From: a virus
Lineage: Duplodnaviria > Caudoviricetes
Reading direction: 5' to 3' (one strand)
Length of the DNA: 61,717 bases
IMG/VR virus record: IMGVR_UViG_3300037634_001516
Location: 1 to 61,717 of that record
Shown: positions 1 through 61,717 of the stretch, piece after piece
Position numbering within the stretch: the first letter of the stretch is position 1
Layout: every line of letters starts with the position of its first letter
The notes under the pieces: generated by a model
Databases searched by the model: none
What the model saw: only the letters and a program-made list of their open reading frames with translations
What the model was told of the DNA's origin: nothing
Translations under genes and position numbers: made by a program

Positions 1-86
1 CACCAAGGTTTGTCCGGCAGCTATGATGCAATCATGTTTATCGAGCAAGCAACTGAAATGCGTAACTTAAAAGATAGGATTGGACT

Positions 87-368
87 ATGAATAAATTAGA
101 AATCACGAAAGAACGGTTCGGTAAGATGCAGTCTGCGGCACTGTCTGCTCTGCATCGCTACAAAACCTCTGATCAATGGAAGAGAAGCTTCATGTTTGGA
201 GTGGGTGTGGAGATCGTCGAAGGCAATTTCGAGTATGCTCAAGATCTGTTGGACTTCTCATTACGGAGGCAGCAGTTCGGGGACATGCCTGATGAAGTGT
301 TCCGCATACTTGGAGAGTATACTGGAATTACTAAATTCGATCGTGCAGAGACCCCCCACTTACTATAA
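87..368 (+). CDS. Early hypothetical protein, paralog of 1179..1652
   Basis: RBS AGGA upstream; shares MNKL.ITKE and FGDMP.EVFRILG..TG.T with 1179..1652. Confidence 0.75.
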   Translation: MNKLEITKERFGKMQSAALSALHRYKTSDQWKRSFMFGVGVEIVEGNFEYAQDLLDFSLRRQQFGDMPDEVFRILGEYTGITKFDRAETPHLL

Positions 369-394
369 GATTAACTGAAAAAAGGAATACTACT

Positions 395-820
395 ATGCGT
401 AACATTACTAAGAAGATCATCGAAGTTAAGGCTAACGATACCATCGACGTAAAAGGTTTCTACAAACGCAGTGCTTCAGGTTTGCAGAAGACTTTCTACT
501 TCTATAGTGTAGTGAGCTATGCGCTAGACTATAACGAGTGTCCTATCGAAGCTTACGAGCGGTGCTTACAGAACCAAATTGATTTCCCTTATAACGGCCA
601 CAAGACTCACTGGGCTTCTCCAAAGACAGTCATGCTTTCCTCTACTCCCATTGAGCGTAAGAAGCCTGTTGCGGTTGACGTCGAGTTTGGTGATTGTGTT
701 AAGTTCGAAGGACGCTGGTTCCAGTTAGGTGAAGACTATAACGATAACCTGTCCTTGACAGAAGTAACTCAAGACGAAGCTACCGCCATTATGAAAGCGG
801 TTAATAAAATTAAGGAGTAA
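395..820 (+). CDS. Early hypothetical protein
   Basis: 141-aa ORF, AAGGAA RBS, tight packing. Confidence 0.75.
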   Translation: MRNITKKIIEVKANDTIDVKGFYKRSASGLQKTFYFYSVVSYALDYNECPIEAYERCLQNQIDFPYNGHKTHWASPKTVMLSSTPIERKKPVAVDVEFGDCVKFEGRWFQLGEDYNDNLSLTEVTQDEATAIMKAVNKIKE

Positions 821-823
821 TCT

Positions 824-1096
824 ATGATTAAATTAAGTGAAGAGTACCGCAGGTTGGCAATTCGTGCATTAGAATGGAAAAGTGAAGGACTAGGAAGCTC
901 AGAAATCCGCTACTGGATGATTGATGGAGCTATCACTGTTCTTCTAGATTCTGAACACCGACTTAATCATCGTGTCGACTTAAAGGTGTTACAACGTGTA
1001 CGAAAGATAGTGAACAGATCTAACTCTAGTATCCAAGATATGGAGGAGTTACAGTCTGCCACAGCTATGAAGAAGCCATTTCCTCTGCGATTTTAA
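824..1096 (+). CDS. Early hypothetical protein
   Basis: 90-aa ORF, TAAGGAG RBS. Confidence 0.75.
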   Translation: MIKLSEEYRRLAIRALEWKSEGLGSSEIRYWMIDGAITVLLDSEHRLNHRVDLKVLQRVRKIVNRSNSSIQDMEELQSATAMKKPFPLRF

Positions 1097-1156
1097 GTCG
1101 AAACGCCTACGGGCGTCTAAGGGAATTGATCTACCCTTACTGATGAGACTGATCAA
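1096..1156 (+). ncRNA. Type II hammerhead ribozyme (copy 1)
   Basis: AGTC-GAAA-CGCC(TACG)GGCG-TC^-TAAGGG(AATTGATCTA)CCCTTA-CTGATGA-GACT; full CUGAUGA/GAAA/GUC core; loop I TTGATC pairs with downstream GATCAA. Confidence 0.92.
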
Positions 1157-1178
1157 AAACTAATTAAGGAATACCATT

Positions 1179-1652
1179 ATGAATAAACTAGCAATCACGA
1201 AAGAAATCTTTGTTCTTATCGACGCACTGACCACTGGAAGCGCTATGAGCATGCCGAAAGCAGATCAGTACGCATTTGAACTAGAAGTTAACCTCGATCT
1301 TGCAATGTCAGGGAAAAGAGATTGGACACCGTTGATCAACGAAGCTTACGATATAGGTGATGCTATTCAGGTCTGGGAAGATCAAAAAGCACACAGAGCT
1401 TTCTTGGCAGAGCAGTTCAAGGATATACAAGCTACGGCTTTGTCTAACCTACTTAGTTACAAAACTTCTGTTTATTGGAAGAGTGACTATCTGCTTAACG
1501 TAGCTGCTGAAATCAGCTTAGGTGATCTAGAGTCTGCCCAAGATATGTTAGATTGTGCTGAGGGCAAAGAGATGTTTGGAGATATGCCTTACGAGGTGTT
1601 CCGCATACTCGGCAAGCACACTGGGGTTACTGAACTTAGTCATGGGGAATAA
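1179..1652 (+). CDS. Early hypothetical protein, paralog of 87..368
   Basis: TAAGGA RBS; C-terminal half aligns with 87..368. Confidence 0.8.
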   Translation: MNKLAITKEIFVLIDALTTGSAMSMPKADQYAFELEVNLDLAMSGKRDWTPLINEAYDIGDAIQVWEDQKAHRAFLAEQFKDIQATALSNLLSYKTSVYWKSDYLLNVAAEISLGDLESAQDMLDCAEGKEMFGDMPYEVFRILGKHTGVTELSHGE

Positions 1653-1653
1653 C

Positions 1654-1842
1654 ATGAAAGAGTTTGGATTTAAATTAACTAAGAATGAAGACGAAACGTG
1701 TGACATGGAGTTTGTATCTAGTGATGGCAATGGAATTGGCTATCGTGAAGGTACTAACAGAAACGTCACTCGTGAAGTCTTGGAGGAGATCTTGTTTAGC
1801 TATGAGCAATCTGGCTATAAGATTACTTACTGTCGTCTATAA
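1654..1842 (+). CDS. Hypothetical protein
   Basis: Start reassigned to ATG 1654 (MKEFGF), just after the previous stop, GGGGA RBS. Confidence 0.6.
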   Translation: MKEFGFKLTKNEDETCDMEFVSSDGNGIGYREGTNRNVTREVLEEILFSYEQSGYKITYCRL

Positions 1843-1855
1843 AAGGAGTACCGTT

Positions 1856-2002
1856 ATGTTAACTATACTATTGTTTTTAATAGCAATAACAGTTATCTTC
1901 GGAGTTGTGGGTGGCATCTTTTCAGCTATTTTTACGTGTTCGTTTCGTATGGCTTTGGTCGTACTTTGCATTTTCACTCTCTTAGCTTTAAGCATGTCTT
2001 AG
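1856..2002 (+). CDS. Small membrane protein
   Basis: AAGGAG RBS; almost entirely hydrophobic 48 aa (MLTILLFLIAITVIFG...). Confidence 0.6.
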   Translation: MLTILLFLIAITVIFGVVGGIFSAIFTCSFRMALVVLCIFTLLALSMS

Positions 2003-2008
2003 TTTTTT

Positions 2009-2027
2009 AAACACTGTATTATGAATA
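2009..2027 (+). promoter_or_regulatory. Putative phage RNAP promoter, copy 1
   Basis: AAACACTGTATTATGAATA, intergenic, matches the repeated motif. Confidence 0.7.
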
Positions 2028-2060
2028 GCAAAACTCAATTTTTAATTAAGGAATACTATT

Positions 2061-2285
2061 ATGAAGTATACTAAAACTGTAGATGTATGGGAACTTAACG
2101 ACCAAGAACGTAGCAAGTTGCAAGTTGGTCAATGGGTGTCAGCAGGTAAGAACGGCAATAAAGGCGTTTGGTGCGGAATGACCTCCAATGGTATAGCGCT
2201 TGTGACTTGGTTAGGGAATATCTCTGGCCGTGCTCACTCGCACAGTACTACTAAGCGTCTTATTGCAAATGCTAAATCTAACTAA
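2061..2285 (+). CDS. Hypothetical protein
   Basis: TAAGGA RBS, 74 aa. Confidence 0.7.
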   Translation: MKYTKTVDVWELNDQERSKLQVGQWVSAGKNGNKGVWCGMTSNGIALVTWLGNISGRAHSHSTTKRLIANAKSN

Positions 2286-2297
2286 GAGGAAAATACT

Positions 2298-2546
2298 ATG
2301 GATTATGTAGTTGATTACTGTGGCTTTGAGTTAACAGTGCAAGTGTACAATGTTGAAGAACCTGTGGAAGCCTACGTAACTGGGCCTTGGGAGGATTGTT
2401 ATCCTGCTGAAGATGGGTATTTCGACTTTGTCGTTATCGATGCTGAGTACAAAGAACATATGGCAGAATTTGCAGACATTGCAACTTCGTTTTGCCAACA
2501 TGAGTTGTACGAAGCAATATATCAAGAAGTGTTTTTAACTAAGTAA
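2298..2546 (+). CDS. Acidic hypothetical protein
   Basis: GAGGA RBS; strongly D/E-rich 82 aa. Confidence 0.7.
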   Translation: MDYVVDYCGFELTVQVYNVEEPVEAYVTGPWEDCYPAEDGYFDFVVIDAEYKEHMAEFADIATSFCQHELYEAIYQEVFLTK

Positions 2547-2721
2547 ATGAGGATAGGTGTAGATATGGGACACAGAGTTACACAAAGAATATTGGTATGT
2601 GATGTTTGCAACACGATACCAGAGGACGGACAGTACCTTTGGGAAATGTGTGGCGACTACTGGTGCGAGGATTGTTGCGAGCACGAAAAGAACCTTGAAC
2701 TTGAAAATGAGGAATAAAATT

Positions 2722-3111
2722 ATGACTAAGCTAATTATCAGTACTGACCGTCCAGATCTTTCCCAGCTAGAGCTTCATAAGCGTCGGAAAGACTTTGAGT
2801 TCTACCTAGAGCGCACAGGTCTGAAGAATGATGTTTGCGAAGGAGTATGGGAAGGTGGTCGTGAGCAATCTTATATGATAACTCTGCGAGATGATAAGTA
2901 CTATCGTCCTCTGTTAGAGTTAGCATTTGATCGCTTTGACCAAGACGCTGTTCTCAAAGTCGGTGCGTATAAGGGTGCTACCTTTATCCACCGAGACTAC
3001 AGTGAACTATCGGTAGATGGGAACTTCATCAAGGCGACAGAGAAACCTCCAGTTGGAGATTACACTCAACGTTACTCTGATGGAGCTTTCTTTTATATCA
3101 GCCAACACTAG
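2722..3111 (+). CDS. S-adenosylmethionine lyase (T3 gp0.3-like)
   Basis: Start at 2722 with GAGGA RBS; IISTDR / GVW...EQS / LAFDRFDQDAVL match T3 SAMase VSAFR / GCY...EKT / LACNEWEQDCVL. Confidence 0.72.
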   Translation: MTKLIISTDRPDLSQLELHKRRKDFEFYLERTGLKNDVCEGVWEGGREQSYMITLRDDKYYRPLLELAFDRFDQDAVLKVGAYKGATFIHRDYSELSVDGNFIKATEKPPVGDYTQRYSDGAFFYISQH

Positions 3112-3170
3112 TCGAAACGCCTACGGGCGTCAGTGGGAATTAGTCTACCCACTCTGATGAGACTGACTGA
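3110..3170 (+). ncRNA. Type II hammerhead ribozyme (copy 2)
   Basis: AGTC-GAAA-CGCC(TACG)GGCG-TC^-AGTGGG(AATTAGTCTA)CCCACT-CTGATGA-GACT; loop TTAGTC pairs with GACTGA; compensatory changes relative to copy 1. Confidence 0.92.
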
Positions 3171-3188
3171 ACTAATAGGAATCGTACT

Positions 3189-3605
3189 ATGAAAATTCAA
3201 ACAACATATGAAGAATGCTTGGAAGTATCAAAGGAGTTCAATGAACATAATGATTGTGCAGTAATAGCCGTAGCTCTGGCAGGAGGTATTCCTTACGAAA
3301 CCTCTCACAGCTTGCTACGAGAATTGGGTGGAAGGGAAAACCGGAAGCCTGCAAGATACTCTTCTGTAAGTGCAACTCTGATGCTGATTGGAGCAACTGA
3401 GAAGTTCTTAGATATGGAGGAGATGAAGAAGAACAATGGTGGGAGGGGTCTGACTCCAAACAATATTGTTCCTTTGTTAGACGCTACCAAGACTTACGTA
3501 GCTTACGTAAAAGGTCACGTTTTTGCTGTCTGTAAAGGTAAGCTAGAAGACTGGTCTGTTGGTCGGAAGTTTAAAGTCTTACAAGTTGTAGAAGTTTCCC
3601 GTTAA
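3189..3605 (+). CDS. Hypothetical protein with putative Cys/His peptidase-like motifs, paralog A
   Basis: NDCAVIAVA...GHVFAV...GKLEDWS, shared with 3621..4082. Confidence 0.7.
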   Translation: MKIQTTYEECLEVSKEFNEHNDCAVIAVALAGGIPYETSHSLLRELGGRENRKPARYSSVSATLMLIGATEKFLDMEEMKKNNGGRGLTPNNIVPLLDATKTYVAYVKGHVFAVCKGKLEDWSVGRKFKVLQVVEVSR

Positions 3606-3620
3606 ACTAGGAGAAGTGCA

Positions 3621-4082
3621 ATGCAAGTAAAGAAATGGAGAAGTGTGTATGACCGTTTCAAAGATCTTCCTAAAGCTAGAACTACTTTTGTCAAATGTGA
3701 ATATATAGCTAATGCTATGAATGAAACTAATGACTGTACCGTAAAGGCAGTAGCGATAGCTGGTAAGATCCCCTATGAGACTGCGCATGAACTTATGCAA
3801 CTGTCAGGTAGGAAGCCAAGAGAAGGAACATTCCCAGGAATAGTCAGTTTGGCATTCCGAAGGATTGGAGCTAAGGAAAAGAGAGTCTGCACTATGGCTC
3901 TTCAGAAAAAGAACAACGGAGTAGGTTTAACTGCCAATAACATTGTTCGATTACTGAATAAGCAGCGCTCTTACATAGCGTATACCATTGACCACGTACT
4001 CACTATCCGTAACGGAAAAGTTGAAGATTGGTCTGCAGGCAGGCGTCATAAGATACTGTCAGTGCATGAAATATCACGTTAA
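3621..4082 (+). CDS. Hypothetical protein with putative Cys/His peptidase-like motifs, paralog B
   Basis: NDCTVKAVA...DHVLTI...GKVEDWS. Confidence 0.7.
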   Translation: MQVKKWRSVYDRFKDLPKARTTFVKCEYIANAMNETNDCTVKAVAIAGKIPYETAHELMQLSGRKPREGTFPGIVSLAFRRIGAKEKRVCTMALQKKNNGVGLTANNIVRLLNKQRSYIAYTIDHVLTIRNGKVEDWSAGRRHKILSVHEISR

Positions 4083-4101
4083 AATTATTGAGGAATAAAC
4101 T

Positions 4102-4263
4102 ATGAAAAACTATATGAAGAAGTCTATGAAAACCGCTACAATCAACTCTGTTCGTGAAGAGTTCGCTACCAGTACTACTGTATACAACTCTAAACCAGTT
4201 GCTGCAGCTCGTCGAGAAGCACGTGCGAATAAGAACAAACGTCGTGCTTTCTATCAATCCTGA
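4102..4263 (+). CDS. Small basic protein
   Basis: GAGGA RBS; MKNYMKKSMK...RREARANKNKRRAFYQS, below the ORF-track cutoff. Confidence 0.55.
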   Translation: MKNYMKKSMKTATINSVREEFATSTTVYNSKPVAAARREARANKNKRRAFYQS

Positions 4264-4306
4264 CCCTTAACTCAACTAAACCAAATGGACCAACTAGGAG
4301 AAATCT

Positions 4307-6937
4307 ATGTCCGAATATTTAAACTTGCTACAATTCGAACTCAACGAGCGTATGAAGTCTGAAGGAAACATTAAGTTTATCCGCAATGAGGAAAGACTTA
4401 CTGAGAATGATGACTACTCTGAGACAGTAACTGCACGTGACTTCGCTAGCAAGGCTATCGGAGGATTCGTCAAGACTTTCGAAGAATACGTAGAAGAACA
4501 GGAAACTGTTTCTCGCAAGGGTTTGTTGATTAAGCACAACATCCATACTATGATCGATCCACGCTCCTTAGCTAAGATCATTATAAAGTGTTTGTTGTCT
4601 AACGTAATGGTACCAGATGGTCGTCGCAAGACAGCTACTGATGTACTGTTCAAAATAGGAGATGAACTGGAATACACGCTAAAGCAGATCGAACTGGACA
4701 TGTACCACGCGAAAGATGTACGCAAGGTAATGGACATGCTGAGACGCCAAGGACGTGTTGGGGACAAGGAAGAGATACGTAATATGATGTTAGCTCTGTC
4801 AGAGTCTGAGGGTCTGGAATTCAAAGATTTTGATTCCGACATTAAGGCTAAGATGGGTTTAGCTCTTGTGCAGTTGTTCTACAAATCCCCTGTTAGTTAC
4901 AAGGGCGAACAGCTACGCTTTAGTGATATCTTTCGTGAATACGACGAAAAGACTCACACAAGCAAGCACAAGCAACGCTTTATAGACTTGACAGTCTTAG
5001 GTCGTGAGTGGTTGTCAGAGAATGAGACGTTTCTAGCGGAGAATTCTTTGACATTCCTGCCTATGGTCGTTCCACCGATGCCTTGGAGAAGTATTACCAA
5101 GGGCGGTTACTGGGACGAAGCTTTGAACTCTAAGTATCACATTCTGAAAGGCGTGTCCCGTAAGAAAGTTAAAGAACTGTACTATGACCACCCTGAAGGA
5201 TTCGACGTTCTTATTGAAGTACTTAATGAGCTACAATCAGTTCCGTTTACTGTAAACGGTGACATATTGGAAGCAGTTAAGTACGTTAATGATAACGAGA
5301 TCTCTATTGGTGGAGGTGGTGTGCCATCCTACATGGGTGGTTGGGAAGCTCTGTTAGGAGATGAGGCAGAAACACTGTTTAACTTGCGCAAGATGCTTGA
5401 GCGTGATGAAGACGGTCGACTGACTGATAGTTCTAAAGAGCAGTTGGAGGAGTTCGCAAGAGGTGTCATTGAAGGCGGTAAAGACCTTGATGACAAAGAA
5501 CTTTGGAAGGAGTGGAGAAAGGTCTGTAAGAAGTCCCAAGACCACGCCCGAGCAGAGAAATCCAAGACTCTGTTGATGGACAATGTGATTCGAGATGCCC
5601 AGATGTTTGTTGATGCTGGCGCTCCTATCTACTTTGTCTACAACGCAGATTATCGTGGACGCATCTACCCTCTATCTACCCAGTTCTCACCCCAAGGTAC
5701 TGACGTATCTAAAGGACTGTTGAACTTTGCTAACCCAGTTTGGGTGGACACAGATGAAGCTGTGGATCAAATTGCTTACGTAATCGCCAACAACTATGGT
5801 GAAGACAAGTTAAGCATTACTGATCGTATCCAGTGGACTCATGACCATACTGCTGAGATCTTGGCTTGCGCAACTGACTTTAAGTCTACCGACTTCTGGT
5901 TGAAAGCGGATAAGCCATTTATGTTCCTAAACGGTTGTTTGGAATGGGCAAAGGTTGTTGGTGCTAGTATGTCTGAAGAAGGTGGTTTTTGGAGTTCTAT
6001 TCCAATTGCTTTCGACGGTTCATGTAACGGCATACAACACTACAGTGCTATGTTCAAAGACCCTGAAGGTGCGGTAGCTGTTAACCTAGTTGATAGCGAA
6101 ATCCCATCTGATGTGTACAAAGAAGTAGGGCTGCGAGCCAAAGCTATGGCTGAACGCTCAAGTGCTGGTGTGAACAAGTTGATTCAGAAGTACTCTGAAG
6201 AAACTGACGGTGCAATATTCGGACGTAAAGTTGCCAAGCGTAGCACAATGTGCTTACCTTACGGTGTATCTAAGCGTTCTTCTAATGCATATGTTTACGA
6301 AACTGTTGATGAAGTTCTTAAGGAATCTTCGATCACAGCTAAGGAAGCAAAGTCTGTTCGTACTCGTATCGGTAGTCTGATCTGGGATGCGATTGGTGAA
6401 GTTGTGGGTGCACCTGTAGTTGGTAAGGAATATCTTCAGAACATAGCTGCAGAGCTAGCTGAAGAGAACCTGCCCGTCTACTGGACTACTCCTACAGGTT
6501 TCCCTGTCAAACAAGAGATCAAGAAGAGTGTACCAAAGATGATCGAAGTCAAGATAGACGGAGTGCGTGTGCAACGAACTGTACCTCGTTACGTTCAAAC
6601 TCTTGATGGTGGAGATCAGTCTAACGCAGTCGCTCCTAACTTTGTCCATTCTTTCGACTCAGCACACTTACAGCTTACTGTAAAGGCTGCTGCAGCTGAA
6701 GGTATGGAGAACTTCTTAGTTGTTCACGACAGCTTTGCTACTGATGCTAATTCAGCAGCACGCTTCAATGAGATCATCCGCGAAGAATTCGTAGGAATCT
6801 ACAATGAGCGTGACTACCTGAACGAGTTTCATGACAAAGTTGAAGAGCAATTAGGTCGTGCTTCCGAAGTTGGACGTGTGCACCAAGGGGACTTCGATGT
6901 TAACGAAGTCTTGAAAGCAACTTACTTTTTCAGCTAA
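4307..6937 (+). CDS. T7-type single-subunit DNA-directed RNA polymerase (RNAP1)
   Basis: DYRGRIY; motif A PIAFDGSCNGIQH; motif B RKVAKRSTMCLPYG; APNFVHSFD; motif C VHDSF; C-terminal YFFS. Confidence 0.97.
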   Translation: MSEYLNLLQFELNERMKSEGNIKFIRNEERLTENDDYSETVTARDFASKAIGGFVKTFEEYVEEQETVSRKGLLIKHNIHTMIDPRSLAKIIIKCLLSNVMVPDGRRKTATDVLFKIGDELEYTLKQIELDMYHAKDVRKVMDMLRRQGRVGDKEEIRNMMLALSESEGLEFKDFDSDIKAKMGLALVQLFYKSPVSYKGEQLRFSDIFREYDEKTHTSKHKQRFIDLTVLGREWLSENETFLAENSLTFLPMVVPPMPWRSITKGGYWDEALNSKYHILKGVSRKKVKELYYDHPEGFDVLIEVLNELQSVPFTVNGDILEAVKYVNDNEISIGGGGVPSYMGGWEALLGDEAETLFNLRKMLERDEDGRLTDSSKEQLEEFARGVIEGGKDLDDKELWKEWRKVCKKSQDHARAEKSKTLLMDNVIRDAQMFVDAGAPIYFVYNADYRGRIYPLSTQFSPQGTDVSKGLLNFANPVWVDTDEAVDQIAYVIANNYGEDKLSITDRIQWTHDHTAEILACATDFKSTDFWLKADKPFMFLNGCLEWAKVVGASMSEEGGFWSSIPIAFDGSCNGIQHYSAMFKDPEGAVAVNLVDSEIPSDVYKEVGLRAKAMAERSSAGVNKLIQKYSEETDGAIFGRKVAKRSTMCLPYGVSKRSSNAYVYETVDEVLKESSITAKEAKSVRTRIGSLIWDAIGEVVGAPVVGKEYLQNIAAELAEENLPVYWTTPTGFPVKQEIKKSVPKMIEVKIDGVRVQRTVPRYVQTLDGGDQSNAVAPNFVHSFDSAHLQLTVKAAAAEGMENFLVVHDSFATDANSAARFNEIIREEFVGIYNERDYLNEFHDKVEEQLGRASEVGRVHQGDFDVNEVLKATYFFS

Positions 6938-6981
6938 TTAATATGCCAAGGATGGCACAAACTTAAACTTGAGGAATTACT

Positions 6982-7284
6982 ATGAAGACTATTAAAATCA
7001 TGTGTATGGATGATCTAGCCCTAACTCAGAAAGAAGTTAACGCTTACTGGGAAGAAGGCTATCGACCTTTTGAAATCTATGTTTACAACGACGAACCTGT
7101 TGACTACCATTGTGGTCGAGATTATAGCCACAATCCCATTGAAGCTGGACAGATAGCTGGTTGGGACATCTATCACGTATTTGCTAAGCGTGATGAACTG
7201 ACAGCTGACTACCCTTACTTCGATATAATCATCACTACGTCTGTAGTAGGCGATTGCACTGAAATGTTAATAATTGAGGAATAA
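6982..7284 (+). CDS. Hypothetical protein
   Basis: GAGGA RBS, 100 aa. Confidence 0.7.
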   Translation: MKTIKIMCMDDLALTQKEVNAYWEEGYRPFEIYVYNDEPVDYHCGRDYSHNPIEAGQIAGWDIYHVFAKRDELTADYPYFDIIITTSVVGDCTEMLIIEE

Positions 7285-7288
7285 TCCG

Positions 7289-7894
7289 ATGAATGAAGCA
7301 CCTATTAAGACTGTAAAAGCATACAAGCTATTTCGTTTATATCCTAAGCAAGCCGGAAAGCTGTTTCCTCTTTTTGTAGATGCCAAGACTCCAGTAGCAA
7401 CAGGAGAATGGGTAGATGCGATAATGGGGGAGCAGGTAGAAGGAAGTGTGAAGGTGAAATCCAAGATAGGCCCGTTAGCTTTTCGACCAGGATGGCACGC
7501 TGGAGATCTACCTGTAGCAACCCATATAGGTTCTAAATCAGATAGCAAACTCAAAGAAGTAGACACTCGACCTAACGATCAAGTGTGGGCTGAAGTTGAG
7601 TTTCCAGCAGATGTCGATTGGCAGAAAGAAGCTAACAGTCGTGCTAGGATAAAGAAGGACGGGACTCCTGAAGCTAGGTCTGCCCACATAACGGATCAAC
7701 TACCTGTAGGTGGTTTCTACCGTTATAAAACAAACTCTAACATGCTCGGGAATTGGCTTATTGCTGGCTCCATGAAAGTGAATAGAGTTTTAACTGATGC
7801 CGAAGTAGAAGCTATTAATGCTGAAGCTGGTGTGTCTGATCTTCCAAGAGCTAAGTCTGTATTGCTCGACCCTATCCATCTAACCCCTATGTAG
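7289..7894 (+). CDS. Hypothetical protein (motif-rich globular domain)
   Basis: GAGGA RBS; motifs AYKLFR, LAFRPGWH, QVWAEVE, GFYRYKTN. Confidence 0.75.
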   Translation: MNEAPIKTVKAYKLFRLYPKQAGKLFPLFVDAKTPVATGEWVDAIMGEQVEGSVKVKSKIGPLAFRPGWHAGDLPVATHIGSKSDSKLKEVDTRPNDQVWAEVEFPADVDWQKEANSRARIKKDGTPEARSAHITDQLPVGGFYRYKTNSNMLGNWLIAGSMKVNRVLTDAEVEAINAEAGVSDLPRAKSVLLDPIHLTPM

Positions 7895-7906
7895 TGTCTC
7901 TAAAAC

Positions 7907-7960
7907 TCCCCCTCTCAGCATCTTTCCCTCACGGGTTAGGTGTTGGGAGGGGGATTTTTT
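7907..7960 (+). terminator. Rho-independent terminator ending the early/RNAP block
   Basis: TCCCCCTCTCAGCA...TGTTGGGAGGGGGA stem followed by TTTTTT. Confidence 0.75.
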
Positions 7961-8027
7961 ATGGCCGACCTCTATGCGCCCTAGGGCTTGTAGGGGTCTT
8001 GGTTCGGGGACTGCTTGCTTACTTTAT

Positions 8028-8050
8028 TCAAAACACTGTATTAAGATACA
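8028..8050 (+). promoter_or_regulatory. Putative phage RNAP promoter, copy 2
   Basis: TCAAAACACTGTATTAAGATACA. Confidence 0.7.
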
Positions 8051-8226
8051 TTGCGATTCAGGTCTTGCGGCAGCTGCTTTTTTAAATACTTTTAAAGTAT
8101 TCTTTTAAGTACTCTCTGCGTATATGTATATATCTTTATCTTCTCTGATATTTATTAACAGAGTTAATACGTTAACATGTATGTCAAAGTAGTGTCACAT
8201 ATACCTGACGTTGTCTTTGTTAAGAA

Positions 8227-8250
8227 TCAAAACACTGTATTATGATACAA
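8227..8250 (+). promoter_or_regulatory. Putative phage RNAP promoter, copy 3
   Basis: TCAAAACACTGTATTATGATACAA upstream of primase-helicase. Confidence 0.8.
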
Positions 8251-8369
8251 CCCGAATCACACAAGGAGGCATACTATGAAACTATTATCTTACACCCTGA
8301 CCGCTGCAGTACTGACAGGTTTGTTCCTTGTGCAATACTCTTTACTGACTGTTATTTTAGGAGGCTGAT

Positions 8370-10097
8370 ATGGGGATTTCTGTAGGTAATTTTCCTTGTG
8401 ACGAATGCGGGAGCAGGGACAACAATGGGGTTTACAAAGCTGAAGACGGCACTTACAACAGCCATTGCTTTGGTTGTGACCACAATAACCGATTTTGTGA
8501 CTCTGAGGGTCATGCTATCGATTCCCCAAAAACTAATTCTAACACTTATCAGGAGACGAATATGGATGACCGTTTAAGTTTTGAAGATGTCTGTGAGCTT
8601 CCTGTCATAGGTGATAAAAATCGTAGGATTTATAAGTCCATTGGGCAACTGTACGGGCTTAGAGGCGCTAAGGTCAATTCAGACGACTGGACACATCAGT
8701 ACTACCCATTTCACAAGGATGGTAAACTGGTGGGCTTTCAAGAACGAACAGTCGCTACCAAGGAGTTTAAGTCCATTGGCTACGGCAAGCAAGACATTGA
8801 TCTTCAAGGTATGGAGATCTGGCCTAATGGCGGTAGCCGTTACTTGGTCATCACTGAGGGATTCTTAGACGCTTTAGCAGCACAACAAATGTTAACAGGC
8901 AAGGTTGCAGATCGTGACAAGCGTTTTGTTATCGTATCTCTCCCTAATGGCTCTAACGCAAACCACATACTTAAGAATCTGAAGACCCGAGAGTGGGTTG
9001 AGAGCTTCGAGAAAGTAGTGTTAATGTTAGACCAAGACAAGGCTGGGATGGATTGCGCAAAGAAGATAGCTGTAGGTCTGCGACCAGGATTAGTCCACAT
9101 AGCCGAGTTCTCTGAGAAAGATCCCTGCGATATGTTAGGTTCTGATAAAGATACAGAGTTCAAGCGTTCTTTCTGGGATGCCAAGAAGTATTCCCCTGCT
9201 GATATCGTGACCGCTGCTAGTGTGCGTGATATCCTGTCAGAAGAGAATATGGTTGAATCTCTACCTTATCCGGATTTTGCTGCTGAGTTGAACATGGGTT
9301 GGTTCGGTAAGCGCAAAGGTGAGATCTCTCTGTTTGCTGCTGGCACTGGTCTGGGCAAATCTTCTTTCTTCAAGGAGGATATGTTCCATATCATGACTAC
9401 AACTGAAGAAAAGATAGGCATTGTTTCTTTAGAGGAATCTACTCGAGACATACTAATGGGCATGCAAAGTTTGTACCTCAATAAGCGAGTCAACTTACCT
9501 AACGTAGAGCTAACCAAGGAAGAAGAAGAGAAATCTCTAAAGTGGATAGAAGAATCGTGTGGAGACCGTTTTGTCATGCTTGACCACCAAGGCTCAAGTG
9601 TTGGCGAAGACTTGATGCAGAAGATACGTTACCTTATCGATATAGGTTGCGGATATATCTACATTGACCACATTACTCTTGCTACTGCAGGTAGTGAAAA
9701 TACAAACAAGGCAATCGATGACTTCATGGACGCTCTTTTGAGTCTGTGTAAGAAAAAGAATGCACCTTGGTTCGGAGTAGTGTCACACCTACGTAAAACT
9801 TCTGAAGGCAAGTCTTTCGAAGAAGGTGCGGTACCTACAATGGATGATCTCAAGGGATCTGGGAGTATCAAGCAGATAGCATTCGACGTAATTATGTTTG
9901 CACGTAATATGAATGCTAAAACAGAAGCAGTGCGAAACCGTACAGACATTTGGGTGAAGAAGTCTCGTAGTACAGGTAAAACTGGGCCAGCTGGCAGCTA
10001 TACTTTTGACCCTACTACTGGTCGTCTCAATTATGTTGATCGTGAGAAGATCAATGTGGAAGATGACGACGAGCCTAATGAATTTCAAATGGCTTAA
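8370..10097 (+). CDS. DNA primase-helicase (T7 gp4-like)
   Basis: N-terminal Zn finger CDECG...CFGC; TOPRIM ITEGFLD and DQD; Walker A AGTGLGKS; IDHI; VSHLRK; DLKGSGSIKQ. Confidence 0.96.
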   Translation: MGISVGNFPCDECGSRDNNGVYKAEDGTYNSHCFGCDHNNRFCDSEGHAIDSPKTNSNTYQETNMDDRLSFEDVCELPVIGDKNRRIYKSIGQLYGLRGAKVNSDDWTHQYYPFHKDGKLVGFQERTVATKEFKSIGYGKQDIDLQGMEIWPNGGSRYLVITEGFLDALAAQQMLTGKVADRDKRFVIVSLPNGSNANHILKNLKTREWVESFEKVVLMLDQDKAGMDCAKKIAVGLRPGLVHIAEFSEKDPCDMLGSDKDTEFKRSFWDAKKYSPADIVTAASVRDILSEENMVESLPYPDFAAELNMGWFGKRKGEISLFAAGTGLGKSSFFKEDMFHIMTTTEEKIGIVSLEESTRDILMGMQSLYLNKRVNLPNVELTKEEEEKSLKWIEESCGDRFVMLDHQGSSVGEDLMQKIRYLIDIGCGYIYIDHITLATAGSENTNKAIDDFMDALLSLCKKKNAPWFGVVSHLRKTSEGKSFEEGAVPTMDDLKGSGSIKQIAFDVIMFARNMNAKTEAVRNRTDIWVKKSRSTGKTGPAGSYTFDPTTGRLNYVDREKINVEDDDEPNEFQMA

Positions 10098-10157
10098 TAA
10101 AATGCCGCCACCCCCTTTTTATTATCTAGTACAATACTTTACCAGAGGAGGCTCAAG

Positions 10158-10397
10158 ATGTGTAAAACAATACTACGACATCCGTTAGTTAAGGAAGTCA
10201 ATCTTGCGGCCCCTTTGGGTATCTGCGAATGTTATAAGTATGAGGTTGGCTTCATCGATGGTTATCGAATAAGTGGGTGGGATACCCACTGGAAGAATGT
10301 CAAAGGCATCAAGGATTTTAACGAATTAAAGATGTTTATAGAGAGATGCCCCGAAGACTGCCATTGCGGTCACGGAGAAAAGGGACTCTTTTACTAA
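10158..10397 (+). CDS. Hypothetical protein
   Basis: GGAGG RBS; Cys-rich 79 aa. Confidence 0.6.
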   Translation: MCKTILRHPLVKEVNLAAPLGICECYKYEVGFIDGYRISGWDTHWKNVKGIKDFNELKMFIERCPEDCHCGHGEKGLFY

Positions 10398-10400
10398 GAT

Positions 10401-10424
10401 TCAAAACACTGTATTATGATACAA
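10401..10424 (+). promoter_or_regulatory. Putative phage RNAP promoter, copy 4
   Basis: TCAAAACACTGTATTATGATACAA upstream of clpX. Confidence 0.8.
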
Positions 10425-10452
10425 TAGGAATTACAATTAAGGAGAATACACT

Positions 10453-11844
10453 ATGACAACGAATCATTTCTGCTACACATGTGGAGAAAATACTAACGCT
10501 CCTCACATTTTCAGGTTATACGAATTAAAAGGCACTTGTGTTTGTGAAGTTTGTATCTCAGACGTTATTGGTGCACAATCTCCAGGACTTACTATGGAGT
10601 TTCTAACGAAAGGAAAGGTTGTGTTTGAAGACAAAGAAAAGGAAAGGAAATACATAGAAGCTCAAGATCAGCTATTCTTTAGTATATTCGGCGACATGCC
10701 TACAGAAGATAGAGATGTTGCTAGCTTATTAGATGCTTACCAAACAGGTGTAGGCTTACAAGTTAAGAAGAAAAAAGAGGAGATGTCCATGGAAAAGACA
10801 GCCAGTGCCGCCAAGGTTACAGAAGCTAGTATTCCTACTCCTAGGGAGATTAAGGAGTACCTTGACCAGTCTGTGATCGGTCAAGAACAGCCTAAGAAAG
10901 TTCTGTCTGTTGCTGCGTACAACCACTACAAGCGGTTGATGTTTGCCAACACTCGCAAGGAAGCGATCAAAAAGTCTAATGTGTTAATGCTTGGCCCTAC
11001 AGGGACAGGTAAGACATTCATGTGTGAGCTTATTTCTAAGATGTTAGACGTTCCGTTCGTAGTAGTGGACGCTAACTCTTTGACACAAGCTGGTTACGTA
11101 GGTGGTGATGTCGAAGACATGCTAGAGCGACTATACTTGAAAGCTAACAACCAGATTGCCAAAGCTCAGAAAGGTATCATCCTTATCGACGAGATTGACA
11201 AGATTGCTTGTCGCGATACAGGGGGTAAGCGTGATGTTGGAGGACGAGGAGTTCAAGAGCAATTGTTGAAGATCATTGAGGGTGGAGAATTTAAAGTCGA
11301 CATCGGTAGTGGCCCAAGCAAGAGTTCCATTAACTTTGATACGTCTAACGTACTGTTTATCGTAGCTGGTGCTTTCGCAGGCATAGACCGCATGGTAGCC
11401 TCTAAGACTGTTAATATGTCTCGAGATTTCCTTGGCGGCAAGTCTGAAGACATTCCTATGTCTCCAAAAGAAGCTTATGCTAAAGTTTCTACTGCAGATT
11501 TGTCACAGTTTGGCATCATCCCTGAATTGCTGGGTCGCTTACCTGTACGTACAGTCTTGCACCCTTTGGATGAAGAGGATTTGGTAAAGATCATTACTAG
11601 TACTAAGAATAGTCTTGTAGACCAGTACACTGACGTCCTTGCATTTGACAATGTACAATTGAAGATCACGAAAGGTGCATTGACCGAGATTGCTCGACGA
11701 GCTATCTTGAATCAAACAGGTGCACGTGGACTTCAGACTGTATTTGAGCAAGTGCTTCTTGACAAGATGTTCGAGTGTCCTGATAACGAAGAGATGGAGA
11801 AGTTTACCATCGACAAGAAGATGATCGAGAACATCAACAAATAA
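10453..11844 (+). CDS. clpX: ATP-dependent Clp protease ATPase subunit ClpX
   Basis: N-terminal C4 Zn motif; VIGQ; KSNVLMLGPTGTGKT; GYVG pore loop; DEIDKI; RDV..GVQ; PELLGRLPV; TGARGL. Confidence 0.95.
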   Translation: MTTNHFCYTCGENTNAPHIFRLYELKGTCVCEVCISDVIGAQSPGLTMEFLTKGKVVFEDKEKERKYIEAQDQLFFSIFGDMPTEDRDVASLLDAYQTGVGLQVKKKKEEMSMEKTASAAKVTEASIPTPREIKEYLDQSVIGQEQPKKVLSVAAYNHYKRLMFANTRKEAIKKSNVLMLGPTGTGKTFMCELISKMLDVPFVVVDANSLTQAGYVGGDVEDMLERLYLKANNQIAKAQKGIILIDEIDKIACRDTGGKRDVGGRGVQEQLLKIIEGGEFKVDIGSGPSKSSINFDTSNVLFIVAGAFAGIDRMVASKTVNMSRDFLGGKSEDIPMSPKEAYAKVSTADLSQFGIIPELLGRLPVRTVLHPLDEEDLVKIITSTKNSLVDQYTDVLAFDNVQLKITKGALTEIARRAILNQTGARGLQTVFEQVLLDKMFECPDNEEMEKFTIDKKMIENINK

Positions 11845-11856
11845 AGGAGGTTACTT

Positions 11857-12408
11857 ATGAGTGAACAACAATTTGAGAGGGTCAATCCTCTTTGGGATTC
11901 AGGTAACTTTGTATTCATGACAGGTGTTACAGACGAATCTTGCTTACAAGCCATGAACTTCATTGCGTATCACAACATGAAGCAAACTCCTCTTGAGAAC
12001 TTGACTATCGTTATCAATAGTCCTGGAGGTTCTTTGACTGCGTGTTTCGCTTTGATCGACACAATGCGTACTAGCCGTATCCCAGTAAATACTCTGGTAT
12101 TAGGACAAGTATGTAGCTGTGGCTTCATCATCACTATGGCTGGTGCTAAGCGTGTTATGTCTGAGAATGCTACAGCAATGTCCCACACTTATAGCTGGGG
12201 CGCAGCAGGTAAACACGGTGATCTCGTGAACGTGCGTAAAGCTCAAGACATGACAGATAATCTTATCCGTCGTCACTACAAAAAGTGTACCAAGAAAACT
12301 GATGCTTACATCAAGAAGCATTTGTTGCCTGACCTTGGTGACGTTTGGCTGACTCCGGAAGAGTGTCTGAAGCACAATGTTATCGATGAAATAAAAGTTA
12401 TACCCTAG
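11857..12408 (+). CDS. clpP: ClpP-family protease subunit
   Basis: INSPGG; catalytic Ser in GQVCSCG; His in MSHT; WLTPEEC...VID; adjacent to clpX. Confidence 0.88.
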   Translation: MSEQQFERVNPLWDSGNFVFMTGVTDESCLQAMNFIAYHNMKQTPLENLTIVINSPGGSLTACFALIDTMRTSRIPVNTLVLGQVCSCGFIITMAGAKRVMSENATAMSHTYSWGAAGKHGDLVNVRKAQDMTDNLIRRHYKKCTKKTDAYIKKHLLPDLGDVWLTPEECLKHNVIDEIKVIP

Positions 12409-12656
12409 CAGAAGATAAGAAGTTTCCCTTCATAGGCTTTCCTCAAGAGAGCCTATCTGGGGTATTGCTTCAATATCCGAAACTAAAACTCGACGACTAC
12501 GACGGAGGTAGCCTATGGCTATCGAAAGGTGTGTAATAAGGGGGTGATCTTTAGTCTACTATAGAGTGGCTACTGAGTCACCAATAGTTTAAATCTTGAG
12601 ACCTGAGCATGTCTATATAATCATATATGAAAACTGCTCACTCATTTGGAGGAATA

Positions 12657-12881
12657 ATGGAATTAATTTGGGAAGGCTTATTAGGAGAAGTTCTTTCTCT
12701 ACCAACAGGGATGTACCGATTGTACTGTACTGATATATCAGAAACTAGAGAAAATGCGATGATTGAACTCGCAGACGGTAGAGGAAAAATCCAAAGCCGT
12801 ATAGGAAGCAACTGTGAAGGTGCTTTAATTATAGATTTCGAAGAAAGTCATTTAGACTTCTTCACAAAAATGGTGAAATAA
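12657..12881 (+). CDS. Hypothetical protein
   Basis: Start reassigned to 12657 after GGAGGA. Confidence 0.65.
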   Translation: MELIWEGLLGEVLSLPTGMYRLYCTDISETRENAMIELADGRGKIQSRIGSNCEGALIIDFEESHLDFFTKMVK

Positions 12882-13184
12882 ATGCCTAAGAAAATGACAG
12901 ATCGTCAGAAGCAAGACGCCCACAACGCACGCAAAGTAGCTCGACGAGCAGCTGAGAAGCGTGGAGCAGTCGCTAAAGGCGACAAGAAAGACGTAGACCA
13001 TAAGAAACCCCTGAGCAAAGGTGGTTCTGCTAAATTGTCTAACACACGAGTAACTACTGCATCTAAGAATCGCTCAGACGGTGGAAAGATCGGTGGCAAA
13101 ATGGTCAAGGGGCCAGCAAAGAAAGCTGCAGGCGCTAAAGGGGGTAAAGCTTCTAGTCGCAAAGGTATCCCTAACAAGAAATAG
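12882..13184 (+). CDS. Small basic HNH-motif protein
   Basis: DVDHKKPLSKGGS...N.R...N. Confidence 0.75.
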   Translation: MPKKMTDRQKQDAHNARKVARRAAEKRGAVAKGDKKDVDHKKPLSKGGSAKLSNTRVTTASKNRSDGGKIGGKMVKGPAKKAAGAKGGKASSRKGIPNKK

Positions 13185-13204
13185 TTTATAGCAGGAGGTG
13201 TCCT

Positions 13205-13783
13205 ATGAAAATAGATATGAAAGGTTGGTTGATGTGGGACTTAGAGTGTTCCATGCACTCCGCTGACAAGGTGGAGGGGATGTTTTACAAGCGAGCTAAG
13301 GAGTTGCTGTGCATAGCCACGCACGACCTTGGTACAGGCGCTACCGCACTCTACTCAGGAGATACCTTAGAAGATGGCGTTGCTGCTATCTTAGAAGCTC
13401 CTCGATTAGTCGGTCACAATATCCGTTCTTTTGATATCCCTGCTCTGGGACATCTGCGCCCTAATATAAATAAACAGCTGCGAGCTATCCCTTTATCGGA
13501 TACTCGTTGGATGGCACTAAATTCAGACAGGTCTCCCGATGGTTTGTACACTTACGCACAGCTTGACACTTTAGATAAAAAGCTTGGTTTGAGTACAGAA
13601 TATCCCAACTCTCTGTCAGCTTGGGGAAACCGTTTCAAGTTTCCTAAGATGACCGACTTTGTGGATACGGATTGGGAAACTCAGAAGTATACCCCTTTGT
13701 TGGGCAAGTACTGTGAGACTGACGTAGCAGTGAATGTTAAACTGTTCGAACACATATGTAACAAGAAAGGTATTGAATACTAG
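13205..13783 (+). CDS. Stand-alone DEDDy 3'-5' exonuclease (PolA exo-like)
   Basis: ExoI WDLE; ExoII GHNIRSFD; SLSAWG; ExoIII YCETDV. Confidence 0.82.
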   Translation: MKIDMKGWLMWDLECSMHSADKVEGMFYKRAKELLCIATHDLGTGATALYSGDTLEDGVAAILEAPRLVGHNIRSFDIPALGHLRPNINKQLRAIPLSDTRWMALNSDRSPDGLYTYAQLDTLDKKLGLSTEYPNSLSAWGNRFKFPKMTDFVDTDWETQKYTPLLGKYCETDVAVNVKLFEHICNKKGIEY

Positions 13784-14043
13784 CCTACACTATTCCTTAA
13801 GTGTGGACGCTGGCCGCATAGAGCTTTAACCTGAGTGTAGGCTATTCATAGTAACAGGGGAGAGCACCAGCACTAATTTTTGAGAGGAGTAACACCAAGT
13901 CATGCGCAAGACAGATGACAAAATGAAAAGAGTCAGGCCAAGAAAAAGGTTTGACGACGAGTTTGACAGTGATGTAGATCGTAATAAGACTCGCAATAAG
14001 CGAAAAACTAGAGAACGTAAACGAGAAGTTTCAAGGATTTAAT

Positions 14044-14463
14044 ATGGCAGGCAGACGCTTTAACGGGCACTGGAAGAAAACAGTACGAAAATCAGATAGC
14101 AAATGGGAAGAGAAGTTGCGTGTAGGGTGCTTAAAAGATACAGAACACCACCCTGACACTATTCCTTATGTTATTGAGAGAAAGTATCACCCAGACTTTA
14201 AGACACAGATAGGTGACACTACAATACTCATCGAAGCTAAGGGTTTCTTTGCCGAGACAAATGAAGCTACAAAATACAAACATGTGAGAGATCACTTACC
14301 TGAAGGACATGAGCTGATCTTTTTATTCATGCGTCCTACTACTCCTATGCCTCGGGCAAAAGTGAAGAAAGACGGGACTAAGACTACAATGGCTGATTGG
14401 GCTGATCGAAACAATTTTCGCTGGTTCAGTGAAGATACTATTAATGAACTCTGGGAATCCTAA
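14044..14463 (+). CDS. Endonuclease I / Holliday junction resolvase (T7 gp3-like)
   Basis: SKWE; YHPDF; IEAKG; T..DWA...F.W. Confidence 0.85.
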   Translation: MAGRRFNGHWKKTVRKSDSKWEEKLRVGCLKDTEHHPDTIPYVIERKYHPDFKTQIGDTTILIEAKGFFAETNEATKYKHVRDHLPEGHELIFLFMRPTTPMPRAKVKKDGTKTTMADWADRNNFRWFSEDTINELWES

Positions 14464-14466
14464 ATA

Positions 14467-14721
14467 ATGAAGTTCGACAAACAAGCAATGATAACAGCCT
14501 TCCTTCAGGAAATGGAAGAGTTAAACGCAGAAAAAGCTCCACCTTCTCGTGCTGAGATTGAGCTGCAGTTCTCTAAGCTTCTGCAAGTGAATGTAAAGAG
14601 AGGCCACTATGAGCAACAGTACTGTGACGAGTTATCTAACACAATGCTCACTTTATCTGACGAAGAGATATTTGCTATGTATGAAGTCATGATAGAAAGA
14701 TTCCCATTTTTGGAGGTATAA
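14467..14721 (+). CDS. Hypothetical protein
   Basis: Tightly packed 84-aa ORF. Confidence 0.65.
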   Translation: MKFDKQAMITAFLQEMEELNAEKAPPSRAEIELQFSKLLQVNVKRGHYEQQYCDELSNTMLTLSDEEIFAMYEVMIERFPFLEV

Positions 14722-14722
14722 C

Positions 14723-14986
14723 ATGATTATGGATAGATTCGGTGGATTTTTTGGTCTACTAACTCTAATTTTTATAACACTTAAGCTAACTGCGGTTTTG
14801 AGCTGGTCTTGGTGGTGGGTTCTTGCCCCTATCTGGATCCCTTTGCTCCTCACTTCAATAGGAGTGGTAGTGGCTACAGCTGTAGTTACTCGAAAGAACA
14901 AGCAATACGAGAAAGATCAAGAGATCATGAAAGATCAAAAGGAACAGAACATTCTGCAAGGTTTTGAAGACGATATGCGCCACTAG
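14723..14986 (+). CDS. Small membrane protein
   Basis: LTLIFITLKLT..LSWSWWWVLAPIW, a common phage transmembrane motif. Confidence 0.75.
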   Translation: MIMDRFGGFFGLLTLIFITLKLTAVLSWSWWWVLAPIWIPLLLTSIGVVVATAVVTRKNKQYEKDQEIMKDQKEQNILQGFEDDMRH

Positions 14987-14989
14987 ATG

Positions 14990-15013
14990 TCAAAACCCTG
15001 TATTATGATATAA
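14990..15013 (+). promoter_or_regulatory. Putative phage RNAP promoter, copy 5
   Basis: TCAAAACCCTGTATTATGATATAA upstream of DNA polymerase. Confidence 0.8.
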
Positions 15014-15039
15014 CTTAACCACAATTCACGGAGGTCATT

Positions 15040-17160
15040 ATGAGAAGAATTGTATGCGATATAGAGACTAACGGTTTGCTCGATGAGCTGAATCGTATCT
15101 GGATAGCCGTGACGCACGATCTCGACACAGATGAGGTTAAGATATTCTCCGAACATACAGATGAAGCTACTGGCGATATCGATGATTTCGTAGAGTACCT
15201 TGCTGGAAGCGATACTGTCATCGGTCACAACTTCATTGGTTTTGACATACCTGCTATCCGAAAGGTTACTGGTTTCCATTTCCAAGGTGAGATCGTTGAC
15301 ACTTTGGTGTTGTCCAAGCTGTTACACTTTACACGCTACCGTCCTAAAGGGTACTTATCTGGACATTCTTTAGGAGCTTGGGGCGCTAAGATGGGCATAA
15401 AGAAACCTGACCAAGAGCAGTGGACACGTTGGGAAGATAACATGGTCACTCGTTGCGTGGAAGATGTTCGCATAAACGTAGAAGTGTACCACAAGCTGAT
15501 GCTTGAACGAGACCAACAAGCTGGCATTGATCAGGCTATAAAAGTTGAACACGAGACTTCTAAGATTTGTGCTGAAATGACGTACAACGGCTGGTTGGTC
15601 GATATGGAAAAGCTAGAAGACAACATAAGCTACCTAGACGAAGAGATAGAGAGATTGCGCATATCTGTGGAGCCACTCATCCCTAAGGTTTGTGTCCCCA
15701 AGGATCCTAAGTGTACTTGGGAGCAAGCTAACAAGCTTTTGAATGGGGTTTGGAAGAAAGTTCCTGCAACTAAAACTAATGCTGCAGGCTTACCGATCAA
15801 ACCAACTCGAGAGCCTCGTCACCCTAAAGTTCTGAAGTCAGGCAAGTACGACAAGTGGACAGCCCTGTGGTTTGGGATTTCCCAGACAGATGCTATGCAT
15901 TCTAAAACAATTGCTGGCCCCCATAGTCGTATTAGCTTCGAACCTGTTAGGTTGTCGCAGCATGCGCTTATCAAGTCTTTCTTGTTTACACAAGGTTGGG
16001 TTCCTACCCTATGGAACCACAAGAAGTGTCCAGACACTGGCAAGGTTCTTCGGGATGACAATAATCAACCTGTTAAGTCTAGCCCAAAGCTGACTGAAGA
16101 TAGCTATGCGAGCATTAAAGGTGAGATTGGTAAGAATATCGGTCGTCACGCTACGCTAGTTCATCGTCGTCAGACTCTTGCTAACCCTAAAGACCCAAGC
16201 AAAGGTTGGTTAAACAATCTTGGTGAAGACGGTCGCTTACGTTGTGACTTCGATACTCTCGGAGCTGCCACTGGGCGAATGGCCCACAAGAAGCTAACTA
16301 ATGTACCAGGAACACGTTCTGTGTTTGGCAAAGAAATGCGTCAGTGTTTTATTGCCCCCAAAGGTAGGTTGCTGATTGGAGCAGATGCCGCAGGTTGTCA
16401 GTTGCGACTATTAGCTGGTTTGATGGGAGATGAAAGCTACATCCGTACTGTTGTAGACGGTATAGAAGAAAGCGATAATCCTGATGCTAACTCGGAGGTA
16501 GACATCTATGTGGGAAGTGACGTTCATACTATCAATGGTTTGTCTACTGGTCTTATTGCCCAGAGCGACCATGAGTGGTTACTTAAAAATGATCATAGCA
16601 GTCCTGATTGGCACACTATCCGTGACCGTGTTACTGGTGCACGTGGTCGAGCCAAAAACTTTATCTACGGCCTATTATTCGGTGCTGGAGATGCTAAGAT
16701 CGGACTTCTAGTAGACGGAACTGCTAAGGATGGCAAGCGACTGAAGGACAACTTCTTTGCGAGCTGGCCTAAGCTGAAAAGCATGGTGGAAGCTCTTCTT
16801 GAAGAGTGGAGATCGAACAAAGAAAAGTCCAAAGAAGGGTGGATCACAGGTGTTGATGGTCGGCGCATATACGTAGAATCTGAACACAAATGTCTTAACT
16901 ATAAACTTCAAGGTGATGAAGCAATCTTCATGAAGTATACCCTAGTCAAGGCAGACCGTCTTATCAAGAAAAACCGAATCGACTCTAAGTGGTTACTAAT
17001 ATACCATGACGAGATCGAATCAGAGGCTTCCCCTAGGGATGAGAAGAAAGTGACTAAAGTATTCTCACACTGTTTCGCCAAAGTTGGTGAAGAGTTAGAG
17101 ATAGCTTGTCCTATGTCTTCAAGTCCTAAGACTGGCCTTAATTGGTACGACATACACTAA
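15040..17160 (+). CDS. Family A DNA polymerase (T7 gp5-like)
   Basis: DIETNG; GHNFIGFD; ATGRMAH; motif A GADAAGCQLR; motif B RAKNFIYGLLFG; motif C YHDE. Confidence 0.96.
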   Translation: MRRIVCDIETNGLLDELNRIWIAVTHDLDTDEVKIFSEHTDEATGDIDDFVEYLAGSDTVIGHNFIGFDIPAIRKVTGFHFQGEIVDTLVLSKLLHFTRYRPKGYLSGHSLGAWGAKMGIKKPDQEQWTRWEDNMVTRCVEDVRINVEVYHKLMLERDQQAGIDQAIKVEHETSKICAEMTYNGWLVDMEKLEDNISYLDEEIERLRISVEPLIPKVCVPKDPKCTWEQANKLLNGVWKKVPATKTNAAGLPIKPTREPRHPKVLKSGKYDKWTALWFGISQTDAMHSKTIAGPHSRISFEPVRLSQHALIKSFLFTQGWVPTLWNHKKCPDTGKVLRDDNNQPVKSSPKLTEDSYASIKGEIGKNIGRHATLVHRRQTLANPKDPSKGWLNNLGEDGRLRCDFDTLGAATGRMAHKKLTNVPGTRSVFGKEMRQCFIAPKGRLLIGADAAGCQLRLLAGLMGDESYIRTVVDGIEESDNPDANSEVDIYVGSDVHTINGLSTGLIAQSDHEWLLKNDHSSPDWHTIRDRVTGARGRAKNFIYGLLFGAGDAKIGLLVDGTAKDGKRLKDNFFASWPKLKSMVEALLEEWRSNKEKSKEGWITGVDGRRIYVESEHKCLNYKLQGDEAIFMKYTLVKADRLIKKNRIDSKWLLIYHDEIESEASPRDEKKVTKVFSHCFAKVGEELEIACPMSSSPKTGLNWYDIH

Positions 17161-17192
17161 TTTATATATATTTAACTGAAGGAGAATATACT

Positions 17193-17711
17193 ATGCCATT
17201 ACTAAAAAATGTTGAAGCCCATTGGGCAAAAGTTGGTACTCGTCCTGAGAAGAAGTACCGTAGCGACCAGACCCAATGGTCTATCAACGCAGTTTGTGAC
17301 CCTAAAGTTGCAAAGGCTTGGAAGAACAAAGGTTATGCACAGAAAGTCCGCACTATGGACATCAAGGGTGACGAAGTTCCATACATCTTACTTACCAAGC
17401 CGACTCACCGTCGTTCTGGTGAAGCCAACCAAGGCATCAAGGTGTTTGATAAGTTCGGCAACGAGTTGGATGCAGACACTATCGGTAACGGTAGTAAAGT
17501 GAATATCCAATACCGCACTTATGATTGGGAATTCCAAGGTGACAAGGGTACTAAAGCTGAGTTAGTGGCTATCCAAGTGGTTGAGCTAGTTGAGTATAAG
17601 TCTGGTGGCAATGTCAGCGAGTTCGACTTTGCTGAAGCACCTGCTACTGAAGACGCACCTTGGGTCGACGATTCAGATGATGACGATTTGGATTTAGACG
17701 ACTTCGAATAA
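17193..17711 (+). CDS. Single-stranded DNA-binding protein (gp2.5-like)
   Basis: IGNGSKV; AIQVVELVEY; acidic C-terminal tail ending DDFE. Confidence 0.88.
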   Translation: MPLLKNVEAHWAKVGTRPEKKYRSDQTQWSINAVCDPKVAKAWKNKGYAQKVRTMDIKGDEVPYILLTKPTHRRSGEANQGIKVFDKFGNELDADTIGNGSKVNIQYRTYDWEFQGDKGTKAELVAIQVVELVEYKSGGNVSEFDFAEAPATEDAPWVDDSDDDDLDLDDFE

Positions 17712-17727
17712 ATTAAGGAGGTATTGT

Positions 17728-18639
17728 ATGTTTAGAGATAGAGTGGCATTGATTGATGCTGATGTACTAGTTTACAGAATAGGTTTTGCTGGCCAAGACA
17801 ACGTCCATTCTGTCCTAGACGACAATGGAGAAGTCCTAGAGAAGTTTGAAAACAAGACAGAAGCTAACGACTTTGTGGAACTATTAGCTCTGCAAGGTTG
17901 TATGCAGCCTCGTCTAGAGACTCATATTACTCCTAAGAGTGAAGCAGATGTAGAGAGCATGCTTGATGTTGCAATAAATAATATTGTACAACAATCAGGT
18001 GCGTCCAGCTATGTCTGCTATCTTTCTGGCTCTACCAACTTCCGGCTCACGTCTGCCAAGTACCAAGAGTATAAAGCAAACCGTAAGGACTCAGTTAAGC
18101 CGATTCACTACCAGTTCATTAGAGATTGCATCACAGAGAACCATCCGGTTGTAGTTTCAGAGAACTGTGAGGCTGACGATCTGCTAGCTATCGAGCTATA
18201 TAAAGGCTTCAAGACAGCTGCAGAAAGTGGTGAGCAATTAGACTGTGAGGTTATCCTGTGCACTATAGACAAAGATCTGCGTAATGTCCCAGGATGGCAT
18301 TACAACATCCACCATCGAGATGTCGACTGGGTGTATCCTGTTGATGCAGACAGACACTTTGCACTGCAGCTTTTAACAGGGGATCGTGTAGACAATATCC
18401 CAGGAATTTCTTTTTATTCAGATGGCAAAAAGAAAGTCGGGCCAGCTACAGCCAAGAAACTGCTTGGAGATGCTGTCACAAAGTCAGAACTTTATGACGC
18501 TGTTTGTAGTGCTTACGAAGAGTTCGCTGGAGATGACTGGTACGACAAACTGAATAACTCAGGACTATTGCTTTGGATGCAAAGATCTCCTGAGCAACAA
18601 TTTGACATCAAACACTGGAAAGGAGAACTCTATGATTAA
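17728..18639 (+). CDS. 5'-3' exonuclease (T7 gp6-like)
   Basis: IDADVLVY; YKANR; EADD; DKDL; GDRVDNIPG..VGPATA. Confidence 0.93.
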   Translation: MFRDRVALIDADVLVYRIGFAGQDNVHSVLDDNGEVLEKFENKTEANDFVELLALQGCMQPRLETHITPKSEADVESMLDVAINNIVQQSGASSYVCYLSGSTNFRLTSAKYQEYKANRKDSVKPIHYQFIRDCITENHPVVVSENCEADDLLAIELYKGFKTAAESGEQLDCEVILCTIDKDLRNVPGWHYNIHHRDVDWVYPVDADRHFALQLLTGDRVDNIPGISFYSDGKKKVGPATAKKLLGDAVTKSELYDAVCSAYEEFAGDDWYDKLNNSGLLLWMQRSPEQQFDIKHWKGELYD

Positions 18640-18952
18640 TTCCGACACATTCACATTTACTCAATACGAGTCAGTAGCTAAAACAACTGCCACTTATGAG
18701 AGTGCTGATTACCTACCTCTTGGTTTATCTGAAGAGGTGGGGGAGCTGATCCACGAATTCGCTAGATGCAAGCGCAAGGGTGTGGAGATGGACGTACCAG
18801 CATTGATCTCAGAAGTGGGAGATGTTATCTGGGTACTGAGTCAGATAGCTAGAGAGTATGATTTCACACTCTCTCAAGCTGCCCGAAGCAATCTGGGAAA
18901 ACTCCAAGAAAGAAATGAAAAGGGTGCGATTCACGACAAAACGAATCGATAG
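18632..18952 (+). CDS. MazG-like NTP pyrophosphohydrolase
   Basis: LGLSEEVGE...EVGDVIW...N..KL..R. Confidence 0.88.
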   Translation: MINSDTFTFTQYESVAKTTATYESADYLPLGLSEEVGELIHEFARCKRKGVEMDVPALISEVGDVIWVLSQIAREYDFTLSQAARSNLGKLQERNEKGAIHDKTNR

Positions 18953-18983
18953 ACAATAACTGCTATAGCACCAGAGAGGCCAT

Positions 18984-19373
18984 ATGAAAAATCTAATATC
19001 TAAACTATTCAGACCTGCAGAACCTAAAAACGTACCGCCTGCTCTGAATAAATTACCTAGAAGCAACCAGTGGAAGGCAATATCGCAGGACATAATAACA
19101 ATTGCTACTGTTGTGTTCTTTGCCACTACTATCCAGTGTTGGTATGTTGTGAACTTCCAAGATGGAGAAGGACACCAACATTTCGACCACAACCTACCAG
19201 TTCCAAAAGCTGCAGAAGTAGAACCTACTGCAGTGGTTAAACATACACTGTCTTGTGACGTGTTGAAAGATATCTACGACAAGGCTTACCTAGAACAGCT
19301 GGGTAAGGTTGACGATATTGACTTCCTTGCTATAGACAAATCTTTTTATGAGACTTATGGAGAATGCTTATAA
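18984..19373 (+). CDS. Hypothetical membrane-anchored protein
   Basis: Single hydrophobic segment; GAGG RBS. Confidence 0.65.
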   Translation: MKNLISKLFRPAEPKNVPPALNKLPRSNQWKAISQDIITIATVVFFATTIQCWYVVNFQDGEGHQHFDHNLPVPKAAEVEPTAVVKHTLSCDVLKDIYDKAYLEQLGKVDDIDFLAIDKSFYETYGECL

Positions 19374-19404
19374 TGAATCAATTTATGAATGGAAATAACT
19401 AACA

Positions 19405-21312
19405 ATGAAAACATTACCTACAGATTATCAAGCGATGATCCACTTGTCCCGTTACGCTCGATGGAATCCTGCAGAGTCTCGTCGAGAGACTTGGGAAGAA
19501 ACTGTCAGCCGACTGTTCGACTTCTATGACAAGAATTTAGGGCATAGCTACCCAAGAGCCAAGCTAGAAAAGGCAGTATTAAACTTAGAGATCATGCCGT
19601 CTATGCGTTCTCTTATGGCTGCTGGCCCTGCTTTAGAACAAAATAACATTGCTGCGTACAATTGTGCGTATACAGCAGTTGACCATCCTCGTGTATTTGA
19701 CGAAACCCTACTTATTCTTATGAATGGGACAGGTGTCGGATTCAGTGTGGAGCGTCAATCGATACAGAGACTGCCAGTGGTGCCAGAAGAGTTAGAAGAA
19801 GACCCTTCTGTCATCGTCGTTAAAGATAGTAAGAAAGGATGGCAAGATGCTTTTAGACTTCTCATTGCAGCACTATTTAGTGGGCTTGTTCCTAGTTGGG
19901 ACACTCATCTTGTTAGGCCAGCTGGAGAAAAATTACAGACGTTCGGTGGCAGAGCGTCGGGGCCAGAACCCCTAGAAGATTTGTTCCGATTCACAGTCAG
20001 GACATTCCGAGCCGCACAAGGTAGACATTTAAACAGCTTAGAAGTACACGATTTGATGTGTAAAATTGGTGAGATTGTAGTGGTAGGCGGTGTTCGTCGA
20101 TCTGCAATGATTTCCCTATCTAACTTATCTGATCCCCGTATGCGTGACGCTAAGTCAGGTCAATGGTGGATGACAGAACCACAACGAGCTTTAGCCAATA
20201 ACAGTGCTGCATATACAGAGAAACCCGATATCGGTATCTTTATGGGCGAGTGGAAGTCTCTTTACGACAGTAAGTCTGGAGAGCGTGGGATTTTCAGCAG
20301 GGAAGCTGCACAAAAGTTAGTTGCAAGTCTGGAGACAGACCGTGACCCATATCATGACTTCGGTTGTAACCCATGTAGTGAGATCATTTTACGATCTGCT
20401 CAGTTCTGTAACCTATCAGAGGTTATTGTTCGAGCTGATGACACGCTAGAAGATCTTGCTCGTAAGACAGAGCTAGCAACTATTTTAGGAACCATGCAGT
20501 CGTCATTGACAGACTTCAAAGGCCTACGTGCACGTTGGAAGCAGAACACTGAAGAAGAGCGTTTATTAGGGGTTAGCATGACGGGAATTATGGACAACAC
20601 TCTCACCAATGGTGCGGATGAGTCTCTTGAAGACCGACTTAGAGAGCTGCGTGCTATCACTGTGAAGACTAATGTTAAGTGGGCTAAGAAGTTTGAGATT
20701 CAAGTATCCAAAGCTATCACTTGTGTTAAGCCTTCAGGTACTGTATCTCAGCTTACGGATGCTGCTTCAGGTATCCATGCACGACATAATCCGTACTACA
20801 TCAGAACTGTCAGAGGTGACAACAAGGATCCTCTAACCGAGTTTATGATCAGTAAGAACATCCCAGCAGAAGCTGACGTAATGAAGCCAGACCACACTAC
20901 TGTGTTTAGCTTTCCTATGAAGTCTCCTAAAGGGTCTATCTGTCGCACAGATGTTACCGCTATTGAACACTTAGAATTATGGAAGACCTACCAACTAGCT
21001 TGGTGTCACCACAAACCGTCTATCACTATCTCTGTAAAAGAGCATGAGTGGATGGCTGTAGGCGCTTGGGTTTATGATAACTTTGACTATATGTCAGGCG
21101 TATCTTTCCTACCGTATAGCGAACACAGTTACCAACAAGCTCCGTATCAGGATTGTGAAAAGGAAGACTACGAACAGTTGTTAGCAACTATGCCTAAAGA
21201 TATCAATTGGGTAGAGCTTGCAATGCTAGAAATAGAAGATAACACAACAGGATCTCAAGAGTTTGCATGTGCAGGCGGTGCTTGTGAGATAACTGATATT
21301 GGAGGTGTTTAA
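19405..21312 (+). CDS. nrdJ: Ribonucleotide reductase, probably class II (B12-dependent, monomeric type)
   Basis: SRYARW; YNCA; GTGVGFS; GGVRRSA; NPCSEI; CNLSE; KPSGTVS; C-terminal CAGGAC; no beta subunit in the window. Confidence 0.88.
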   Translation: MKTLPTDYQAMIHLSRYARWNPAESRRETWEETVSRLFDFYDKNLGHSYPRAKLEKAVLNLEIMPSMRSLMAAGPALEQNNIAAYNCAYTAVDHPRVFDETLLILMNGTGVGFSVERQSIQRLPVVPEELEEDPSVIVVKDSKKGWQDAFRLLIAALFSGLVPSWDTHLVRPAGEKLQTFGGRASGPEPLEDLFRFTVRTFRAAQGRHLNSLEVHDLMCKIGEIVVVGGVRRSAMISLSNLSDPRMRDAKSGQWWMTEPQRALANNSAAYTEKPDIGIFMGEWKSLYDSKSGERGIFSREAAQKLVASLETDRDPYHDFGCNPCSEIILRSAQFCNLSEVIVRADDTLEDLARKTELATILGTMQSSLTDFKGLRARWKQNTEEERLLGVSMTGIMDNTLTNGADESLEDRLRELRAITVKTNVKWAKKFEIQVSKAITCVKPSGTVSQLTDAASGIHARHNPYYIRTVRGDNKDPLTEFMISKNIPAEADVMKPDHTTVFSFPMKSPKGSICRTDVTAIEHLELWKTYQLAWCHHKPSITISVKEHEWMAVGAWVYDNFDYMSGVSFLPYSEHSYQQAPYQDCEKEDYEQLLATMPKDINWVELAMLEIEDNTTGSQEFACAGGACEITDIGGV

Positions 21313-21603
21313 ATGGATAGTTCCAGTGAACGAGCTATGGGTTCTGCCTGTGGTAAAGCCGTGGCTGACCTAGTTATAGATTGGACAGACAAGGGTGCAG
21401 ACCCTATAGATGTACTTGAGTGTGTCGCGTTGTCAATTGGCAGTATCCTAGTTAACAGTCAAGTCTTAGACTTAGAGACTGGACAAGCTCGGGATATGAC
21501 TGCTAAAGAAGCAGGAGACGTTGCAGCTGAATTCGTTGAAGACGGATTCAAGATGACTCGAATGATTATGTTGGAGGAGGGGGTAGACCCTCCAAATAAG
21601 TAA
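21313..21603 (+). CDS. Hypothetical protein
   Basis: GGAGG RBS; abuts RNR. Confidence 0.7.
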   Translation: MDSSSERAMGSACGKAVADLVIDWTDKGADPIDVLECVALSIGSILVNSQVLDLETGQARDMTAKEAGDVAAEFVEDGFKMTRMIMLEEGVDPPNK

Positions 21604-21727
21604 CACCTTGGCCCTGCCCTAGTGGCATCGTCAGGTTGGAACCAGAGATGTTTAATTCTCTGAGGGGCATGTTTAATTGCCTCTAAATACCCGACGTTAC
21701 CTGAGTAAGTATAAAAACTGCTCATCT

Positions 21728-21751
21728 TCAAAACCCTGTATTATGATACAA
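21728..21751 (+). promoter_or_regulatory. Putative phage RNAP promoter, copy 6
   Basis: TCAAAACCCTGTATTATGATACAA; following ACGAATCACA nearly identical to copy 3. Confidence 0.8.
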
Positions 21752-21857
21752 CACGAATCACATTAGTTTGCCATTAGCTTTATTTGCGGCGATTAACGCC
21801 GTAAAAACAATATGTGTAAACTAACATAATCAAAACCACCTAGAAGGAGAACTTATC

Positions 21858-22388
21858 ATGCGAGATTATAAACAAGTGACAGTAGGGCAAGAAGCTCCTG
21901 TCTGGATGGGAACTACTACCTCTGAAGAGGAGTACGAGCAAGAATGTTGGCGTGGTGCTGCATTACCTTGCGCACAAGAAGTAATGAAGCAAGACATGTT
22001 ACGAAAGACTGATAACCCTCAATTGAGTGTGCATACCACTTTTGATTTTGAAGACCTACTCGAAACAGGTAACGACTCGTTTGATAAGCAATTCAAAACT
22101 GGCCCTAGTCTAGCGGATATTCAAGATATGAAGAAGCCAACCGATAGCGGACAAGACAGTATCAACCCGTCACACTACAATGACATTCCTAAAGAACAAC
22201 AGCACCACCGTGTTGTAACTGCTCACGGACTAGACTGGTATTGTGCTTGTGCGTTGAAGTACTTGATGCGTGCTGGTAAGAAGTCTAGCACAGGCATGAC
22301 TAAGCGTGAAAAAGAGATCGATGATCTGAAGAAAGCACGCCAGTATATCGATATGAAATTGAAAGAAATGGAGGAGGGTCGACTATGA
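21858..22388 (+). CDS. DUF3310-domain protein
   Basis: INPSHY...ALKYLMRAGKK...DDLKKARQYI. Confidence 0.8.
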   Translation: MRDYKQVTVGQEAPVWMGTTTSEEEYEQECWRGAALPCAQEVMKQDMLRKTDNPQLSVHTTFDFEDLLETGNDSFDKQFKTGPSLADIQDMKKPTDSGQDSINPSHYNDIPKEQQHHRVVTAHGLDWYCACALKYLMRAGKKSSTGMTKREKEIDDLKKARQYIDMKLKEMEEGRL

Positions 22389-23437
22389 CAACCATCATCA
22401 AGGGACAGAGTTTGAACCAGTTGTTTGCTAATGCAGCTGTAGAGCTTTCCGACAATGGAAAGCGTAACAGTTCTCGTAACGGAGAAGTTACTTATCTGAA
22501 TAACGCAGTGTTCGAATTGTCTAACCCTGCTGCACGACACCTTTACCTTGAAGGTCGTAAGAACAATATCTTCGCAGTTATTGCAGAACTGTTCTGGATT
22601 ATGTCAGGCAGTGATAGGATCAATCCTTTCTTGGAGTTCTATCTGCCTCGTGCAAAAGATTTTAGTGATGATGGTGAAACATGGAGAGGCGGCTATGGCC
22701 CCCGTATCTATGCTTACGACCAACTAGACCAAGCTATCCAAGTCTTCCACAGAGAGGGGCTGGATACCCGTCGCAGTGTTATCGACATCTACCAGTCTGA
22801 ACTGGACAGTCCTGTTCATTTTGAAAGCACTAAAGATGTACCTTGTAACAATCTGGTACATTTCTATGTAGACGATGGCAAGATGTGCATGAACGTATTT
22901 AGTCGCAGTGCAGACCTCGTATGGGGCGTTACTAACGTCAATATACCTGAGTGGACATTCCTTCAAGAATACGTTGCACAAGCGGTAGGCGTACCTGTAG
23001 GCAGTTATACCCACTGGTGTAGCAACCTGCACGTGTACGACTTTACCAGCTCGCAAGTAGAAAGTGTCATGGATACACCACACCCTAAAGCATCCTTGGA
23101 ACCAAGTGAATACAAACCTTGTGTGTTCCCTGAAGAGTCTTGTCGTGACTTCTTTATTGACCTGCTCGATTTCTATGAAGATATCATTGCGGAAAGGTCA
23201 GGAGAGAAGCTGTGCGAGATTTTTAGTGATTACGGTGTGCCTTTTGTTAACAACCAGTTGTGGGACTATGCTATGGTTTTAGCTAGATTCACCCAGAACA
23301 AAGTCGACAAGAGAGAGACTCCATTCTTAAACACTGGGCTTTCTCCAGACTTCTACGCAGCTGTCATGGGTAGCCAGTTCCGAAACTTTCCTATAGCGTC
23401 GTTTCAAAACAATGCATTAAGTATGATACAATACTAA
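22385..23437 (+). CDS. Thymidylate synthase-family protein, probable dUMP hydroxymethylase
   Basis: FSDDG...GGYGPR; TRRSVI; KDVPCN; RSADLVWG...NIPEW (Asn at the dUMP-specificity position); NLHVY; co-occurs with 5hmU kinase and AADT. Confidence 0.82.
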   Translation: MTTIIKGQSLNQLFANAAVELSDNGKRNSSRNGEVTYLNNAVFELSNPAARHLYLEGRKNNIFAVIAELFWIMSGSDRINPFLEFYLPRAKDFSDDGETWRGGYGPRIYAYDQLDQAIQVFHREGLDTRRSVIDIYQSELDSPVHFESTKDVPCNNLVHFYVDDGKMCMNVFSRSADLVWGVTNVNIPEWTFLQEYVAQAVGVPVGSYTHWCSNLHVYDFTSSQVESVMDTPHPKASLEPSEYKPCVFPEESCRDFFIDLLDFYEDIIAERSGEKLCEIFSDYGVPFVNNQLWDYAMVLARFTQNKVDKRETPFLNTGLSPDFYAAVMGSQFRNFPIASFQNNALSMIQY

Positions 23438-23597
23438 TCCTAAAGGAGGACTTATGCGCAAGATACGCAAAGGCAATACAGATTCCTACGCAGACCAGAT
23501 GTGGAGGGAGAACTTGCGGTTGCCCTTCTATGTTGTTGGTACAGCTTTCGTTGCTGTAGTCCTTCTCGGATTAGAACCTTGTTTGTAATACTATTCC

Positions 23598-23674
23598 CTC
23601 CCCATAGCTCAATTGGATAGAGCAATGCCCTTCTAAGGCATCGGTTTCAGGTTCGAGTCCTGATGAGGAGGCCA
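23598..23674 (+). tRNA. tRNA-Arg(TCT)
   Basis: Cloverleaf; ATGCC-CTTCTAA-GGCAT anticodon arm; GGTTCGAGTCC; encoded CCA. Confidence 0.93.
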
Positions 23675-23680
23675 AACACT

Positions 23681-23755
23681 GCGGGTATCGTATAAAGGCT
23701 ATTACCTTGGGTTTCCAACCCAATGATGAGAGTTCGATTCTCTCTATCCGCTCCA
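23681..23755 (+). tRNA. tRNA-Gly(TCC)
   Basis: GCGGGTA/TATCCGC acceptor stem; TTGGG-TTTCCAA-CCCAA; GTTCGATTC; CCA. Confidence 0.93.
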
Positions 23756-24030
23756 CTATAATAACACTCTGGTTGCAGGAGGCTCTTAACAAAGTCTCTT
23801 GTGACCAATTATATTTTATCTAGGTACTTTAATGAGCAATAAAGATTTACAAGGCAGAATATTAAAATTAGAAGATACGATACAACAACTGCACGACCTG
23901 AGCGAACGGCTTAGGAAAGATGCAGAAGAAGCAGACCGCAGAGTAGATGTCATGAGAGACAAACTCAAGAAAGCGGGACTATATCTTTAGAGACTTGGGT
24001 CTCCTAAGATAATAAAATAGGAGACTAATT

Positions 24031-24597
24031 ATGAAAACAGTAATGATCGATGTTGACTTGACCTTAGTGGATACTTTGAGTCCTTGGTTGCGCTGGTTTA
24101 AAGCACGAACAGGTATTGAATTAGAAGCTAACACTTATGAGTTAAGTACCCAGATGGCCAAGTATATGATCCACGAATGTCCAATGTCTTATTGGAGAGA
24201 GAAAGGAGTATACGAGGGTTTAATACCGTACCCTGCTTCAACATACACTGTACGCAAGTTGGTAGATAGTGGATTCAGAGTGGTATTTGTCACTTGGTCT
24301 CCTTATCCAGACCAAATCGCACCGAAAGAACAGTGGTTGACTAAGCACTACGGAAACGATATCCCCGTTATCCACACAGAACACAAACACTTGATTGACG
24401 CAGATATTATGATAGACGATAACCCGAAAATGTTGTCTGAGTTCTTAGCAGCCAAATCAGGTCGTGTTGCTCTTAAGTACGATACAAGACTAAACCAAAA
24501 CTGGAGTGCCCCATATGGACAGAAGTCCCTCACCATAAGAAGCTGGGATTCCGTCCAAGAGTACTTTACTAATTACCAAGGAGTGCAATTTAAATGA
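24031..24597 (+). CDS. HAD-family 5'(3')-deoxyribonucleotidase
   Basis: IDVDLTLVD; K..WL..H; MIDDNP. Confidence 0.85.
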   Translation: MKTVMIDVDLTLVDTLSPWLRWFKARTGIELEANTYELSTQMAKYMIHECPMSYWREKGVYEGLIPYPASTYTVRKLVDSGFRVVFVTWSPYPDQIAPKEQWLTKHYGNDIPVIHTEHKHLIDADIMIDDNPKMLSEFLAAKSGRVALKYDTRLNQNWSAPYGQKSLTIRSWDSVQEYFTNYQGVQFK

Positions 24598-25175
24598 GTT
24601 ACATTTCTCTATCAGGCAACATTGCTGTAGGCAAGTCTACTGTACTTGCTGGTCTCGAAGAAAAAGGATACAAAACTGTATATGAAAACCTTGGGCCAGA
24701 GTTCCTGAGTCTTCTTGCAGACTATAACGAAGATCCTATGACTGCGATAGACCTACAGAACTATATAAACGAGTACCGTTTCAACGACAGTAAGCGTTCT
24801 AGCTTAATTGAAGATGACCTGTTCATTCATGAACGGTCTATGATCGACGACATGATCTTCACCACTCACATGATGGGTCGTGGAGAGATCACAGAGTTGG
24901 CTTGGGTTAAGTTTTTAGAAGAAGCTCACCGTCGTTTGGACATCTGTCCTCCGAAAAAGGTCATATACTTGTACGCAGACCCTGAAACTACTTACAGTCG
25001 AATGGCTGCACGTGGTCGTCCAGAAGAAAGCAATCAAACCTTGATGTCTCTCGCAGAACTCGAACAGACTCACCAGCTCCTGCTGCCTATGATCTGTGAA
25101 GAAATTGGTGCAGAGTTAATTGAGGTAGACTGGACAAACTTCGGAGATATAAACGACATCATCAAAGTTCTTTAA
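24594..25175 (+). CDS. Deoxynucleoside/dNMP kinase
   Basis: SGNIAVGKST; ERSMIDD; IYL; RGRPEE. Confidence 0.88.
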   Translation: MSYISLSGNIAVGKSTVLAGLEEKGYKTVYENLGPEFLSLLADYNEDPMTAIDLQNYINEYRFNDSKRSSLIEDDLFIHERSMIDDMIFTTHMMGRGEITELAWVKFLEEAHRRLDICPPKKVIYLYADPETTYSRMAARGRPEESNQTLMSLAELEQTHQLLLPMICEEIGAELIEVDWTNFGDINDIIKVL

Positions 25176-25198
25176 CCAAACCTTAGGAGGTACGATTT

Positions 25199-25429
25199 AT
25201 GTTCACTTTACCTATCAAAATGATTATTGAGATGGAAGACGAGTATGTAGCATTGGGGTACCGCCATGGTCTGGACGAGAACAAGAGAACAGGCTGGTGT
25301 CACGACACTGAGCCATTTATCTATACAAAGGATGAAATAGAGTTCCTGCAATCCATGGACAAGTTGTCTTCTTGGAAGTGCAGCGCCTCTTACATTTGGA
25401 AGGAGAAAAAAGTTCGTGGAAAAGGTTAA
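25199..25429 (+). CDS. Hypothetical protein
   Basis: AGGAGG RBS. Confidence 0.65.
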   Translation: MFTLPIKMIIEMEDEYVALGYRHGLDENKRTGWCHDTEPFIYTKDEIEFLQSMDKLSSWKCSASYIWKEKKVRGKG

Positions 25430-25709
25430 TAGCATCAAGTTGATAAAAGACCCAGTTTGTCCTTACTGTAACGAAACAGTGGACTATCTGCCTCACGGTT
25501 GCAGTAAGGAGATCTGGGGATCTAAGTAATAGGAGGACTTATGAGTTACATGATTTGTCCCAGATGTCGGAAGATAGTACATGAAAGTGACTTCGTTCAT
25601 AGAGGTTGTCCGTACTGTCACAACCAACATCCTGAGACAGACGGTCGAAAGGTCGTAGAACGGCTACTAAAAGCCTACATTAGAAATCTTTAGAAGGAGC
25701 TTATATTAT

Positions 25710-26288
25710 ATGCGGGACAGCATTAGGCAAGATTTAGAGCTACTGTCTCTAGTATCTTTGATGTTCATGGTTGGATTGGTTCCTCAGTTTGTATACGACT
25801 GGATGTTATTCCTGTCAGTGTTCATATACATGATCCTATCTTACAAAGTGTACATCACAGAGGAGGCAACTGGTCACCACAAGTTTGGAGAGGGAGACTC
25901 CTACGTGTGCCGAAAAAGTGGGGAACGACTTCCTTTGAATGAGGAGAATTGGAATGCTGACGGTCAAGAGTACAACATGGGGCCATTTGCTTTTGGATTC
26001 ATGGAGTTCACTAATAGCTATCGAGTCCCTGCTTGGGCTAAATATGTCAGCATCAAGATCAGTGTGCAAAACTTCTTTGCTGTAGGTATAGACCTAGGTC
26101 TCGTAAGAGGCTATAGAGCTTACTACGACGAAGGCCAAATGAAGTCAGGTATTCCTGTGGGTCGAACCTATTTGTTCTTTATGGCTCCAGCTATTCGTTG
26201 GAGTGCTGCTCACAGACAAGACCACTTCATAAATATTAGACAATTCGGTTCTGCCACAGTTACGACTCAGGGCAGGATCGAGAGATAA
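25710..26288 (+). CDS. Hypothetical membrane protein
   Basis: AAGGAG RBS; two N-terminal hydrophobic segments. Confidence 0.65.
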   Translation: MRDSIRQDLELLSLVSLMFMVGLVPQFVYDWMLFLSVFIYMILSYKVYITEEATGHHKFGEGDSYVCRKSGERLPLNEENWNADGQEYNMGPFAFGFMEFTNSYRVPAWAKYVSIKISVQNFFAVGIDLGLVRGYRAYYDEGQMKSGIPVGRTYLFFMAPAIRWSAAHRQDHFINIRQFGSATVTTQGRIER

Positions 26289-26309
26289 ACTTAAACAATA
26301 GGAGGTTTT

Positions 26310-26684
26310 ATGACGAAATTAAGCCAAGTAATATTAGCCGTGTTTGCAGTCGGCTTCTCATCAAGCGTCCTTTCTGACCAGTGGGGGCCATCAAGCAACA
26401 TTCAGAATTCCTCCGACATAGTTCGGACTGCTGATGGTGCTTCTTGCGAACAATCTCTGAGTACTGGGAAACACGCAGAAGTGGGTTCGTTTAAAGTAGG
26501 CAACTCTTCTGGTGTTTACGTTAGGATGGTCTTTCAGTTGGGCAAGAAAAAGTCCAAAATTGACTGTTCTCGCATGTATAACCTAGAAGTTCAACGCATA
26601 AAGCTGGAACTCGACGAATTGCGAGCTAAAATCAAGGAACTTGAGCAAGGTGATACACAAACAATAGGATCTGATTGGGAGTAA
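26310..26684 (+). CDS. Exported protein with C-terminal coiled coil
   Basis: Signal-peptide-like N-terminus; Cys pair; LELDELRAKIKELE. Confidence 0.7.
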   Translation: MTKLSQVILAVFAVGFSSSVLSDQWGPSSNIQNSSDIVRTADGASCEQSLSTGKHAEVGSFKVGNSSGVYVRMVFQLGKKKSKIDCSRMYNLEVQRIKLELDELRAKIKELEQGDTQTIGSDWE

Positions 26685-26688
26685 TACC

Positions 26689-27666
26689 ATGAATAAGAAG
26701 CAACGTAAAATGTTAGACAAAAGCATTGAGTTCGCAAAGCGTATCGGATTAGCACCAGCTAACAAGATGACACCGACTCAGTTGGCTAAAGAAGCCAAGA
26801 CTATCTCTGGTGTAAAGACTACAGTATTGACCGAAAAGGATATGGCCAAACTTGGGATGGGGCTGCTCTTAGGAGTATCTCAAGGTTCTGATGAAGAAGC
26901 TAAGTTCATCGTTTGTGAGTACAACGGCACTGGTTGCGCTAAGTCTCCACCGACAGTACTGATCGGCAAGGGATTAACTTTCGATATGGGCGGCAACTCT
27001 ATCAAGCCAGCAACCAACCTTCACCAAATGAAGTTTGATATGTTAGGCGGTGGAGCAGTATTGGCCACAGTACAAGCAGCAGCAGAGATGAAGCTGCCTC
27101 TGAACATTGTTGGTATTGTTCCTGCATCAGAGAACCTGATTAACGGTAAGGCTACAAAACCTGGAGATGTTCACACGAGTATGTCAGGTCTTACTGTAGA
27201 CGTTCGAAATACTGATGCAGAGGGTCGTTTGATTCTAGCTGATGCTTTGACTTACGCTCAAGATATCTACCCTGACGCGAAGTCTATTACGACTGTCGCT
27301 ACTCTTACTGGTGCCCAGCTTTATGCTACAGGCACAACACACTCTGCTCTGCTCGGCAACGACCAAGACTTGATCGACGAGATCAAAGCTGCAGGGGATG
27401 AGTCAGGAGATCTTGCATGGCAGTTGCCATTCGTACAAGAACACTCTGACGAGATGAAAGGCCAAGAAGGTGTTAGTGATCTGAAGAATGTAGAGACTAA
27501 CCGTGGTCCAGGAACTATCACAGCGTTTGCTTTCTTAGAAGCATTTGTTGATGAGGATGTCCCATTCGCCCACTTAGACGTTGCTTCAACAGCTTCCAAA
27601 GGTGATGAAGTGACAGGTCGTCCAATATCACTACTGGTTCAGTTCCTACTTAATCGTACTTTATAG
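26689..27666 (+). CDS. M17 leucyl aminopeptidase (catalytic domain only)
   Basis: IGKGLTFDMGG; MKFDMLGG; NTDAEGRLILAD; ATLTGA; HLDVA. Confidence 0.93.
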   Translation: MNKKQRKMLDKSIEFAKRIGLAPANKMTPTQLAKEAKTISGVKTTVLTEKDMAKLGMGLLLGVSQGSDEEAKFIVCEYNGTGCAKSPPTVLIGKGLTFDMGGNSIKPATNLHQMKFDMLGGGAVLATVQAAAEMKLPLNIVGIVPASENLINGKATKPGDVHTSMSGLTVDVRNTDAEGRLILADALTYAQDIYPDAKSITTVATLTGAQLYATGTTHSALLGNDQDLIDEIKAAGDESGDLAWQLPFVQEHSDEMKGQEGVSDLKNVETNRGPGTITAFAFLEAFVDEDVPFAHLDVASTASKGDEVTGRPISLLVQFLLNRTL

Positions 27667-27676
27667 GAGACACATT

Positions 27677-27874
27677 ATGATTGATAAACATTGTGGTACA
27701 TGTACTAACAACGTTGGTACAACAGAAGTTATTGGACAGGCAGGTAATATCATTTGTGAAGAGTTCAGCAAGACTCTGCCGAACAGCTCGGTCAATCCAG
27801 CTCTGAGTGCCAAGTGCGCTTACTGGACTGACAAGTGTGGCGGTTGCAGTGGTAAAGAAGGCTCTCGGTCATGA
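27677..27874 (+). CDS. Small Cys-rich protein
   Basis: AGGAG RBS; CGTC...C...C motifs. Confidence 0.6.
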   Translation: MIDKHCGTCTNNVGTTEVIGQAGNIICEEFSKTLPNSSVNPALSAKCAYWTDKCGGCSGKEGSRS

Positions 27875-27989
27875 GCTGTGAGAATTGTGGAGGCAGTATG
27901 GTAGGCGATGGGTACAGCGTTGTATTACATTGTGAGTACACAGACCCTGATGGCATGGAGGCCGATGCTGGCCCCATCTACTGCGAAGA

Positions 27990-28013
27990 TTAAAACACTG
28001 TATTATGAAATAA
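27990..28013 (+). promoter_or_regulatory. Putative phage RNAP promoter, copy 7
   Basis: TTAAAACACTGTATTATGAAATAA. Confidence 0.75.
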
Positions 28014-28033
28014 ACACTAAAGAGGTACATTCA

Positions 28034-28240
28034 ATGAGTAATATACTACTATCAGATAACGACATACCTTCAGAGGTATGCCAAGCACTCAGAGTATTAG
28101 ACAAACACTTAGTGAATGTAAATCGAGTAGAAGTCATAGATGCTCGAGGACGGTCTTACGTTAACTTAAACGTAGTCGCTCTCGGCATCGGACTTCAAGA
28201 CGGAATGGATACAGTCAAACTGTTCCTTGAAGAGGAGTAA
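28034..28240 (+). CDS. Hypothetical protein
   Basis: Start at 28034 after GAGGT; VNRVEVID..GRSYV...LQDG..TVKLF. Confidence 0.7.
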   Translation: MSNILLSDNDIPSEVCQALRVLDKHLVNVNRVEVIDARGRSYVNLNVVALGIGLQDGMDTVKLFLEEE

Positions 28241-28411
28241 TTTATATGATAGCTTTAGAACAGTCGGCTTTATTCACTTTAATTGATCAGTATGAAAAAC
28301 TGTGCAAAGAACATCTTAAGAATGGAGGCAACTCTACCTTAGAGGACTTGCTGGCATTTCAAAGAGTGTTGCAGTTTTATACTGATGGTCAATTTTTAGG
28401 AACACCAGAAG

Positions 28412-29005
28412 ATGATTATTAAGTTTAAGATGTGGTTTATGCGTACCCAGTTATACAACTGGTTATTGAAGCACGTAATACCTTATATCAGGTTCAGCAC
28501 TTACTACACTTCTATGCGAGGATGGAAGTATCATCACGTCTACGACAACATACGAGCAGGCGACATTATCCTAACCACGGACAAGAAGAAACTAACCACG
28601 TTTCTGATCGGTGGAGAGTTCAGTCACGCTGCTGTTTGCGTCAGTAAGGATAAAGTCTGGGAAGTGTCAGAAATGACCCACTCAGACTATACGAAGAGTA
28701 CTGTAGCAGACTTGTGCTTTGAAGCGACAAGAGTTGTAGTTCTACGCTGTGAGGATTTCTCTCAAGGGTACACTATGAGTTTCGTCGACAAGGTGAAGAG
28801 CTTTGAAGGAGTGCCTTACGATAACTTATTCGAACTTGGGGTAGAAGCCTTGTCATGTTCAGAGTTGGTTTATGAAGCAGACTACAAACGACTTTTAGAC
28901 GTATCTCTTGAAGACGTCATAGGAATAGGACAATTATACATCAGCCCAACCGGATTAGCTAACGCTAAAAACTGCCGAGTTGTTGTAGATACAGATCTAT
29001 TATAA
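28412..29005 (+). CDS. Permuted papain-like NlpC/P60 amidase (YiiX/YebB-like)
   Basis: GDIILT; FSHAAV; GVPYD; SCSELVY (His before Cys). Confidence 0.8.
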   Translation: MIIKFKMWFMRTQLYNWLLKHVIPYIRFSTYYTSMRGWKYHHVYDNIRAGDIILTTDKKKLTTFLIGGEFSHAAVCVSKDKVWEVSEMTHSDYTKSTVADLCFEATRVVVLRCEDFSQGYTMSFVDKVKSFEGVPYDNLFELGVEALSCSELVYEADYKRLLDVSLEDVIGIGQLYISPTGLANAKNCRVVVDTDLL

Positions 29006-29111
29006 ATAACTATAGGAGAATTCTTATGAACGATTTACCGATATTCGATATCACATTTACTTGTATAGCAATTCTCCTATTTATATTTGGAAAATCTATG
29101 GGGTTAGCGTA

Positions 29112-29753
29112 ATGTGTGGTGTTGTGGGAGTATCTCTCACCAACGTCAACTCTGCAGACATCGCTCTCGTACAGCGTGTGATGAAAGAGACACAAATACG
29201 AGGCATGCATGCTTCCGGAGTAGCTTATCACAATGGGAACAATCTCACAAGAATCGCTACATCTGACCCTATCACACAGCTAGTTGAGAATTTAGACTGG
29301 AGAGAACTAACAGCAAGTGGCAATCTAAACTTGATTGCACATGCTCGCTACAGTACATCCGATTTAGAGTTCCACCAGCCTCTAGGAAACAATGACTTGT
29401 TTATTTCTCACAACGGAGTTATAACACAGGAATCGCCAGATAAATGGGAGGATATTTATGGTCACGTTTACAATACTCGTAACGATTCGGAGATACTTCT
29501 CAACAAGATCAGATCGGGAACTGAAGAAAGTGAAATTAGTTCTGACCTTGTGGGGGCTAGCATTGCTGTCGTTACAATTGATGCTGCTGGCACTGTTAGT
29601 GGATGGCGTAATTCTCTTCGACCTCTTTGGCGTACAGACTTACATAACGGATTTATTTACACCAGTACTCGGGACATAGTTACCAGAGCGTGTGACTCCC
29701 TGACTCCTGTCAAGATGGAATCAGTAGATGGAGCAGAACACCAGTCTCGTTAA
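29112..29753 (+). CDS. Class II (Ntn) glutamine amidotransferase domain protein
   Basis: True start MCGVVG (N-terminal Cys nucleophile); RG.HASG; HARYST; HQP; HNGVI; DSE; RPLW. Confidence 0.88.
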   Translation: MCGVVGVSLTNVNSADIALVQRVMKETQIRGMHASGVAYHNGNNLTRIATSDPITQLVENLDWRELTASGNLNLIAHARYSTSDLEFHQPLGNNDLFISHNGVITQESPDKWEDIYGHVYNTRNDSEILLNKIRSGTEESEISSDLVGASIAVVTIDAAGTVSGWRNSLRPLWRTDLHNGFIYTSTRDIVTRACDSLTPVKMESVDGAEHQSR

Positions 29754-29778
29754 ACCAAATTAAAGGAAGGAGCCTGTT

Positions 29779-30141
29779 ATGTGCAAAGAATTAAGTAGGA
29801 CGGAACTTCGCAGATTGAAACTCAACTGTCTGAAGGCATTGCGAGAAGACAAGTGTGAGGACTGTGGATATTCTGACAGATTCGACATACTGGAGTTCCA
29901 CCACATAGTACCAAGACACCTATCGGGCAGACCCAGCTGGACTGTCGTTCGGGATTGGTCTTGGAAACAACTAAGAGAAGAGTATGACCAACAGTGTGTT
30001 CTGCTCTGTCCCAACTGTCACAAAGTTCGCCATATGGATATGGACGAAGATAGTCGAGATCAGGATGCAGACGATTGGATGGCATACAACTACCAGCACA
30101 TGACTGCTGATGAGATGTTAGAGAAACTGCAAGGAGGATAA
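29779..30141 (+). CDS. HNH endonuclease
   Basis: CEDCG...LEFHH...CVLLCPNCH...H. Confidence 0.85.
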   Translation: MCKELSRTELRRLKLNCLKALREDKCEDCGYSDRFDILEFHHIVPRHLSGRPSWTVVRDWSWKQLREEYDQQCVLLCPNCHKVRHMDMDEDSRDQDADDWMAYNYQHMTADEMLEKLQGG

Positions 30142-30264
30142 CTCGATGGAATGGATAACCGCACGTAACGCAGTAAGACTAACAATTGCTGCAATTATTT
30201 TCACATACATGCAACCTGTGCATGGAATGATAAATTCAATTATTTAATTAAGAGGAACATAAAT

Positions 30265-30495
30265 ATGAGTATCGTAGATCGAATGATTAAAGTACGTGAA
30301 GAAAAGTCAGGCAAAGCCCTGAGCCAAGCTTCTCGTAAACGTTATGAGAACGAAGTTTATAAAGTATTAGAAGCTGCACTAGGTGCGGTGAGCACTCACA
30401 CTCTCGCTTCTGAGACAAAGAAACTCACTTCAAGCACTAATGTCGATGGAGTCGTACGAGACCTTAAGCAACTTCATAAGTCTGAAGTTACCTAA
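30265..30495 (+). CDS. Hypothetical protein
   Basis: GAGGA RBS, 76 aa. Confidence 0.65.
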   Translation: MSIVDRMIKVREEKSGKALSQASRKRYENEVYKVLEAALGAVSTHTLASETKKLTSSTNVDGVVRDLKQLHKSEVT

Positions 30496-30507
30496 ACTGG
30501 AGATGAT

Positions 30508-31134
30508 ATGCGTAGAGCTAATCAGGAAGAAATAGAGCAACTCTTAGAGACTCTCCCACCTGAGGAGAAGAACACTAAGTTTGCTAAAGGTGCACACAAC
30601 CTGTGGGTACGTTTCCACAATTATGGTCGACACGACCCTTGGGTGTTGGAAGACAACGGACAGATCGTTGCAGTGTGTCACATTACAGTACTGAAGAAGC
30701 AAGATTATGCAAACCTGTATGAGATCTACACAATCCCGAACAGTGAAGGCAAAGGTTACGCTAGTAAGCTGTATTGGGAGATCATGGAACATTTGGCCCA
30801 TACCTACCCAGACATCCGATTAAAGATGTCTTGTACTCCTACGAGTATCGGTTGGCATTACAGGAATGGCATCATAGGCTACGGAGTAGATCCTTCTGGT
30901 TCTATTCGAGTAGACGTTCCTATTGCTCCTACAAAGGAAGAACAGTTGGCAGTCAGGGAATCGTGGAGGTCTAACCTAGCGTCTGTACTGCCTCCTCTAA
31001 AGAGCCAAGATAAGCTCTTAAAAGAGAACCCTACCTTCGGTGTAAAGAAGACGGAACAAGTCATTCAAAGCATCCAGACGATGGGTCAATATTATCTCAG
31101 AGAGGAGATACAGCACCGAGAGGGTGCAAAATAA
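30508..31134 (+). CDS. GNAT-family acetyltransferase
   Basis: NLYEIYT.P..EGKGYAS (acetyl-CoA loop); SIGWHYRNG. Confidence 0.78.
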   Translation: MRRANQEEIEQLLETLPPEEKNTKFAKGAHNLWVRFHNYGRHDPWVLEDNGQIVAVCHITVLKKQDYANLYEIYTIPNSEGKGYASKLYWEIMEHLAHTYPDIRLKMSCTPTSIGWHYRNGIIGYGVDPSGSIRVDVPIAPTKEEQLAVRESWRSNLASVLPPLKSQDKLLKENPTFGVKKTEQVIQSIQTMGQYYLREEIQHREGAK

Positions 31135-31165
31135 ATACATGTGGGATTAACCACAAGGAGGATTT

Positions 31166-31951
31166 ATGTCAAATCTAAAAGAATGGGCGATAGCAGGCAC
31201 AGTTGCGCTGTTTATTGGTTTAGGAGGTGGAGTTAACTACCTTCTAGGCAACGCTCAAGAAATAAAAGAAGAAGCAGACTCCGAGATTGGCAATCTCACA
31301 CTAACACTTCTAAAACCTAACCTATATTCTCTTACAGGAGGAGTAGGTGTAGGGGATTGTGAGAAGATTGTACCACAACTCCCTACCAAAGAAGCATTCA
31401 CTGTTATCCTAGAAAGTCCTGGAGGCTCCTTAGCTGACGGGATCTGCTTATCAGCGCACCTCAAACAGCGCAATGTTATAACAGTTATCCGAGACACTCC
31501 TGTTATGAACGAAAACGGAGAGATCGTATACAATCCTGGGCACAATACTGATATGTCCAACAAACTGGCAGAAGAAGGAAGAGACCGTGTAGTCATATGC
31601 GCGTCTGCCTGTTCTCTGTTATTCTTGGGAGGAGACGAGAGGTACTTAATGGGAGATGTCTTCCTTGGTATCCATAGTCCTCGTTCTTCCAACCCTACAG
31701 GAGATTCTGCAGCAATGGAAGCAAACGCCTACAAAACTGCGTCACAACTTCTGAAATTCTTAAGAACAGGACTTCTAGTAGAGGATGCCGAGCTTCGTCG
31801 TGTCTTTATTACTGTCCCAGCTAACTCTATGTACTATCTGAATCCAAAACACTTCAGACAAGCACCTTACTTAGTAGACTTAGCTACTCACTACAATGAC
31901 TTCTTTGGACTTACAGCATCAAATCCAAGAGCTTCATTAGGAGGAAACTAA
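31166..31951 (+). CDS. Membrane-anchored ClpP/crotonase-like (COG3904-type) protein
   Basis: N-terminal TM; LESPGG; CASACSLLFLGG..R; GIHS. Confidence 0.78.
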   Translation: MSNLKEWAIAGTVALFIGLGGGVNYLLGNAQEIKEEADSEIGNLTLTLLKPNLYSLTGGVGVGDCEKIVPQLPTKEAFTVILESPGGSLADGICLSAHLKQRNVITVIRDTPVMNENGEIVYNPGHNTDMSNKLAEEGRDRVVICASACSLLFLGGDERYLMGDVFLGIHSPRSSNPTGDSAAMEANAYKTASQLLKFLRTGLLVEDAELRRVFITVPANSMYYLNPKHFRQAPYLVDLATHYNDFFGLTASNPRASLGGN

Positions 31952-31952
31952 T

Positions 31953-32993
31953 ATGATAAAGTCATTCTTTTTAAGTAAGCAATACGCAGCGTACGCTTGG
32001 CTCATGGGCATGGTGATATGCTCTATCTCTTGGTACTCAGTAGAGTTATCGGTTACACTGAACCAGTGGAATCGTGAGATCTATGATACCTTGCAACAAC
32101 TTGATGAAGCACGCTTCTGGGAGCTGTTGCTTGGTTGGGACTGGGGAGTCTTGCAGTCTTTTATAACTCTTGAAAAAGACTTAATCACAGACAAGCCTAT
32201 TGTTCCATCATTGGTGCAATACATTGTATTCTTTATCCCTATCGCAGTATACTTCACTTGGCAGACTCAACGATACTTGTTTAAGTGGAGACAATCCAAC
32301 ACCGAACATTATCTTCGTCGTTGGGAGAACTGTACAGTAGATATAGAGGGCGCTTCTCAGCGTATACAAGAGGACTTAGCTAAGTTCGGTAAGACTCTTG
32401 AGGGTTTGTTTATTAACGCTCTTAAGTCTGTATTGACGCTTATAGCATTTATCCCTATCCTTTGGACTCTTTCAGAAGGACTGCCGATTTATGATGGTAA
32501 GTTCATTCCAGGATTCCTTGTATGGATTGCCTTGGCTATGTCTGTTGGTGGAACACTGTTGTCTGTCCTCGTTGCTTGGAAGCTCCCTAGTCTGGAGTTC
32601 CGCAACCAAGTGGTTGAAGCTCGGTTCCGTAAGCAGTTAGTTCTTGGCGAGGATAGTATGAGGCATCGTCTCGTCGCGGATTTATTCCCGATGTTCAGCA
32701 GTGTTCGTCGTAACTACTATCGCTTGTTCAACTGGTACATGGGTTTGTCGGTATGGCAGACAGCATTTGGTATCTTGTTGGGCAACGTAGCTCTTATCGC
32801 TCTAGCTCCTGCATTCTTTGCACAGTTGATAACTCTAGGCGTATTCTTCCAAGTGTTGAATGCCTTTAGTCGTGTAGAGAGTAGCATGACATTCTTCGTA
32901 GACTCTTGGTCAATTATCGTAGAATTTATGTCGGTAATTAAGCGTCTGCGCCAATTCAATAAGGCACTGGACGAAGCAGAGGAGAAGAAATAA
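31953..32993 (+). CDS. sbmA: SbmA/BacA-family peptide transporter
   Basis: WR...Y...W; IEGASQRIQED; LIAFIPILW; LEFRNQVVEARFRKQLVLGED; VRRNYYRLF. Confidence 0.9.
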   Translation: MIKSFFLSKQYAAYAWLMGMVICSISWYSVELSVTLNQWNREIYDTLQQLDEARFWELLLGWDWGVLQSFITLEKDLITDKPIVPSLVQYIVFFIPIAVYFTWQTQRYLFKWRQSNTEHYLRRWENCTVDIEGASQRIQEDLAKFGKTLEGLFINALKSVLTLIAFIPILWTLSEGLPIYDGKFIPGFLVWIALAMSVGGTLLSVLVAWKLPSLEFRNQVVEARFRKQLVLGEDSMRHRLVADLFPMFSSVRRNYYRLFNWYMGLSVWQTAFGILLGNVALIALAPAFFAQLITLGVFFQVLNAFSRVESSMTFFVDSWSIIVEFMSVIKRLRQFNKALDEAEEKK

Positions 32994-33472
32994 TGAATGC
33001 ATTTAAAAGATGGGCAGCTCTAGCGTCCCTGATGTTATTAGCAAGTTGGTACTTGGTAGATGCAGGCGTTGTCGAAGAGATCATGTACACAGACGTGAGT
33101 AAGCTTTCCGTTGTGATAGCTGCTCTGCTCACAATAGGTACTGTGCTAATGGGCTACGCATCCTATCGAGTAGGCGTTAACGCTGGTCAGTCTCACAACA
33201 GAGACATCAGACTTTACATGGGCTGGTTTATGGCTGAAGCCATGATGGTCTTAGGTCTGGCTGGTACTGTTGTAGGTTTCATCGTACTGTTCCAAGGGAA
33301 CTTTGCTGATGTGACGTTTGACGATCCAGAGACAGTCCAAGAGGTAATCATAGCCATTGCTTCAGGCATGGGGGTTGCGCTTTATACCACAATCGTAGGC
33401 ATCTTCTCGAGCCTTCTAATGAAGATCATGTTGGTCAATGTAGAAGTTTCGGAAGAAGAACAGGACAACTAA
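32993..33472 (+). CDS. MotA/TolQ/ExbB proton-channel family protein
   Basis: LGLAGTVVGFI...GMGVALYTTIVG. Confidence 0.85.
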   Translation: MNAFKRWAALASLMLLASWYLVDAGVVEEIMYTDVSKLSVVIAALLTIGTVLMGYASYRVGVNAGQSHNRDIRLYMGWFMAEAMMVLGLAGTVVGFIVLFQGNFADVTFDDPETVQEVIIAIASGMGVALYTTIVGIFSSLLMKIMLVNVEVSEEEQDN

Positions 33473-33489
33473 CAAGGAGGACGCATGTC

Positions 33490-34125
33490 ATGAATAAGCA
33501 CAAATTCAAATCGAATACCGCTTTCACCGATCTGCTGTTTCTAATGTTGTCGGGAGTAACCGTACTTTGGGTACTCTCGTTTATTCTGATCAACCCAGTG
33601 GCCAAGACACAGGACGTCGAGTCACATGCCAAGTTCCTTCTAACGATGGACTGGGCAGATGAGTCTAAGGATGACATAGATATGTGGTTACGGAACCCAG
33701 ACGGGTCTATTGTCTACTTCGGTAGCAAGGACAACGGTGGTTCTACTTTGGAGAGAGATGACTTGGGCTTGTCTAGTGATTGTGTATCAAACATGAGCAC
33801 TGGTGAACCTATTTGTGTCTACCTGAACCGTGAGGTTATAGCTGTAAGCAATCCTCAAGCTGGCGAATACCAACTACAGTTCAGAGTGTACAACAAGTAC
33901 TCTTCAGTTGCAGATGGGAATCCTGTGAGGATGGAGATCATACAAGTTACCCCTTATAAGATACTATTTTCAGAGAAGTTCAACTATGCACACAACAAAC
34001 AAAGGATCTCAGTCATTAGGTTTACAGTAGATGCTGACGGCAAGATTGCCAGCTTTAGTGAGACCAAGTCTGATTTCGATATGGCGAAGCCTACGGGCAG
34101 AGCTGACACTGAAACAGGAGGTTAG
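33490..34125 (+). CDS. ExbD/MotB-like TM anchor with a periplasmic domain
   Basis: AFTDLLF TM helix with conserved Asp; DIDMW...PDG...LERDDLG; follows the MotA-like gene. Confidence 0.7.
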   Translation: MNKHKFKSNTAFTDLLFLMLSGVTVLWVLSFILINPVAKTQDVESHAKFLLTMDWADESKDDIDMWLRNPDGSIVYFGSKDNGGSTLERDDLGLSSDCVSNMSTGEPICVYLNREVIAVSNPQAGEYQLQFRVYNKYSSVADGNPVRMEIIQVTPYKILFSEKFNYAHNKQRISVIRFTVDADGKIASFSETKSDFDMAKPTGRADTETGG

Positions 34126-34126
34126 G

Positions 34127-34591
34127 ATGACAGACCATATAGCTTACATTGTAGTGTGGACGTTTGCCTCTCTAGGCTTCCTGTTCACCATACAGACAAT
34201 CTACCCACCTAAGAAGATAGCGGTATCGTTTCTGTTTATACTGGTGACTATCTGTGCGCCTGTTATGCTCTACACTCCTGTTGTAGATTCTCTGGGGTAC
34301 TCTGTAGAGTCGGAAGACGCTTCAACCGCCAAGATGATCGACTACACTGTCGACTCTGAGCAGAAGTGGATACACATATGGGTTTACAATGTTGAAGTTG
34401 ACGAGCCAAGATCATATAAGATTCCGTATACAAAAGAAGACGAAGAGAAGCTATCAGCTGGCAAGAAGAAAGGCGAAGAAGGAGTTCCGCAGCAGGTTAC
34501 AATACCTGGATCGCAGAAAGCCAGTCGTCAAGACCAAGCTGGTGGCAAATTAGAAATTGAAGATTTACCAGATGGAGGTAGAAGAAAGTGA
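34127..34591 (+). CDS. Membrane protein
   Basis: Start at 34127 after GGAGG; two TM segments; EPRSYKIPY. Confidence 0.7.
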   Translation: MTDHIAYIVVWTFASLGFLFTIQTIYPPKKIAVSFLFILVTICAPVMLYTPVVDSLGYSVESEDASTAKMIDYTVDSEQKWIHIWVYNVEVDEPRSYKIPYTKEDEEKLSAGKKKGEEGVPQQVTIPGSQKASRQDQAGGKLEIEDLPDGGRRK

Positions 34592-34791
34592 GCAAGAAGA
34601 AAGTAGAAAACAAAACTAACGTAGTTACTCTAACTGTGGAGCCTAAGAGCAAGAAGCCTGCAGTTAAAAAGGCTAAGAAGATGACTGCGAAACAGCAGAC
34701 ACTGCATGCCTACCAGACAGGCAATATGTCTATCATCGCATTACACCAATTCGGGCCAACTGGCTGGGAAATGTTTAAGGGTGATAAGTAA
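34588..34791 (+). CDS. Small basic protein
   Basis: GTG start with GGAGG RBS. Confidence 0.55.
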   Translation: MSKKKVENKTNVVTLTVEPKSKKPAVKKAKKMTAKQQTLHAYQTGNMSIIALHQFGPTGWEMFKGDK

Positions 34792-35024
34792 TGGTTCCAG
34801 TTATCACAGTAACTATCTACGGGACGGCTTGGTGTGGCCCCTGTAAACAATCCAAGATGTTGTGTGAGACTAAGGACACTCCTTACGTCTTCATCAACAT
34901 CGAGGAAGACACTGACGCAAGACAAATGTTTACCAACCGAGGGTTCCGCACAGTCCCTCAGATCTTTATTGGAGATGAGCACATCGGAGGTTATGACGAC
35001 CTTGTTGCGTTTCACAGTGCATAA
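34791..35024 (+). CDS. Glutaredoxin
   Basis: WCGPC; TVPQIFI; IGGYDDL. Confidence 0.92.
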   Translation: MVPVITVTIYGTAWCGPCKQSKMLCETKDTPYVFINIEEDTDARQMFTNRGFRTVPQIFIGDEHIGGYDDLVAFHSA

Positions 35025-35054
35025 ACACACCGTTATATATATAAGGAGGCAACT

Positions 35055-35894
35055 ATGCTGAGCAAAGAATATGTTGAACAACTGAAGGAAGATGGCTTTG
35101 TTACTCTACAGGACTACTTAGGTGGTTACGAATTGGGTAAGATCCGAGCTGAGATCTCCTGCATGAATGAAATGCACTACAATGAAGAGAACCTGAAAAG
35201 TGGTGTGGCGTATCCTAGTGACTCTACGGAGACACGAACCAGTAATGCCTACCTTATAGGTAACGGGGGGTGTTATTTCCCACATATCAATCTACAGATG
35301 CACGAATACTATGGTATCGATTCTATCCTCGATGACTGGAACTCCTTGATTTCCACATTGGAAGAACACGTACCTACTGTTGGTACAAACACTAACTATT
35401 ACGATGTGTCTGATTCTTCTACGATGATAAACTTTCAAGAATACAGGGAAGCCAGCAAGCCAGTGCCACCGCATATGGACGGCCACTACTTAGAGTATAC
35501 TTGCAACGATGACGGCACTATGTCTGTTACTGAAGCTCTGGTGCCTAATTTTGTTGGTGTGTTGGTCTTGCATAACGAGAACGACAACGATGTGGGTACT
35601 GTACTTGTTGAAGTGGACACAGGTAAGCGTATTCCTGTTCAAGCTGCAGCAGGCGACTTCGTCATATTTGACAACATCCGGTTCACTCATGAAGTACCTT
35701 CGCTGGAGAAGCCACGAGCTATGCTTGGTCTTCGGAACTTTACATACAAGCCTTACAGGTTTACTCAAAAGCGAGTAGCGCCTCTGAAGTCGTATGTCGG
35801 CAGCTTCTTTGAAGGGTATATCGAACGAATCGGAGACAAGGATGCTGTAGAAGCTTGGGATGAAAGCTCAGGTTATGAAGAAGCACCTTTTTGA
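35055..35894 (+). CDS. 2OG-Fe(II) oxygenase (PhyH-like)
   Basis: EDGFV; HMD facial triad; AGDFVIFDN...H...R. Confidence 0.78.
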   Translation: MLSKEYVEQLKEDGFVTLQDYLGGYELGKIRAEISCMNEMHYNEENLKSGVAYPSDSTETRTSNAYLIGNGGCYFPHINLQMHEYYGIDSILDDWNSLISTLEEHVPTVGTNTNYYDVSDSSTMINFQEYREASKPVPPHMDGHYLEYTCNDDGTMSVTEALVPNFVGVLVLHNENDNDVGTVLVEVDTGKRIPVQAAAGDFVIFDNIRFTHEVPSLEKPRAMLGLRNFTYKPYRFTQKRVAPLKSYVGSFFEGYIERIGDKDAVEAWDESSGYEEAPF

Positions 35895-35910
35895 TATAGG
35901 AGATCCCCCA

Positions 35911-36102
35911 ATGTTTGATAATAGAATCAATAGATGTACCTGTGGCTCTAACGACATTGTCGTAAAGTGTACCAGCAGCAGTCATTACGCAGAAGACTAC
36001 GTAGAGTGTCAGACCTGCCTAAAGCAAGGAGCTGGAGAGTTCGGTATCCACGATGCGATACAGAGCTGGAACAGAATAAACCAAGAGGGAGATACATTGT
36101 GA
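35911..36102 (+). CDS. Lar-like zinc-finger protein
   Basis: CTCGS...VECQTC...AIQSWN. Confidence 0.6.
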   Translation: MFDNRINRCTCGSNDIVVKCTSSSHYAEDYVECQTCLKQGAGEFGIHDAIQSWNRINQEGDTL

Positions 36103-36317
36103 GCACAAAAAGGATTAAGTGGTCAGGTACCGCCATCCTCATACTAACAGCTGCGTTGACCGCATTCAACGTGTATCCTCTCAACCTGATTGTAGGATCC
36201 TTCGCGACTATCATGTTAGGTTACGTTGCTTTTGTTGAAAGAGACAAACAGTACATGCTGATCAATCTTATGTTCATCACTTTAAATTTTGTTGGAATAT
36301 GGAGTTATTATGGATAG
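36099..36317 (+). CDS. Small membrane protein
   Basis: GTG start; KWSGT...NVYPLN... three hydrophobic segments. Confidence 0.6.
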   Translation: MSTKRIKWSGTAILILTAALTAFNVYPLNLIVGSFATIMLGYVAFVERDKQYMLINLMFITLNFVGIWSYYG

Positions 36318-37284
36318 GAAAGATCTATTTAAGCAATTCTACGTTAACAGTGCCAAGGTGCAGGACATCGATCCTAACATCTGGATGCTCAACTACGTAA
36401 TAGACCGGATGGAGATGAACGACCAACAAGTGTTGTGGCTTTGTTTCCTGAATGCTATCACGTACCATACACCAACAGCTTTAGTCATCTGGAACGAGTT
36501 TCCTGACCTAGAGTGTGCAGGTATTGAACGGTTGACTGAGTGGTGGGATAAGGAGACGCAGCTTCGATTGCCTTTCCAAACAGACAAGCTCAAGCAACGC
36601 AGACATCTGCCAGAGACAGTAGCCAGTTATAAGGAAATGGTCTGTGGAGATCAGAAAGCGTACTTTGACGGTTTGCTGGACAGTACTCCTGAACAGAACT
36701 TTGAGACATTGTGGACAGAGGCGTACAAACCTATCCGACACTTTGGTCGGTTCTCTGTATGGAACTGGGCACAAACACTCAAGCAAGTAGCAGGGTACGA
36801 CATAGAGCCTACCAACCTATTCCTTGGAGAGCGTAACGCAGAGAGCATCACACACGGTGCTTGTTGGGTTCTCGGTAAAGAAGAGGAATGGGCTTATAAG
36901 AGGAGATGGAAAGATGAACACGGTAAAAAGCACAAAGAAGTACACGTATTCTCCGAAAGTGAGAAAGCAACTCTGGAGGACGGTATCGGCCAAATCATGG
37001 ACGAACTCTGGCAGGAGTATCCGGAAATACTCGTAGATGCATTTAATGTCGAAACGATGTTGTGTGCGTTCAAGAAGTTGTTTAGACAACGAGATAGTCG
37101 ATATGTTGGCTATTATCTCGACAGGCAGGCCATAGACATCAATAAGACTTCATCCAAAGATTGGTATGGGGTTGAGTGGAAGCTGCTCTGGGACGCTCGT
37201 AAGGAGCTGCTACAAGAGGACAAACTTAACGATGCAATACAGAAAGAACGATTTAACCACACAGCAGAGGACAAAATCCTTTAA
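36310..37284 (+). CDS. Amino acid:DNA transferase (aGPT-Pplase2 family)
   Basis: WLCFL...Y; FQTD; HFGRFSVW (HhH-like); ETMLCAFKK; YVGYYLDR; adjacent to a P-loop kinase. Confidence 0.8.
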   Translation: MDRKDLFKQFYVNSAKVQDIDPNIWMLNYVIDRMEMNDQQVLWLCFLNAITYHTPTALVIWNEFPDLECAGIERLTEWWDKETQLRLPFQTDKLKQRRHLPETVASYKEMVCGDQKAYFDGLLDSTPEQNFETLWTEAYKPIRHFGRFSVWNWAQTLKQVAGYDIEPTNLFLGERNAESITHGACWVLGKEEEWAYKRRWKDEHGKKHKEVHVFSESEKATLEDGIGQIMDELWQEYPEILVDAFNVETMLCAFKKLFRQRDSRYVGYYLDRQAIDINKTSSKDWYGVEWKLLWDARKELLQEDKLNDAIQKERFNHTAEDKIL

Positions 37285-37305
37285 ACAGACCAAGGAGTAC
37301 TTACT

Positions 37306-37944
37306 ATGATTAAAAACTGGATAGCTTTATTAGGAGCAAACGCAACAGGCAAGTCAACCAGAGTAACAGAATACACTAAATCTCTCGGTACAGCAGACCG
37401 AGTTCTTGACTACACCTTTGAAAAGAATGGTGAGATGAAGACTATCAAGGGAGCAGGTCACATCTGGGGGGATATGATGGTAGTCGGTCGCCCAACAAGA
37501 GATGGCTTGAAGTGGGTCGGAGGAGACCACACTATGGGAGTCTTAGGTTCTATTGCCTGTGTTGAACAGTTCTTCATTGATATGGACGAACTGGGCATCA
37601 AGACAATGGTGTTTGAAGCTTATTTCGGCAACAACTCATCTATGTATCGTCCAGAGAGATTGCACCGATTCTTTGAGAATGTGCACCATTACTGGTTTCT
37701 CTATGATGAGTTGCAACAGTACATCGACCGTACCGAAAATCGATCTGGTCAGACTTGGGAAGAGAAAGGCAAGGATGCAGAGGCATCAGCTGGTTGGAAG
37801 AGTAACGTCTCTTACTTCAAGTCCTTAGCCATTAACTTCGAGCAAGTGGAAGGTACCAACAGCACTGTCCAACGGGTGGCTATTGACGCACCTAAAGATT
37901 GGCTAGTGGGCGAAATGAAGGATTTATCGAAAGGAGTATTATAA
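37306..37944 (+). CDS. P-loop kinase, probable 5-hydroxymethyluracil DNA kinase
   Basis: GANATGKST; VGR...GGD; VFEA; R...RS; adjacent to AADT. Confidence 0.72.
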   Translation: MIKNWIALLGANATGKSTRVTEYTKSLGTADRVLDYTFEKNGEMKTIKGAGHIWGDMMVVGRPTRDGLKWVGGDHTMGVLGSIACVEQFFIDMDELGIKTMVFEAYFGNNSSMYRPERLHRFFENVHHYWFLYDELQQYIDRTENRSGQTWEEKGKDAEASAGWKSNVSYFKSLAINFEQVEGTNSTVQRVAIDAPKDWLVGEMKDLSKGVL

Positions 37945-37947
37945 GCT

Positions 37948-38334
37948 ATGAGCAATAAACGGTTGCCCATTAAAGGCTTCGACCAGTACTGTATCGATGT
38001 GTCAAACCATCGCATATTCAACAAACACGGCAACTTAATCAAGCCGATGATCGACTCTAAAGGTCGCAGTTGTGTGCGCATGGTTGACTCAAACGGTAAA
38101 CGCAAAACGATAGTCTTGGCCACGATAACACGCAAGTTGGGAGGGATTCGCTCCGAACGAGAGGAGAACGTGGTGACTTTGTTGAAGTCGTACTACTACC
38201 TTATCAACAGAATTTCCGACCAAAAAGACAACGGGTACTGGGTTAGTGCTTTGCATAACGCAAATCCTACGATAGACCTTGAAGAAGTGGAGAGCTTCTT
38301 ACACGATATGCGTCCTAATAAAAGGATGCCGTAA
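37948..38334 (+). CDS. NUMOD4-like protein (degenerate HNH N-terminus)
   Basis: PIKGFDQY...IFNK.G..IKP...G...V.M....GKRKT. Confidence 0.5.
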   Translation: MSNKRLPIKGFDQYCIDVSNHRIFNKHGNLIKPMIDSKGRSCVRMVDSNGKRKTIVLATITRKLGGIRSEREENVVTLLKSYYYLINRISDQKDNGYWVSALHNANPTIDLEEVESFLHDMRPNKRMP

Positions 38335-38338
38335 GTGC

Positions 38339-38362
38339 TCAAAACACTGTATTATGAATAAA
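38339..38362 (+). promoter_or_regulatory. Putative phage RNAP promoter, copy 8
   Basis: TCAAAACACTGTATTATGAATAAA. Confidence 0.8.
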
Positions 38363-38635
38363 CACAGACTCACACATCCCGAGTTTGGGTTCTTATTCTA
38401 ACTTCGGTTAAGCCCAACGGGACAGCCGAAGATAAAGGTGTACAGCTGTTAGACTGTTCCAAGCAGATAAGACTAATAATACTGTAGACTGGGTTAAACT
38501 CCCAGATGCACTGCCACTGGGGTAGCAAGTAAAAGTACATTTATTCGGTTTAGAGGTAATCCGAATACGTAGCAAAACCTCTTACCTAACACAAAAATAT
38601 AGCTAATAATAGCTGTATTAATTAAAAATAAGACA
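38363..38635 (+). ncRNA. Candidate structured non-coding RNA or leader
   Basis: ORF-free ~270 nt directly behind the promoter motif; several stems and an H-type pseudoknot. Confidence 0.45.
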
Positions 38636-38649
38636 CTAAAGGTGCTATT

Positions 38650-38988
38650 ATGAAGACTAAATACTACAAAAAGGACTCAACAAACTACACTTTCTATATA
38701 CAAAAAGGCGAAATGAAACAGGTTGTCGAGAACATAACAGATCCAAATCCAACGATCTTTGAAGACACAACATCGGTTGAAGTACGTTTTAACGTCCTGA
38801 TTGAAGACAGTGATAGCTTCATGAAATACCACGCTTTGGACAAATACTTAAACATGCCAGTCACTATCGGTGTGGTCTATGGTAACGGTATCGAACTTAG
38901 ATCATCGTTCACTGTAAATAAGTACGAACGGAGATTCGGAAGTGGCAAAGGGCCAATAGTAACACACGTATTCCAAGGAACTAAATAA
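38650..38988 (+). CDS. Hypothetical protein
   Basis: AAGGT RBS, 112 aa. Confidence 0.7.
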   Translation: MKTKYYKKDSTNYTFYIQKGEMKQVVENITDPNPTIFEDTTSVEVRFNVLIEDSDSFMKYHALDKYLNMPVTIGVVYGNGIELRSSFTVNKYERRFGSGKGPIVTHVFQGTK

Positions 38989-39007
38989 CCATTAACAGGA
39001 GGATTCT

Positions 39008-39271
39008 ATGAGCGATTATCGTGAAATCACAACAGATTCAGGCAGTAGCCCAAACGACGATGCAATGTTTAATACCATTGGTGCTGAGATAGAACTTTCT
39101 GAGTTCAGAGCTATACAACAGCTTTTAATAGAAGACTACGGCCTACATCTTGACATGGATACTATCATCGATACGATGGAAGATGCCGGAATAGACTTCC
39201 TACATTGGAACTGGAATGCTGGATTAATGATCCATGAGGCAATCTACGACTTCCTTATAGAGGAGGAGTAA
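39008..39271 (+). CDS. Acidic hypothetical protein
   Basis: AGGAGG RBS. Confidence 0.7.
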   Translation: MSDYREITTDSGSSPNDDAMFNTIGAEIELSEFRAIQQLLIEDYGLHLDMDTIIDTMEDAGIDFLHWNWNAGLMIHEAIYDFLIEEE

Positions 39272-39273
39272 GC

Positions 39274-39459
39274 ATGGGAGTAACGACTACATCTAACTTA
39301 GACTGTGTTCGACAGAACGGTTTAAGTGTTACAATCCGTGAGCTTGAAGAGAAGATTGCACACCTTAAAACATACAAAGAAGATGTCGATGTCGAAGCTA
39401 TGGAGAGGACTTTAGCCAGTCTAAGACTCCAGCTGAAGAGGGAATTGGCACAATCTTAG
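39274..39459 (+). CDS. Hypothetical coiled-coil protein
   Basis: GGAGGAG RBS. Confidence 0.6.
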   Translation: MGVTTTSNLDCVRQNGLSVTIRELEEKIAHLKTYKEDVDVEAMERTLASLRLQLKRELAQS

Positions 39460-39472
39460 GAGGAGCTACACA

Positions 39473-40117
39473 ATGCAGTGGCGCAAAGATACAAGTGATA
39501 ATGTGACTAAAGAAGATCTGCAAAGACAACTAGAAAAGATGACTAAGCAGCTTCAACAGCACGGAATCGAAAACGAAGATGACCTTTGCTTTATCGAAAG
39601 TGATGGCCACAAGAACTATGATAAAAACCCTAACGGTAAGTACAAGAGAGGCAAATCTCCTGCACTCAAGAAGCAACAACAGATGTGGAAAGAAGATCCA
39701 AGTACACGTCCAAGAGGTGGCAGACCAAAGGGTTCAAAGAACAAGAAGACACTAAGACAAGAGCTGGTAGATAACGGTATGTTAACTCCTGCAGAATTCC
39801 TTGCTAGTGTGATGAATGATGAAGAACAGAACATGAAGATACGGCTCAGAGCAGCTGAATCAGCAGCACCTTACTATGACGCTAAACTGTCCTCTGTAGA
39901 GATGCACACTGATGACGATAACATATCTCCATTCAACATTCTACTGGCCAATAATGTGGTCGGTCAGAATGCCCTAGAGGGCGGTCTTACCATGTGCAAC
40001 GTGTGCACTAATGCACCTTGTAAATGTGATGAAATAAAAGCACTAGAGGATGCCGCAAATGAAGGCTATCTAGAGTACCAAGAGGATGAAGACTATGACG
40101 GTAATGACGACAAATAG
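39473..40117 (+). CDS. Probable terminase small subunit
   Basis: GGRPKGSKNKKT; TPAEFL..VM; RLRAAESAAPYYDAKL; upstream of TerL. Confidence 0.7.
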   Translation: MQWRKDTSDNVTKEDLQRQLEKMTKQLQQHGIENEDDLCFIESDGHKNYDKNPNGKYKRGKSPALKKQQQMWKEDPSTRPRGGRPKGSKNKKTLRQELVDNGMLTPAEFLASVMNDEEQNMKIRLRAAESAAPYYDAKLSSVEMHTDDDNISPFNILLANNVVGQNALEGGLTMCNVCTNAPCKCDEIKALEDAANEGYLEYQEDEDYDGNDDK

Positions 40118-40352
40118 TCAGAAGAAAGATCGGTTCTACAGAGTGCTCTATACTCCTCACTACACGTACTTCGAAGGTATCGAAGAAGAGATCAGGAAAG
40201 AGATACAAAAGCTCATTAGCGAGCATGATCTCTCTATCTGGTCTCCTGATAAAGTGACCAATATAGAGGTATTGAACGGTAAAGCCTACGGTCGTTGTGA
40301 GCTCTCTAGAGAGAGTACAGCCGAGGACTACCTCGTTCCGGACAGTGACTAA
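40086..40352 (+). CDS. Hypothetical protein
   Basis: Overlaps the end of TerS; start uncertain. Confidence 0.5.
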   Translation: MKTMTVMTTNSQKKDRFYRVLYTPHYTYFEGIEEEIRKEIQKLISEHDLSIWSPDKVTNIEVLNGKAYGRCELSRESTAEDYLVPDSD

Positions 40353-40478
40353 CATATCTCTGACTATACTTTTAAATACTTTTAAAAGATAAGTAAAAGA
40401 CCAAAGATAAGGGAAAATACTTAATAGTATTACTAACTTACTAATAACTTACTATCACATTTACTTGGACAACTCTTG

Positions 40479-40550
40479 TACTAACTCTACTACTAAACAT
40501 TACTAATAACTCTACTACTAAACATTACTAATAACTCTACTACTAATATC
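40479..40550. repeat. Tandem ~25-bp repeat x3 (TACTAATAACTCTACTACTAAACAT)
   Basis: Read directly; embedded in a TACTAA-rich tract. Confidence 0.85.
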
Positions 40551-40868
40551 TCTAACATATACTACTAAATGTCGACAGGCACGTACTAACATGCGTACTA
40601 ACATACGTACTAATACATGTGAGAGGATCCTGTAAGACATCGTGACAATGTGATCAAGGAATGCTGAAGACGTGTCTATTACCACTAGCCTCCAGCGATA
40701 CCTCCTTACCAATTAGCATACTTACACGCACACGTCCAAGTACACTCCAAGTAACCCTCCACATACATGTCCTCGGTACTCCCAGTACATGTCCTCCCTA
40801 ACACCAACACTCTTACGTATACTCCAGAGGATACCTCCACGTACATGTGGGAGAATATGTCCACGTAT

Positions 40869-40916
40869 ATGTCGGAGTATATGTAACAGTACATGTCGGA
40901 GTATATGTAACAGTAC
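40869..40916. repeat. Tandem 24-bp repeat x2 (ATGTCGGAGTATATGTAACAGTAC)
   Basis: Read directly. Confidence 0.9.
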
Positions 40917-41464
40917 ATGTGCTGACAGAAGAGAGTGGACATGTCCGGAACGTAGTGTGAGAGGAGACGGAGGAGTGGAGGTACAAGGACAGGAAGGGGG
41001 ACGTGTGGGGTGGAGAGTACGTACGGTAGAGTGGAGGAGAGGGTATCGCTAATGACCCCCCCCATTTTCTAAAACACGCTTTACTACCGCGCTAGTAATT
41101 TTACAGAATTTGAAAATCCCAAGGATACACACATGCCTCCCTAACTTAACTAACACATACACTTCCACACGTACTTCCACACACATGTCTACATAAGCTA
41201 TCAGCTAATGTGCTTAGCTACGCTTAGTGGCTACTGGCGTAAGCCTTGTACGATAATGCGCTCCAGAGAGTTCCAAGTAACACTCCAGAGGACTGATCAG
41301 ATATGTCTGACACACTGCCTTAGCTATAATTCAGACACATGTAGGAGTGATCCTTTTAGAGGCTAGTAGAATGCGTGTACGAAGCACGAATGGATGCCCT
41401 TAGAGGGATCCTTTTAAAACACGAGAACAGATAGCGTATAGCACGTTCCGAAGAGATAAAGATT

Positions 41465-42718
41465 ATGGATATTAAACTCACTGGCCCACAGACTAGTGTT
41501 TTCTCTGACACAACACGTTTCCGTGTTTGCTGTGCAGGAAGACGTTTCGGCAAGTCGTTCCTATCTGGAGCTGAACTACTGAATGCTGCTATTGGTGTCG
41601 ACAAAAGAACAGGTAAGCAACTGTCCAAGCAGACGGTTGTATACATAGCCCCTACGTTTGCAATGGCCAAACAGATCATGTGGGTATGGCTAAAAGAATT
41701 CGCTCCAAAGAATTATATCAAGAAGACCAACGAGTCTGATATGCTGATGGAGTTCAAGAATGGATCTACGATCTATTTAAAATCCGCAGAGAACTACGAT
41801 TCTCTACGTGGGCTTTCTCTGTCATTCGTCGTTTTAGACGAGGTGGCAGATATTGCCCCAGAGTGTTGGTCACTAGTAGTACGACCTGCTCTCTCTGACC
41901 AAGAAGGTGACGCTCTATTTATCGGAACACCTAAAGGTACTAATCATTTCTATGACTGGTGGCTTCAAGGCCAAGGTAGTAGATCTACTTGGAAGTCTTG
42001 GTCTTACACTACCCTCCAAGGAGGTAACGTAAGTGACGAAGAGATCGAAGAAGCTAAGCAAGATTTATCTCCAAGAGACTTTCAACAAGAGTACATGGGT
42101 AGCTTCGAAGCATTGAGCAACAGAGTTGTCGATATGTTTAACAGAGACCTCAATGTTATGCCTGTAGGAGATATGGGTGGAGAGATACTAATTGGGATGG
42201 ACTTTAACGTTTCCCCAATGACAGCTGTAGTAGGGAGTAGAGTAGGAGACCAGTTACATATCTGGAAAGAATACTACCAACAGAACTCCAACACTCGTTA
42301 TCTTATGGATGCGATTGTGAAGGATTTCCCTGATAGAGAGATAACAGTGTTTCCTGACCCAGCTGGTAAAGCGAGGAAGACTTCCGCGATTGGCGGCGAG
42401 ACCGATCATACGATCATTAGATCTTATGGCGCTAAAGTTGTTTCCCCTAGTAAGTCTCCACACGTGGCAGACGGACTGAACAATTTGAACACGATGATGT
42501 GCAACGGTAAGATGGAGAGGAGAATCCTCATAGACCCTAGCTGTACAAAACTAATCAAGTCACTAGATACTTGGACGTACAACGAAGACGAGAAAGATTC
42601 GCGACCTGACAAGAAGTCAGGGAATGATCACTTGCCAGATGCATTGAAATATTTGGTTTGGATGGAGTTCAGGATGAACGGTGGCCAAGCACGGAACATA
42701 CAGATAACAGGATTTTAA
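41465..42718 (+). CDS. Terminase large subunit
   Basis: AGRRFGKS Walker A; YIAPT; LRG; VVLDE; IGTPKG; GMDFN; DHLPDALKY. Confidence 0.96.
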   Translation: MDIKLTGPQTSVFSDTTRFRVCCAGRRFGKSFLSGAELLNAAIGVDKRTGKQLSKQTVVYIAPTFAMAKQIMWVWLKEFAPKNYIKKTNESDMLMEFKNGSTIYLKSAENYDSLRGLSLSFVVLDEVADIAPECWSLVVRPALSDQEGDALFIGTPKGTNHFYDWWLQGQGSRSTWKSWSYTTLQGGNVSDEEIEEAKQDLSPRDFQQEYMGSFEALSNRVVDMFNRDLNVMPVGDMGGEILIGMDFNVSPMTAVVGSRVGDQLHIWKEYYQQNSNTRYLMDAIVKDFPDREITVFPDPAGKARKTSAIGGETDHTIIRSYGAKVVSPSKSPHVADGLNNLNTMMCNGKMERRILIDPSCTKLIKSLDTWTYNEDEKDSRPDKKSGNDHLPDALKYLVWMEFRMNGGQARNIQITGF

Positions 42719-42719
42719 G

Positions 42720-43088
42720 ATGATATACGAATACGAATGTAAAACCTGCGAGATAACTCGCGAAGCTATGCGCAAGATGGCAGAGAGGGAGGATCCTCTT
42801 GAGTGTCTTGAGTGCGGAGGGAACATGCTTCCTATGATCACTGGTGGTGCAGGTTTCAAGATTAATGGTACTGGAGCATACAGCTCTGGTTACAAACACC
42901 ATGGCCCTAAAACCAAGTACGGTCGAGGAAGACCTGTTGGCCCATTGGATAAAAGATCCAAAGCTTACGAGAAGAACAAAGATGAAAAGGCGTCTTCGTA
43001 CTACGCTCCAGGACAAGGTTCTTGGTTGGCACAGGACACAGACAGACGAAATGAGCATAACGTGAAGAAAGATCAACACGGATTATAA
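42720..43088 (+). CDS. FmdB-like zinc-ribbon protein
   Basis: MIYEYECKTC...CLECGG...F..G.G.Y. Confidence 0.8.
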   Translation: MIYEYECKTCEITREAMRKMAEREDPLECLECGGNMLPMITGGAGFKINGTGAYSSGYKHHGPKTKYGRGRPVGPLDKRSKAYEKNKDEKASSYYAPGQGSWLAQDTDRRNEHNVKKDQHGL

Positions 43089-43111
43089 TCTAACTAATTA
43101 GGAGAGATTCT

Positions 43112-44719
43112 ATGCCATCAATGATAAGTACAAAACACCCCTTGCTGGTAGATAAGCTCGATCAGATTAGGAGAGCAAGAGATGCTCACAAAGGCACTGA
43201 TGCTATCAAGTGCTCGAACCATCCAAGTGGATTACCTCTAGATGAAGAGTACCTCCCAAGATTAGGTGGACAAACTTTAGAAGACTATGAAGCTTACAAG
43301 CGTAGGGCTGTATTCTACGCAGCGATGAACAGAACTGTTGTTGCATTAGTAGGTGCGCTATGCCGCAAGCCTGCAGAAGTCGACAATGGAGATGCGTTGA
43401 AAGCTTTTATGGAAGACGTCACAGGAACAGGTGTCTGTTTCGATGAATTCCTGAAGAGAATTGAAACTGAGATTCTTACTTCTGGCAGAGTCATCGTTTG
43501 TGTTGACAGAATGGATACAGAAGACAGCAACAGACCTTACCTTATCTGGTACAAGTCTGAAGAGTGTACTAATTGGTTCACTACTAAAGCTGCTAACTTC
43601 GCACACACTTTAAATAATGTAGTTTTCAAAGAGTCGTATTACGAGCCTTGTGAAGACAACAAGTACAAGCAAGAAGTTCGAGACCAGTATCGCGAATACG
43701 TCCTCGAAGATAACGGGAGGGTTACGGTAAACGTACACCGTCCAGCTAACAAGAGCAATGGCTCCACACCTTCAGAAATGGAAGAGTACATCATACACGA
43801 ATCTCGTGTTCTGACTAACCGAGGCAAAGACTTAGGTTTCTTGCCAGTTAGCATGATTGTGTCTTCAGGCGAGGACTACGAAGTACCAACCCCACCTCTA
43901 CTAGATTTGGTAGATGTTAACTTGGCCCACTACCGTAACAGCGCTGATTTCGAACACGGTCTACACTGGACTGCGTTACCGACTCCTTGGTTCTCTGGAC
44001 TAACTGACACCACTTCTAATATAGCTATTGGATCCGGTGCTGCTATTATCCTACCTGACCCAAGTGCATCTGCTGGATTCTTAGAATTCACAGGTTCTGG
44101 TTTGACACAAATCTCTGGTGCTATGAAGCACAAAGAGCAACTGATGTCTACACTAGGAGCGAGAATGCTAGGTTCTGGTATGGATCAATCTACTAGTGCT
44201 GAAGTTGTAAGGATTAACGTTTCAGGAGAGATCTCTGCGTTGATTAATATAGCTAAGTCTATAGGAAGATGTGTTAGCCGTACAATGAGAATGGTTGCGA
44301 TGTGGGAGAACGTTAAAGGTTCTGACAGCATCAATGTGTACATAAACGAAGATTACGTAGACACTAAGTTGGCAGCAGCCGACATCAACGCATTGCTTGG
44401 AGCATTCCAAGGAGGAGCATTGTCTCTCGACACTCTTCTGTGGAACTTGGAGCAAGGTGAACGTATACCTGTCGGACGCTCTGTTGAAGAAGAGCTGGCC
44501 CTAATCGAAGTAGGAGCACAACAAAGTGCCGAAGCTGAGATGGGAGAAGGAGGAGAGCCTCTCCCTGAAGAAGTCTCATTCCTCGACGAGGAAGAAAGCA
44601 CTGGAGACCTCATGCAAGATTTCTTCCAAGCTAACCACGGATTCGATGACGAGTACATGGAAGAGCAAGAGGAACAAAAGCGTTACGAGGATTCTCTAGA
44701 TCCAGACGAAGAGCTATAA
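43112..44719 (+). CDS. Portal protein (DUF4055-type)
   Basis: YLPRL...YEAYKRRAVFY; PPLLDLVDVNLAHYRNSAD; HWTALP; position after TerL. Confidence 0.92.
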   Translation: MPSMISTKHPLLVDKLDQIRRARDAHKGTDAIKCSNHPSGLPLDEEYLPRLGGQTLEDYEAYKRRAVFYAAMNRTVVALVGALCRKPAEVDNGDALKAFMEDVTGTGVCFDEFLKRIETEILTSGRVIVCVDRMDTEDSNRPYLIWYKSEECTNWFTTKAANFAHTLNNVVFKESYYEPCEDNKYKQEVRDQYREYVLEDNGRVTVNVHRPANKSNGSTPSEMEEYIIHESRVLTNRGKDLGFLPVSMIVSSGEDYEVPTPPLLDLVDVNLAHYRNSADFEHGLHWTALPTPWFSGLTDTTSNIAIGSGAAIILPDPSASAGFLEFTGSGLTQISGAMKHKEQLMSTLGARMLGSGMDQSTSAEVVRINVSGEISALINIAKSIGRCVSRTMRMVAMWENVKGSDSINVYINEDYVDTKLAAADINALLGAFQGGALSLDTLLWNLEQGERIPVGRSVEEELALIEVGAQQSAEAEMGEGGEPLPEEVSFLDEEESTGDLMQDFFQANHGFDDEYMEEQEEQKRYEDSLDPDEEL

Positions 44720-44776
44720 ATAAAAAGTAGACGGGAACTGTCTGCTTACTTTACCAAATGAAAAGGAGGCCAACCT

Positions 44777-46705
44777 ATGTGGGGGCTAGATAGTATTAAA
44801 GAAGGTCTGAAAGATGGCCTCAAGGCAACTAAGAAAGCTGCAAAAGAGTTTGCTCCTGCAGCAATGGCTTCTGAGTTGAACGTGTTCGAGAAAGCCCGAC
44901 TTGAGCTGAGAAGAACTCGGAATTCTATAAAGAGAAAACAGAGAGACTTGAAAACTGACATCATAACCGATAATCCTTGGAGAGCATTGGTAGGTCGTAA
45001 GAATATTATCGACCAAATGTTAGACGATCCAGCAGACTGGGCTGAGAGTAAAGAAGGACACGCTCTATTGAACGTAGCTTACTCTATTGAACTCGATGCA
45101 GTAGAAGCTCTTACCAAAGGAACAAGAGTTGCAGAGAAAGGTGCAGGAATTGCAGAAGAAGCTGCAGAAGCTTTTGTCCAAGAAGTTCACTCTAAGAAAG
45201 TAGCACTGACAGCCATCGCTCGTCGTATGCTAGACAATCCTGACGAGAATACTTCTAAAGCTGCGTCTTTTATGGCTGACGTTAACTACTTTGTAGAAGA
45301 ACACGGCCCTGACTTCATGAAAGCAGCCAAGACTCCTCCACCTAAGGCAGACGCCAACAGGCTGACACGAGCTGTCAAAGAGAGTGGGTTGGGTGATCTG
45401 CTTATGAAGAAAGCGGAAGAAGCTAAGGCTGCGCCAAGCAAAGTTATGGAAAATGTTAAGAAGAAGTCGGAAGAGTTCAAGTCTGAAGCACAAGAAGTTT
45501 TAGGAATGGAGCCTAGCGTTTTTGATAAAATGTTTTCAGCATTCGACTCCGCAGCAATCGCTGATGTAGTCAGTGAGAAAGTTGATCAAGTTAAGAAAGC
45601 TGCCAAAGAACTTACAAGAGAGAAGACTTTTGAAGAGAAGATGCTAGAAATGGATCAAGATTTTCAAGATGCTAAAGACAAAGCTCAACTTGATGCTCAC
45701 ATTGCACAGAGTGGTATGGGATTCGTCGAAGAGATGGTATTCCGTGCAGCTGTAATGCTTCCAGACGAAGCTCTTGACTTTATTGACAAGAAGATAAACG
45801 GCGACCCAGAGCAGATGATGAAAGATTCTGCAGCCACCATCAGAAAGCACTCCCATGAGGGAATGCTGGAAGCTATGTTAAAGGAAGAATCAGGAAGACC
45901 AGCTATATTGACTGAGAAGCCTGAGCGTTCTTTCTTCGGAGGACAACCTGACTTTGAGATATCCCCTCGGGAAATAAAAGATCTAAAGAATGAAGCGATC
46001 CAAGCTATCTTAGATGATCCTGAAGTGATGAAGGTTATCAAAGAGGCTACCAGTCACCCTAACTTGCAGAACAGAGAACGCGTTGATAAGGGAGCCATGA
46101 CTGAAGGCTTTACTGATCCAGAGTCTACTATGATGGAACAATCACTGGGTGCTACTATCGGAATGATCTCTGATGCTGCAGCTCCTGCGTTGCGAGCAAA
46201 GATAGCTGAGATAGCTTCAAACAAGTACAACTTGGTTGATGCTGGAGAGCTGAAAGCTATGCAAGGTTCTCTGAACAAAGCACTGGCTGCTGCTACTAAG
46301 GACGTAGTTAAGGCTGGCTATGAAGCAAACAATATCGGACTCAAAGGCAGTTTCGACAGAGCGATGAACAAAGCCGACCTGAGTAACGTTATGCGAAATG
46401 CTTCTATAGCATCTACAGCTTACACCACTGCTACAGAGAAGCAACACGGTTTGGGCAAATCTGAGAGATTGTTCGCTGGGCCGAAGGATAACAAGAATGC
46501 CATGACTGAGTCTGAAGGCGCTTGGGATTCTTTCACTGACGAACTAGCTGGTGACAAATCCTCCAGAGTAATGGAATCCTCTAATGCAACTTTAGATAAG
46601 CTGTCTGACGAAGAGATCACTGCTCGTGGACTGATCCGCATCAAGGGTTATACGAACAAGAGTGGCGTCAAGATCAAGACCCACTACCGCAAGATCAAGA
46701 AGTAA
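44777..46705 (+). CDS. Large helical protein in the head module, possible internal virion protein
   Basis: 642 aa, A/E/K-rich; C-terminal IKGYTNKSGVKIKTHYR basic motif. Confidence 0.7.
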   Translation: MWGLDSIKEGLKDGLKATKKAAKEFAPAAMASELNVFEKARLELRRTRNSIKRKQRDLKTDIITDNPWRALVGRKNIIDQMLDDPADWAESKEGHALLNVAYSIELDAVEALTKGTRVAEKGAGIAEEAAEAFVQEVHSKKVALTAIARRMLDNPDENTSKAASFMADVNYFVEEHGPDFMKAAKTPPPKADANRLTRAVKESGLGDLLMKKAEEAKAAPSKVMENVKKKSEEFKSEAQEVLGMEPSVFDKMFSAFDSAAIADVVSEKVDQVKKAAKELTREKTFEEKMLEMDQDFQDAKDKAQLDAHIAQSGMGFVEEMVFRAAVMLPDEALDFIDKKINGDPEQMMKDSAATIRKHSHEGMLEAMLKEESGRPAILTEKPERSFFGGQPDFEISPREIKDLKNEAIQAILDDPEVMKVIKEATSHPNLQNRERVDKGAMTEGFTDPESTMMEQSLGATIGMISDAAAPALRAKIAEIASNKYNLVDAGELKAMQGSLNKALAAATKDVVKAGYEANNIGLKGSFDRAMNKADLSNVMRNASIASTAYTTATEKQHGLGKSERLFAGPKDNKNAMTESEGAWDSFTDELAGDKSSRVMESSNATLDKLSDEEITARGLIRIKGYTNKSGVKIKTHYRKIKK

Positions 46706-46788
46706 TATTGAGATTGCTTAGGCGTTATACAATAGGGTATAATGCCTACTTACCTAAACAGCGTTCTACCAAAGAGGAGTTCGACTAA

Positions 46789-49700
46789 ATGGCTAAGAAA
46801 GACTTGAAGAAAGTAATATCTGCCCGTAAGAAACACCTCAAAGGTGTAAAGCAAAAGAAAGTTGTAGACGAATTGTTGGATGAGTTGACTCTCCACGCGC
46901 TACAGCTACAACAAATAGCGAATAATCAAGAAGACGTACTTAGGAAGTACTACAAAGAACTTTCTGATGAGCTTCTAAGCAAAGTAAACAAGTACGACTT
47001 CCGATCGGCTCGAAGCAACAAGCTGAAAGCGAAACAACTTAGGTCTCTAATGAAAGAAGGCTCCCAAGCCATAGAGACATCCCATAAATCTATACAAAAA
47101 GCAGTTCGAGATGGACTGATATCTGTAGGAGATTTAGAAACCCAGTTTGCGGTAGGCTCTTTGAATAAAGCCGTAACCGGAACTGGTAGAATAAAGATAG
47201 CGAGCGAGACTGTATCTCCTAAGAAGATAAGCTCTATCGCAGACAACTTAATAGTAGAAGGTGTTCCCCAATCTGAGGTTTGGAAGCGCCAGAGCAAGCG
47301 TGTACAGGAAAAGTTCAAAGATGCTGTACGAATGTCTTGGCAAAACAATGAGGACATAGAAACCCTCTCTGGACGCATAAGAGGAACTGCTGCTAATAAG
47401 TATAAAGATGGTATAATGAATATCTCGAGGAATCACGCTAACACTTTAGCTCGTACCTCAATTTCATCTGTCGCTAACAGGACTCGGGAAGAGACCTACT
47501 TAGCAAACTCAGATGTCATCAAAGGTGTTCAGTTCTTGGCACACTTAGACTCAAACACTACTGACATATGCAGAGCTTACTCTGGAGACCAGTGGGTATT
47601 TGAGGAAGGTGGCTATAGAAACATTGAAGGTGGCCACGAATTCAGACAGCCTCCTCTTCACTTCAACTGTAGATCGACTATGCTACCGTTGATGAAGACT
47701 AGCGCTGAACTGAAGGTAGCTGCACCTAAGAAATGGGAGAAGATACCAAAGGATAAACGAAAGACTGTCGGTAAAGTCCTCGGCCCTAAAGTTTGTCACA
47801 GCCCCTGTACGTATAGGGATGCTGACGAGTGGCTGAAGTCTCAAGACAGTAAAGTGCGAAAGCAAGTACTAGGTAGCGATAAAGCAGTAGCCCTATGGGA
47901 AGCTGGCAAGGTAGCAATGGGGAGATTCGTCACTCAGAAAGGTAGAGCCAGAACTCCTGAAGAAGTTGCCAACCTATATGCTAAGCAAGACCTAGTTCCT
48001 GACACAGTACTACAATTGAAATCAACAGATAAGTTTAAAGCTAACACTGGAGCTTCTAAAGTAGCAAAGAAGAGAGTTGAACAAATTGAGAAAGGTAAGT
48101 TCCTTACTCTAGAAGGACGACTACAAACAGGCAAGACTGTATCTAAATCTGACAGGGATATGTTAGGTTACATACTGAAGAATGCCGACGCTAGTGAGTT
48201 CGAGTATTCCAACGACTACGCTCCTAAAGATTTCAAGGATTTCTTAGGAAACAAAGGAAAGAGATTAGCTTTTTACAACCACACAGCCAAGAGATTCGAG
48301 AGGATTGAAGGACTACGCAAGGGAGATCTTACAACAAGGTCAACTGCCAAGCTGGCCGAGATGGAGAGCATAGTTTATGACGAGATCATAAGTAAGATTT
48401 CTAAAGACGCTAAGATAAGTTCAGCTAACCGAGAGGTTCTGTTGGAGATGTTTGAAGAGTCTAAAGATATAGTAGGAACTCGACGCAGTTTGCCTATGAT
48501 AGAATCTTTGCTCACCGTGGCCAGAAGTAAGAACTTCTCTTACATTGATGGAGAGTTCGTAGGCTATATGAACAACTCTTTGAAGAACTCTGTGAATTCT
48601 TATTTCAGCAGACTTGTGCGCGCAGAAGCTCGGAACACTAACAGTGTTGAGAAGCTGAAGCGTTATGCGTTAGTCTCTGAGACTGCAAAGAATTCTGCTA
48701 GATCTTCTATAGTTAAAGATAGGAAAGGAATGCTTGAGAAAGCTCCATCTTTGGCTGAAGCGAATAAGTATAAGAAGCGTATAGCTACTATTGGGAAGAG
48801 AAAGCTGAGATCCTTCAAAGGAGACACAGCTACTGCACTCAATGTAGACTTAGGGTTCAACGCCCAAGACACTCTATCTCTCTACTTCGGCCTACTACAG
48901 GACGGAGTGAGAATGAGACCTTGGAGTATCACGAAGCTCGGCAAGAGAACTCAGTCGAAAGAAGTACAATTTATAATCTCTAGGACTAATCCAGGAGATA
49001 AGGTAGTACTCACCGACGCGATACTAAACAACTCTATGTTTGCTAAGTACAAAGACCGCATATGGTCAGGCAGAGGATTACCTCCAGAACTCAGAGACGA
49101 GCTAGGACAACACCTCCAAGATGCCCAAATGTACCAAGATGCCCGACAGTATATGAAAGGAAGGATCAATGTACCTGATACTGAGATACCTGATCTCTAT
49201 ATACGCAAGCAGCTAGACAACTTTCTACAAGACCCTGCTGGGCCAGTGAACCTGTCCTTTGTTGCTTCTAAGATCGACAAACTGTACGATATGAATGCAG
49301 TGAAGAGAGCTGCAGAAAGAGCAAGGATAGCTAGCAGAGCCGAGAAGGAACTTGGTGGTGGGAGCGCATTCAGCAGGTTGCTTAGAAGAGAGAAAGAAAT
49401 AACAAGAAAAATCGATGTCAGAGAAACTAGGCGTAAGGTTGCAGACGATTGGGAACGCCAGTCTGATGGCCCTATCCTGCGAGCCACTAACGATAACATA
49501 GTGCAGAGCATTGACAACGATTACCGCAAGCCATCGTCTCCTTTTTACAAAGAAGCGAACTTGCTAAGAAAAGATGACCCTTTAGAGTTAGCACGACTTA
49601 CCAACGAAGTTGCGTTGGCGTCTACTCAGAAAGGGGCAATGTACATCCAAGCTGTGAAGAGCTTAGGAGAGCGATACTACTATAAGTTCCACAAAGTACT

Positions 49701-51828
49701 AGACGCAGATGAAGATGATGCGATTCGGATAGGTCACTACCTGATGAACTCGCTAGTCAAAACTGGAAACGTCAAGAGACTCAAGTCTGTACAGAGAGTG
49801 AAGTCTGACTTCCAATTTAAAGAAGTTACCTCTTGGACTCTGAAAGCTGACAACCCTAAATGGGAGAGACTGTTACTTGCAAACAAGAAGAACTACGACG
49901 TAGATGGCTTACCTAGATTCGAAGCTCCGAAGTACGGCAGAGGCACACTGCTCAATGGTATCTATGAAGATACTGGAGAAGCTGCTATCCGTGGTTCCAA
50001 GAAGGAATGGGTAGAACTTCAATACCGTGACGGAAGATCTAAGGCATCACTTGATAACTTAGATACAGAAGCAGGAACAGCAATCCGAGTTAACGGTTAC
50101 ATATATAATGTGTTGACCAAACTCCGGAGCAATGGAGATGACTTTATACCATCAGCTCCCAAACTGAAGACAGACGTAATTAGTCGAAGCAAATATGATA
50201 GCTTCAATAGAGCTATGGTAACTGCCAGAGGTTTGAGAGATCAGAAGTTCTACAATGGTATGAGTAATGATAAGTACGGTCGTACCTATTCGAACGCAAC
50301 AGCACTGCAATGGCAAGGAGACGACTTCAACCGAGGTCTGATGCTCTTTGATAACGCAGTTGAGTTGGGTAAGGATGGACTAGACCATTACAAGCAAGCG
50401 TTCATGAACCTTGCAGGGTTTGATAAGATACCTCTCAGGGAGAGGAACAAACTCTGGGATTTAATGGACGAAGAATTAATACTCAAGACCGCAGCTGACC
50501 CATTCGGGAATGACTGGTGGAGAACTAAGACCAATTGGATTGAGACAGGTGTGTTCAAGAATCTTAGAGGAATCAATGTTAAATACAATATTCCAAAAGG
50601 TGAAGGCGGCATCATGGACGTATTAGAAGAAGTTAAGAAACTAGCTGTAGCTGCTGACCCATCAGGAGAAGGAGCAGTTCAGTTCTTAGCTATGATCCAA
50701 GAAAGGGCTGAGATGATTAAGTGGGTGAGATCTGGAAAGAACATTAAGAAATTCCAGAGCAGGATCCCTATACAAATAGATGGTACAACAAACGTATTAC
50801 AGCACATTGCTGCTATCTCTCGAGACAAGTCTACTGCAGCAGCAGTAAATATGACTGTCCGTAATGGTGTGGCTGATGCTTATATCAAAACGAGAGACGC
50901 TGTGGAGGCACTAGCTCAGACCAAGTACAAGGATGATCCAATTGTCCAGAAGTACGTGTTCGGAGGAATGTCCCATAGCAAGAGACGTAAGTCTGTGAAG
51001 AAAGGCTTGATGACTAGTCAGTATAACGCTGGCCCATCAACACTAGGAGAATCCTATTTTGAAGCACTCAAAGGTACAGCTGTGAACGGAGAATTAATAT
51101 TCGACAACGCAACTGCTGGAGAGAAGTTAAGAATAGGAAGGCTCATACTTGAAGCATCTGAGAACGAGTTCCCTGAAGGGTTCAGGACAAGAACAGTACT
51201 CAACCAGTTGGCAGAAGCTCACACTTTGTCAGGCAAAGTAGACATAGATCTAAAGACATTTAACATAGGAAACCCATTCCGTCAGTCGTACTTAAAGACT
51301 CAAACTAGACAGGTTGAGCTTGACGACGGTCTTGGTGGTAAGATAAATGTAGAAGTTCGAGTCGAGACAGATCTACCTGACTGGTCTAAACAAGAACGAG
51401 CATTCGCACCTAACATCATCCACGCATTTGATGCAGAGCATAAGTCTCTCGTAGTAAATGCAATGGCTAAATACGGTGTGAAAGACTTCAGCATGATTCA
51501 CGATAGTTTCGGGGCACACGCTGGCAATATGTCTCTAATGAAGAAAGCTACTAAACAAGCTTTCGTAGATATGTACAAGAAGGAAAATATTCTTGAGAAA
51601 CTCTACAATCACTTTAAGTCGCAAGGCGTAGTGATGAAGAAGTTTGCAAGAGACGAATTTGGTCGGAAGATCAAAGTGACTAAGAAGACGGTTCTTTCCA
51701 AAGGACAATCCACACAAGAAATTGATGGACGAATTTGGGTAGTAGAGAACATTGACAAGAAAGATATACGAGAGCTTGGAGATTACGATTTCCGTGACTT
51801 CGAAAAACTCGACTATTTCTTTCATTAA
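46789..51828 (+). CDS. MuF (head morphogenesis) domain fused to a T7-type RNA polymerase (RNAP2)
   Basis: MuF: LART, FLAHLDSNTTDIC, PPLHFNCRS. RNAP: DKYGRTY, PIQIDGTTNVLQH, RKSVKKGLMTSQY, APNIIHAFD, MIHDSFG, C-terminal YFFH. Confidence 0.9.
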   Translation: MAKKDLKKVISARKKHLKGVKQKKVVDELLDELTLHALQLQQIANNQEDVLRKYYKELSDELLSKVNKYDFRSARSNKLKAKQLRSLMKEGSQAIETSHKSIQKAVRDGLISVGDLETQFAVGSLNKAVTGTGRIKIASETVSPKKISSIADNLIVEGVPQSEVWKRQSKRVQEKFKDAVRMSWQNNEDIETLSGRIRGTAANKYKDGIMNISRNHANTLARTSISSVANRTREETYLANSDVIKGVQFLAHLDSNTTDICRAYSGDQWVFEEGGYRNIEGGHEFRQPPLHFNCRSTMLPLMKTSAELKVAAPKKWEKIPKDKRKTVGKVLGPKVCHSPCTYRDADEWLKSQDSKVRKQVLGSDKAVALWEAGKVAMGRFVTQKGRARTPEEVANLYAKQDLVPDTVLQLKSTDKFKANTGASKVAKKRVEQIEKGKFLTLEGRLQTGKTVSKSDRDMLGYILKNADASEFEYSNDYAPKDFKDFLGNKGKRLAFYNHTAKRFERIEGLRKGDLTTRSTAKLAEMESIVYDEIISKISKDAKISSANREVLLEMFEESKDIVGTRRSLPMIESLLTVARSKNFSYIDGEFVGYMNNSLKNSVNSYFSRLVRAEARNTNSVEKLKRYALVSETAKNSARSSIVKDRKGMLEKAPSLAEANKYKKRIATIGKRKLRSFKGDTATALNVDLGFNAQDTLSLYFGLLQDGVRMRPWSITKLGKRTQSKEVQFIISRTNPGDKVVLTDAILNNSMFAKYKDRIWSGRGLPPELRDELGQHLQDAQMYQDARQYMKGRINVPDTEIPDLYIRKQLDNFLQDPAGPVNLSFVASKIDKLYDMNAVKRAAERARIASRAEKELGGGSAFSRLLRREKEITRKIDVRETRRKVADDWERQSDGPILRATNDNIVQSIDNDYRKPSSPFYKEANLLRKDDPLELARLTNEVALASTQKGAMYIQAVKSLGERYYYKFHKVLDADEDDAIRIGHYLMNSLVKTGNVKRLKSVQRVKSDFQFKEVTSWTLKADNPKWERLLLANKKNYDVDGLPRFEAPKYGRGTLLNGIYEDTGEAAIRGSKKEWVELQYRDGRSKASLDNLDTEAGTAIRVNGYIYNVLTKLRSNGDDFIPSAPKLKTDVISRSKYDSFNRAMVTARGLRDQKFYNGMSNDKYGRTYSNATALQWQGDDFNRGLMLFDNAVELGKDGLDHYKQAFMNLAGFDKIPLRERNKLWDLMDEELILKTAADPFGNDWWRTKTNWIETGVFKNLRGINVKYNIPKGEGGIMDVLEEVKKLAVAADPSGEGAVQFLAMIQERAEMIKWVRSGKNIKKFQSRIPIQIDGTTNVLQHIAAISRDKSTAAAVNMTVRNGVADAYIKTRDAVEALAQTKYKDDPIVQKYVFGGMSHSKRRKSVKKGLMTSQYNAGPSTLGESYFEALKGTAVNGELIFDNATAGEKLRIGRLILEASENEFPEGFRTRTVLNQLAEAHTLSGKVDIDLKTFNIGNPFRQSYLKTQTRQVELDDGLGGKINVEVRVETDLPDWSKQERAFAPNIIHAFDAEHKSLVVNAMAKYGVKDFSMIHDSFGAHAGNMSLMKKATKQAFVDMYKKENILEKLYNHFKSQGVVMKKFARDEFGRKIKVTKKTVLSKGQSTQEIDGRIWVVENIDKKDIRELGDYDFRDFEKLDYFFH

Positions 51829-51868
51829 AAAATACCCTTATTTCGGGGAAATATAGGAGACCACTAAC

Positions 51869-52660
51869 ATGGCAATTAAATATACATATAATGATGTTTC
51901 AGAAATTCCAGAAGGACTAGAGTCCTTGTACACAGAAAACGATTCTGGTGTTTACACTATCGCTGTTGAAGGTATGACAGAGAAAGGTAAGCTAGACGAG
52001 TTCCGTGAGAACAACATCGATTTGCGTAAGCAAGTTGAAGAATACAACAACAGCATGCAAGAGCTACAGAATAAGTTCTCTGGTGTTGATCTGGATAAGT
52101 GGAAAGAGTTCCAAGAGAGAGAATCGGAATTGGCTGAACAGCAGCGCAGAATTGATGAGCAAGAGCTTATCGAGAAAGGCGATGTTGAGACATTGATTCA
52201 ACGTCGAGTTGAGGAAGTGTTGCAAGCTAAAGACAAAGAGTTAGGCACTATTAGAGGAGATCACGATAGCAAAGTGAATGATCTTCAGGGCCAACTCTCT
52301 AACTATGAGAGCCAATTTAGCTCTCTAGTGATTGACAGAGAGTTAGCATCTCTAGCAGCAGACCGTGGAGTAGCAGCATCAGCTGTGGAAGACGTTCTGA
52401 CTAGAGGTCGCGCAACTTTCAAGGTTGAAGATGGTCGCCCTGTCGCTTTTGACAGAGACGGTTTGAAAATGTACAGTGAAGATGCGATCACTCCGCTTTC
52501 CGTTGGAGAATGGTTAGACGGACTAAGTGAATCTGCACCACACCTTTTCAATCGCTCAACAGGGGCTGGCGCAGGTCAACCGTCAGAAACTCCTGCCCCT
52601 AATCGCCAAGATGGCAATGCCATCGACAGCATACTAGCAGGGCTTAGGACTTTGCGTTAA
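51869..52660 (+). CDS. Capsid scaffolding protein
   Basis: IPEGLESLY; EFRENNI; coiled coil; APHLF..S.GAG; precedes MCP. Confidence 0.85.
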   Translation: MAIKYTYNDVSEIPEGLESLYTENDSGVYTIAVEGMTEKGKLDEFRENNIDLRKQVEEYNNSMQELQNKFSGVDLDKWKEFQERESELAEQQRRIDEQELIEKGDVETLIQRRVEEVLQAKDKELGTIRGDHDSKVNDLQGQLSNYESQFSSLVIDRELASLAADRGVAASAVEDVLTRGRATFKVEDGRPVAFDRDGLKMYSEDAITPLSVGEWLDGLSESAPHLFNRSTGAGAGQPSETPAPNRQDGNAIDSILAGLRTLR

Positions 52661-52766
52661 TAGTGTCTGGGAGATACTAATTCTATGTCCAATTGAGGAC
52701 AACTTTCATTTTATAATAAGAAACTGCCCCAAAAGGGGTTACAAACAAATCTAAAAGGAGGCTATA

Positions 52767-54122
52767 ATGGCCATTTCAGGATTAACTCTAGGCACACAAC
52801 GTGACCTAACAAACGACATGCTGGTTAAAGGTATTATCGATTCTATCGTTACTGTGAACCAGTTCTATCAGCACCTTCCATTTAAAGGTATCCAAGGTAA
52901 CGCTTTGGCATACAACCGTGAAGCTGTTGACAAAGACCAACAAGACCTAGTAAGCGTATTGCGTACTGGCGTTTCTGGTATCAACAAAGATCAACAGACT
53001 TTCACTCGCCACTCTACTGAGCTGACCACCATCATTGGTGATGCACAGGTTAATGGTTTGATTCAAGCTGTTGGTTCTGACTACAACGATGCTACTGCTG
53101 TACAAGTTGCTGCTAAAGCTAAAGGCGTTGGCCGTAAGTTTATGGATCTGATGATCAACGGTCAGGAAGGTTCTGCTACACGTGGAGTTGTTAACTCTAT
53201 GGCTCTGTCTGGAACTCCAGCTTTGACTGTTTCTTCTGCTACTACTGCAGCTGATTTCTACAACACTGTAATCCAAGGCGCTGTTCTTTCTAGTGCTTCT
53301 AGTGTTGTTGCTTCTTACGACATCAACGGTTCTGGTACTAAGGGCAAGCTGTTCACAGTTGCTAACTTAGTTGCTGATATGTCTGCAGCTGCCGCTACCA
53401 ACACTGGTATGGTAAACGTTATCATGAATGCCCAAGTATTCTCTGGCCCATTCGCTTCTGGTACTCCTACTGCTGACGCTATCACTTTGACTGCTGCTGG
53501 TGTTGCTTTGTTCAACGCTGCCTTGCGTCTAGTTAACGGCCCATTAGGTTTCGACGGTCTTGATCGTTTCGTGACTAACGCTGGTCGTACTGACACTTCT
53601 GCTGCTATCGATATGACTGCTGCTGGTGCTGGCGACGCTGTTCTAGCTCGTCTGGACGAATACATCGACTTGATCCACGACAAAGATGGCATGGTTGACT
53701 ACATGATGATGAACTCTGCTGGCGTACGTAAGTACAGCCAAGCTCTACGTTTGTCTAACGCTGCTGGTTTCGATGACGTTATGGAAGTTAAAGATTCTTC
53801 TGGTGGTGTTATGAAGGTTCAATCTTACCGTGGTGTTCCAATTTACCGCAACGACTTCGTACAGTCTACTTTGGCTGAGCAAGCTTCTGTGGCTGGTGGT
53901 AACGCTGGCGCTGGTTCTTCTGCTGCCCACGTATTCGTTGGTACTGTAGATGACGGTTCTTTCTCTCACGGTATCTGTGGTCTTACTGCCCAGAACTCTT
54001 CTGGTATCCAAGTTGCTAAGCTTGGTGCTCGTGAAGATGCTGACGCTGATATTACTCGCGTTAAGTGGTACTGTGGTTTGGCTAACTTCTCTGAGTTAGG
54101 TATTTATCGCGGCCAGATCTAA
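52767..54122 (+). CDS. Major capsid protein with internal insertion
   Basis: LPFKGIQGNALAYNRE; IIGDAQV; FDGL; YRGVPIYRND; TRVKWYCGLA; highly biased codon usage. Confidence 0.9.
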   Translation: MAISGLTLGTQRDLTNDMLVKGIIDSIVTVNQFYQHLPFKGIQGNALAYNREAVDKDQQDLVSVLRTGVSGINKDQQTFTRHSTELTTIIGDAQVNGLIQAVGSDYNDATAVQVAAKAKGVGRKFMDLMINGQEGSATRGVVNSMALSGTPALTVSSATTAADFYNTVIQGAVLSSASSVVASYDINGSGTKGKLFTVANLVADMSAAAATNTGMVNVIMNAQVFSGPFASGTPTADAITLTAAGVALFNAALRLVNGPLGFDGLDRFVTNAGRTDTSAAIDMTAAGAGDAVLARLDEYIDLIHDKDGMVDYMMMNSAGVRKYSQALRLSNAAGFDDVMEVKDSSGGVMKVQSYRGVPIYRNDFVQSTLAEQASVAGGNAGAGSSAAHVFVGTVDDGSFSHGICGLTAQNSSGIQVAKLGAREDADADITRVKWYCGLANFSELGIYRGQI

Positions 54123-54144
54123 TCATACTTAGGAGGGTGTTAAA

Positions 54145-54789
54145 ATGACACAATCATTAACAATACCTGCCATCATTACTTATGCAGACGAACTAGTAAG
54201 TGGAGAGTTCAACAGCTATAATAGCTTTTGCTCTCTAGATGAGGCAGATCTTTATCATTCTCGTCGTCTAGGTAACTCTGCATTTTTGACTGCAGATCTT
54301 GACACCCGTACGTCTGCCCTTTACTGGGCAACGGATATCCTTAATCGACAAGTGTGGATTGGGACTCCTGAGAGTTCTACTCAGAAGTTGTCTTGGCCAA
54401 GAAAGTATGTTCCGACTAGGAACACTATTAACTTGGTATCTACTGGGACGTCACGTCGACGTAATAGAGAGAGGGATGAAAATCTCACTCTCTTCACTCA
54501 GTATTTAGACAGCACTCTGATCCCTGAATTCCTCAAGGATGCCACGTCAGAACTAGCTCTTTACCTCATTGAGCGTGAAGCCTCTGGTCTGACAACAGCT
54601 AGTCAATACGATGACCAACTGTCCAGCCTATCACTGGGGGGTTTGTCTATTCAATTGAACGAGAATCCAGAATACGCATCTGATATGCCTCATCAGGTTT
54701 ATCATATCGTGAGTGATTTCTTGAAGTCTGTGAAAGAATCAGACTCATCTGTTAAACAGGTACAGTCCGTCAGCTTAACAAGGAGGTAG
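54145..54789 (+). CDS. Head-tail adaptor (DnaT-like domain)
   Basis: YNSFCSLDEAD.Y; AL..AT; Q.LSWPR; IPEFLKDATSELA. Confidence 0.8.
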   Translation: MTQSLTIPAIITYADELVSGEFNSYNSFCSLDEADLYHSRRLGNSAFLTADLDTRTSALYWATDILNRQVWIGTPESSTQKLSWPRKYVPTRNTINLVSTGTSRRRNRERDENLTLFTQYLDSTLIPEFLKDATSELALYLIEREASGLTTASQYDDQLSSLSLGGLSIQLNENPEYASDMPHQVYHIVSDFLKSVKESDSSVKQVQSVSLTRR

Positions 54790-54790
54790 T

Positions 54791-55162
54791 ATGGCTATTA
54801 ATATACCAGCTACTCTTGTCAAAGTCGACAGGACACTAACCGCACAAGGGCTATATACTCCAGCCACCTACTCTGAAACCATTATCAAAAATAGTAATGT
54901 CTACGATCCTATCACAGGAACGTACGATGCGTCTGCACCTACTTTACATAGCTTCAACGTTGTTTTCCTCAATTCAGATCACAACTCTCAGGAAGACAAC
55001 AGGTACAGCGTAACTGCCGAGATAATGATATTGCCTCAGAATATTTCTTTTGAACCCAACATGGATCAGATCTATGTTATCAAAGGACATAACTGGCATG
55101 TGTCAGGTATAAAATTATCACCTCTAGATAGCTTATGGGAGATAACGGTAGGGAGGAAGTAA
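54791..55162 (+). CDS. Head closure/stopper protein
   Basis: YDPITG motif; synteny. Confidence 0.65.
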   Translation: MAINIPATLVKVDRTLTAQGLYTPATYSETIIKNSNVYDPITGTYDASAPTLHSFNVVFLNSDHNSQEDNRYSVTAEIMILPQNISFEPNMDQIYVIKGHNWHVSGIKLSPLDSLWEITVGRK

Positions 55163-55524
55163 TGGCTAAAAAGATTGACATAAAAAATCTAGGCAAAGTA
55201 CTAACAGAAGAGTTGAACAATGTGTCCGAGCTAGAATACAAAGCGATTGCCTTTGACTTGTTTGGAGAGATTGTGAAGCTTACTCCTGTAGACACTGGCA
55301 GAGCTAGGAGCAATTGGCACATCACTGCTGATAATCCGGAATACTCTACTAGTTCTAGTACTCAACCTGCTCAACCCGACTACAATTTAGACGTAAGGGG
55401 ATTTCCTACCGTGTACATCAGTAATGGTCTGCACTACATAGGACTTCTCGAAGAGGGTAAATCTAAACAAGCGCCAGATGGTATCTCAAAGGTAGCACTG
55501 GCCACTGTAAGATCAAGGAGATAA
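55162..55524 (+). CDS. HK97 gp10-like neck/tail completion protein
   Basis: TPVDTGRARSNW; ISNGLHYI..LEEGKSKQAP.G. Confidence 0.85.
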   Translation: MAKKIDIKNLGKVLTEELNNVSELEYKAIAFDLFGEIVKLTPVDTGRARSNWHITADNPEYSTSSSTQPAQPDYNLDVRGFPTVYISNGLHYIGLLEEGKSKQAPDGISKVALATVRSRR

Positions 55525-55528
55525 TAAT

Positions 55529-55975
55529 ATGAGTTTTGAAGCTGTACGACAGATTGCTGAGACACGGTTCTTTAACTCTTACTCTTCTCAGAATGCGAAA
55601 GCTCACGGAGCAGTAGCATTTGTTGAAGGGCGTGATATCATCCAGCCCACTAAGTCTTTATCAAACAATGGCACCCCTTGGGTTGTCCTTGGAGTAGTGG
55701 ATGGAGGTTCTCGAGAGAGAGCTTTCAACCGAGGGATGAGGAAGACATCTGGATTCATAAGATTCTCACTATACGTAGAGCGTGGTGCTGGCACCAAGGT
55801 TATACGAGAGATCGCAGATTATATAGATAGTATAATGGGCTTTCAAAATGGTGATGACTCAACAGGAAATCTGGGCAATCTTTACACACAAGTAGGACAG
55901 TTAAGACAACAGTCCGACGATGAAAATGGATATTTAAAGTATGTCATAGATTTTGACTACGACTACTACGAATAA
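55529..55975 (+). CDS. Tail terminator protein
   Basis: PWV; G.GT....IAD; synteny. Confidence 0.7.
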   Translation: MSFEAVRQIAETRFFNSYSSQNAKAHGAVAFVEGRDIIQPTKSLSNNGTPWVVLGVVDGGSRERAFNRGMRKTSGFIRFSLYVERGAGTKVIREIADYIDSIMGFQNGDDSTGNLGNLYTQVGQLRQQSDDENGYLKYVIDFDYDYYE

Positions 55976-56006
55976 TAAAAAATTTTAAATTATAAGGAGG
56001 CCAAAA

Positions 56007-56828
56007 ATGGCTAATCTATCTAACAAATTCGTAACAAGCTTCACGGAACTATACTTCCGTCCAAGCGTGTTAACTACTGGCGAAAAGAGCGACCCTAAGA
56101 CTTGGTTCTCTGTAGCTGGTACTGGTGCTACTGCTAAGGTATTCACCGTTTCTACTGCCGTAACTACAGCTGTTGCTGGTACTTTGGTTTTGCGTTACAC
56201 TAACGCTGCCACTGGTGCTGTTGACAGTTTCGCTGTTACTGTAGCTGGTGGAGCTACTCAAGCTACTATTGCTGGAAACATTAAGACTGCTTTAGACGCT
56301 AACGCTGATATCACTGGTGGTTCTGTTACTACTGGTTCTTTCGACGCTACTTTGTTAGCTTCTGCTGGAGATGCTTCTCTAGTTGTTGAAGACACAGTTG
56401 GTGGTGTTACTGTTACTATCACTGAAGACACTGCTTACGCTGCAGGTACTGGTGGTACTCTGTTGATCCCTAACGTAATGGAAGTTGGCAGTCTGTCCAA
56501 CGAAGCTACTGTTATCGATACCCCAACTTTCGGTGAGACCTTTAAAGGTAAGCTACGTGGTCAGCTAGACGCTGGTCAGTTGGACGCACAGTTGTACTGG
56601 GCTCCACGTAACACAGTTCATCTAGCAATGCGCGAAGCTGCTACCAACGGAACTTCTTGTTCTTTCGGTATCAAGTGGAAGAGCGATGCTACTGGTACTG
56701 ATTCTGAATATGTTGTATTCGATGGGTTCTTGAGCTCATTCGGTATCGATACTTCTTTCGACGATGTTGCAAAAGCTTCTTCTACTATGATTGTAGATGG
56801 TGCGTTGTCCTTCGCTGGAGGCGTATAA
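56007..56828 (+). CDS. Major tail tube protein with Thr/Ala/Val-rich insertion
   Basis: KLRGQLDAG; FDGFLSSF; synteny; biased codon usage. Confidence 0.85.
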   Translation: MANLSNKFVTSFTELYFRPSVLTTGEKSDPKTWFSVAGTGATAKVFTVSTAVTTAVAGTLVLRYTNAATGAVDSFAVTVAGGATQATIAGNIKTALDANADITGGSVTTGSFDATLLASAGDASLVVEDTVGGVTVTITEDTAYAAGTGGTLLIPNVMEVGSLSNEATVIDTPTFGETFKGKLRGQLDAGQLDAQLYWAPRNTVHLAMREAATNGTSCSFGIKWKSDATGTDSEYVVFDGFLSSFGIDTSFDDVAKASSTMIVDGALSFAGGV

Positions 56829-56861
56829 TATATAACCTCTAAGGTTACATGTTAGATCTGT

Positions 56862-56896
56862 GCCCTCTCTCTACTACGGAGAGGGGGCCATAATTT
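56862..56896 (+). terminator. Terminator-like hairpin after the tail tube gene
   Basis: GCCCTCTCTC...GAGAGGGGGC followed by AT-rich sequence; weak U-tract. Confidence 0.55.
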
Positions 56897-56940
56897 AAAA
56901 TAAAATAATTTACATATATATAAATAAAGGTAAAACTAAA

Positions 56941-57261
56941 ATGAACAAGTCTGAACTATTTAAATCTTACTCCCTAAAAACCAAAACTGTTGAAGTTGAG
57001 AACTGGGGTGGTACAGTGCATATTCGTGAACTCTCCGCTGGTGCGATTGACCGCATGCGCAGCGTGGGAGAAGGCAAGGAGCTGCAGATGGCAGCGACTG
57101 TCATTATTGAAGGTGTCATCAATGAAGAAGGTAAGAAGTTCTTCGTACAGAATGACATGAACAACATCCTCGAGATGTCAGTAACTGATCTGAACAAGGT
57201 TTCAGAAGCAATCTTAGACTTAACAGGTCTGACTGGCTCTGCTGAAGAAGAAGAAGAATAA
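56941..57261 (+). CDS. Tail assembly chaperone
   Basis: VEVENWGGTVHIRELSA; between tail tube and TMP. Confidence 0.8.
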   Translation: MNKSELFKSYSLKTKTVEVENWGGTVHIRELSAGAIDRMRSVGEGKELQMAATVIIEGVINEEGKKFFVQNDMNNILEMSVTDLNKVSEAILDLTGLTGSAEEEEE

Positions 57262-57262
57262 G

Positions 57263-57703
57263 ATGTCTGGCCTAGTAACACTGACACCTGCTGAGAGATT
57301 CGAAGTAGCCTTGTCTTTGGAACTGGGCATACCGATGTCTCGATTGAAAGAAGAATTAACATTACGAGAGTACGAAGTATATCAAAACTACTACGCTACA
57401 TTCGGAATAGGGCAGGAAGCCCAATACATCAGGTCTGCTACAGAGATAATCACTCTGGTGAGTCAAGTAGCAGGAGCACTAGGTAGCAAGGACGAGATAA
57501 ACCTTAGTCCTGATGATATTTACCCTCAGTTATCATATGACGATCCTAAGAAAAAGAAGAATCGTGGCGGTAACTCGGCAGTGGATTGGGATAATACTCC
57601 TGATCATTTGAAGAAACAATTGATCGAAACAGGGTTGTTCGATGAAGACGGCAATCCTAGTGGGGCACACCACAATCCAATAGACCAATTACGCACACAA
57701 TAA
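57263..57703 (+). CDS. Tail assembly chaperone 2 (gpT-like)
   Basis: LSLELG..MSRL..ELT..EY; immediately before TMP. Confidence 0.7.
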   Translation: MSGLVTLTPAERFEVALSLELGIPMSRLKEELTLREYEVYQNYYATFGIGQEAQYIRSATEIITLVSQVAGALGSKDEINLSPDDIYPQLSYDDPKKKKNRGGNSAVDWDNTPDHLKKQLIETGLFDEDGNPSGAHHNPIDQLRTQ

Positions 57704-57721
57704 TAAGAATTAAAGGAGCAT

Positions 57722-60700
57722 ATGATGGCTGATTACACTAGTACAGTAGAGCTCAAAGCAAATACAGGCAAGCTCGAACAGAGTATGAAGAGAGTCAACG
57801 GTAATCTAGACAAGATGAATACCAGACTCAGAAGTTCTTCGGGACAGTTCAAGAAGACAACGACTTCTGCTGGAAGAGATCTCAAGAAGTTAGACACTAA
57901 GCTGTCTACAACTACAAAGTTGGTAAGCGGACTAGGAGCAGCATTTGCTGCCTTGGCTGCAGGAACTTACGGATCAGATTTGCTGAAACAGTTCTCTACT
58001 CTAGAGGATGGCCTGAAACAGATTGCCACACTAGGTGTGAAAGATCTTAAAAAGGTAGAGAAATCTGTTTTCAGAACAGCCAAGTTATACGGTTCGAATA
58101 TACAAGAAACCACTAAAGGCTATTACGACATTATATCTGCAGGAGCTTCTAGTGGAACTGCTGCGGTGGAACAACTGAATGCTGCTGCTAAGTTAGCTGC
58201 GGCTGGTAATACCGAACTTGCTGGCGCTATTGACGTAGTTACTTCTGGACTGAATGTCTGGAAAGACTCCGGAATGAAAGCGTCGGAAGTGACAGATAAG
58301 TTGTTCTTGGCTGTTAAGTTTGGTAAGACAACAGTAGAGGAGCTGGGCAGAACATTCGGCATGGTAGCTCCCATCGTCAAGACCGCTGGCGGTTCTATGG
58401 ACGATTACGCTGCATCTATGGCAGTGATCACAGCAGGTGGTATCGCGACCAACCAAGCCACAACAGGCTTAAGCGCAATCATGAGCAACTTGGTCAAGGT
58501 TACTCCAGCAGCTCGCAAAGAAGCAAAACGGTTAGGACTAGAGTGGGGAACTACTGCAATTCAAGCCGATGGATTCGTAGGTGTATTAGAAAATCTACAA
58601 CTAGCAATAGAAAGAGATACTTCAGCAGGAACGATGGCCGACAAGCTCGGCAAACTGTTCGATTCTAAAGAAGCTATCGGTTCTATCTCAGTTCTTCTAG
58701 ACAACCTAGATAAGCTAAAGAAAGTGCAAGGTGATATGGCAACATCCGCAGGAACTGTGGACGAAGCTTGGAAGAAAGTTGCAGACAATATGTCTATTCT
58801 GTTTAGTCGGGTCAGGAACTCAATAATAGAAGTTGAGATGACTATCACCCAGTTGATTATCAAGCCTTTGAAAGATATGGCGAAAAGCGTACTAGAGAAC
58901 GGTGAAGGTTGGAGAACAATCAAGAAGGTTATGGTAGCGGCCACTGCTGCAGCTACAGGATTCCTTGCAGTACTGTCTGTTAAAGCTATAAGAGCTATCA
59001 CTATAGCGATGGCTAACTTGACACGAGTTATGATAACTAACCCCTTGTTTATGGGATTGGTAGGAGCAGGCTACGGCTTAACAGTTCTCCTAGACCAGTT
59101 CGAGGCATTTGAAGGGAGATTCATGACATCTGTCGGCTTCATGTCGTTAGCATTCGAGAACTTTATCTACAAAATACTGAACTGGGCAGGGATCAAGCTG
59201 GGAAGTGTTTTTGACCCAGTATCAGCTGCTTGGGATGCTTCTTTAGCGTCTGCCTTAGCGATAGCTGAAGCTACAAGAGATGCCATAAAAGAACCTATCA
59301 AAAAAGCTCATGAATATTTAGAGGGACTCGATTGGTTAACACCTTACGAGAAAATATCTACTGCGGCTGCTAAAGTATGGGATGTGGCCAAACAAGGGTA
59401 TGATGCAATAGCTAGTGGTGTGGAAACCGCTTATACCTACTTAGAGGGACTCGATTGGTTAACACCTTACGAGAAAATATCTGCTGCAGCTGCTAAAGTG
59501 TGGGATGTGGCCAAACAAGGATACGACGCAATAGCTGGTGGTGTGGAAAAAGCTTATGCCTATTTAGGTACTCTTGATTGGTTAACACCTTACGAGAAAA
59601 TATCTGCTGCGGCTGATAAAGCATTTGATGTCGTCAAAGATGGGTATGACCTTATCGCTGCTCCTGTGGAGAAAGCGTACAACAAGCTTGTTTCACTTGA
59701 TTGGTCTGCCTTATGGACAAGTTTCATTACAGAGTCTGGTGCTGTTTACGATTTTGCTTTAGATTTCTACGACTTAATCGCTGGCCCTGTTGATAAGGCC
59801 GTCAATTATATTTCTAATATAAATTGGTCTGACATGTGGGGTGATCTAAGCTCTGGAATAGACTCTGTCAAGAAATGGTTCAATGATATGTACATATATC
59901 TGGTAGGCAACTCTGTTGTTCCAGATATGGTGAACGAGATTATGACGTGGTTTGGAACGATGGCTAATGCCGTGGTTGCTACTACGATCAGTATTTATAC
60001 TTCGATCACTGACTGGTTCACAAAGATGTACAACAAGGTTACAGGTTCTACTAAAGATACTGTAACTGAGATCAACGCTTCTTTGAGCGATGTGCACGGT
60101 TTCGACACTGATGACACTGACAGTATGTTTGATCCTGCGAAACTAGATGAAATGCTAAAATCTTGGGATGATCTGAGCATTAAGATGAAACTAGTAGTCG
60201 GTATTGCCGGAACTCTAGGGGCAGCATTTGTTACTGCTTTTGCTATTGCTAAGGTTACTCAGTTCAAGAACTCTATCAATGGCATGTTTGACACCTTCAG
60301 GAACTCTACAAAAACTATTTCAGGTAAGCAGGGCTTACTGAATAAGATAATGTACGGAACTGAAGGCGGTGATCGCAGAGCTGGTGGAGAAGCAGCCAAG
60401 CTGGATAAGAAAGCAAAGCTTCTTGATCAAGGTGTGAAGTATCGAGCTGCTAAGACAGCAGCTGAAAGAAAGGCTGCACTACAAGGTTACAGCTTATTCG
60501 AGCGGAGTCAGATCAAAAAGAACGCTACTCTACGTACTGCGATTATGCAACACCAAGCCGCAAACGCTAGATCAGAGATGGTCAAGTTACAAGGCAATAT
60601 GCAAGGTCGTGGAGCATTCTCTCGAGCTTTATTCGGCAGAGGTTCTAAAGACACCTTATCTGCTAAAGTAGCAGGATTTGCAGGACAAGCTAGGAAGTCT

Positions 60701-61717
60701 GTTGTGGGAGTATCCACAGTAATCGCTAAAGGTGCCAAAGGTGCTATGCATAAAGCTACTTTCGGGTTCACAGGTGCTACTGGTATAAAAGCCAATATTG
60801 CTGCTGTCGCAGCCTCGGTGAAGCTCACTGCAACATCTATGGCGACTGGTCTTGGCAGAGGTGCTATGGCCCTTGCAACTTTCGGCAAGAAAGGTATTGG
60901 TGGTCTTAGAGCTAAGCTAGCGAGTTTCGCTGCCTCTGTTAGGGCTACTTCTGCAAGCTTGAAGCTTAACTTGCAAGCTAGATCTCTCTCCAATTTAATG
61001 TTGTTCGGTAAAACAGGCAAAGCTGGAGCTGTGTTAGGATCTTGGACTGCATTTAAAACTAAGCTTACAGGCAAGAACGCTAAACTGTTCGGTGCTGGTG
61101 CTTTAGGTTTGGCAGGACTTGCTGTTGCAGGTACAACTGCTGCAGGTGGATTAGACGGAGTTAAAGAGAAGTGGGACAAGTTCACACAAGATCTTTCTTT
61201 CGATAAGATAAAAGAAACAGCTACTAACGCTTTTGCAGAGTACGGCACTGATGGTCTCATGATGTGGGCCATGTTCGGTGCTCCTGGATCTGGTCTGATA
61301 GTATCTGGAATAGCTGCTGCATTCACAGGTCTCAAAGCTGCACTAATGTTAACTTTGGCCCCAGCACTTGGGTGGCTTGCTTCAACTGGTGCAGCAATTT
61401 TGGCTGGCCCAGTAGGTTGGATCGGTATCGCATTAGCAGGTATTGGATTAGCTATTTACACACTGTGGCCTAAGATCAAACCTGTATTCGACGAGATGTG
61501 GGAGAGTTTGAAGACTTGGTTCTCTGAGATAAAATGGATAGAGGGGTTCACAAAGATAGGAGATATCCTACTTTGGCCTGAGATTTCAGGTGCATTCGAC
61601 ACTATGTGGACAGGCATATCGACATTCTTTACAGAAATAGATTGGTCTGGCATATGGGATGGATTGTGGGCTAGCGCTACTGATATAACTAAAAAGCTAG
61701 CTGACAAACTAAACCCA
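57722..61717 (+). CDS. Tail tape measure protein (truncated by the window end)
   Basis: AAGGAG RBS; TP901-type core YDIISAG...AAKLA.AG...DKLF.AVKFGKTTVEEL; Trp-periodic repeats; frame appears open to the end. Confidence 0.92.
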   Translation, partial: MMADYTSTVELKANTGKLEQSMKRVNGNLDKMNTRLRSSSGQFKKTTTSAGRDLKKLDTKLSTTTKLVSGLGAAFAALAAGTYGSDLLKQFSTLEDGLKQIATLGVKDLKKVEKSVFRTAKLYGSNIQETTKGYYDIISAGASSGTAAVEQLNAAAKLAAAGNTELAGAIDVVTSGLNVWKDSGMKASEVTDKLFLAVKFGKTTVEELGRTFGMVAPIVKTAGGSMDDYAASMAVITAGGIATNQATTGLSAIMSNLVKVTPAARKEAKRLGLEWGTTAIQADGFVGVLENLQLAIERDTSAGTMADKLGKLFDSKEAIGSISVLLDNLDKLKKVQGDMATSAGTVDEAWKKVADNMSILFSRVRNSIIEVEMTITQLIIKPLKDMAKSVLENGEGWRTIKKVMVAATAAATGFLAVLSVKAIRAITIAMANLTRVMITNPLFMGLVGAGYGLTVLLDQFEAFEGRFMTSVGFMSLAFENFIYKILNWAGIKLGSVFDPVSAAWDASLASALAIAEATRDAIKEPIKKAHEYLEGLDWLTPYEKISTAAAKVWDVAKQGYDAIASGVETAYTYLEGLDWLTPYEKISAAAAKVWDVAKQGYDAIAGGVEKAYAYLGTLDWLTPYEKISAAADKAFDVVKDGYDLIAAPVEKAYNKLVSLDWSALWTSFITESGAVYDFALDFYDLIAGPVDKAVNYISNINWSDMWGDLSSGIDSVKKWFNDMYIYLVGNSVVPDMVNEIMTWFGTMANAVVATTISIYTSITDWFTKMYNKVTGSTKDTVTEINASLSDVHGFDTDDTDSMFDPAKLDEMLKSWDDLSIKMKLVVGIAGTLGAAFVTAFAIAKVTQFKNSINGMFDTFRNSTKTISGKQGLLNKIMYGTEGGDRRAGGEAAKLDKKAKLLDQGVKYRAAKTAAERKAALQGYSLFERSQIKKNATLRTAIMQHQAANARSEMVKLQGNMQGRGAFSRALFGRGSKDTLSAKVAGFAGQARKSVVGVSTVIAKGAKGAMHKATFGFTGATGIKANIAAVAASVKLTATSMATGLGRGAMALATFGKKGIGGLRAKLASFAASVRATSASLKLNLQARSLSNLMLFGKTGKAGAVLGSWTAFKTKLTGKNAKLFGAGALGLAGLAVAGTTAAGGLDGVKEKWDKFTQDLSFDKIKETATNAFAEYGTDGLMMWAMFGAPGSGLIVSGIAAAFTGLKAALMLTLAPALGWLASTGAAILAGPVGWIGIALAGIGLAIYTLWPKIKPVFDEMWESLKTWFSEIKWIEGFTKIGDILLWPEISGAFDTMWTGISTFFTEIDWSGIWDGLWASATDITKKLADKLNP
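59315..59683 (+). repeat. Three tandem 123-bp (41-aa) repeats inside the TMP gene
   Basis: Units start at 59315, 59438 and 59561 (YL..LDWLTPYEKIS.AA.K..DV.K.GYD.IA..VE.AY). Confidence 0.9.

Follow-up and report, generated by a model that had tools for sequence, protein, structure and literature searches.

Two predicted pseudoknotted type II hammerhead ribozymes between the cistrons upstream of a T7-like RNA polymerase gene in a phage genome

RESULTS

The stretch of DNA analyzed here, referred to as the window, is a 61.7-kb phage genome of 61,717 nt (IMGVR_UViG_3300037634_001516), and all coordinates are window positions. Two elements with a complete hammerhead core, as read directly from the sequence, lie among a series of cistrons that leads to the phage RNA polymerase gene. 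In order, the features are as follows.

824..1096, plus strand: cistron upstream of the first ribozyme (90 aa, no family match), ending with TAA at 1094-1096
1096..1156, plus strand: HH1, predicted type II hammerhead
1179..1652, plus strand: first cistron after HH1 (157 aa, no known function), RBS AAGGA at 1166-1170; a paralogue of the ORF at 87-368
2006..2030, plus strand: variant copy of a 25-nt promoter-like motif, between HH1 and HH2
2722..3111, plus strand: SAM-lyase gene (Pfam PF23780, E = 1.5e-11, 44.8 bits against a cut-off of 28)
3110..3170, plus strand: HH2, predicted type II hammerhead
3189..3605, plus strand: first cistron after HH2 (138 aa, phrog_3754, no known function), RBS AGGA at 3177-3180; absent from the relative L047
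3621..4082, plus strand: paralogue of 3189..3605 (phrog_3754), and the first gene after the ribozyme in L047
4307..6937, plus strand: T7-like single-subunit RNA polymerase gene, which the predicted HH2 cleavage would place on the 3' product

The last base of the TAA at 1094-1096 is the first base of HH1, and the TAG of the SAM-lyase gene (3109-3111), which is the last cistron before HH2, likewise overlaps the ribozyme. The ribozyme tails end about 10 nt before the next RBS, with start codons at 1179 and 3189, so that the preliminary description, in which each element overlaps the upstream stop codon and ends just before the following RBS, was accurate. Among the listed ORFs of the first 4.3 kb, only three gaps exceed 50 nt, and these hold HH1, HH2, and the promoter-like motif. 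The motif occurs in eight copies in the window, all on the plus strand and each before a gene; given the copy between the ribozymes, HH2 may also sit on transcripts starting there. The contig begins inside an ORF, and the start of the transcription unit is consequently out of view; no upstream promoter was identified, a sigma-70 scan giving 13 sites against 13.8 in shuffled sequence. The region is presumably early, a label taken only from its lying ahead of the RNA polymerase gene and from the presence of the SAM-lyase gene, whose start is probably ATG 2722, judging from the comparison with L047. Homologue and Atlas searches with the genes after HH2 returned only unnamed phage proteins. Against viral contigs, the protein of ORF 3189-3605 found one locus (L038, 28% identity) and that of ORF 1179-1652 none, while the RNA polymerase found eight loci at 27 to 33% identity, none of which has a hammerhead. 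A DNA search of cultured phages with window positions 900-3400 gave no match.

HH1 and HH2 are built alike. From 5' to 3', each consists of AGUC (the 5' strand of stem II), GAAA, a 5-bp stem III with loop UACG and U as its last base, C17, a 6-bp stem I with a 10-nt loop, CUGAUGA, GACU (the 3' strand of stem II), and a 6-nt tail. In HH1, stem II pairs 1096-1099 with 1147-1150, GAAA occupies 1100-1103, stem III pairs 1103-1107 with 1112-1116, and C17 is position 1117; stem I (1118-1123 with 1134-1139) encloses loop I (1124-1133), CUGAUGA follows at 1140-1146, and loop positions 1126-1131 pair with the tail at 1151-1156. The corresponding parts of HH2 are stem II (3110-3113 with 3161-3164), GAAA (3114-3117), stem III (3117-3121 with 3126-3130), C17 (3131), stem I (3132-3137 with 3148-3153), loop I (3138-3147), CUGAUGA (3154-3160), and a pseudoknot, including one G-U pair, between 3140-3145 and the tail at 3165-3170. 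The nucleotides that define the hammerhead core (C3 U4 G5 A6 N7 G8 A9 and G12 A13 A14) are all present in both, as is an N-U-H triplet together with the A15.1-U16.1 pair (A1103-U1116 and A3117-U3130). The triplets are GUC at 1115-1117 and 3129-3131, and cleavage is hence predicted at 1117|1118 and 3131|3132. Next to the core, stem II has a G-C pair in both (G1147-C1099 and G3161-C3113), and stem I has U1118-A1139 in HH1 and A3132-U3153 in HH2; none of stems I to III has a mispair at this position. The element order in both, and the minimum-free-energy fold of isolated HH1, which is a three-way junction, are those of the type II topology. In a longer context, the minimum-free-energy fold of HH1 lacks stem II; the folding program cannot model the pseudoknot.

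A third hammerhead was found at the HH2 site of L047, a metagenomic relative that is 97% identical. Loop I pairs with the bases right after stem II in all three copies, over 6 bp in both HH1 and HH2 and over 5 bp in L047 (the type II pseudoknot calls for at least 4 bp). When the copies are aligned, 62 of the 63 pair cells hold a pair, and compensatory changes on both sides occur at 7 of the 21 pairs; controls in which the alignment was slid gave 30 to 38% paired cells and 0 or 1 compensatory pairs. Four of the seven lie among the 6 pairs of stem I and three among the 6 pairs of the pseudoknot, of which 17 of 18 cells are paired. Stems II and III, being invariant, are uninformative in this respect. 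The covariation between HH1 and HH2 reads exactly as first described, both in stem I (UAAGGG/CCCUUA versus AGUGGG/CCCACU) and in the pseudoknot (UUGAUC/GAUCAA versus UUAGUC/GACUGA, the latter with the G-U pair), and the GUC positions agree with the cleavage sites proposed there. Direct reading thus confirms the proposal of pseudoknotted type II hammerheads at both places, with three helices around the core, and the L047 copy strengthens it. We conclude that HH1 and HH2 are genuine type II hammerheads, very probably active ones.

Might they instead be inactive relics or chance look-alikes, their hairpins serving as a terminator, a protein-binding site, or something else? We regard this as extremely improbable. 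A descriptor scan of both strands for the three hammerhead topologies, with stems I, II, and III of at least 4, 3, and 4 bp, matched HH1 and HH2 (6, 4, and 5 bp in each) and nothing else in the 61.7-kb genome, whereas 100 first-order Markov windows gave a mean of 0.02 matches and only 2 of the 100 had any. The 18-nt GAAA-stem III-GUC string common to HH1 and HH2 occurs twice, against 0.01 times expected. A covariance model, R1, trained on the three related copies and used without filters, scored the two sites at 95 and 90.5 bits, the next best match in the window reaching 11.5 bits. The covariation of stem I and the pseudoknot also argues against relics, and a terminator scan was empty at both sites, where no U-tract follows stem III. 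What speaks for look-alikes comes from Rfam. The Hammerhead_II model (RF02276), which had been suggested as a check, aligns with both sites from end to end (model positions 1-66 of 66), but the scores stay below its gathering score of 37 bits: 28.8 bits for HH1 (E = 1.3e-4 with 86 nt searched) and 28.1 bits for HH2 (E = 3.5e-5 with the genome searched). The L047 copy behaves in the same way (28.5 bits, positions 1-66 of 66). Moreover, matches to RF02276 below the threshold (E ≤ 10) turn up in 11 of 14 control genomes. The 37-bit cut-off is an operational database threshold rather than a property of the ribozyme class. The alignment contains six nonstandard pairs where the stem I of the model extends into loop I of these copies, and this overextension, together with the lack of any credit for the pseudoknot, probably accounts for part of the lost score.

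Both sites are thus missed by a default Rfam scan, which at gathering scores reports two tRNAs only in the whole window; well-formed phage hammerheads can evidently escape this cut-off. No other ribozyme class was found in the window with Rfam at E ≤ 0.5. Weak matches overlapping the sites, to Ocean-VII on the minus strand (19.5 bits; cut-off, 53.5) and to the DUF2815 RNA (19.2 bits; cut-off, 41.2), were discarded, as was an RF02276 match at 26829-26905 (14.5 bits) that neither the descriptor scan nor R1 supported.

Elsewhere, R1 produced 37 matches in 54 other loci. Their alignment, of 32 distinct sequences and fitted to the model, has 95.7% of its cells paired and compensatory changes in 13 of 15 pairs. 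In a nonredundant set of 32 hammerheads (HH1, HH2, and 30 from other phage contigs), 27 have the stop codon of an upstream ORF within -9 to +3 nt of the ribozyme 5' end, and 29 have a candidate start codon at most 40 nt past the last helix. A 76-nt ribozyme query returned only seeds of 18 to 28 nt, in four records, and a degenerate pattern for the stem I and loop of the HH1/HH2 type had no match in viral contigs. Among relatives of the phage, no ribozyme was detected within the short upstream stretches recovered from L048, L049, L050, and L051 (2.6 kb, 1.9 kb, 43 nt, and 424 nt, with RNA polymerase identities of 82, 81, 79, and 51%, respectively), and R1 had no match in two distant whole records. 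Their absence there suggests that the ribozymes are dispensable for this kind of phage.

The differences between L047 and the window are distributed very unevenly. The first 427 bases, ending at the cleavage site, have only 2 of the 14 mismatches found over 473 ungapped bases; the other 12 lie in the next 46 nt, at 3133-3175. No window among 10,070 diverges more than this 46-nt stretch, which shares the top rank (mean, 1.37 differences; 99th percentile, 8), and pairing is nonetheless kept. Immediately after the ribozyme tail, at 3178, begins a 424-bp indel, the gene at 3189-3605 being absent from L047. One reading is that the ribozymes mark a module boundary, where the invariant part, common to many phages, offers a short patch of homology for exchange of the downstream cassette, or the ribozyme travels with cassettes, and cleavage is of little benefit. 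The onset of divergence just past the cleavage site is in keeping with this, as are six contig pairs in which the hammerhead forms an island of 50 to 90 nt at 80 to 94% identity between unalignable flanks, and the occurrence of the 18-nt string in 35 viral contigs and in the genomes of 29 bacterial species of many phyla. The neighboring genes also lack a recurrent identity: of 46 ORFs flanking other type II hammerheads, 20 were scanned against Pfam, and 3 of these had a family, in each case a phage protein without known function, so that no function recurred among the 20. On the other hand, any RNA under constraint would be expected to yield such islands, and two further indels in the same region have their boundaries at ribosome-binding-site microhomology rather than at a ribozyme. 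A perfect core with compensatory changes points to selection on the fold and not on a DNA patch alone. All 10 differences between the L047 ribozyme and HH2, moreover, are transitions, as expected if compensatory change proceeds stepwise. On balance we consider a mere module boundary unlikely. A dual role, in which the RNA is cut and the invariant 5' half also acts as a DNA homology patch for swaps of downstream cassettes, seems to us quite unlikely, even though a cassette with its own stem I, pseudoknot, RBS, and gene would explain why both divergence and gene gain or loss start at the cleavage site.

DISCUSSION

Hammerheads of this architecture, complete with the pseudoknot and placed around phage gene blocks, are already on record in Perreault et al. 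(2011; PMC3088659), where those bordering prophage gene blocks were suggested to process long transcripts. With both the architecture and the processing hypothesis already in that work, the present locus belongs to a known kind. As far as that description and RF02276 go, HH1 and HH2 resemble other type II hammerheads in their core, in having stems I and III closed and stem II open, and in their 6-bp stem I and loop of about 10 nt; by the same account (PMC3088659), they share a pseudoknot that begins immediately after stem II and has 4 bp or more, and an intergenic position in phage DNA, with several copies around short gene blocks. They differ from the type described in those two sources in a stem II of 4 bp, the lack of a spacer before the pseudoknot, and a minimal stem III closed by UACG, and from RF02276 as curated in scoring 28 to 29 bits against its 37-bit cut-off. 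They differ also in setting: instead of lying in a prophage, HH1 and HH2 precede the gene for the T7-like RNA polymerase of a lytic-type phage. Mutation and rescue experiments reported in the same paper found the pseudoknot to be required for fast cleavage. Three type II hammerheads of Desulfovibrio vulgaris, as presented in a cyPhyRNA-seq study (PMC8782182), cleave in vivo and in vitro; like HH1 and HH2, they adjoin phage-like genes and two are close together, but they lie in a bacterial chromosome in a prophage-like context, with sequences unrelated beyond the family consensus. For HHphage of haloviruses HF1 and HF2, PMC3088659 notes that transcript mapping placed a 5' end no more than 3 nt from the cleavage site; unlike HH1 and HH2, this is a core-variant hammerhead of an archaeal virus, present as a single copy at a transcript start. 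The arrangement seen here is real and already well described, and its benefit to the phage is a proposal.

The early mRNAs of T7 and T3 are cut by RNase III at intercistronic sites before and around the RNA polymerase gene, and gene 0.3 of T3 encodes a SAM-degrading enzyme. After an RNase III cut, the upstream mRNA ends in a 3' hairpin, the new ends being 3'-OH and 5'-phosphate. HH1 and HH2 are likewise intercistronic and before the RNA polymerase gene, HH2 coming directly after the SAM-lyase cistron, and their predicted cut would also leave a 3' hairpin on the upstream mRNA. The predicted ends are nonetheless different (2',3'-cyclic phosphate and 5'-OH), so the likeness would be functional only; since the RNA would cut itself, no host enzyme would be needed.

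One scenario is that HH1 and HH2 are transcribed within a plus-strand multigene RNA heading to the RNA polymerase gene. As soon as the 3' tail was synthesized, loop I would pair with it, the pseudoknot would keep stems I and II parallel, and the core would then cut after C1117 or C3131. Three RNAs would result: one up to 1117; a piece of 2,014 nt (1118-3131) with six ORFs, the SAM-lyase cistron last; and one from 3132 onward, with the RNA polymerase gene preceded by the two small paralogues. Upstream products would carry an intact stop codon followed by the UACG hairpin of stem III, with a 2',3'-cyclic phosphate at the 3' end, and in downstream products the 5'-OH would sit right at the stem I hairpin and pseudoknot, with a free RBS some 10 nt farther on. 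Folds of the predicted products have the stem III hairpin closing the 5' product and stem I opening the 3' product. The RBSs are mostly unpaired in these folds and equally accessible before and after cleavage, which suggests no obvious translational switch. The likely purpose would be intercistronic processing without a host enzyme, a ribozyme counterpart of the T7 early-mRNA cuts. Self-processing of a polycistronic RNA after the manner of T7, as originally proposed, fits the anatomy, and we favor, with reasonable though by no means full confidence, the reading that active ribozymes split the plus-strand RNA and give its segments their own ends and hence their own stability or translation. The carrier transcript, cleavage in vivo, and any effect on stability are what we infer.

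The effect of a 5'-OH on downstream cistrons is host dependent and could be the reverse in hosts with RNase J; in Bacillus, the 5'-OH products of the glmS ribozyme are degraded by RNase J1. The same anatomy would accordingly serve ribozymes that lower or uncouple downstream expression, with the 5'-OH as an entry site for RNase J or the cut ending the mRNA function of the upstream block. The relatives without ribozymes are compatible with such a tuning role. Against this, the RNA polymerase gene, which the phage needs, sits on the downstream piece of HH2, and a hairpin, usually protective at an RNA end, would stand directly at the new 5' end. We judge lowered or uncoupled expression to be unlikely; within the favored processing reading, any stability effect may go in either direction, depending on the host. 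RiboJ-type insulators, in which a hammerhead and a hairpin before the RBS provide the following cistron with a 5'-OH end that is defined and carries a 5' hairpin, are engineered from a satellite RNA; they share the placement of HH1 and HH2 before an RBS and have a different topology.

A 2019 review (PMC6765202) considers it unsettled what the hundreds of hammerheads in phage DNA do, and literature searches on hammerheads of T7-like phages, and on a phage function put to the test, returned nothing relevant. The locus does not answer that question, but it provides a clean test case, with two ribozymes and a promoter-like motif interrupting a region where genes are otherwise tightly packed and with HH2 between a SAM-lyase cistron (anti-restriction type) and the cistrons leading to the T7-like RNA polymerase. 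Natural controls also exist, namely, the 97% relative with its compensated variant and the 81 to 82% relatives without a ribozyme in their recovered upstream regions.

Finally, the excised 2,014-nt RNA might be ligated into a circular or spliced product, either by a ribozyme re-formed from the 5' half of HH2 and the 3' half of HH1 or by a host ligase of the RtcB type. The piece would bear the 5'-OH and 2',3'-cyclic phosphate that this calls for. Stem II (AGUC/GACU), the sole helix between the halves, is identical in HH1 and HH2, a possible means for the 2-kb RNA to circularize, and the differing stem I and pseudoknot each lie wholly within one half. We nevertheless hold ligation to be very improbable: circular or spliced products of clustered hammerheads were sought by Perreault et al. 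(PMC3088659), who report that none were detected, and stem II is merely 4 bp, its identity here perhaps just reflecting duplication. In other contigs, the three type II copies in each of L021 and L029 differ in their open stems, whereas type I copies within one contig (L018, L032, and L037) share their open stem I.

Results

The preliminary description of two pseudoknotted type II hammerheads, HH1 and HH2, is confirmed, and both ribozymes are real.

1096-1156, + strand: HH1, in an intergenic gap of 82 nt
3110-3170, + strand: HH2, in an intergenic gap of 77 nt

Read directly from the sequence, each shows the full type II element order, opening in the 5'-to-3' direction with the 5' strand of stem II, GAAA, the stem III hairpin (5 bp, a UACG loop, final base U) and C17, and continuing with the stem I hairpin (6 bp, 10-nt loop), CUGAUGA and the 3' strand of stem II; the next six nucleotides complement the middle of loop I. 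Every detail noted for the type II core was correct, with predicted cleavage after C1117 and C3131, as were both stem I and both pseudoknot sequences, the stop-codon overlap (TAA at 1094-1096 for HH1, TAG at 3109-3111 for HH2) and the closeness of each hammerhead to the next ribosome-binding site. When HH1 was folded alone, the three-way junction was the minimum-free-energy structure. All of the class-defining features that are testable in silico are present in both, and only the operational score cut-off of Rfam was not reached. Here the suggested check with the Rfam Hammerhead_II model succeeded in part: it aligned HH1 and HH2 along its full 66 positions, although their scores (28.8 and 28.1 bits) fell under the cut-off of 37, which is why a default Rfam scan returned only tRNAs (two in the window). 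Six non-standard pairs where the model's stem I extends into loop I of these copies, together with a pseudoknot for which a covariance model gives no credit, probably explain part of the shortfall. Rfam also placed an Ocean-VII match on the - strand at 1115-1152 (19.5 bits against a cut-off of 53.5), covering the reverse complement of stem I and the CUGAUGA part of HH1, which we judged to be a look-alike.

Two such hammerheads are not expected by chance. A both-strand descriptor scan covering hammerhead types I to III matched these two sites alone in the window, compared with a mean of 0.02 matches in 100 random windows of equal first-order composition, and there are two occurrences of the 18-nt GAAA-stem III-GUC string where 0.01 are expected. 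A covariance model built from HH1, HH2 and a third copy, run with filters off, gave 95 and 90.5 bits at the two sites and nothing above 11.5 bits in the rest of the window; therefore, the genome holds exactly two copies.

The third copy came from a search of metagenome contigs for relatives of the RNA polymerase. In the closest, L047 (97% protein identity; the others 82, 81, 79 and 51%), the DNA is about 97% identical to the window and collinear apart from three cassette indels, and a hammerhead (Rfam, 28.5 bits) stands where HH2 does in the window, immediately following the stop codon that the two share. Among 473 ungapped bases including this hammerhead, 14 positions differ: the 427 bases that precede the cleavage site account for 2, and the remaining 12 fall at 3133-3175. 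This 46-nt stretch ties for the most divergent among 10,070 windows spread over 10,250 aligned bases, for which the mean is 1.37 differences and the 99th percentile 8. The fold is nevertheless kept: standard pairs fill 62 of the 63 cells of the three-copy alignment, and 7 of its 21 pairs show two-sided changes (4 in stem I, 3 in the pseudoknot), whereas sliding the partners by 1 to 3 columns left 30 to 38% pairing and 0 or 1 such pairs. Stems II and III are invariant among the three copies and thus uninformative on covariation.

One alternative reading, that the invariant half of the ribozyme acts as a recombination joint, fits the onset of divergence exactly at the cleavage site with a gene indel at once after it, as well as six pairs of other contigs in which the hammerhead is similar but the sequences on either side do not align. 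However, plain functional constraint also fits this pattern, and two indels nearby rely on microhomology at ribosome-binding sites rather than on a ribozyme. L047 lacks the gene at 3189-3605 and a cysteine-rich 56-aa ORF (2547-2717); the 151-bp indel at the latter (2554-2704) has a 9-nt direct repeat on either side, in ribosome-binding-site regions. As a further cassette difference in the region, L047 carries an additional gene of some 420 bp (L047:50-470), inserted directly behind the promoter-like motif and a ribosome-binding site and start that are shared.

No ribozyme was found in the 2.6 kb (L048, 82%) or 1.9 kb (L049, 81%) upstream of the polymerase gene, where genes are tightly packed, in the 43 and 424 nt of upstream sequence of L050 and L051, or in two distant whole records. 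Being absent from the examined sequence of these relatives, the ribozymes are accessory. The polymerase gene of L050 (79%) contains a group I intron (L050:1977-2209; RF00028, 82 bits, E 1e-19); that of the window has none.

The exact stem III string occurs in 35 viral contigs, where it belongs to type I or II hammerheads directly before a start codon, and in the genomes of 29 bacterial species of many phyla; the three-copy model gave 37 matches in 54 loci. In a wider alignment of 32 distinct rows, fitted to the model, pairing holds in 95.7% of cells, and 13 of 15 pairs show compensatory changes. Context was scored with crude ORF calling for 32 nonredundant hammerheads (30 from other contigs and the two described here): an upstream ORF stops at -9 to +3 nt of the first helix in 27, and a candidate start follows the last helix by at most 40 nt in 29. 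Of the remaining three, two are on loci cut off before a start could be seen and the third has its start 137 nt away. Flanking genes elsewhere are small and mostly without known function; 3 of the 20 flanking ORFs scanned (46 listed) matched a Pfam family, in every case one of phage proteins with no assigned function. Three type II copies occur in each of L010, L021 and L029, and two in each of L003 and L027. Open stems differ between the type II copies within L021 and L029; type I copies within L018, L032 and L037 have a common open stem I and differing closed stems.

Discussion

The preliminary description proposed that the hammerheads process early polycistronic mRNA as the RNase III sites of T7 do, a function that we consider plausible but unproven. 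The ribozyme would be completed only once its 3' tail is transcribed, whereupon the pseudoknot would dock stems I and II and the core would cut. Judging from folds of the predicted products, the stem III hairpin would close the 3' end of the upstream RNA, with the stop codon retained 21 nt away, and the downstream RNA would open on the stem I hairpin with its ribosome-binding site free; in the folds, that site is as accessible before cleavage as after it. On the model of RNase III processing of T7 early mRNA and of synthetic ribozyme insulators, segments would gain defined, structured ends without need of host nucleases. A 5'-OH end may, on the other hand, destabilise RNA in hosts with RNase J. 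Less ordinary is the possibility that the 2,014-nt RNA released between the two cuts forms a hammerhead again from its own ends, HH1 and HH2 having an identical open stem II, although other multi-copy type II contigs lack a shared one.

Segment processing by hammerheads has been proposed before. The relevant passages of Perreault et al. 2011 (PMC3088659) describe natural type II hammerheads with a loop I-3' tail pseudoknot, its role shown in a metagenomic example by mutation and compensatory rescue, and clusters that flank genes in prophages; they propose processing into gene- or operon-length mRNAs and raise circular or spliced products, none of which was detected. A portion of a 2021 paper (PMC8782182) reports in vivo cleavage by three type II hammerheads in prophage contexts, and a passage of a 2019 review (PMC6765202) still lists hammerhead function as unresolved. 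The type II form, the pseudoknot and gene-flanking clusters are thus already described, and this locus adds another example; a limited search found no paper treating hammerheads that lie in the early region of a T7-like phage.

Only three gaps of more than 50 nt separate the ORFs listed for the first 4.3 kb, and there is no room there for RNase III-type hairpins. Two gaps hold the hammerheads and the third (58 nt) holds one copy of a 25-nt motif.

2006-2030, + strand: 25-nt motif, variant copy
8028-8052, 8227-8251, 10401-10425, 14990-15014, 21728-21752, 27990-28014 and 38339-38363, + strand: 25-nt motif, seven copies
2722-3111: SAM lyase (Pfam PF23780, E 1.5e-11, above cut-off), the last cistron before HH2
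4307-6937, + strand: T7-like single-subunit RNA polymerase (Pfam RNA_pol, E 4e-86)
Further long ORFs, + strand: primase-helicase, family A DNA polymerase, ribonucleotide reductase, large terminase, portal protein

The motif, conserved in L047 too, lies on the + strand only, each copy in a gap ahead of genes, with all but the variant past the RNA polymerase gene; it probably serves the phage polymerase as its promoter. The SAM lyase is of an anti-restriction type like the first-expressed early gene of T3. The polymerase shares about 30% identity with its counterparts in cultured Autographiviridae and lies at a similar distance from the left end as in those phages; a DNA-level search against cultured phages gave no match. 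Calling the region early is reasonable, though we can only infer it; the contig begins inside an ORF, and a search of the window found no convincing host promoter. Downstream of HH2 lie two paralogues (phrog_3754) of unassigned function, then the polymerase gene. Two pairs of small genes are paralogous (87-368 and 1179-1652; 3189-3605 and 3621-4082), each with one member as the first gene past a hammerhead.

All long ORFs lie on the + strand of this IMG/VR record (61,717 bases), a linear-ended sequence with a completeness rating of 100% in which no terminal repeats were found. The ORF open at its start ends in a TGA (88-90) that overlaps the ATG at 87, and the last ORF (57722-61717, >1332 aa) is still open at the 3' end and shares its frame with position 1. 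These ends may reflect circular permutation of the record or a cut inside a single large gene. That last ORF also contains a tandem repeat (59301-59705) of three copies with a period of 123 nt and 74 to 85% identity.

Follow-up and report, generated by a model that had tools for sequence, protein, structure and literature searches.

A stand-alone glutaminase and a GNAT acyltransferase linked to amino acid:DNA transferase in a phage thymidine-hypermodification pathway

We analyzed the complete 61.7-kb genome of an uncultured marine siphophage with a T7-like RNA polymerase (the window, meaning the whole stretch of 61,717 nucleotides), and its gene content supports a full thymidine-hypermodification pathway starting from 5-hydroxymethyl-dU (5-hmdU). 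The evidence also supports an Ntn amidotransferase (the glutaminase) and a GNAT acyltransferase as members of the pathway: relatives of the phage adjoin or fuse them with the amino acid:DNA transferase (AADT). The persistence of the glutaminase–AADT pairing suggests that ammonia from glutamine, and not a whole amino acid, becomes attached to the base. We give about even odds (roughly 0.5) to the reading that glutaminase and AADT form a glutamine-dependent DNA amidotransferase making 5-aminomethyl-dU, which is then N-acylated by the GNAT.

Genes of the pathway and their arrangement

The first-pass annotation had proposed a 5-hmdU-type pathway, and the joint presence of a TS-like hydroxymethylase, a 5-hmdU DNA kinase and an AADT bears this out. 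The TS homolog, nucleotidase, Ntn protein, GNAT, AADT and kinase that it named are all present on the plus strand, correctly typed and correctly placed (Table 1). The MazG gene is real but lies outside the range 22385–37944 to which it had been assigned.

Table 1. Features of the window discussed in the text
Feature	Position	Strand	Evidence or context
MazG-family nucleotide pyrophosphohydrolase	18602..18952	+	Pfam MazG, E 5.7e-10
Ribonucleotide reductase-like protein, weak class II signatures	19405..21312	+	Pfam Ribonuc_red_lgC, 9.5e-6; RNR-II_ins_dom, 7.7e-5
17-nt motif copy	21730..21746	+	Heads block with TS, NT5C and dNK-family kinase
TS homolog	22385..23437	+	Pfam Thymidylat_synt, E 2.3e-18
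NT5C-family 5'-deoxynucleotidase	24031..24597	+	Pfam NT5C, E 4.6e-12
dNK-family P-loop kinase	24594..25175	+	Pfam dNK, E 1.2e-19
17-nt motif, exact copy	27992..28008	+	Heads 10.3-kb block with GATase (glutaminase), GNAT, oxygenase, AADT and kinase
Stand-alone class II (Ntn) glutaminase domain, 213 aa	29112..29753	+	Pfam GATase_6, E 2.9e-8
HNH endonuclease, homing-endonuclease type	29779..30141	+	PHROG HNH endonuclease, E 6.6e-16
GNAT acyltransferase, type A, ~200 aa	30508..31134	+	Pfam Acetyltransf_1, 2.1e-8; Acetyltransf_7, 3.8e-6
Membrane cassette: membrane-anchored w31166, SbmA/BacA-like transporter, MotA/ExbB-like protein, two more membrane proteins	31166..34591	+	Pfam SbmA_BacA, E 9.4e-75; MotA_ExbB, E 1.5e-5
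2OG-Fe(II) oxygenase-fold protein, prolyl-hydroxylase-like	35055..35894	+	Conserved ligands; AlphaFold and Foldseek
AADT (aGPT-Pplase2 family)	36310..37284	+	Pfam PF18724, E 2.3e-13, 50.9 bits (cut-off 26.2)
5-hmdU DNA kinase, HMUD2 type	37306..37944	+	Pfam PF18747, 29.7 bits (cut-off 25)
17-nt motif copy, promoter-like	38341..38357	+	Ends GATase-to-kinase block; next copy after 27992

The TS homolog scores 64.9 bits, far below the ThyA equivalog cut-off of 327 (NCBIfam), and in the alignment its Cys154 and Asn186 correspond to the catalytic Cys (C146) and the uracil-type Asn (N177) of the E. coli enzyme. A C-terminal extension of ~110 aa is common to this protein, SPO1-like gp29, the ViI-like homolog, M6 gp58 and PaMx11 gp51, and its best matches among cultured phages are phages of the 5-hmdU type. 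By these sequence features, the TS-fold enzyme is most likely a dUMP hydroxymethylase making 5-hmdUMP. For its neighbors, MazG would clear the dTTP/dUTP pool, NT5C would remove dTMP and the dNK-family kinase would phosphorylate the 5-hmdU nucleotide; NT5C homologs are also found directly upstream of GATase–AADT in five related loci (L004, L005, L011, L048 and L066).

The AADT reading frame opens with TTG at 36289, but homologs start at the position of the ATG at 36310. The metagenomes contain 325 AADT homologs. Its E255, T256 and C259 align with Glu243, Thr244 and Cys247 of PaMx11 gp46, the residue roles being those given in the available text of PMC11472151. The glycine-contacting Trp146 and Lys150 of gp46 are replaced by Phe155 and Asn159; as the serine-type ViI-like enzyme likewise has Asn at the second of these positions, the change does not single out ammonia. 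The kinase has the Walker A motif GANATGKST; HMUD2-family kinases were matched in 26 related loci, and in the closest relatives of the window (e.g., L002, L003, L021 and L024) the gene is directly downstream of AADT. The glutaminase starts at the ATG at 29112, giving the N terminus MCGVVG, and lacks an acceptor domain of its own. Its residues C2, R30, G31, H77, R79, N101, G102, N124 and D125 are invariant in 11 homologs, and the protein looks catalytically competent; its best NCBIfam matches are purF, asnB and glmS.

A 17-nt repeated motif (family D2) occurs in eight copies, 8/8 on the plus strand, in comparison with 0.01 expected by chance, and is a candidate phage-RNAP promoter. The copies at 27992 and 38341 are consecutive, and the glutaminase, GNAT, oxygenase, AADT and kinase genes all lie between them. 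The link of the tailoring genes to AADT had been doubted as other genes intervene, and the genes are indeed separated in the window, the glutaminase being 6.5 kb from AADT. In relatives, however, the objection largely falls away for the glutaminase and the GNAT. The HNH gene separating GATase from GNAT is missing from that gap in L035, L037, L041 and L042, and is not a pathway gene. The membrane cassette, the proteins of which have visible hydrophobic stretches at their N termini, is upstream of AADT in the window, L024, L027, L031 and L032 but downstream in L035, L037 and L038, and probably stands outside the base pathway.

Forty of the 60 plus-strand ORFs of at least 100 aa were scanned against Pfam and 10 more against PHROGs only; the 10 outside both scans are nine ORFs of at most 148 aa and a 1332-aa late gene at the window end. 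Among the 50 ORFs scanned, none matched PLP, radical SAM or flavin families, in agreement with the earlier statement that the window has no such tailoring enzyme.

Linkage of glutaminase and GNAT to AADT in related loci

We compared 67 unique related loci and took as informative the 45 whose sequence extends 700 nt or more beyond AADT on the upstream side. In these, a glutaminase homolog abuts or overlaps AADT in 23 cases, is separated from it only by a GNAT gene in 4 and lies 2.1–8.4 kb upstream in 4. It was not seen in 14 of the 45: six of these are close relatives of the window on contigs with just 0.9–6.2 kb upstream of AADT, and eight, in which it is missing, belong to distant AADT subclades. 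Three further short loci have an adjacent glutaminase fragment, and the adjacency spans AADT identities down to ~30%. In two natural fusions, P0141 (588 aa) and P0142 (647 aa), a single chain carries an N-terminal glutaminase followed by a C-terminal AADT, with both the MCGI start and the ETxxC motif kept. The classical Ntn amidotransferases PurF, GlmS and AsnB have the same domain order, with the glutaminase N-terminal to the acceptor domain.

Strong GNAT homologs were found in 13 related loci. In six of them (L035, L037, L041, L042, L012 and L071) the gene is contiguous with GATase and AADT, and both orders, GAT–GNAT–AADT and GAT–AADT–GNAT, are seen among related loci. One natural AADT–GNAT fusion (P0041, n = 1) was detected, and in L004 a GNAT–amidoligase–kinase fusion comes straight after AADT. 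With adjacency in relatives and the fusions, the doubted link to AADT is largely resolved for both GATase and GNAT.

The glutaminase and a radical SAM gene (c17; Pfam 1.4e-20) are mutually exclusive: in five loci of distant subclades that lack a glutaminase (L083–L086 and L088), c17 immediately precedes AADT, in L014 and L068 it follows AADT at a distance of a few to ~8 kb, and it occurs in 0 of the 34 glutaminase-bearing loci.

In comparisons between pairs of 30 loci, glutaminase identity rises and falls with AADT identity (r 0.87; 0/2000 permutations as high), as expected for any two co-inherited genes.

A proposed ammonia route and its alternatives

Before replication, the TS-fold dUMP hydroxymethylase would make 5-hmdUMP, and NT5C, MazG and the dNK-family kinase would, by their family assignments, skew the nucleotide pool such that 5-hmdU is incorporated instead of T. 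After replication, the HMUD2 kinase would put a phosphate on the hydroxymethyl group, which the conserved Cys of AADT would displace, following the scheme for PaMx11 gp46. We propose that the stand-alone glutaminase is the ammonia-donating subunit for AADT: it would hydrolyze glutamine and pass the ammonia on, giving 5-aminomethyl-dU directly and making a glycine adduct and a flavin lyase unneeded. As the glutaminase would supply the nucleophile itself, probably no amino acid is installed, and the amidated amino-acid-thymine suggested by the first-pass annotation becomes a less likely final base. The GNAT would then N-acylate the free amine, most simply by acetylation, to 5-acetylaminomethyl-dU or a related acyl form. 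The gene identities, catalytic residues, linkage and fusions are observations, from which we infer that the nucleophile is ammonia, what donates the acyl group and which base results. According to the available text of Lee 2021 (PMC8989533), which quotes 257 u for 5-NmdU and 299 u for its acetyl form, 5-NmdU is a substrate of the PaMx11 acetyltransferase but the glycine adduct is not; a free aminomethyl group would therefore suit a GNAT. The window GNAT has no significant similarity to this acetyltransferase, gp48 (BLASTP E 0.29), and the acetylation step thus rests on analogy.

Adjacency and fusions are also compatible with consecutive enzymes of one pathway, and a kinase–PLP–AADT triple fusion is described in the available text of Lee 2021 (PMC8989533). 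The Ntn protein might then act after AADT as an EgtC-like amidohydrolase on the DNA-bound residue: AADT would install glutamine or a gamma-glutamyl compound through nitrogen, the Ntn protein would trim it to either an aminomethyl group or a glutamyl adduct and the GNAT would cap the remaining amine. Sequential enzymes of this kind fit the linkage equally well, stand-alone Ntn domains of the glutaminase fold can be hydrolases and not amidotransferase subunits, and EgtC, an Ntn amidohydrolase cleaving a gamma-glutamyl amide, has structures at ranks 5–10 of the fold matches (probability 1.00). In both sequence and fold, however, the glutaminase is closer to PurF and GlmS: the nearest folds to its AlphaFold model (pLDDT 90.2) are the glutaminase domains of these two (TMq 0.64–0.70; identity 20–22% for PurF and 18% for GlmS), with EgtC next (TMq 0.54–0.59; identity 13–15%), and Pfam gives GATase_6 alone at E up to 0.01. 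In PurF and GlmS, the residues equivalent to the conserved Arg79 and Asp125 bind glutamine by its free alpha-carboxylate and alpha-amino groups, which argues against an N-alpha-linked substrate, and on chemical grounds an amide nitrogen would be a poor nucleophile for the AADT step. We consider an amidohydrolase acting after AADT unlikely.

Compatible with any of these readings, the 2OG-Fe(II) oxygenase might additionally tailor the base to an oxidized or hydroxylated form. The protein has zero matches in Pfam, PHROG and NCBIfam, and 0 of its 16 database homologs have a Pfam domain, but its AlphaFold model (pLDDT 82.9) matches prolyl-4-hydroxylases and PHD2 in Foldseek (probability 1.00, E 1e-10), and the earlier oxygenase call therefore holds at the fold level. 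The iron and 2OG ligands H140, D142, H212 and R221 are invariant in the family, the gene falls between the same two promoter-like motifs as AADT, from which it is separated by a single small gene, and in the hypermodification loci L004, L011 and L082 its homologs adjoin the TS homolog. Against tailoring, homologs are found in just 4 of the 67 related loci, the fourth as a contig-end fragment (L033), and none outside the window adjoins AADT; by fold it matches oxygenases that act on small molecules and prolyl hydroxylases that act on proteins, but not TET/JBP. The suggested link of the oxygenase to AADT is thus weak and its membership in the pathway uncertain, and we regard oxidative tailoring as improbable.

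In another alternative, the nucleophile is an ordinary amino acid or polyamine, as in ViI, M6, phiW-14 and SH-Ab 15599, and the glutaminase and GNAT are auxiliary metabolic genes unrelated to DNA. In its favor, known AADTs accept glycine, serine, putrescine or diaminopropane, other genes lie between the three in the window, and Ntn GATase genes of cultured marine podophages sit in unrelated amidoligase and ATP-grasp modules. Against it stand the adjacency or overlap in 23 of the 45 informative loci, two glutaminase–AADT fusions and one AADT–GNAT fusion, and the podophage GATases are only 24–29% identical and have an extra C-terminal half. This alternative appears very improbable.

Comparison with known systems

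The glutaminase shares with PurF, GlmS and AsnB the N-terminal Cys nucleophile, the Arg, Asn-Gly and Asp residues of the glutamine site and the fold. It differs in its proposed acceptor, a modified base of duplex DNA bound by the AADT domain, a kind of acceptor not found among the solved PurF, GlmS and EgtC structures matched or in the literature searched, and in that glutaminase and AADT are separate polypeptides in most related loci. Gat-QueC in the phage 9g-type 7-deazaguanine pathways provides, in the available accounts, a precedent for a glutamine amidotransferase domain serving DNA base modification. The target of Gat-QueC is a free 7-deazaguanine precursor that has yet to enter DNA, and both its pathway and its partner differ from those of the window glutaminase.

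Among cultured phages, the closest AADT is the serine:DNA transferase of the ViI/Det7 type (26–27% identity over 94% of the length), and the ViI-type TS homolog is 33–34% identical. Those phages have a PLP decarboxylase, not found in the window, and no glutaminase adjoins AADT in ViI-like phages; ViI is a 158-kb myophage, whereas the window is a 62-kb siphophage. In PaMx11, gp46–gp49 are AADT, flavin lyase, acetyltransferase and 5-HMUDK and lead to 5-AcNmdU, according to the available text of the two reports (Lee 2021, PMC8989533; Wen 2024, PMC11472151). The window also has a kinase, an AADT with the catalytic Glu-Thr-x-x-Cys motif conserved, a GNAT-type acetyltransferase and, nearby, a TS-like hydroxymethylase, and its predicted pathway may end in the same base. 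It differs in having an Ntn glutaminase instead of the flavin-dependent lyase, an AADT that shares only 17% identity with gp46 and belongs to another branch that separated long ago, a kinase of the HMUD2 type and a GNAT not detectably related to gp48, and the proposed route bypasses the N-alpha-glycinyl intermediate.

The available text of Lee 2021 (PMC8989533) lists 5-HMUDK/aGPT-Pplase2 contigs from metagenomes on which "glutaminotransferase" and amidoligase domains also occur, and that of a 2026 study (PMC13229309) contains GATase/kinase/AADT sets beside ParB-dependent T-dioxygenases. Both have the same gene combination as the window, although the 2026 sets have a TET/JBP dioxygenase where the window has a TS-like hydroxymethylase, and the contigs analyzed here may be among those drawn there. 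GATase–AADT co-occurrence is therefore already in print (2021, 2026), listed without a role in the available text, and the window contributes a complete genome to this previously noted, biochemically uncharacterized class. Beyond what that text holds, our analysis adds counts of how often the genes adjoin, the fusions, a check of the catalytic residues, the radical SAM exclusion and a specific mechanism. The first-pass annotation had suggested that the final base may be new; an acetylated product would be 5-AcNmdU, already described from PaMx11 enzymes, and in that case the novelty may lie in the route and not in the base.

Genome layout and the thymidine hypermodification core

The record is a complete genome according to CheckV (100%), with a GC content of approximately 42–46% and all function-assigned ORFs on the + strand. 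PHROG matches included a T7-like single-subunit RNA polymerase, a primase/helicase, a family A DNA polymerase and an exonuclease as well as a large terminase, a portal, a major head protein and a major tail protein, and on their basis we consider the window a phage of siphovirus type whose replication and transcription module is like that of T7. A Megablast search with the entire region gave no match among 50,697 cultured phage records, so no near relative is known there. A second RNA polymerase-like protein, of 1679 aa, is encoded among the structural genes, flanked by the portal-side genes and the scaffold gene. In this protein, a Mu F-like head-protein domain (E 3.5e-7) is joined to a T7-like RNA polymerase domain at the C-terminus (Pfam RNA_pol, E 3.1e-52). 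It groups with the early 876-aa RNA polymerase on clustering and has homologs in two related metagenome or viral loci (L002, L003); it looks like a second RNA polymerase of the siphophage, possibly carried in the virion.

The 17-nt motif AAAACACTGTATTATGA occurs in eight + strand copies with at most one mismatch, against 0.01 expected by chance, and we infer it to be a candidate promoter of the phage's own RNA polymerase. The glutaminase (the stand-alone Ntn protein), the GNAT, the intervening genes, the 2OG-Fe(II) oxygenase and the amino acid:DNA transferase (AADT) all lie between the consecutive copies at 27992 and 38341. No copy was found downstream of the latter in the window, and the late genes may therefore rely on a different signal, perhaps that of the second RNA polymerase.

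Elsewhere in the genome, we observed a 57-nt repeat whose two copies are 86% identical and both contain the sequence CUGAUGA...GAAAC...GUC of the hammerhead core. In a 2.3-kb search, the one at 3110-3171 reached 28.1 bits against Rfam Hammerhead_II (E 0.0054), short of the gathering score, which is 37. The early region also encodes an S-adenosylmethionine lyase family protein, likely a second anti-restriction function alongside the base modification. An AAA+ ATPase, matching ATPase and protease families in PHROG, is followed by a ClpP-family protease, and the two may form a phage Clp-like protease pair. A unit of ~123 nt in three tandem copies, 74–85% identical over 159 nt, sits within a 1332-aa late gene running off the window end.

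Coordinates of the features discussed, with the matches on which their assignments are based
Feature	Coordinates	Match or remark
57-nt repeat	1096-1152; 3110-3171	hammerhead core
Motif AAAACACTGTATTATGA	2008, 8030, 8229, 10403, 14992, 21730, 27992, 38341	all +
S-adenosylmethionine lyase family protein	2599-3111	Pfam E 1.5e-11
T7-like RNA polymerase	4307-6937	PHROG
AAA+ ATPase, ClpP-family protease	10453-12408	protease: Pfam E 1.1e-23
MazG	18602-18952	
TS homolog	22385-23437	Pfam E 2.3e-18
tRNA genes Arg(tct), Gly(tcc)	23598-23755	
Terminator-like hairpin	23770-23807	
M17 leucyl-aminopeptidase-family protein	26689-27666	E 1.8e-102, full length
C92 permuted papain-like amidase	28412-29005	E 9.4e-12
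Glutaminase	29112-29753	GATase_6, E 2.9e-8
GNAT	30508-31134	Acetyltransf_1, E 2.1e-8; 34.9 bits, cut-off 20.7
Membrane cassette	31166-34591	five genes
Short unannotated ORFs	34588-34791; 34791-35024	
2OG-Fe(II) oxygenase	35055-35894	fold level
AADT	36310-37284	PF18724, 50.9 bits, cut-off 26.2; +
HMUD2 kinase	37306-37944	PF18747, 29.7 bits, cut-off 25; +
128-aa protein	37948-38334	
Second RNA polymerase-like protein	46789-51828	1679 aa
~123-nt tandem units	59301-59705	three copies

All genes named in the first-pass annotation were present in the places it had given, among them the P-loop kinase adjoining the AADT and a nucleotidase, identified as NT5C and accompanied by a dNK-family kinase; the MazG gene is real but lies outside the range to which the annotation had assigned the pathway. 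The TS homolog reached 64.9 bits with the ThyA equivalog model, whose cut-off is 327, and is without the ThyA C-terminus. In an alignment that includes E. coli ThyA and homologs from phages, the protein retains the catalytic Cys154, and its Asn186 aligns with E. coli Asn177, a position occupied by Asp in a T4-like 238-aa homolog, which supports the earlier description of the protein as dUMP-specific. A C-terminal extension of ~110 residues is common to the TS homolog, a ViI-like protein, M6 gp58, PaMx11 gp51 and a SPO1-like protein annotated as deoxyuridylate hydroxymethyltransferase. The best matches among cultured phages were in 158-kb Vibrio phages (39% identity) and in ViI-like (33%), SPO1-like (31%) and M6-like (29%) phages, with T4-like proteins at 26%, and the nearest relatives belong to phages of the 5-hmdU type. 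We infer the protein to be a TS-fold dUMP hydroxymethylase of the SPO1 gp29 type, in which hydration would take the place of hydride transfer, with 5-hmdUMP rather than dTMP as the predicted product. Two tRNA genes and then a strong terminator-like hairpin are located immediately 3' of this gene.

A profile search for the AADT gave 51.8 bits in the window genome and matched none of 14 control genomes. The likeliest start of the gene is ATG 36310, the point at which homologous proteins begin, and E255, T256 and C259 are shared without exception by the 16 sequences aligned, among them PaMx11 gp46 (taken from its genome record), M6 gp51 and Det7. In PaMx11 gp46, the corresponding catalytic Cys247 is preceded by the metal-binding Glu243-Thr244 (PMC11472151). 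The glycine-contacting Trp146 and Lys150 of glycine-type enzymes are not kept, being replaced by Phe155 and Asn159 in an alignment of 17% identity and moderate reliability only, and by this contact-residue criterion the window AADT is not of the glycine type. AADTs as a family are defined by the transfer of free amino acids or amines onto 5-phosphomethyl-dU residues of DNA, an activity that the window protein may share. Neither the AADT sequence nor its profile found anything useful among PDB sequences, and the AADT matches in cultured phages were all below 60% identity (~26% for those listed). The HMUD2 kinase, a 5-hmdU DNA kinase with the P-loop/Walker A motif GANATGKST, begins 22 nt after the AADT end. 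Directly 3' of the kinase is a gene for a 128-aa protein with no family match but with homologs in 12 related loci, mostly in the same position and twice adjoining an HNH gene; by eye, it bears some resemblance to small DNA-binding proteins of the homing-endonuclease type.

The glutaminase and its linkage to the AADT

The glutaminase gene starts at ATG 29112 and encodes a protein of 213 residues beginning MCGVVG, a bare domain without an acceptor domain. The Met-Cys start, Arg30-Gly31, His77, Arg79, Asn101-Gly102 and Asn124-Asp125 are invariant in 11 homologs, and by PurF/GlmS numbering we take these residues to be the nucleophile, the oxyanion hole and the binders of the glutamine alpha-carboxylate and alpha-amino groups. 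In NCBIfam, purF, asnB and glmS ranked first, all far under their cut-offs. The structure model (pLDDT 90.2) has the Ntn four-layer fold, with PurF, GlmS and EgtC matched at probability 1.00 and the closest similarity to PurF (TMq up to 0.70, 20–22% identity) and the GlmS glutaminase domain. Complex-prediction runs on the AADT and glutaminase scored 0.05, 0.76 and 0.02 and weigh neither for nor against a contact. Genes for M17 and C92 family proteins are placed between the nucleotide genes and the glutaminase, and in L003 a C92 homolog likewise precedes the glutaminase, separated from it by a single small ORF.

We found 325 metagenome homologs of the AADT, with a best identity of 87% and several from Tara ocean samples. 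Related loci were not found with the single AADT protein but were recovered by alignment-based scans: an alignment of 31 AADT homologs gave 14 viral and 73 metagenome loci, or, after removal of 20 duplicates, 67 unique loci apart from the window. We searched the ORFs of these loci with HMMs built from our own alignments. The first-pass annotation had singled out the glutaminase, the GNAT and the oxygenase as candidate tailoring enzymes; the first two proved to be tied to the AADT by adjacency and fusions, whereas the oxygenase did not, the three being found in 34, 13 (GNATs of type A) and 4 of the 67 loci, respectively.

Among the 45 loci with at least 700 nt upstream of the AADT, the glutaminase abuts or overlaps the AADT in 23 (gap ≤50 nt), is separated from it by only a GNAT (plus a 66-aa ORF in two) in four (L035, L037, L041, L042), lies 2.1–8.4 kb upstream in four (L003, L024, L033, L052) and was unseen in 14. 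Six of the latter are close relatives of the window whose contigs reach only 0.9–6.2 kb upstream of the AADT, and they say little because in the window lineage the glutaminase sits 3.0–8.4 kb away; the remaining eight fall in distant AADT subclades. A glutaminase fragment adjoining the AADT was also seen in three more loci, whose flanks are short. A profile search for longer glutaminase proteins gave five matches, two of which, P0141 (588 aa) and P0142 (647 aa), carry an N-terminal glutaminase and an AADT in the same chain, with the MCGI start, the motifs of the glutamine site and the ETxxC motif of the AADT all intact. Pairwise identities of glutaminases and AADTs co-vary across 30 loci (r 0.87; none of 2000 permutations as high), which shows joint inheritance, as expected of any two co-inherited genes.

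The GNATs are of two types. Strong homologs of the window's ~200-aa protein (type A) are those counted above, and a ~150-aa form (type B) occurs in 10 more loci, always with an Amidoligase_2 domain and fused to it in L004 and L084-L088. The gene order is glutaminase-GNAT-AADT in the four loci with an interposed GNAT and glutaminase-AADT-GNAT in another four (L012, L071, L005, L047); the database protein P0041 is an AADT-GNAT fusion, and a 700-aa protein just after the AADT in L004 is a fusion of GNAT, amidoligase and HMUD2 kinase. Amidoligase_2 and a small GNAT surround the glutaminase-AADT core in L004, L005, L011, L043, L047, L052, L058 and L081, in some cases fused to each other or to the kinase, and L007 has a TET-associated-glycosyltransferase (TAGT)-like protein by the core. 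Such differing decoration genes suggest several different final bases across the loci.

A radical SAM gene (Pfam 1.4e-20) lies directly upstream of the AADT in the glutaminase-less loci L083-L086 and L088, and the same family occurs a few to ~8 kb downstream of the AADT in L014 and L068; it was found in none of the 34 glutaminase-bearing loci. An amidoligase-GNAT fusion is present in the radical-SAM loci (L084-L088). In a maximum-likelihood tree of 56 AADTs, obtained by a quick search only and with several long branches and unsure deep joins, the glutaminase-linked genes occupy three subclades, the radical-SAM-linked AADTs nest within one clade also holding three glutaminase-linked loci, and the glycine-type AADTs of M6 and PaMx11 form a long separate branch.

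In the window itself, an HNH endonuclease and a 76-aa ORF separate the glutaminase from the GNAT and are absent where these two genes touch. Between the GNAT and the AADT are two short ORFs, the oxygenase, a DUF6552 protein and a five-gene cassette. The cassette encodes a 261-aa membrane-anchored protein, a transporter resembling SbmA/BacA (E 9.4e-75), a MotA/ExbB-like protein and two others that have hydrophobic segments at the N-terminus. It is kept as a unit in 7–10 related loci, always beside hypermodification genes, and is located upstream of the AADT in the window, L024, L027, L031 and L032 and downstream of it in L035, L037 and L038. Because it moves as a unit and switches sides, we regard the separation in the window as a lineage-specific rearrangement and not as evidence against linkage. 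The cassette as a part of the pathway was rejected as unsupported: its products are membrane proteins, and its side relative to the AADT varies.

Candidate chemistry and its alternatives

Thymidine hypermodifications shield phage DNA from restriction and are a source of enzymes for derivatising DNA in vitro. To our knowledge, every characterised route installs a whole amino acid or polyamine and then carves it with PLP, radical SAM or flavin enzymes. Consistent with the first-pass annotation, none of these families was seen in scans covering 40 of the 60 large plus-strand ORFs of the window with Pfam and 10 with PHROGs only, the other 10 being nine ORFs of at most 148 aa and the 1332-aa late gene. 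In known AADTs, the Cys activates C6, the phosphate is expelled and an amine or hydroxyl nucleophile is added (PMC11472151; Lee 2021, PMC8989533).

We propose that the glutaminase would hydrolyse glutamine and the AADT would serve as its acceptor domain, the ammonia being added at the exocyclic methylene to give 5-aminomethyl-dU. This is the simplest reading of the AADT's role because an intact, acceptor-less glutaminase adjoins, overlaps or is fused N-terminally to it. The GNAT beside the pair would then N-acylate the new amine, which fits the PaMx11 acetyltransferase accepting 5-aminomethyl-dU and not the glycine adduct (Lee 2021, PMC8989533); in other loci, the amidoligase would amide-link a carboxylate to the same amine. 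From the gene arrangements and conserved residues, we put the probability of 5-aminomethyl-dU formation from glutamine ammonia followed by N-acylation at approximately 0.5. A tentative extension, held somewhat short of even odds, is that the glutaminase and AADT form a new kind of amidotransferase that takes a base within duplex DNA as its acceptor, with glutamine-derived ammonia passing through a channel and displacing the phosphate on 5-phosphomethyl-dU in one step. 5-Aminomethyl-dU would then be a hub decorated differently by different phages: by a type-A GNAT in the window lineage, by Amidoligase_2 and a small GNAT in L004, L005, L047, L052 and L058, and by a TAGT-like glycosyltransferase in L007.

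As the main alternative, the Ntn protein could be a hydrolase similar to EgtC whose substrate is a gamma-glutamyl or glutaminyl residue bound to DNA. EgtC ranks next after PurF and GlmS in the fold comparison (TMq 0.54–0.59, 13–15% identity), and we consider such an activity unlikely; it would often yield the same aminomethyl product.

Participation of the oxygenase in the base pathway would not exclude either activity. The protein had no match in Pfam, PHROGs or NCBIfam, and the earlier 2OG-Fe(II) call is right at the fold level because the model and the invariant residues agree: the AlphaFold model (pLDDT 82.9, pTM 0.85) has the double-stranded beta-helix fold, bearing an HxD...H iron triad and a basic residue for 2OG binding, and H140, D142, H212 and R221 are invariant in 16 database and two locus homologs. 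The homologs lie beside the TS homolog in three loci. Nevertheless, they are limited to the four loci, and the model resembles prolyl-4-hydroxylases and PHD2 (Foldseek probability 1.00, E 1e-10) rather than TET/JBP, the listed fold matches being prolyl hydroxylases, SnoN/SnoK and uncharacterised oxygenases; a role in the pathway thus seems improbable. That the glutaminase and GNAT have nothing to do with DNA is very unlikely in view of their adjacency to and fusions with the AADT.

Known systems and significance

In PaMx11, 5-aminomethyl-dU requires both a glycine transferase and then a flavin lyase (Lee 2021, PMC8989533), whereas the glutaminase-AADT pair would reach the same base in one step; the window GNAT has no significant similarity to the PaMx11 acetyltransferase gp48 (BLASTP E 0.29, 22% identity over 129 residues). 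In a 2026 PNAS paper, GATases are listed along with P-loop kinases and AADTs among the T-hypermodification genes next to ParB-dependent T-dioxygenases (PMC13229309), and a 2026 NAR paper still names radical SAM, PLP, flavin lyase and acetyltransferase enzymes as the repertoire for tailoring. The gene pairing has thus been recorded in two papers, with no function assigned in their main texts (PMC8989533, PMC13229309), and related contigs may already be drawn in Figure 2 or the supplements of Lee 2021. Our literature searches, based on main texts, found no paper giving the glutaminase a role, although an earlier suggestion is possible, and the diaminopropane-thymine paper and Lee 2018 contain no mention of amidotransferases. 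The Carin-5 and UDG-fused polymerase systems were set aside as comparators, belonging to a different, glycosylated pathway.

The glutaminase-AADT pair was not found in any cultured phage of the collection searched, and a cultured phage as the source of the chemistry was therefore dropped. With tblastn, the glutaminase matched 15 cultured phage records at 24–29% identity; inspection of two of them, from Vibrio phage 1.293.O and from Pseudoalteromonas phage RIO-1, placed the GATase in an unrelated amidoligase/ATP-grasp/gamma-glutamyl cyclotransferase module, and no AADT is listed in the regions shown. As a complete genome, and with the pair unseen in cultured phages, the window is a good template for gene synthesis and reconstitution.

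The region encodes a form of the known kinase/AADT thymidine hypermodification system, from a glutaminase-bearing class that has been noticed before and is uncharacterised, with an AADT clade widespread in marine metagenomes. The genes reported in the first-pass annotation are confirmed, and its interpretation is supported in part. The question of most interest is whether the glutaminase and AADT act as a glutamine-dependent amidotransferase on DNA. If so, direct amination would be a shorter route to 5-aminomethyl-dU and the first case of an Ntn amidotransferase with a DNA acceptor, and it would explain the gene association previously noted without a function. If 5-aminomethyl-dU is indeed a hub, marine phages would contain a family of undescribed N-acyl and N-aminoacyl aminomethyl-uracil bases.

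Follow-up and report, generated by a model that had tools for sequence, protein, structure and literature searches.

A Conserved Fusion of a MuF Head Protein with a T7-Type RNA Polymerase in an Uncultured Marine Siphovirus: A Putative Virion RNA Polymerase

Results

Organization of the Head Module and the Fusion Gene

The window, i.e., the whole stretch of 61,717 nt analyzed here (IMG/VR record IMGVR_UViG_3300037634_001516), comes from an uncultured marine long-tailed phage. Its earlier assignment to the siphoviruses was corroborated by the presence of a lambda-type tail tube, a tape measure, a distal tail protein (Dit), and a J-like fibre. The packaging and head genes on the plus strand encode the terminase large subunit (41465..42718; phrog_2, E 1e-49), the portal protein (43112..44719; phrog_145, E 7e-97; PF13264), a 642-aa Ala/Lys/Glu-rich product without an assigned function (44777..46705), the fusion protein under study (46789..51828), the scaffolding protein (51869..52660; phrog_206, E 1e-36; PF06810), and the major capsid protein (MCP; 52767..54122; phrog_212, E 3e-38; 45–50% identical to siphovirus major capsid proteins). 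The order terL–portal–X–MuF–scaffold–MCP represents the canonical place of a MuF gene in the head module. The initial annotation placed the fusion gene between those for the portal and the scaffold; the scaffold gene does come next, but the portal gene is not directly upstream, as the 642-aa ORF intervenes. This ORF has no PHROG match and no Pfam domain over the cut-off, and it varies among relatives, being about 250 aa long and 30% identical in two of them (L007 and L010) and replaced by a 134-aa ORF in the sister phage L125. A 12-bp stem-loop (46719..46748, plus strand; RNA fold −24.5 kcal/mol, z −2.6), a candidate processing or attenuation element, is situated 40 nt 5' of the fusion start. 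The region between terS and terL is non-coding and repeat-rich (40353–40660 and 41053–41207), and the replication module of the genome is T7-like.

The fusion ORF begins with ATG and encodes a three-part protein of 1679 aa (190 kDa). Its reading as a MuF–RNA polymerase fusion held, every motif quoted earlier being found in the translation: the MuF motif HLDSNTTDIC...PPLHFNCRS at aa 252–296 and the polymerase motifs IDGTT (aa 1330–1334), RRKSVKKGLMTSQY (aa 1399–1412), IHDS (aa 1570–1573), and YFFH at the C-terminus. The gene product matched PF04233 and PF00940 as well as PHROGs 241 and 414; no peptidase or other Pfam domain was found in it.

The MuF Module and the Helical Middle Module

The complete MuF (SPP1 gp7-like) head-morphogenesis module comprises aa 1–404 (46789..48000, plus strand). 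The Pfam domain PF04233 (Phage_Mu_F) was detected at aa 188–298 with 31.4 bits against the cut-off of 29.6, over profile positions 15–111 of 112, phrog_241 (head morphogenesis) aligned with aa 22–556 (E 7e-70), and tblastn matched aa 27–450 to siphovirus genes annotated as "head morphogenesis". Searches for the MuF fold with Foldseek gave 68 BFVD matches at E ≤ 1e-3, with TM up to 0.75 when normalised by the target. The named proteins in the best 50 of these 68 matches were minor capsid or head morphogenesis proteins and one 1192-aa protein of phage Xp12 annotated as an ADP-ribosyltransferase. No solved structure in the PDB resembled aa 1–900 at E ≤ 1e-3. The predicted complex of the portal with aa 1–410 scored 0.00, which is no evidence either way.

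Two sister phages, L125 and L126, share the head module described here (MCP 59% identical, gene order the same) and have stand-alone MuF proteins of 375 and 373 aa, respectively; that of L125 is 48% identical over aa 23–404. The C-terminal 1275 aa are present in some closely related MuF proteins and missing from others. Since the sister phages possess a MuF devoid of aa 405–1679, we regard this part as a cargo appended to the C-terminus of an ordinary MuF. Head assembly itself does not require the polymerase cargo, because they manage without it.

The middle module (aa 405–880; 48001..49428, plus strand) is conserved and has no assigned function. In the AF2 model, aa 420–850 are all helical and form a block with pLDDT of about 80–94 over most of the stretch. 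Many residues of this module are invariant in the family alignment, and its dN/dS is 0.07–0.11. Neither a Pfam domain nor, at E ≤ 1e-3, a PDB fold was found for aa 405–880, and searching the ESM Atlas for aa 410–880 yielded no usable match.

The Polymerase Module

The remaining part of the protein (aa 881–1679; 49429..51825, plus strand) is a complete T7/mitochondrial-type single-subunit RNA polymerase module. PF00940 (RNA_pol) was assigned to aa 1294–1679 with 178.3 bits against the cut-off of 22 (E 3e-52) and phrog_414 (RNA polymerase) to aa 1133–1613 (E 9e-79), and phmmer against the PDB retrieved the yeast mitochondrial RNAP (E 4e-22) and T7 RNAP (E 4e-21). The Pfam domain RPOL_N (PF14700) was not detected in the fusion protein by sequence. 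The AF2 model of aa 881–1679 (pLDDT 85.9, pTM 0.83) matched the full-length yeast mitochondrial and T7 RNAPs in Foldseek with E 5e-29 to 1e-25 and TM of 0.63–0.71; the alignments with T7 and mitochondrial RNAPs spanned 821–945 columns, with TMq of 0.57–0.71. Foldseek, which the initial annotation had named as a check on both modules, returned a MuF-type fold at the N-terminus and the full T7/mitochondrial RNAP fold at the C-terminus.

Equivalents of T7 D421, R425, D537, R627, K631, M635, Y639, H784, H811, and D812 were kept in 6/6 aligned family members. At the level of the fusion protein, D1331, D1572, R1400, K1404, Y1412, and H1545 were kept in 6/6 aligned sequences and were invariant or near-invariant among 20 members. 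By T7 numbering, these catalytic aspartates and motif B residues, with the ribose-discriminating tyrosine Y639 among them, are D537, D812, R627, K631, Y639, and H784, each confirmed on the T7 sequence. A β-hairpin aligning with T7 735–775 corresponds to the specificity-loop hairpin, and the C-terminal YFFH is present too.

One family-specific change, the replacement of T7 G640 by N, adjoins the nucleotide-discriminating tyrosine and could be taken as a sign that the module has lost its catalytic activity or has been exapted for DNA binding or for a structural role as cargo. We find this very improbable, as we do the notion of the long ORF as an assembly or frameshift artefact: the catalytic residues checked persist in members down to 36–38% identity, the polymerase core is the best-conserved part of the fusion (mean identity of 53% to 15 distant members), and many independent assemblies contain the ORF without interruption, with one 90%-identity cluster counting 20 members. 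The cargo apparently is a whole, active polymerase with all checked catalytic residues intact, as judged from the alignments and the model.

Conservation, Distribution, and Kinship

Altogether, 21 collinear metagenomic relatives of the fusion protein were found, with 38–82% identity. Both Pfam domains were recognized in 16/21 of them, only PF00940 in 4/21, and only PF04233 in a single truncated one (1/21); one Pfam-negative relative was collinear across the MuF part with 36% identity. An identical protein is also encoded on an 83,025-bp contig, and relatives occur on ENA contigs of 62–169 kb. The exact protein on the second contig and the 21 collinear relatives rule out an assembly artefact. 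The architecture is a genuine, conserved fusion of MuF and a T7-type RNA polymerase. The dN/dS values of 0.04–0.11 in each of the three parts and the spread of the relatives indicate that the fusion is old and under selection.

A search of 1.84 billion representative proteins showed that the polymerase module is C-terminal in all long members of its clade (7/7, at least 1293 aa). The other four strong matches were short pieces whose residue 1 or 2 aligns inside the polymerase module, and no conserved internal start was seen. Sequence comparison points to a polymerase clade that is deep and always fused. Each of the 16/16 sequencing-run entries listed was a DNA contig from marine, seawater, or coded-organism samples, with no RNA data set among them. 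The MuF–RNAP fusion was absent from 50,697 deposited phage records, and two peptide patterns found no relatives in 185,579 prokaryote genomes. Nor was a described MuF–RNAP fusion found in the literature searched, where the supplementary tables of MuF architectures in PMC5576092 and PMC5512222 could hold one. The initial remark that no characterised example was known is in line with these searches.

The polymerase module matched 2146 phage records, only three of them over at least 80% of its length; among the matches listed at this coverage were Naomviridae polymerases (23.6% identity). A Schitoviridae polymerase was not present among the matches listed from the 2146 records, and BLASTP detected no sequence similarity between aa 881–1679 and the N4 mini-vRNAP (gp50 aa 998–2103), the best E being 4.1. 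Membership in the N4-type vRNAPs, whose promoters are hairpins, was rejected on the basis of this E value, the length of 1679 aa, the N-terminal MuF, and the lack of a peptidase domain, the N4-type proteins having a C-terminal encapsidation region or metallopeptidase. In the tree, the group of T7, the second polymerase of this phage (RNAP1), and a mitochondrial-like sequence excluded the fused polymerase, which formed a long separate branch (SH-aLRT 100) with a stem of 2.85 changes per site, a placement that is unsure in a quick tree with long branches.

RNAP1, Promoter-Like Motifs, and the Early Region

RNAP1 (4307..6937, plus strand) is a canonical stand-alone T7-like RNA polymerase of 876 aa encoded in the early region. 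It matches phrog_414 over its full length (E 1e-187), contains both PF00940 and PF14700, and is 30% identical to Autographiviridae polymerases over 99–100% of its length. The strong divergence of the two polymerases noted earlier is real: RNAP1 and the fused enzyme share only 25% identity over 472 aa. They do not group in the tree, and a recent RNAP1 duplication was rejected as the source of the fused polymerase.

The motif search of the window revealed a promoter-like family, AAACACTGTATTATGA, with 11 matches versus 0.87 expected. One copy (2009..2024, plus strand), seen in both the repeat and the motif searches, lies inside the early region, and the sole copy ahead of the late (packaging/head/tail) operon is situated at 38342..38357 (plus strand), in the same relative place as in L010 and L018. 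Further intergenic copies were found at 8031, 8230, 10404, 14993, 21731, and 27993. Within the window, direct repeats and an 11-mer scan of 30 intergenic stretches disclosed no second promoter class. The initial annotation had envisaged a virion-borne enzyme in a two-polymerase cascade; of this, the conserved fusion in a siphovirus head module and the additional RNAP1 stand, but one phage-type promoter family was found, not two.

The left end of the window is an assembly break and not the genome end, as contigs of other runs extend past position 1; starts or ends did not pile up anywhere in these contigs, which by their nature cannot reveal genome ends. The early region begins upstream of the window, so that the promoter search misses the site where a promoter of a virion polymerase would be expected. 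Metagenomic relatives of RNAP1 extend at most 2.6 kb upstream. The alignment of the region 5' of RNAP1 in five relatives disclosed no second promoter class, and the short spacer is not conserved. No relatives of the first early ORF were found in viral contigs, and the motif was absent from all new loci reached via the tail fibre (79 loci in total). Sites of the sigma-70 type in 1..9000 numbered 16 versus 16.4 expected (best 9/12), a count to be read with the reservation that the promoters of the marine host may differ from the consensus used. As a guess from GC content and MuF neighbours, this host may be a Vibrio- or Alteromonas-like marine gammaproteobacterium. The early region also contains two ribozyme-like elements, candidates for type II hammerheads, that matched none of the Rfam hammerhead families even at E ≤ 1.

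The arrangement of promoters and genes bears on what the fused polymerase does and when. A single motif precedes the middle genes and the late operon, no separate early class was seen in the window, and the fusion gene belongs to the late operon, adjoining the terminase and portal genes, with the repeat-rich region between terS and terL nearby. For T7 RNA polymerase, involvement in the processing of concatemers and in packaging has been reported. One might hence propose that the fusion is not ejected at all and that MuF works at the portal while the tethered polymerase acts late in the producing cell, for example linking the transcription of concatemeric DNA with packaging initiation or serving as a dedicated late transcriptase. 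We consider such a late role rather unlikely. RNAP1 and the conserved promoter at 38342 already explain late transcription, the sister phages with the same head module do with a short MuF, and the covalent tie to a procapsid-interior protein would take the enzyme out of the cytoplasm.

The motif copies at 8031 and 8230 lie on either side of an AT-rich stretch that immediately precedes the primase-helicase gene (8370..10097) of the T7-like replication set. This arrangement resembles the T7 primary origin, and T7 is known to bring its genome into the cell by transcription. A packaged and ejected fusion, sharing its architecture and context with a virion polymerase making early mRNA, might then have another main task, namely pulling in the genome by transcribing its entering end or making replication primers at the origin. 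To us this is improbable, more so than the late role: the phage has a primase-helicase of its own, and both tasks are compatible with early mRNA synthesis from the same promoters. Nothing in the sequence separates this reading from that of a virion polymerase making early mRNA.

Discussion

A Proposed Model of a MuF-Loaded Virion Polymerase

The data presented here are best accommodated, with fair though limited confidence, if the gene encodes a virion RNA polymerase loaded into the particle by means of a MuF head protein. The position of the gene and the biology of MuF proteins suggest that the fusion is packaged and ejected and that the two polymerases act in a cascade; early transcription by the fused enzyme and independence from the host polymerase may follow. 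As the gene belongs to a late operon with one promoter copy, the fused polymerase would be made late, without an evident task in the producing cell. RNAP1, in turn, cannot be the first to transcribe its own gene, and the sigma-70-type sites in 1..9000 are at chance level, both of which we count in favor of a virion polymerase. Among the points that count against the model, the 190-kDa protein would have to traverse a long siphovirus tail to be ejected, and the sole motif family found also occurs once in the early region (2009).

According to the proposed model, late in infection RNAP1 would probably transcribe the structural operon, starting at the lone promoter copy (38342), and the fusion would be made alongside the portal, scaffold, and capsid proteins. 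The MuF module (aa 1–404) would bind the portal so that a few copies enter the procapsid interior, as with SPP1 gp7. In the next infection the fusion would exit with the DNA or just ahead of it via the long non-contractile tail; during the exit it would necessarily be at least partly unfolded and would refold in the cytoplasm. There, the T7-type polymerase would transcribe pre-early or early genes including that of RNAP1, using a single promoter or a small number of them close to the end that enters first, and RNAP1 would then take over from its 8–9 conserved promoter copies.

Comparison with Known Systems

The N4 virion RNAP is described as being ejected and transcribing the early genes, a second phage polymerase being among their products (PMC4496689, PMC13434306, and PMC5512222). 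In N4 gp50, as here, a phage single-subunit polymerase resides inside a much larger protein expressed late, the virion location being presumed for the fusion. N4 gp50 is about 3500 aa long versus 1679 aa here, and N4 is a podovirus whereas our phage is a siphovirus. The initial annotation stated that N4 packages its polymerase but not through MuF, which agrees with the account of N4 in PMC5512222, where injection and encapsidation are served by the N- and C-terminal regions of gp50 itself. The same text confines N4-like virion polymerases to the N4-like phages.

In Thermus phage P23-45, gp96 is a virion RNAP fused to the tape measure and transcribes pre-early genes including that of the non-virion polymerase gp64, as the corresponding part of PMC10770324 reports. 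Both phages are siphoviruses with a polymerase fused to a structural protein; exit from the virion is known for P23-45 and presumed here. The enzymes of P23-45 are two-barrel (cellular-type) and paralogous, whereas the enzyme here is T7-type and the two polymerases do not group in the tree. The carrier is the tape measure in the tail lumen in one case and MuF in the capsid interior, at the portal, in the other. P23-45 is a precedent for a siphovirus in which a structural protein that is ejected carries a virion polymerase and a second, non-virion polymerase follows.

For C-terminal MuF fusions, delivery of the cargo into the host was proposed (PMC6316719, PMC5576092, and PMC5512222), and the pertinent sections of PMC5576092 and PMC6316719 describe it as proposed, not demonstrated. 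The cargoes listed for MuF polymorphic toxins and polyvalent proteins in these sources are toxins or host-modifying enzymes, e.g., ADP-ribosyltransferases, nucleases, and RelA/SpoT; the word "polymerase" occurs 0 times in the available text of PMC5576092, which reports MuF toxins from temperate phages. The fusion resembles them in having an N-terminal MuF encoded near the portal gene and a swappable C-terminal enzymatic domain. In contrast to toxins or host-modifying effectors, its cargo is a nucleic-acid polymerase and, at about 1275 aa, far larger than typical MuF toxin domains. The genome here, by contrast with the temperate phages from which MuF toxins were reported, has a T7-like replication set.

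T7 RNAP and the stand-alone T7-like polymerases (Autographiviridae; Naomviridae DSS3_VP1 and PM1) agree with the fused enzyme in fold, catalytic residues, specificity loop, and C-terminal foot. These relatives are free proteins, e.g., the 732-aa polymerase of DSS3_VP1 encoded among early genes, whereas the polymerase here is fused and on a separate branch. Since virion RNA polymerases and MuF cargo fusions are already known, the sequence comparisons suggest that the new element is a T7-type polymerase as the MuF cargo.

Significance

We put forward more tentatively, as a possibility about which we have some doubt, that this marine siphovirus clade performs all its transcription with two phage T7-type polymerases and without the host enzyme, that the MuF cargo is ejected, and that the pre-early RNAs, including the RNAP1 mRNA, are cut by type II hammerheads. 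If the two-polymerase, host-independent reading is true, the virion RNA polymerase would have arisen here independently of N4, and it would be the first case of a MuF cargo whose site of action has to be the cytoplasm of a cell just infected. The clade offers T7-like polymerases of compact size (about 800 aa) and deep divergence that presumably have promoters of their own, and the early region adds candidate natural self-cleaving ribozymes.

The virion RNA polymerases described in the literature searched represent few unrelated solutions (N4, phiKZ-type, crAss-like, and P23-45), each informative about the passage of large proteins across the cell envelope and about the ways in which phages become independent of host transcription. 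A MuF-loaded T7-type enzyme would add another, independently evolved solution, this one in the most common phage morphotype, and would be relevant to the question whether MuF cargo truly reaches the cytoplasm of the infected cell, because a polymerase has no use elsewhere.

Genome Organization

The window, 61,717 bp long, is a single virus record of IMG/VR. All ORFs of at least 150 aa in it lie on the plus strand except one, which sits within the tape-measure ORF. Small early ORFs (+) at the window's start precede RNAP1 (4307..6937, +), the stand-alone canonical T7-like RNA polymerase (phrog_414 over the full length, E 1e-187; PF00940 and PF14700), and the genes for primase-helicase, family A DNA polymerase, and ribonucleotide reductase (+) follow it. 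Two tRNA genes, tRNA-Arg(TCT) and tRNA-Gly(TCC), are adjacent at 23598-23755 in the replication and nucleotide-metabolism region. The late block comprises the small terminase candidate (39473..40117), large terminase (41465..42718), portal (43112..44719), and the MuF–polymerase fusion ORF (46789..51828), all on the plus strand, the fusion ORF being followed by the scaffold and major capsid protein genes. Further downstream, head-tail adaptor, head closure, tail completion, tail terminator, and lambda-type tail tube proteins are encoded. The tape measure gene at the 3' end is open and continues off the window; it carries a 159-nt repeat in three overlapping copies spaced by 123 nt and 74-85% alike (59301-59705).

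In the related 44-kb contig G001, genes for a distal tail protein and a J-like fibre come next and no sheath was seen, and the phage is thus a siphovirus. Since contigs from other runs extend left of position 1, the window start is an assembly break; together with the open last ORF and an 83,025-bp contig that encodes the identical fusion protein, this makes the record a fragment. Its CheckV completeness estimate is 100%. Given the cut tape measure gene, the absence of tail-tip, fibre, and lysis genes within the window, and the 83,025-bp contig, the genome spans at least about 83 kb.

Between the small-terminase candidate and the large terminase, about 460 nt in two stretches (40353-40660 and 41053-41207) are non-coding, with three tandem 25-nt repeats (40479-40546) and more TACTAA-rich repeats. 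This spacer may serve as a recognition site for packaging or as an origin.

The initial annotation had placed the fusion gene between portal and scaffold; the scaffold gene indeed lies downstream, but a 642-aa Ala/Lys/Glu-rich ORF (44777-46705) without a PHROG or Pfam match separates the fusion gene from the portal. Its counterpart in the ~80%-identity relatives L007 and L010 has only ~250 aa and is 30% identical, and in the related contig L125 a 134-aa ORF stands in its place. The product may be a further internal or ejected head protein. A hairpin at 46719-46748 (12-bp stem, 6-nt loop, no U-run downstream; -24.5 kcal/mol, z -2.6), 40 nt 5' of the fusion start, might keep the copy number of the fusion protein low by acting as a site of RNA processing or attenuation.

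The Fusion Protein Has Three Parts

Every motif quoted in the initial annotation for the 1679-aa ORF is present in its translation, which divides into aa 1-404, 405-880, and 881-1679. Two Pfam domains were called, Phage_Mu_F (aa 188-298; 31.4 bits at a cut-off of 29.6) and RNA_pol (aa 1294-1679; 178 bits), and PHROGs assigned aa 22-556 to head morphogenesis (E 7e-70) and aa 1133-1613 to RNA polymerase (E 9e-79). The closest solved structures by sequence are the yeast mitochondrial (E 4e-22) and T7 (E 4e-21) RNA polymerases.

Residues 1-404 are a complete MuF protein. Residues 27-450 match "head morphogenesis" genes of many siphoviruses at 25-29% identity, and the structure model of aa 1-900 (pLDDT 77.8, pTM 0.43) retrieved 68 BFVD models at E<=1e-3, those named among the matches listed being minor capsid or head morphogenesis proteins and a 1192-aa protein of phage Xp12 annotated as ADP-ribosyltransferase. 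The related contigs L125 and L126 share the head module with the window (major capsid protein 59% identical) and have a free-standing MuF of 375 and 373 aa, respectively, 48% identical to aa 23-404 and ending there, with the scaffold gene directly 3' of it. The domain boundary is therefore set at about residue 404, and the other 1275 residues are an addition to an ordinary MuF. The middle module, aa 405-880, is all-helical, modelled with confidence, and well conserved with many invariant residues, too conserved for a passive linker; sequence-family and structure searches gave no recognisable relative of it.

Residues 881-1679 make up a whole single-subunit RNA polymerase. Their model (pLDDT 85.9, pTM 0.83) aligns to the full-length yeast and human mitochondrial and T7 enzymes over 821-945 columns (E 5e-29 to about 1e-23, TM 0.57-0.71). 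At T7 positions 421, 425, 537, 627, 631, 635, 639, 784, 811, and 812 (the residues were verified on the T7 sequence), the window protein and five members of the fusion family, down to 36% identity, carry identical residues. A beta-hairpin of differing sequence among members stands at the place of the T7 specificity loop. The C-terminus reads YFFH whereas T7 has FAFA, and the sole family-specific core change is N where T7 has G640.

The Fusion Is Conserved and Its Polymerase Forms a Separate Lineage

Among 5.8 billion clustered proteins, 22 matches were found, 21 of them collinear metagenomic relatives (1293-1730 aa, 38-82% identity); the last one has the polymerase domain in common and is otherwise unrelated. 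Both Pfam domains were called in 16 of the 21, PF00940 alone in four, and PF04233 alone in one truncated member. One member lacking the Pfam MuF call is collinear from residue 26 on (36% identity) and keeps the PLHFxCRS motif. None of the ten family clusters examined bore a functional name.

When 1.84 billion representatives were scanned in full by HMMER for the polymerase module, 5072 matched at E<=1e-3. Among the best 11 (202-1504 bits), seven have 1293-1724 aa and a C-terminal polymerase module, so all long members of this polymerase clade are fused; the other four are short and align from their first residues to the interior of the module, as genes truncated by the edge of a contig would. 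Below these, the score falls to 139 bits, with ordinary polymerases of ~550-980 aa (mostly ~800 aa) at ~30% identity. No conserved internal methionine for a separately translated polymerase was found in the aligned family members. In comparisons with four ~80%-identity relatives, the MuF part had a dN/dS of 0.05-0.07, the middle module 0.07-0.11, and the polymerase 0.06-0.09, rough values since dS exceeds 1, and the polymerase core is the best-kept part (53% identity in 15 distant members). Set beside these data, a dead polymerase domain or an artefactual fusion seems very improbable.

The marked divergence of the fused polymerase from RNAP1 noted at the outset was borne out, identity being 25% over 472 aa. 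A 52-row tree unites the seven fused polymerases in a single clade (SH-aLRT 100, stem 2.85 changes per site) that lies outside the group comprising T7, the RNAP1 clade, and a mitochondrial-like sequence and is not placed as sister to RNAP1; with a quick search, long branches, and a midpoint root, the firm result is monophyly only. The N4 mini-vRNAP showed no BLASTP similarity (best E 4.1). The polymerase module is matched by 2146 of 50,697 phage records, and only three cover at least 80% of it, with Naomviridae DSS3_PM1 and DSS3_VP1 (free 732-aa polymerases, 23.6% identity) being such records among the matches listed. Coverage of 80% was reached in none of 3111 phage records for the whole fusion protein and in none of 1007 for its first 1100 residues, and two peptide patterns revealed no relative in 185,579 prokaryotic species representatives.

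Promoters and the Early Region

Allowing <=3 mismatches, the window has 11 copies of a conserved motif with the core AAACACTGTATTATGA, where 0.87 would be expected. Eight plus-strand copies with <=1 mismatch (2009, 8031, 8230, 10404, 14993, 21731, 27993, and 38342) lie in or border inter-ORF gaps, and the ~80%-identity relatives keep the motif, e.g., at the equivalent of 38342 and downstream of RNAP1. We infer that it is the RNAP1 promoter. The late block including the fusion gene has one copy only, at 38342. An intergenic scan of the window found no second motif family, the short spacer 5' of RNAP1 gave no conserved element in the relatives, and sigma-70-like sites in 1..9000 were at chance (16 against 16.4 expected, best 9/12), with a consensus that may differ from the marine host's. 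RNAP1 therefore seems to share a transcript with the early ORFs, one that starts at the motif copy at 2009 or, with greater likelihood in the first round, at a site upstream of the window.

The copies at 8031 and 8230 flank a ~150-nt AT-rich stretch (8000-8260), 1.1 kb past RNAP1 and just before the primase-helicase gene, a layout resembling that of the T7 primary replication origin.

Two 57-nt repeats (1096-1152 and 3110-3166, +; 86% alike) stand right after early ORFs, with a third copy in the related contig L029 (1362-1416). They contain the conserved hammerhead core (CUGAUGA ... GAAA) and a GUC cleavage triplet, with stem II as the open end, and their MFE structure is the three-way junction of a hammerhead. 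The stem I pairs (UAAGGG/CCCUUA, AGUGGG/CCCACU, and AACAGG/CCUGUU) differ among copies in 3-5 of 6 positions with complementarity kept throughout, and pairing is also possible between the stem I loop and the bases directly past stem II, a pairing that co-varies too. A gapped hammerhead pattern matched twice, with 0.00 matches expected. Even at E<=1, Rfam gave no hammerhead family for these repeats, the sole Rfam match there being a weak Ocean-VII on the opposite strand (E 0.023). These repeats are candidate hammerhead ribozymes. The early region (1-4300) is mosaic between strains, and contigs from other marine runs skip 308 nt (90->399), 160 nt (2544->2705), 433-436 nt (3165/3168->3602), and 311 nt (6988->7300). 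Some of these early-ORF insertions/deletions start right at the hammerhead-like elements, the 433-436-nt skip beginning directly after the second one.

Proposed Role of the Fusion Protein

In the parts of the sources cited, SPP1 gp7 helps to initiate infection, and delivery to the host has been proposed for C-terminal fusions to gp7-type proteins (PMC6316719, PMC5576092, PMC5512222). The cargo here is, judging from the sequence, an intact transcription enzyme that would be made only late. This, together with the inability of RNAP1 to make its own first mRNA and the lack of standout host-type promoters, argues for a virion polymerase, a reading that we regard as probable: MuF would carry the fused polymerase into the virion, the polymerase would leave together with the DNA and transcribe the first genes, RNAP1 included, and RNAP1 would then drive the middle and late programme. 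Against it weigh the failure to find a second promoter family in the window that could be assigned to the fused enzyme, MuF cargo delivery being itself only proposed, and the need to thread a 190-kDa protein through a long tail. Alternatively, the fusion protein might act late and within the producing cell, either at the portal or during packaging, which we consider unlikely, and an ejected fusion might serve genome entry or priming instead of mRNA synthesis, which seems quite unlikely.

The virion polymerase proposed here would parallel, as far as the cited parts of the sources go, N4, in which a virion polymerase is followed by a second phage polymerase, with a different carrier (PMC4496689), and P23-45, in which a virion polymerase fused to the tape measure is followed by a non-virion one, whereas here both the carrier and the enzyme type differ (PMC10770324). 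Literature searching agreed with the initial annotation in finding no characterised MuF-fused polymerase in main texts; supplementary architecture tables may hold one. The word "polymerase" is absent from the main text of the MuF-toxin survey (PMC5576092), and according to the polyvalent-protein survey, N4-like phages are the only ones with virion polymerase modules (PMC5512222). Both halves of the fusion and the general strategy are already known; new are the joining of MuF to a polymerase, the independent lineage of that polymerase, and the proposed route through the capsid interior of a siphovirus.
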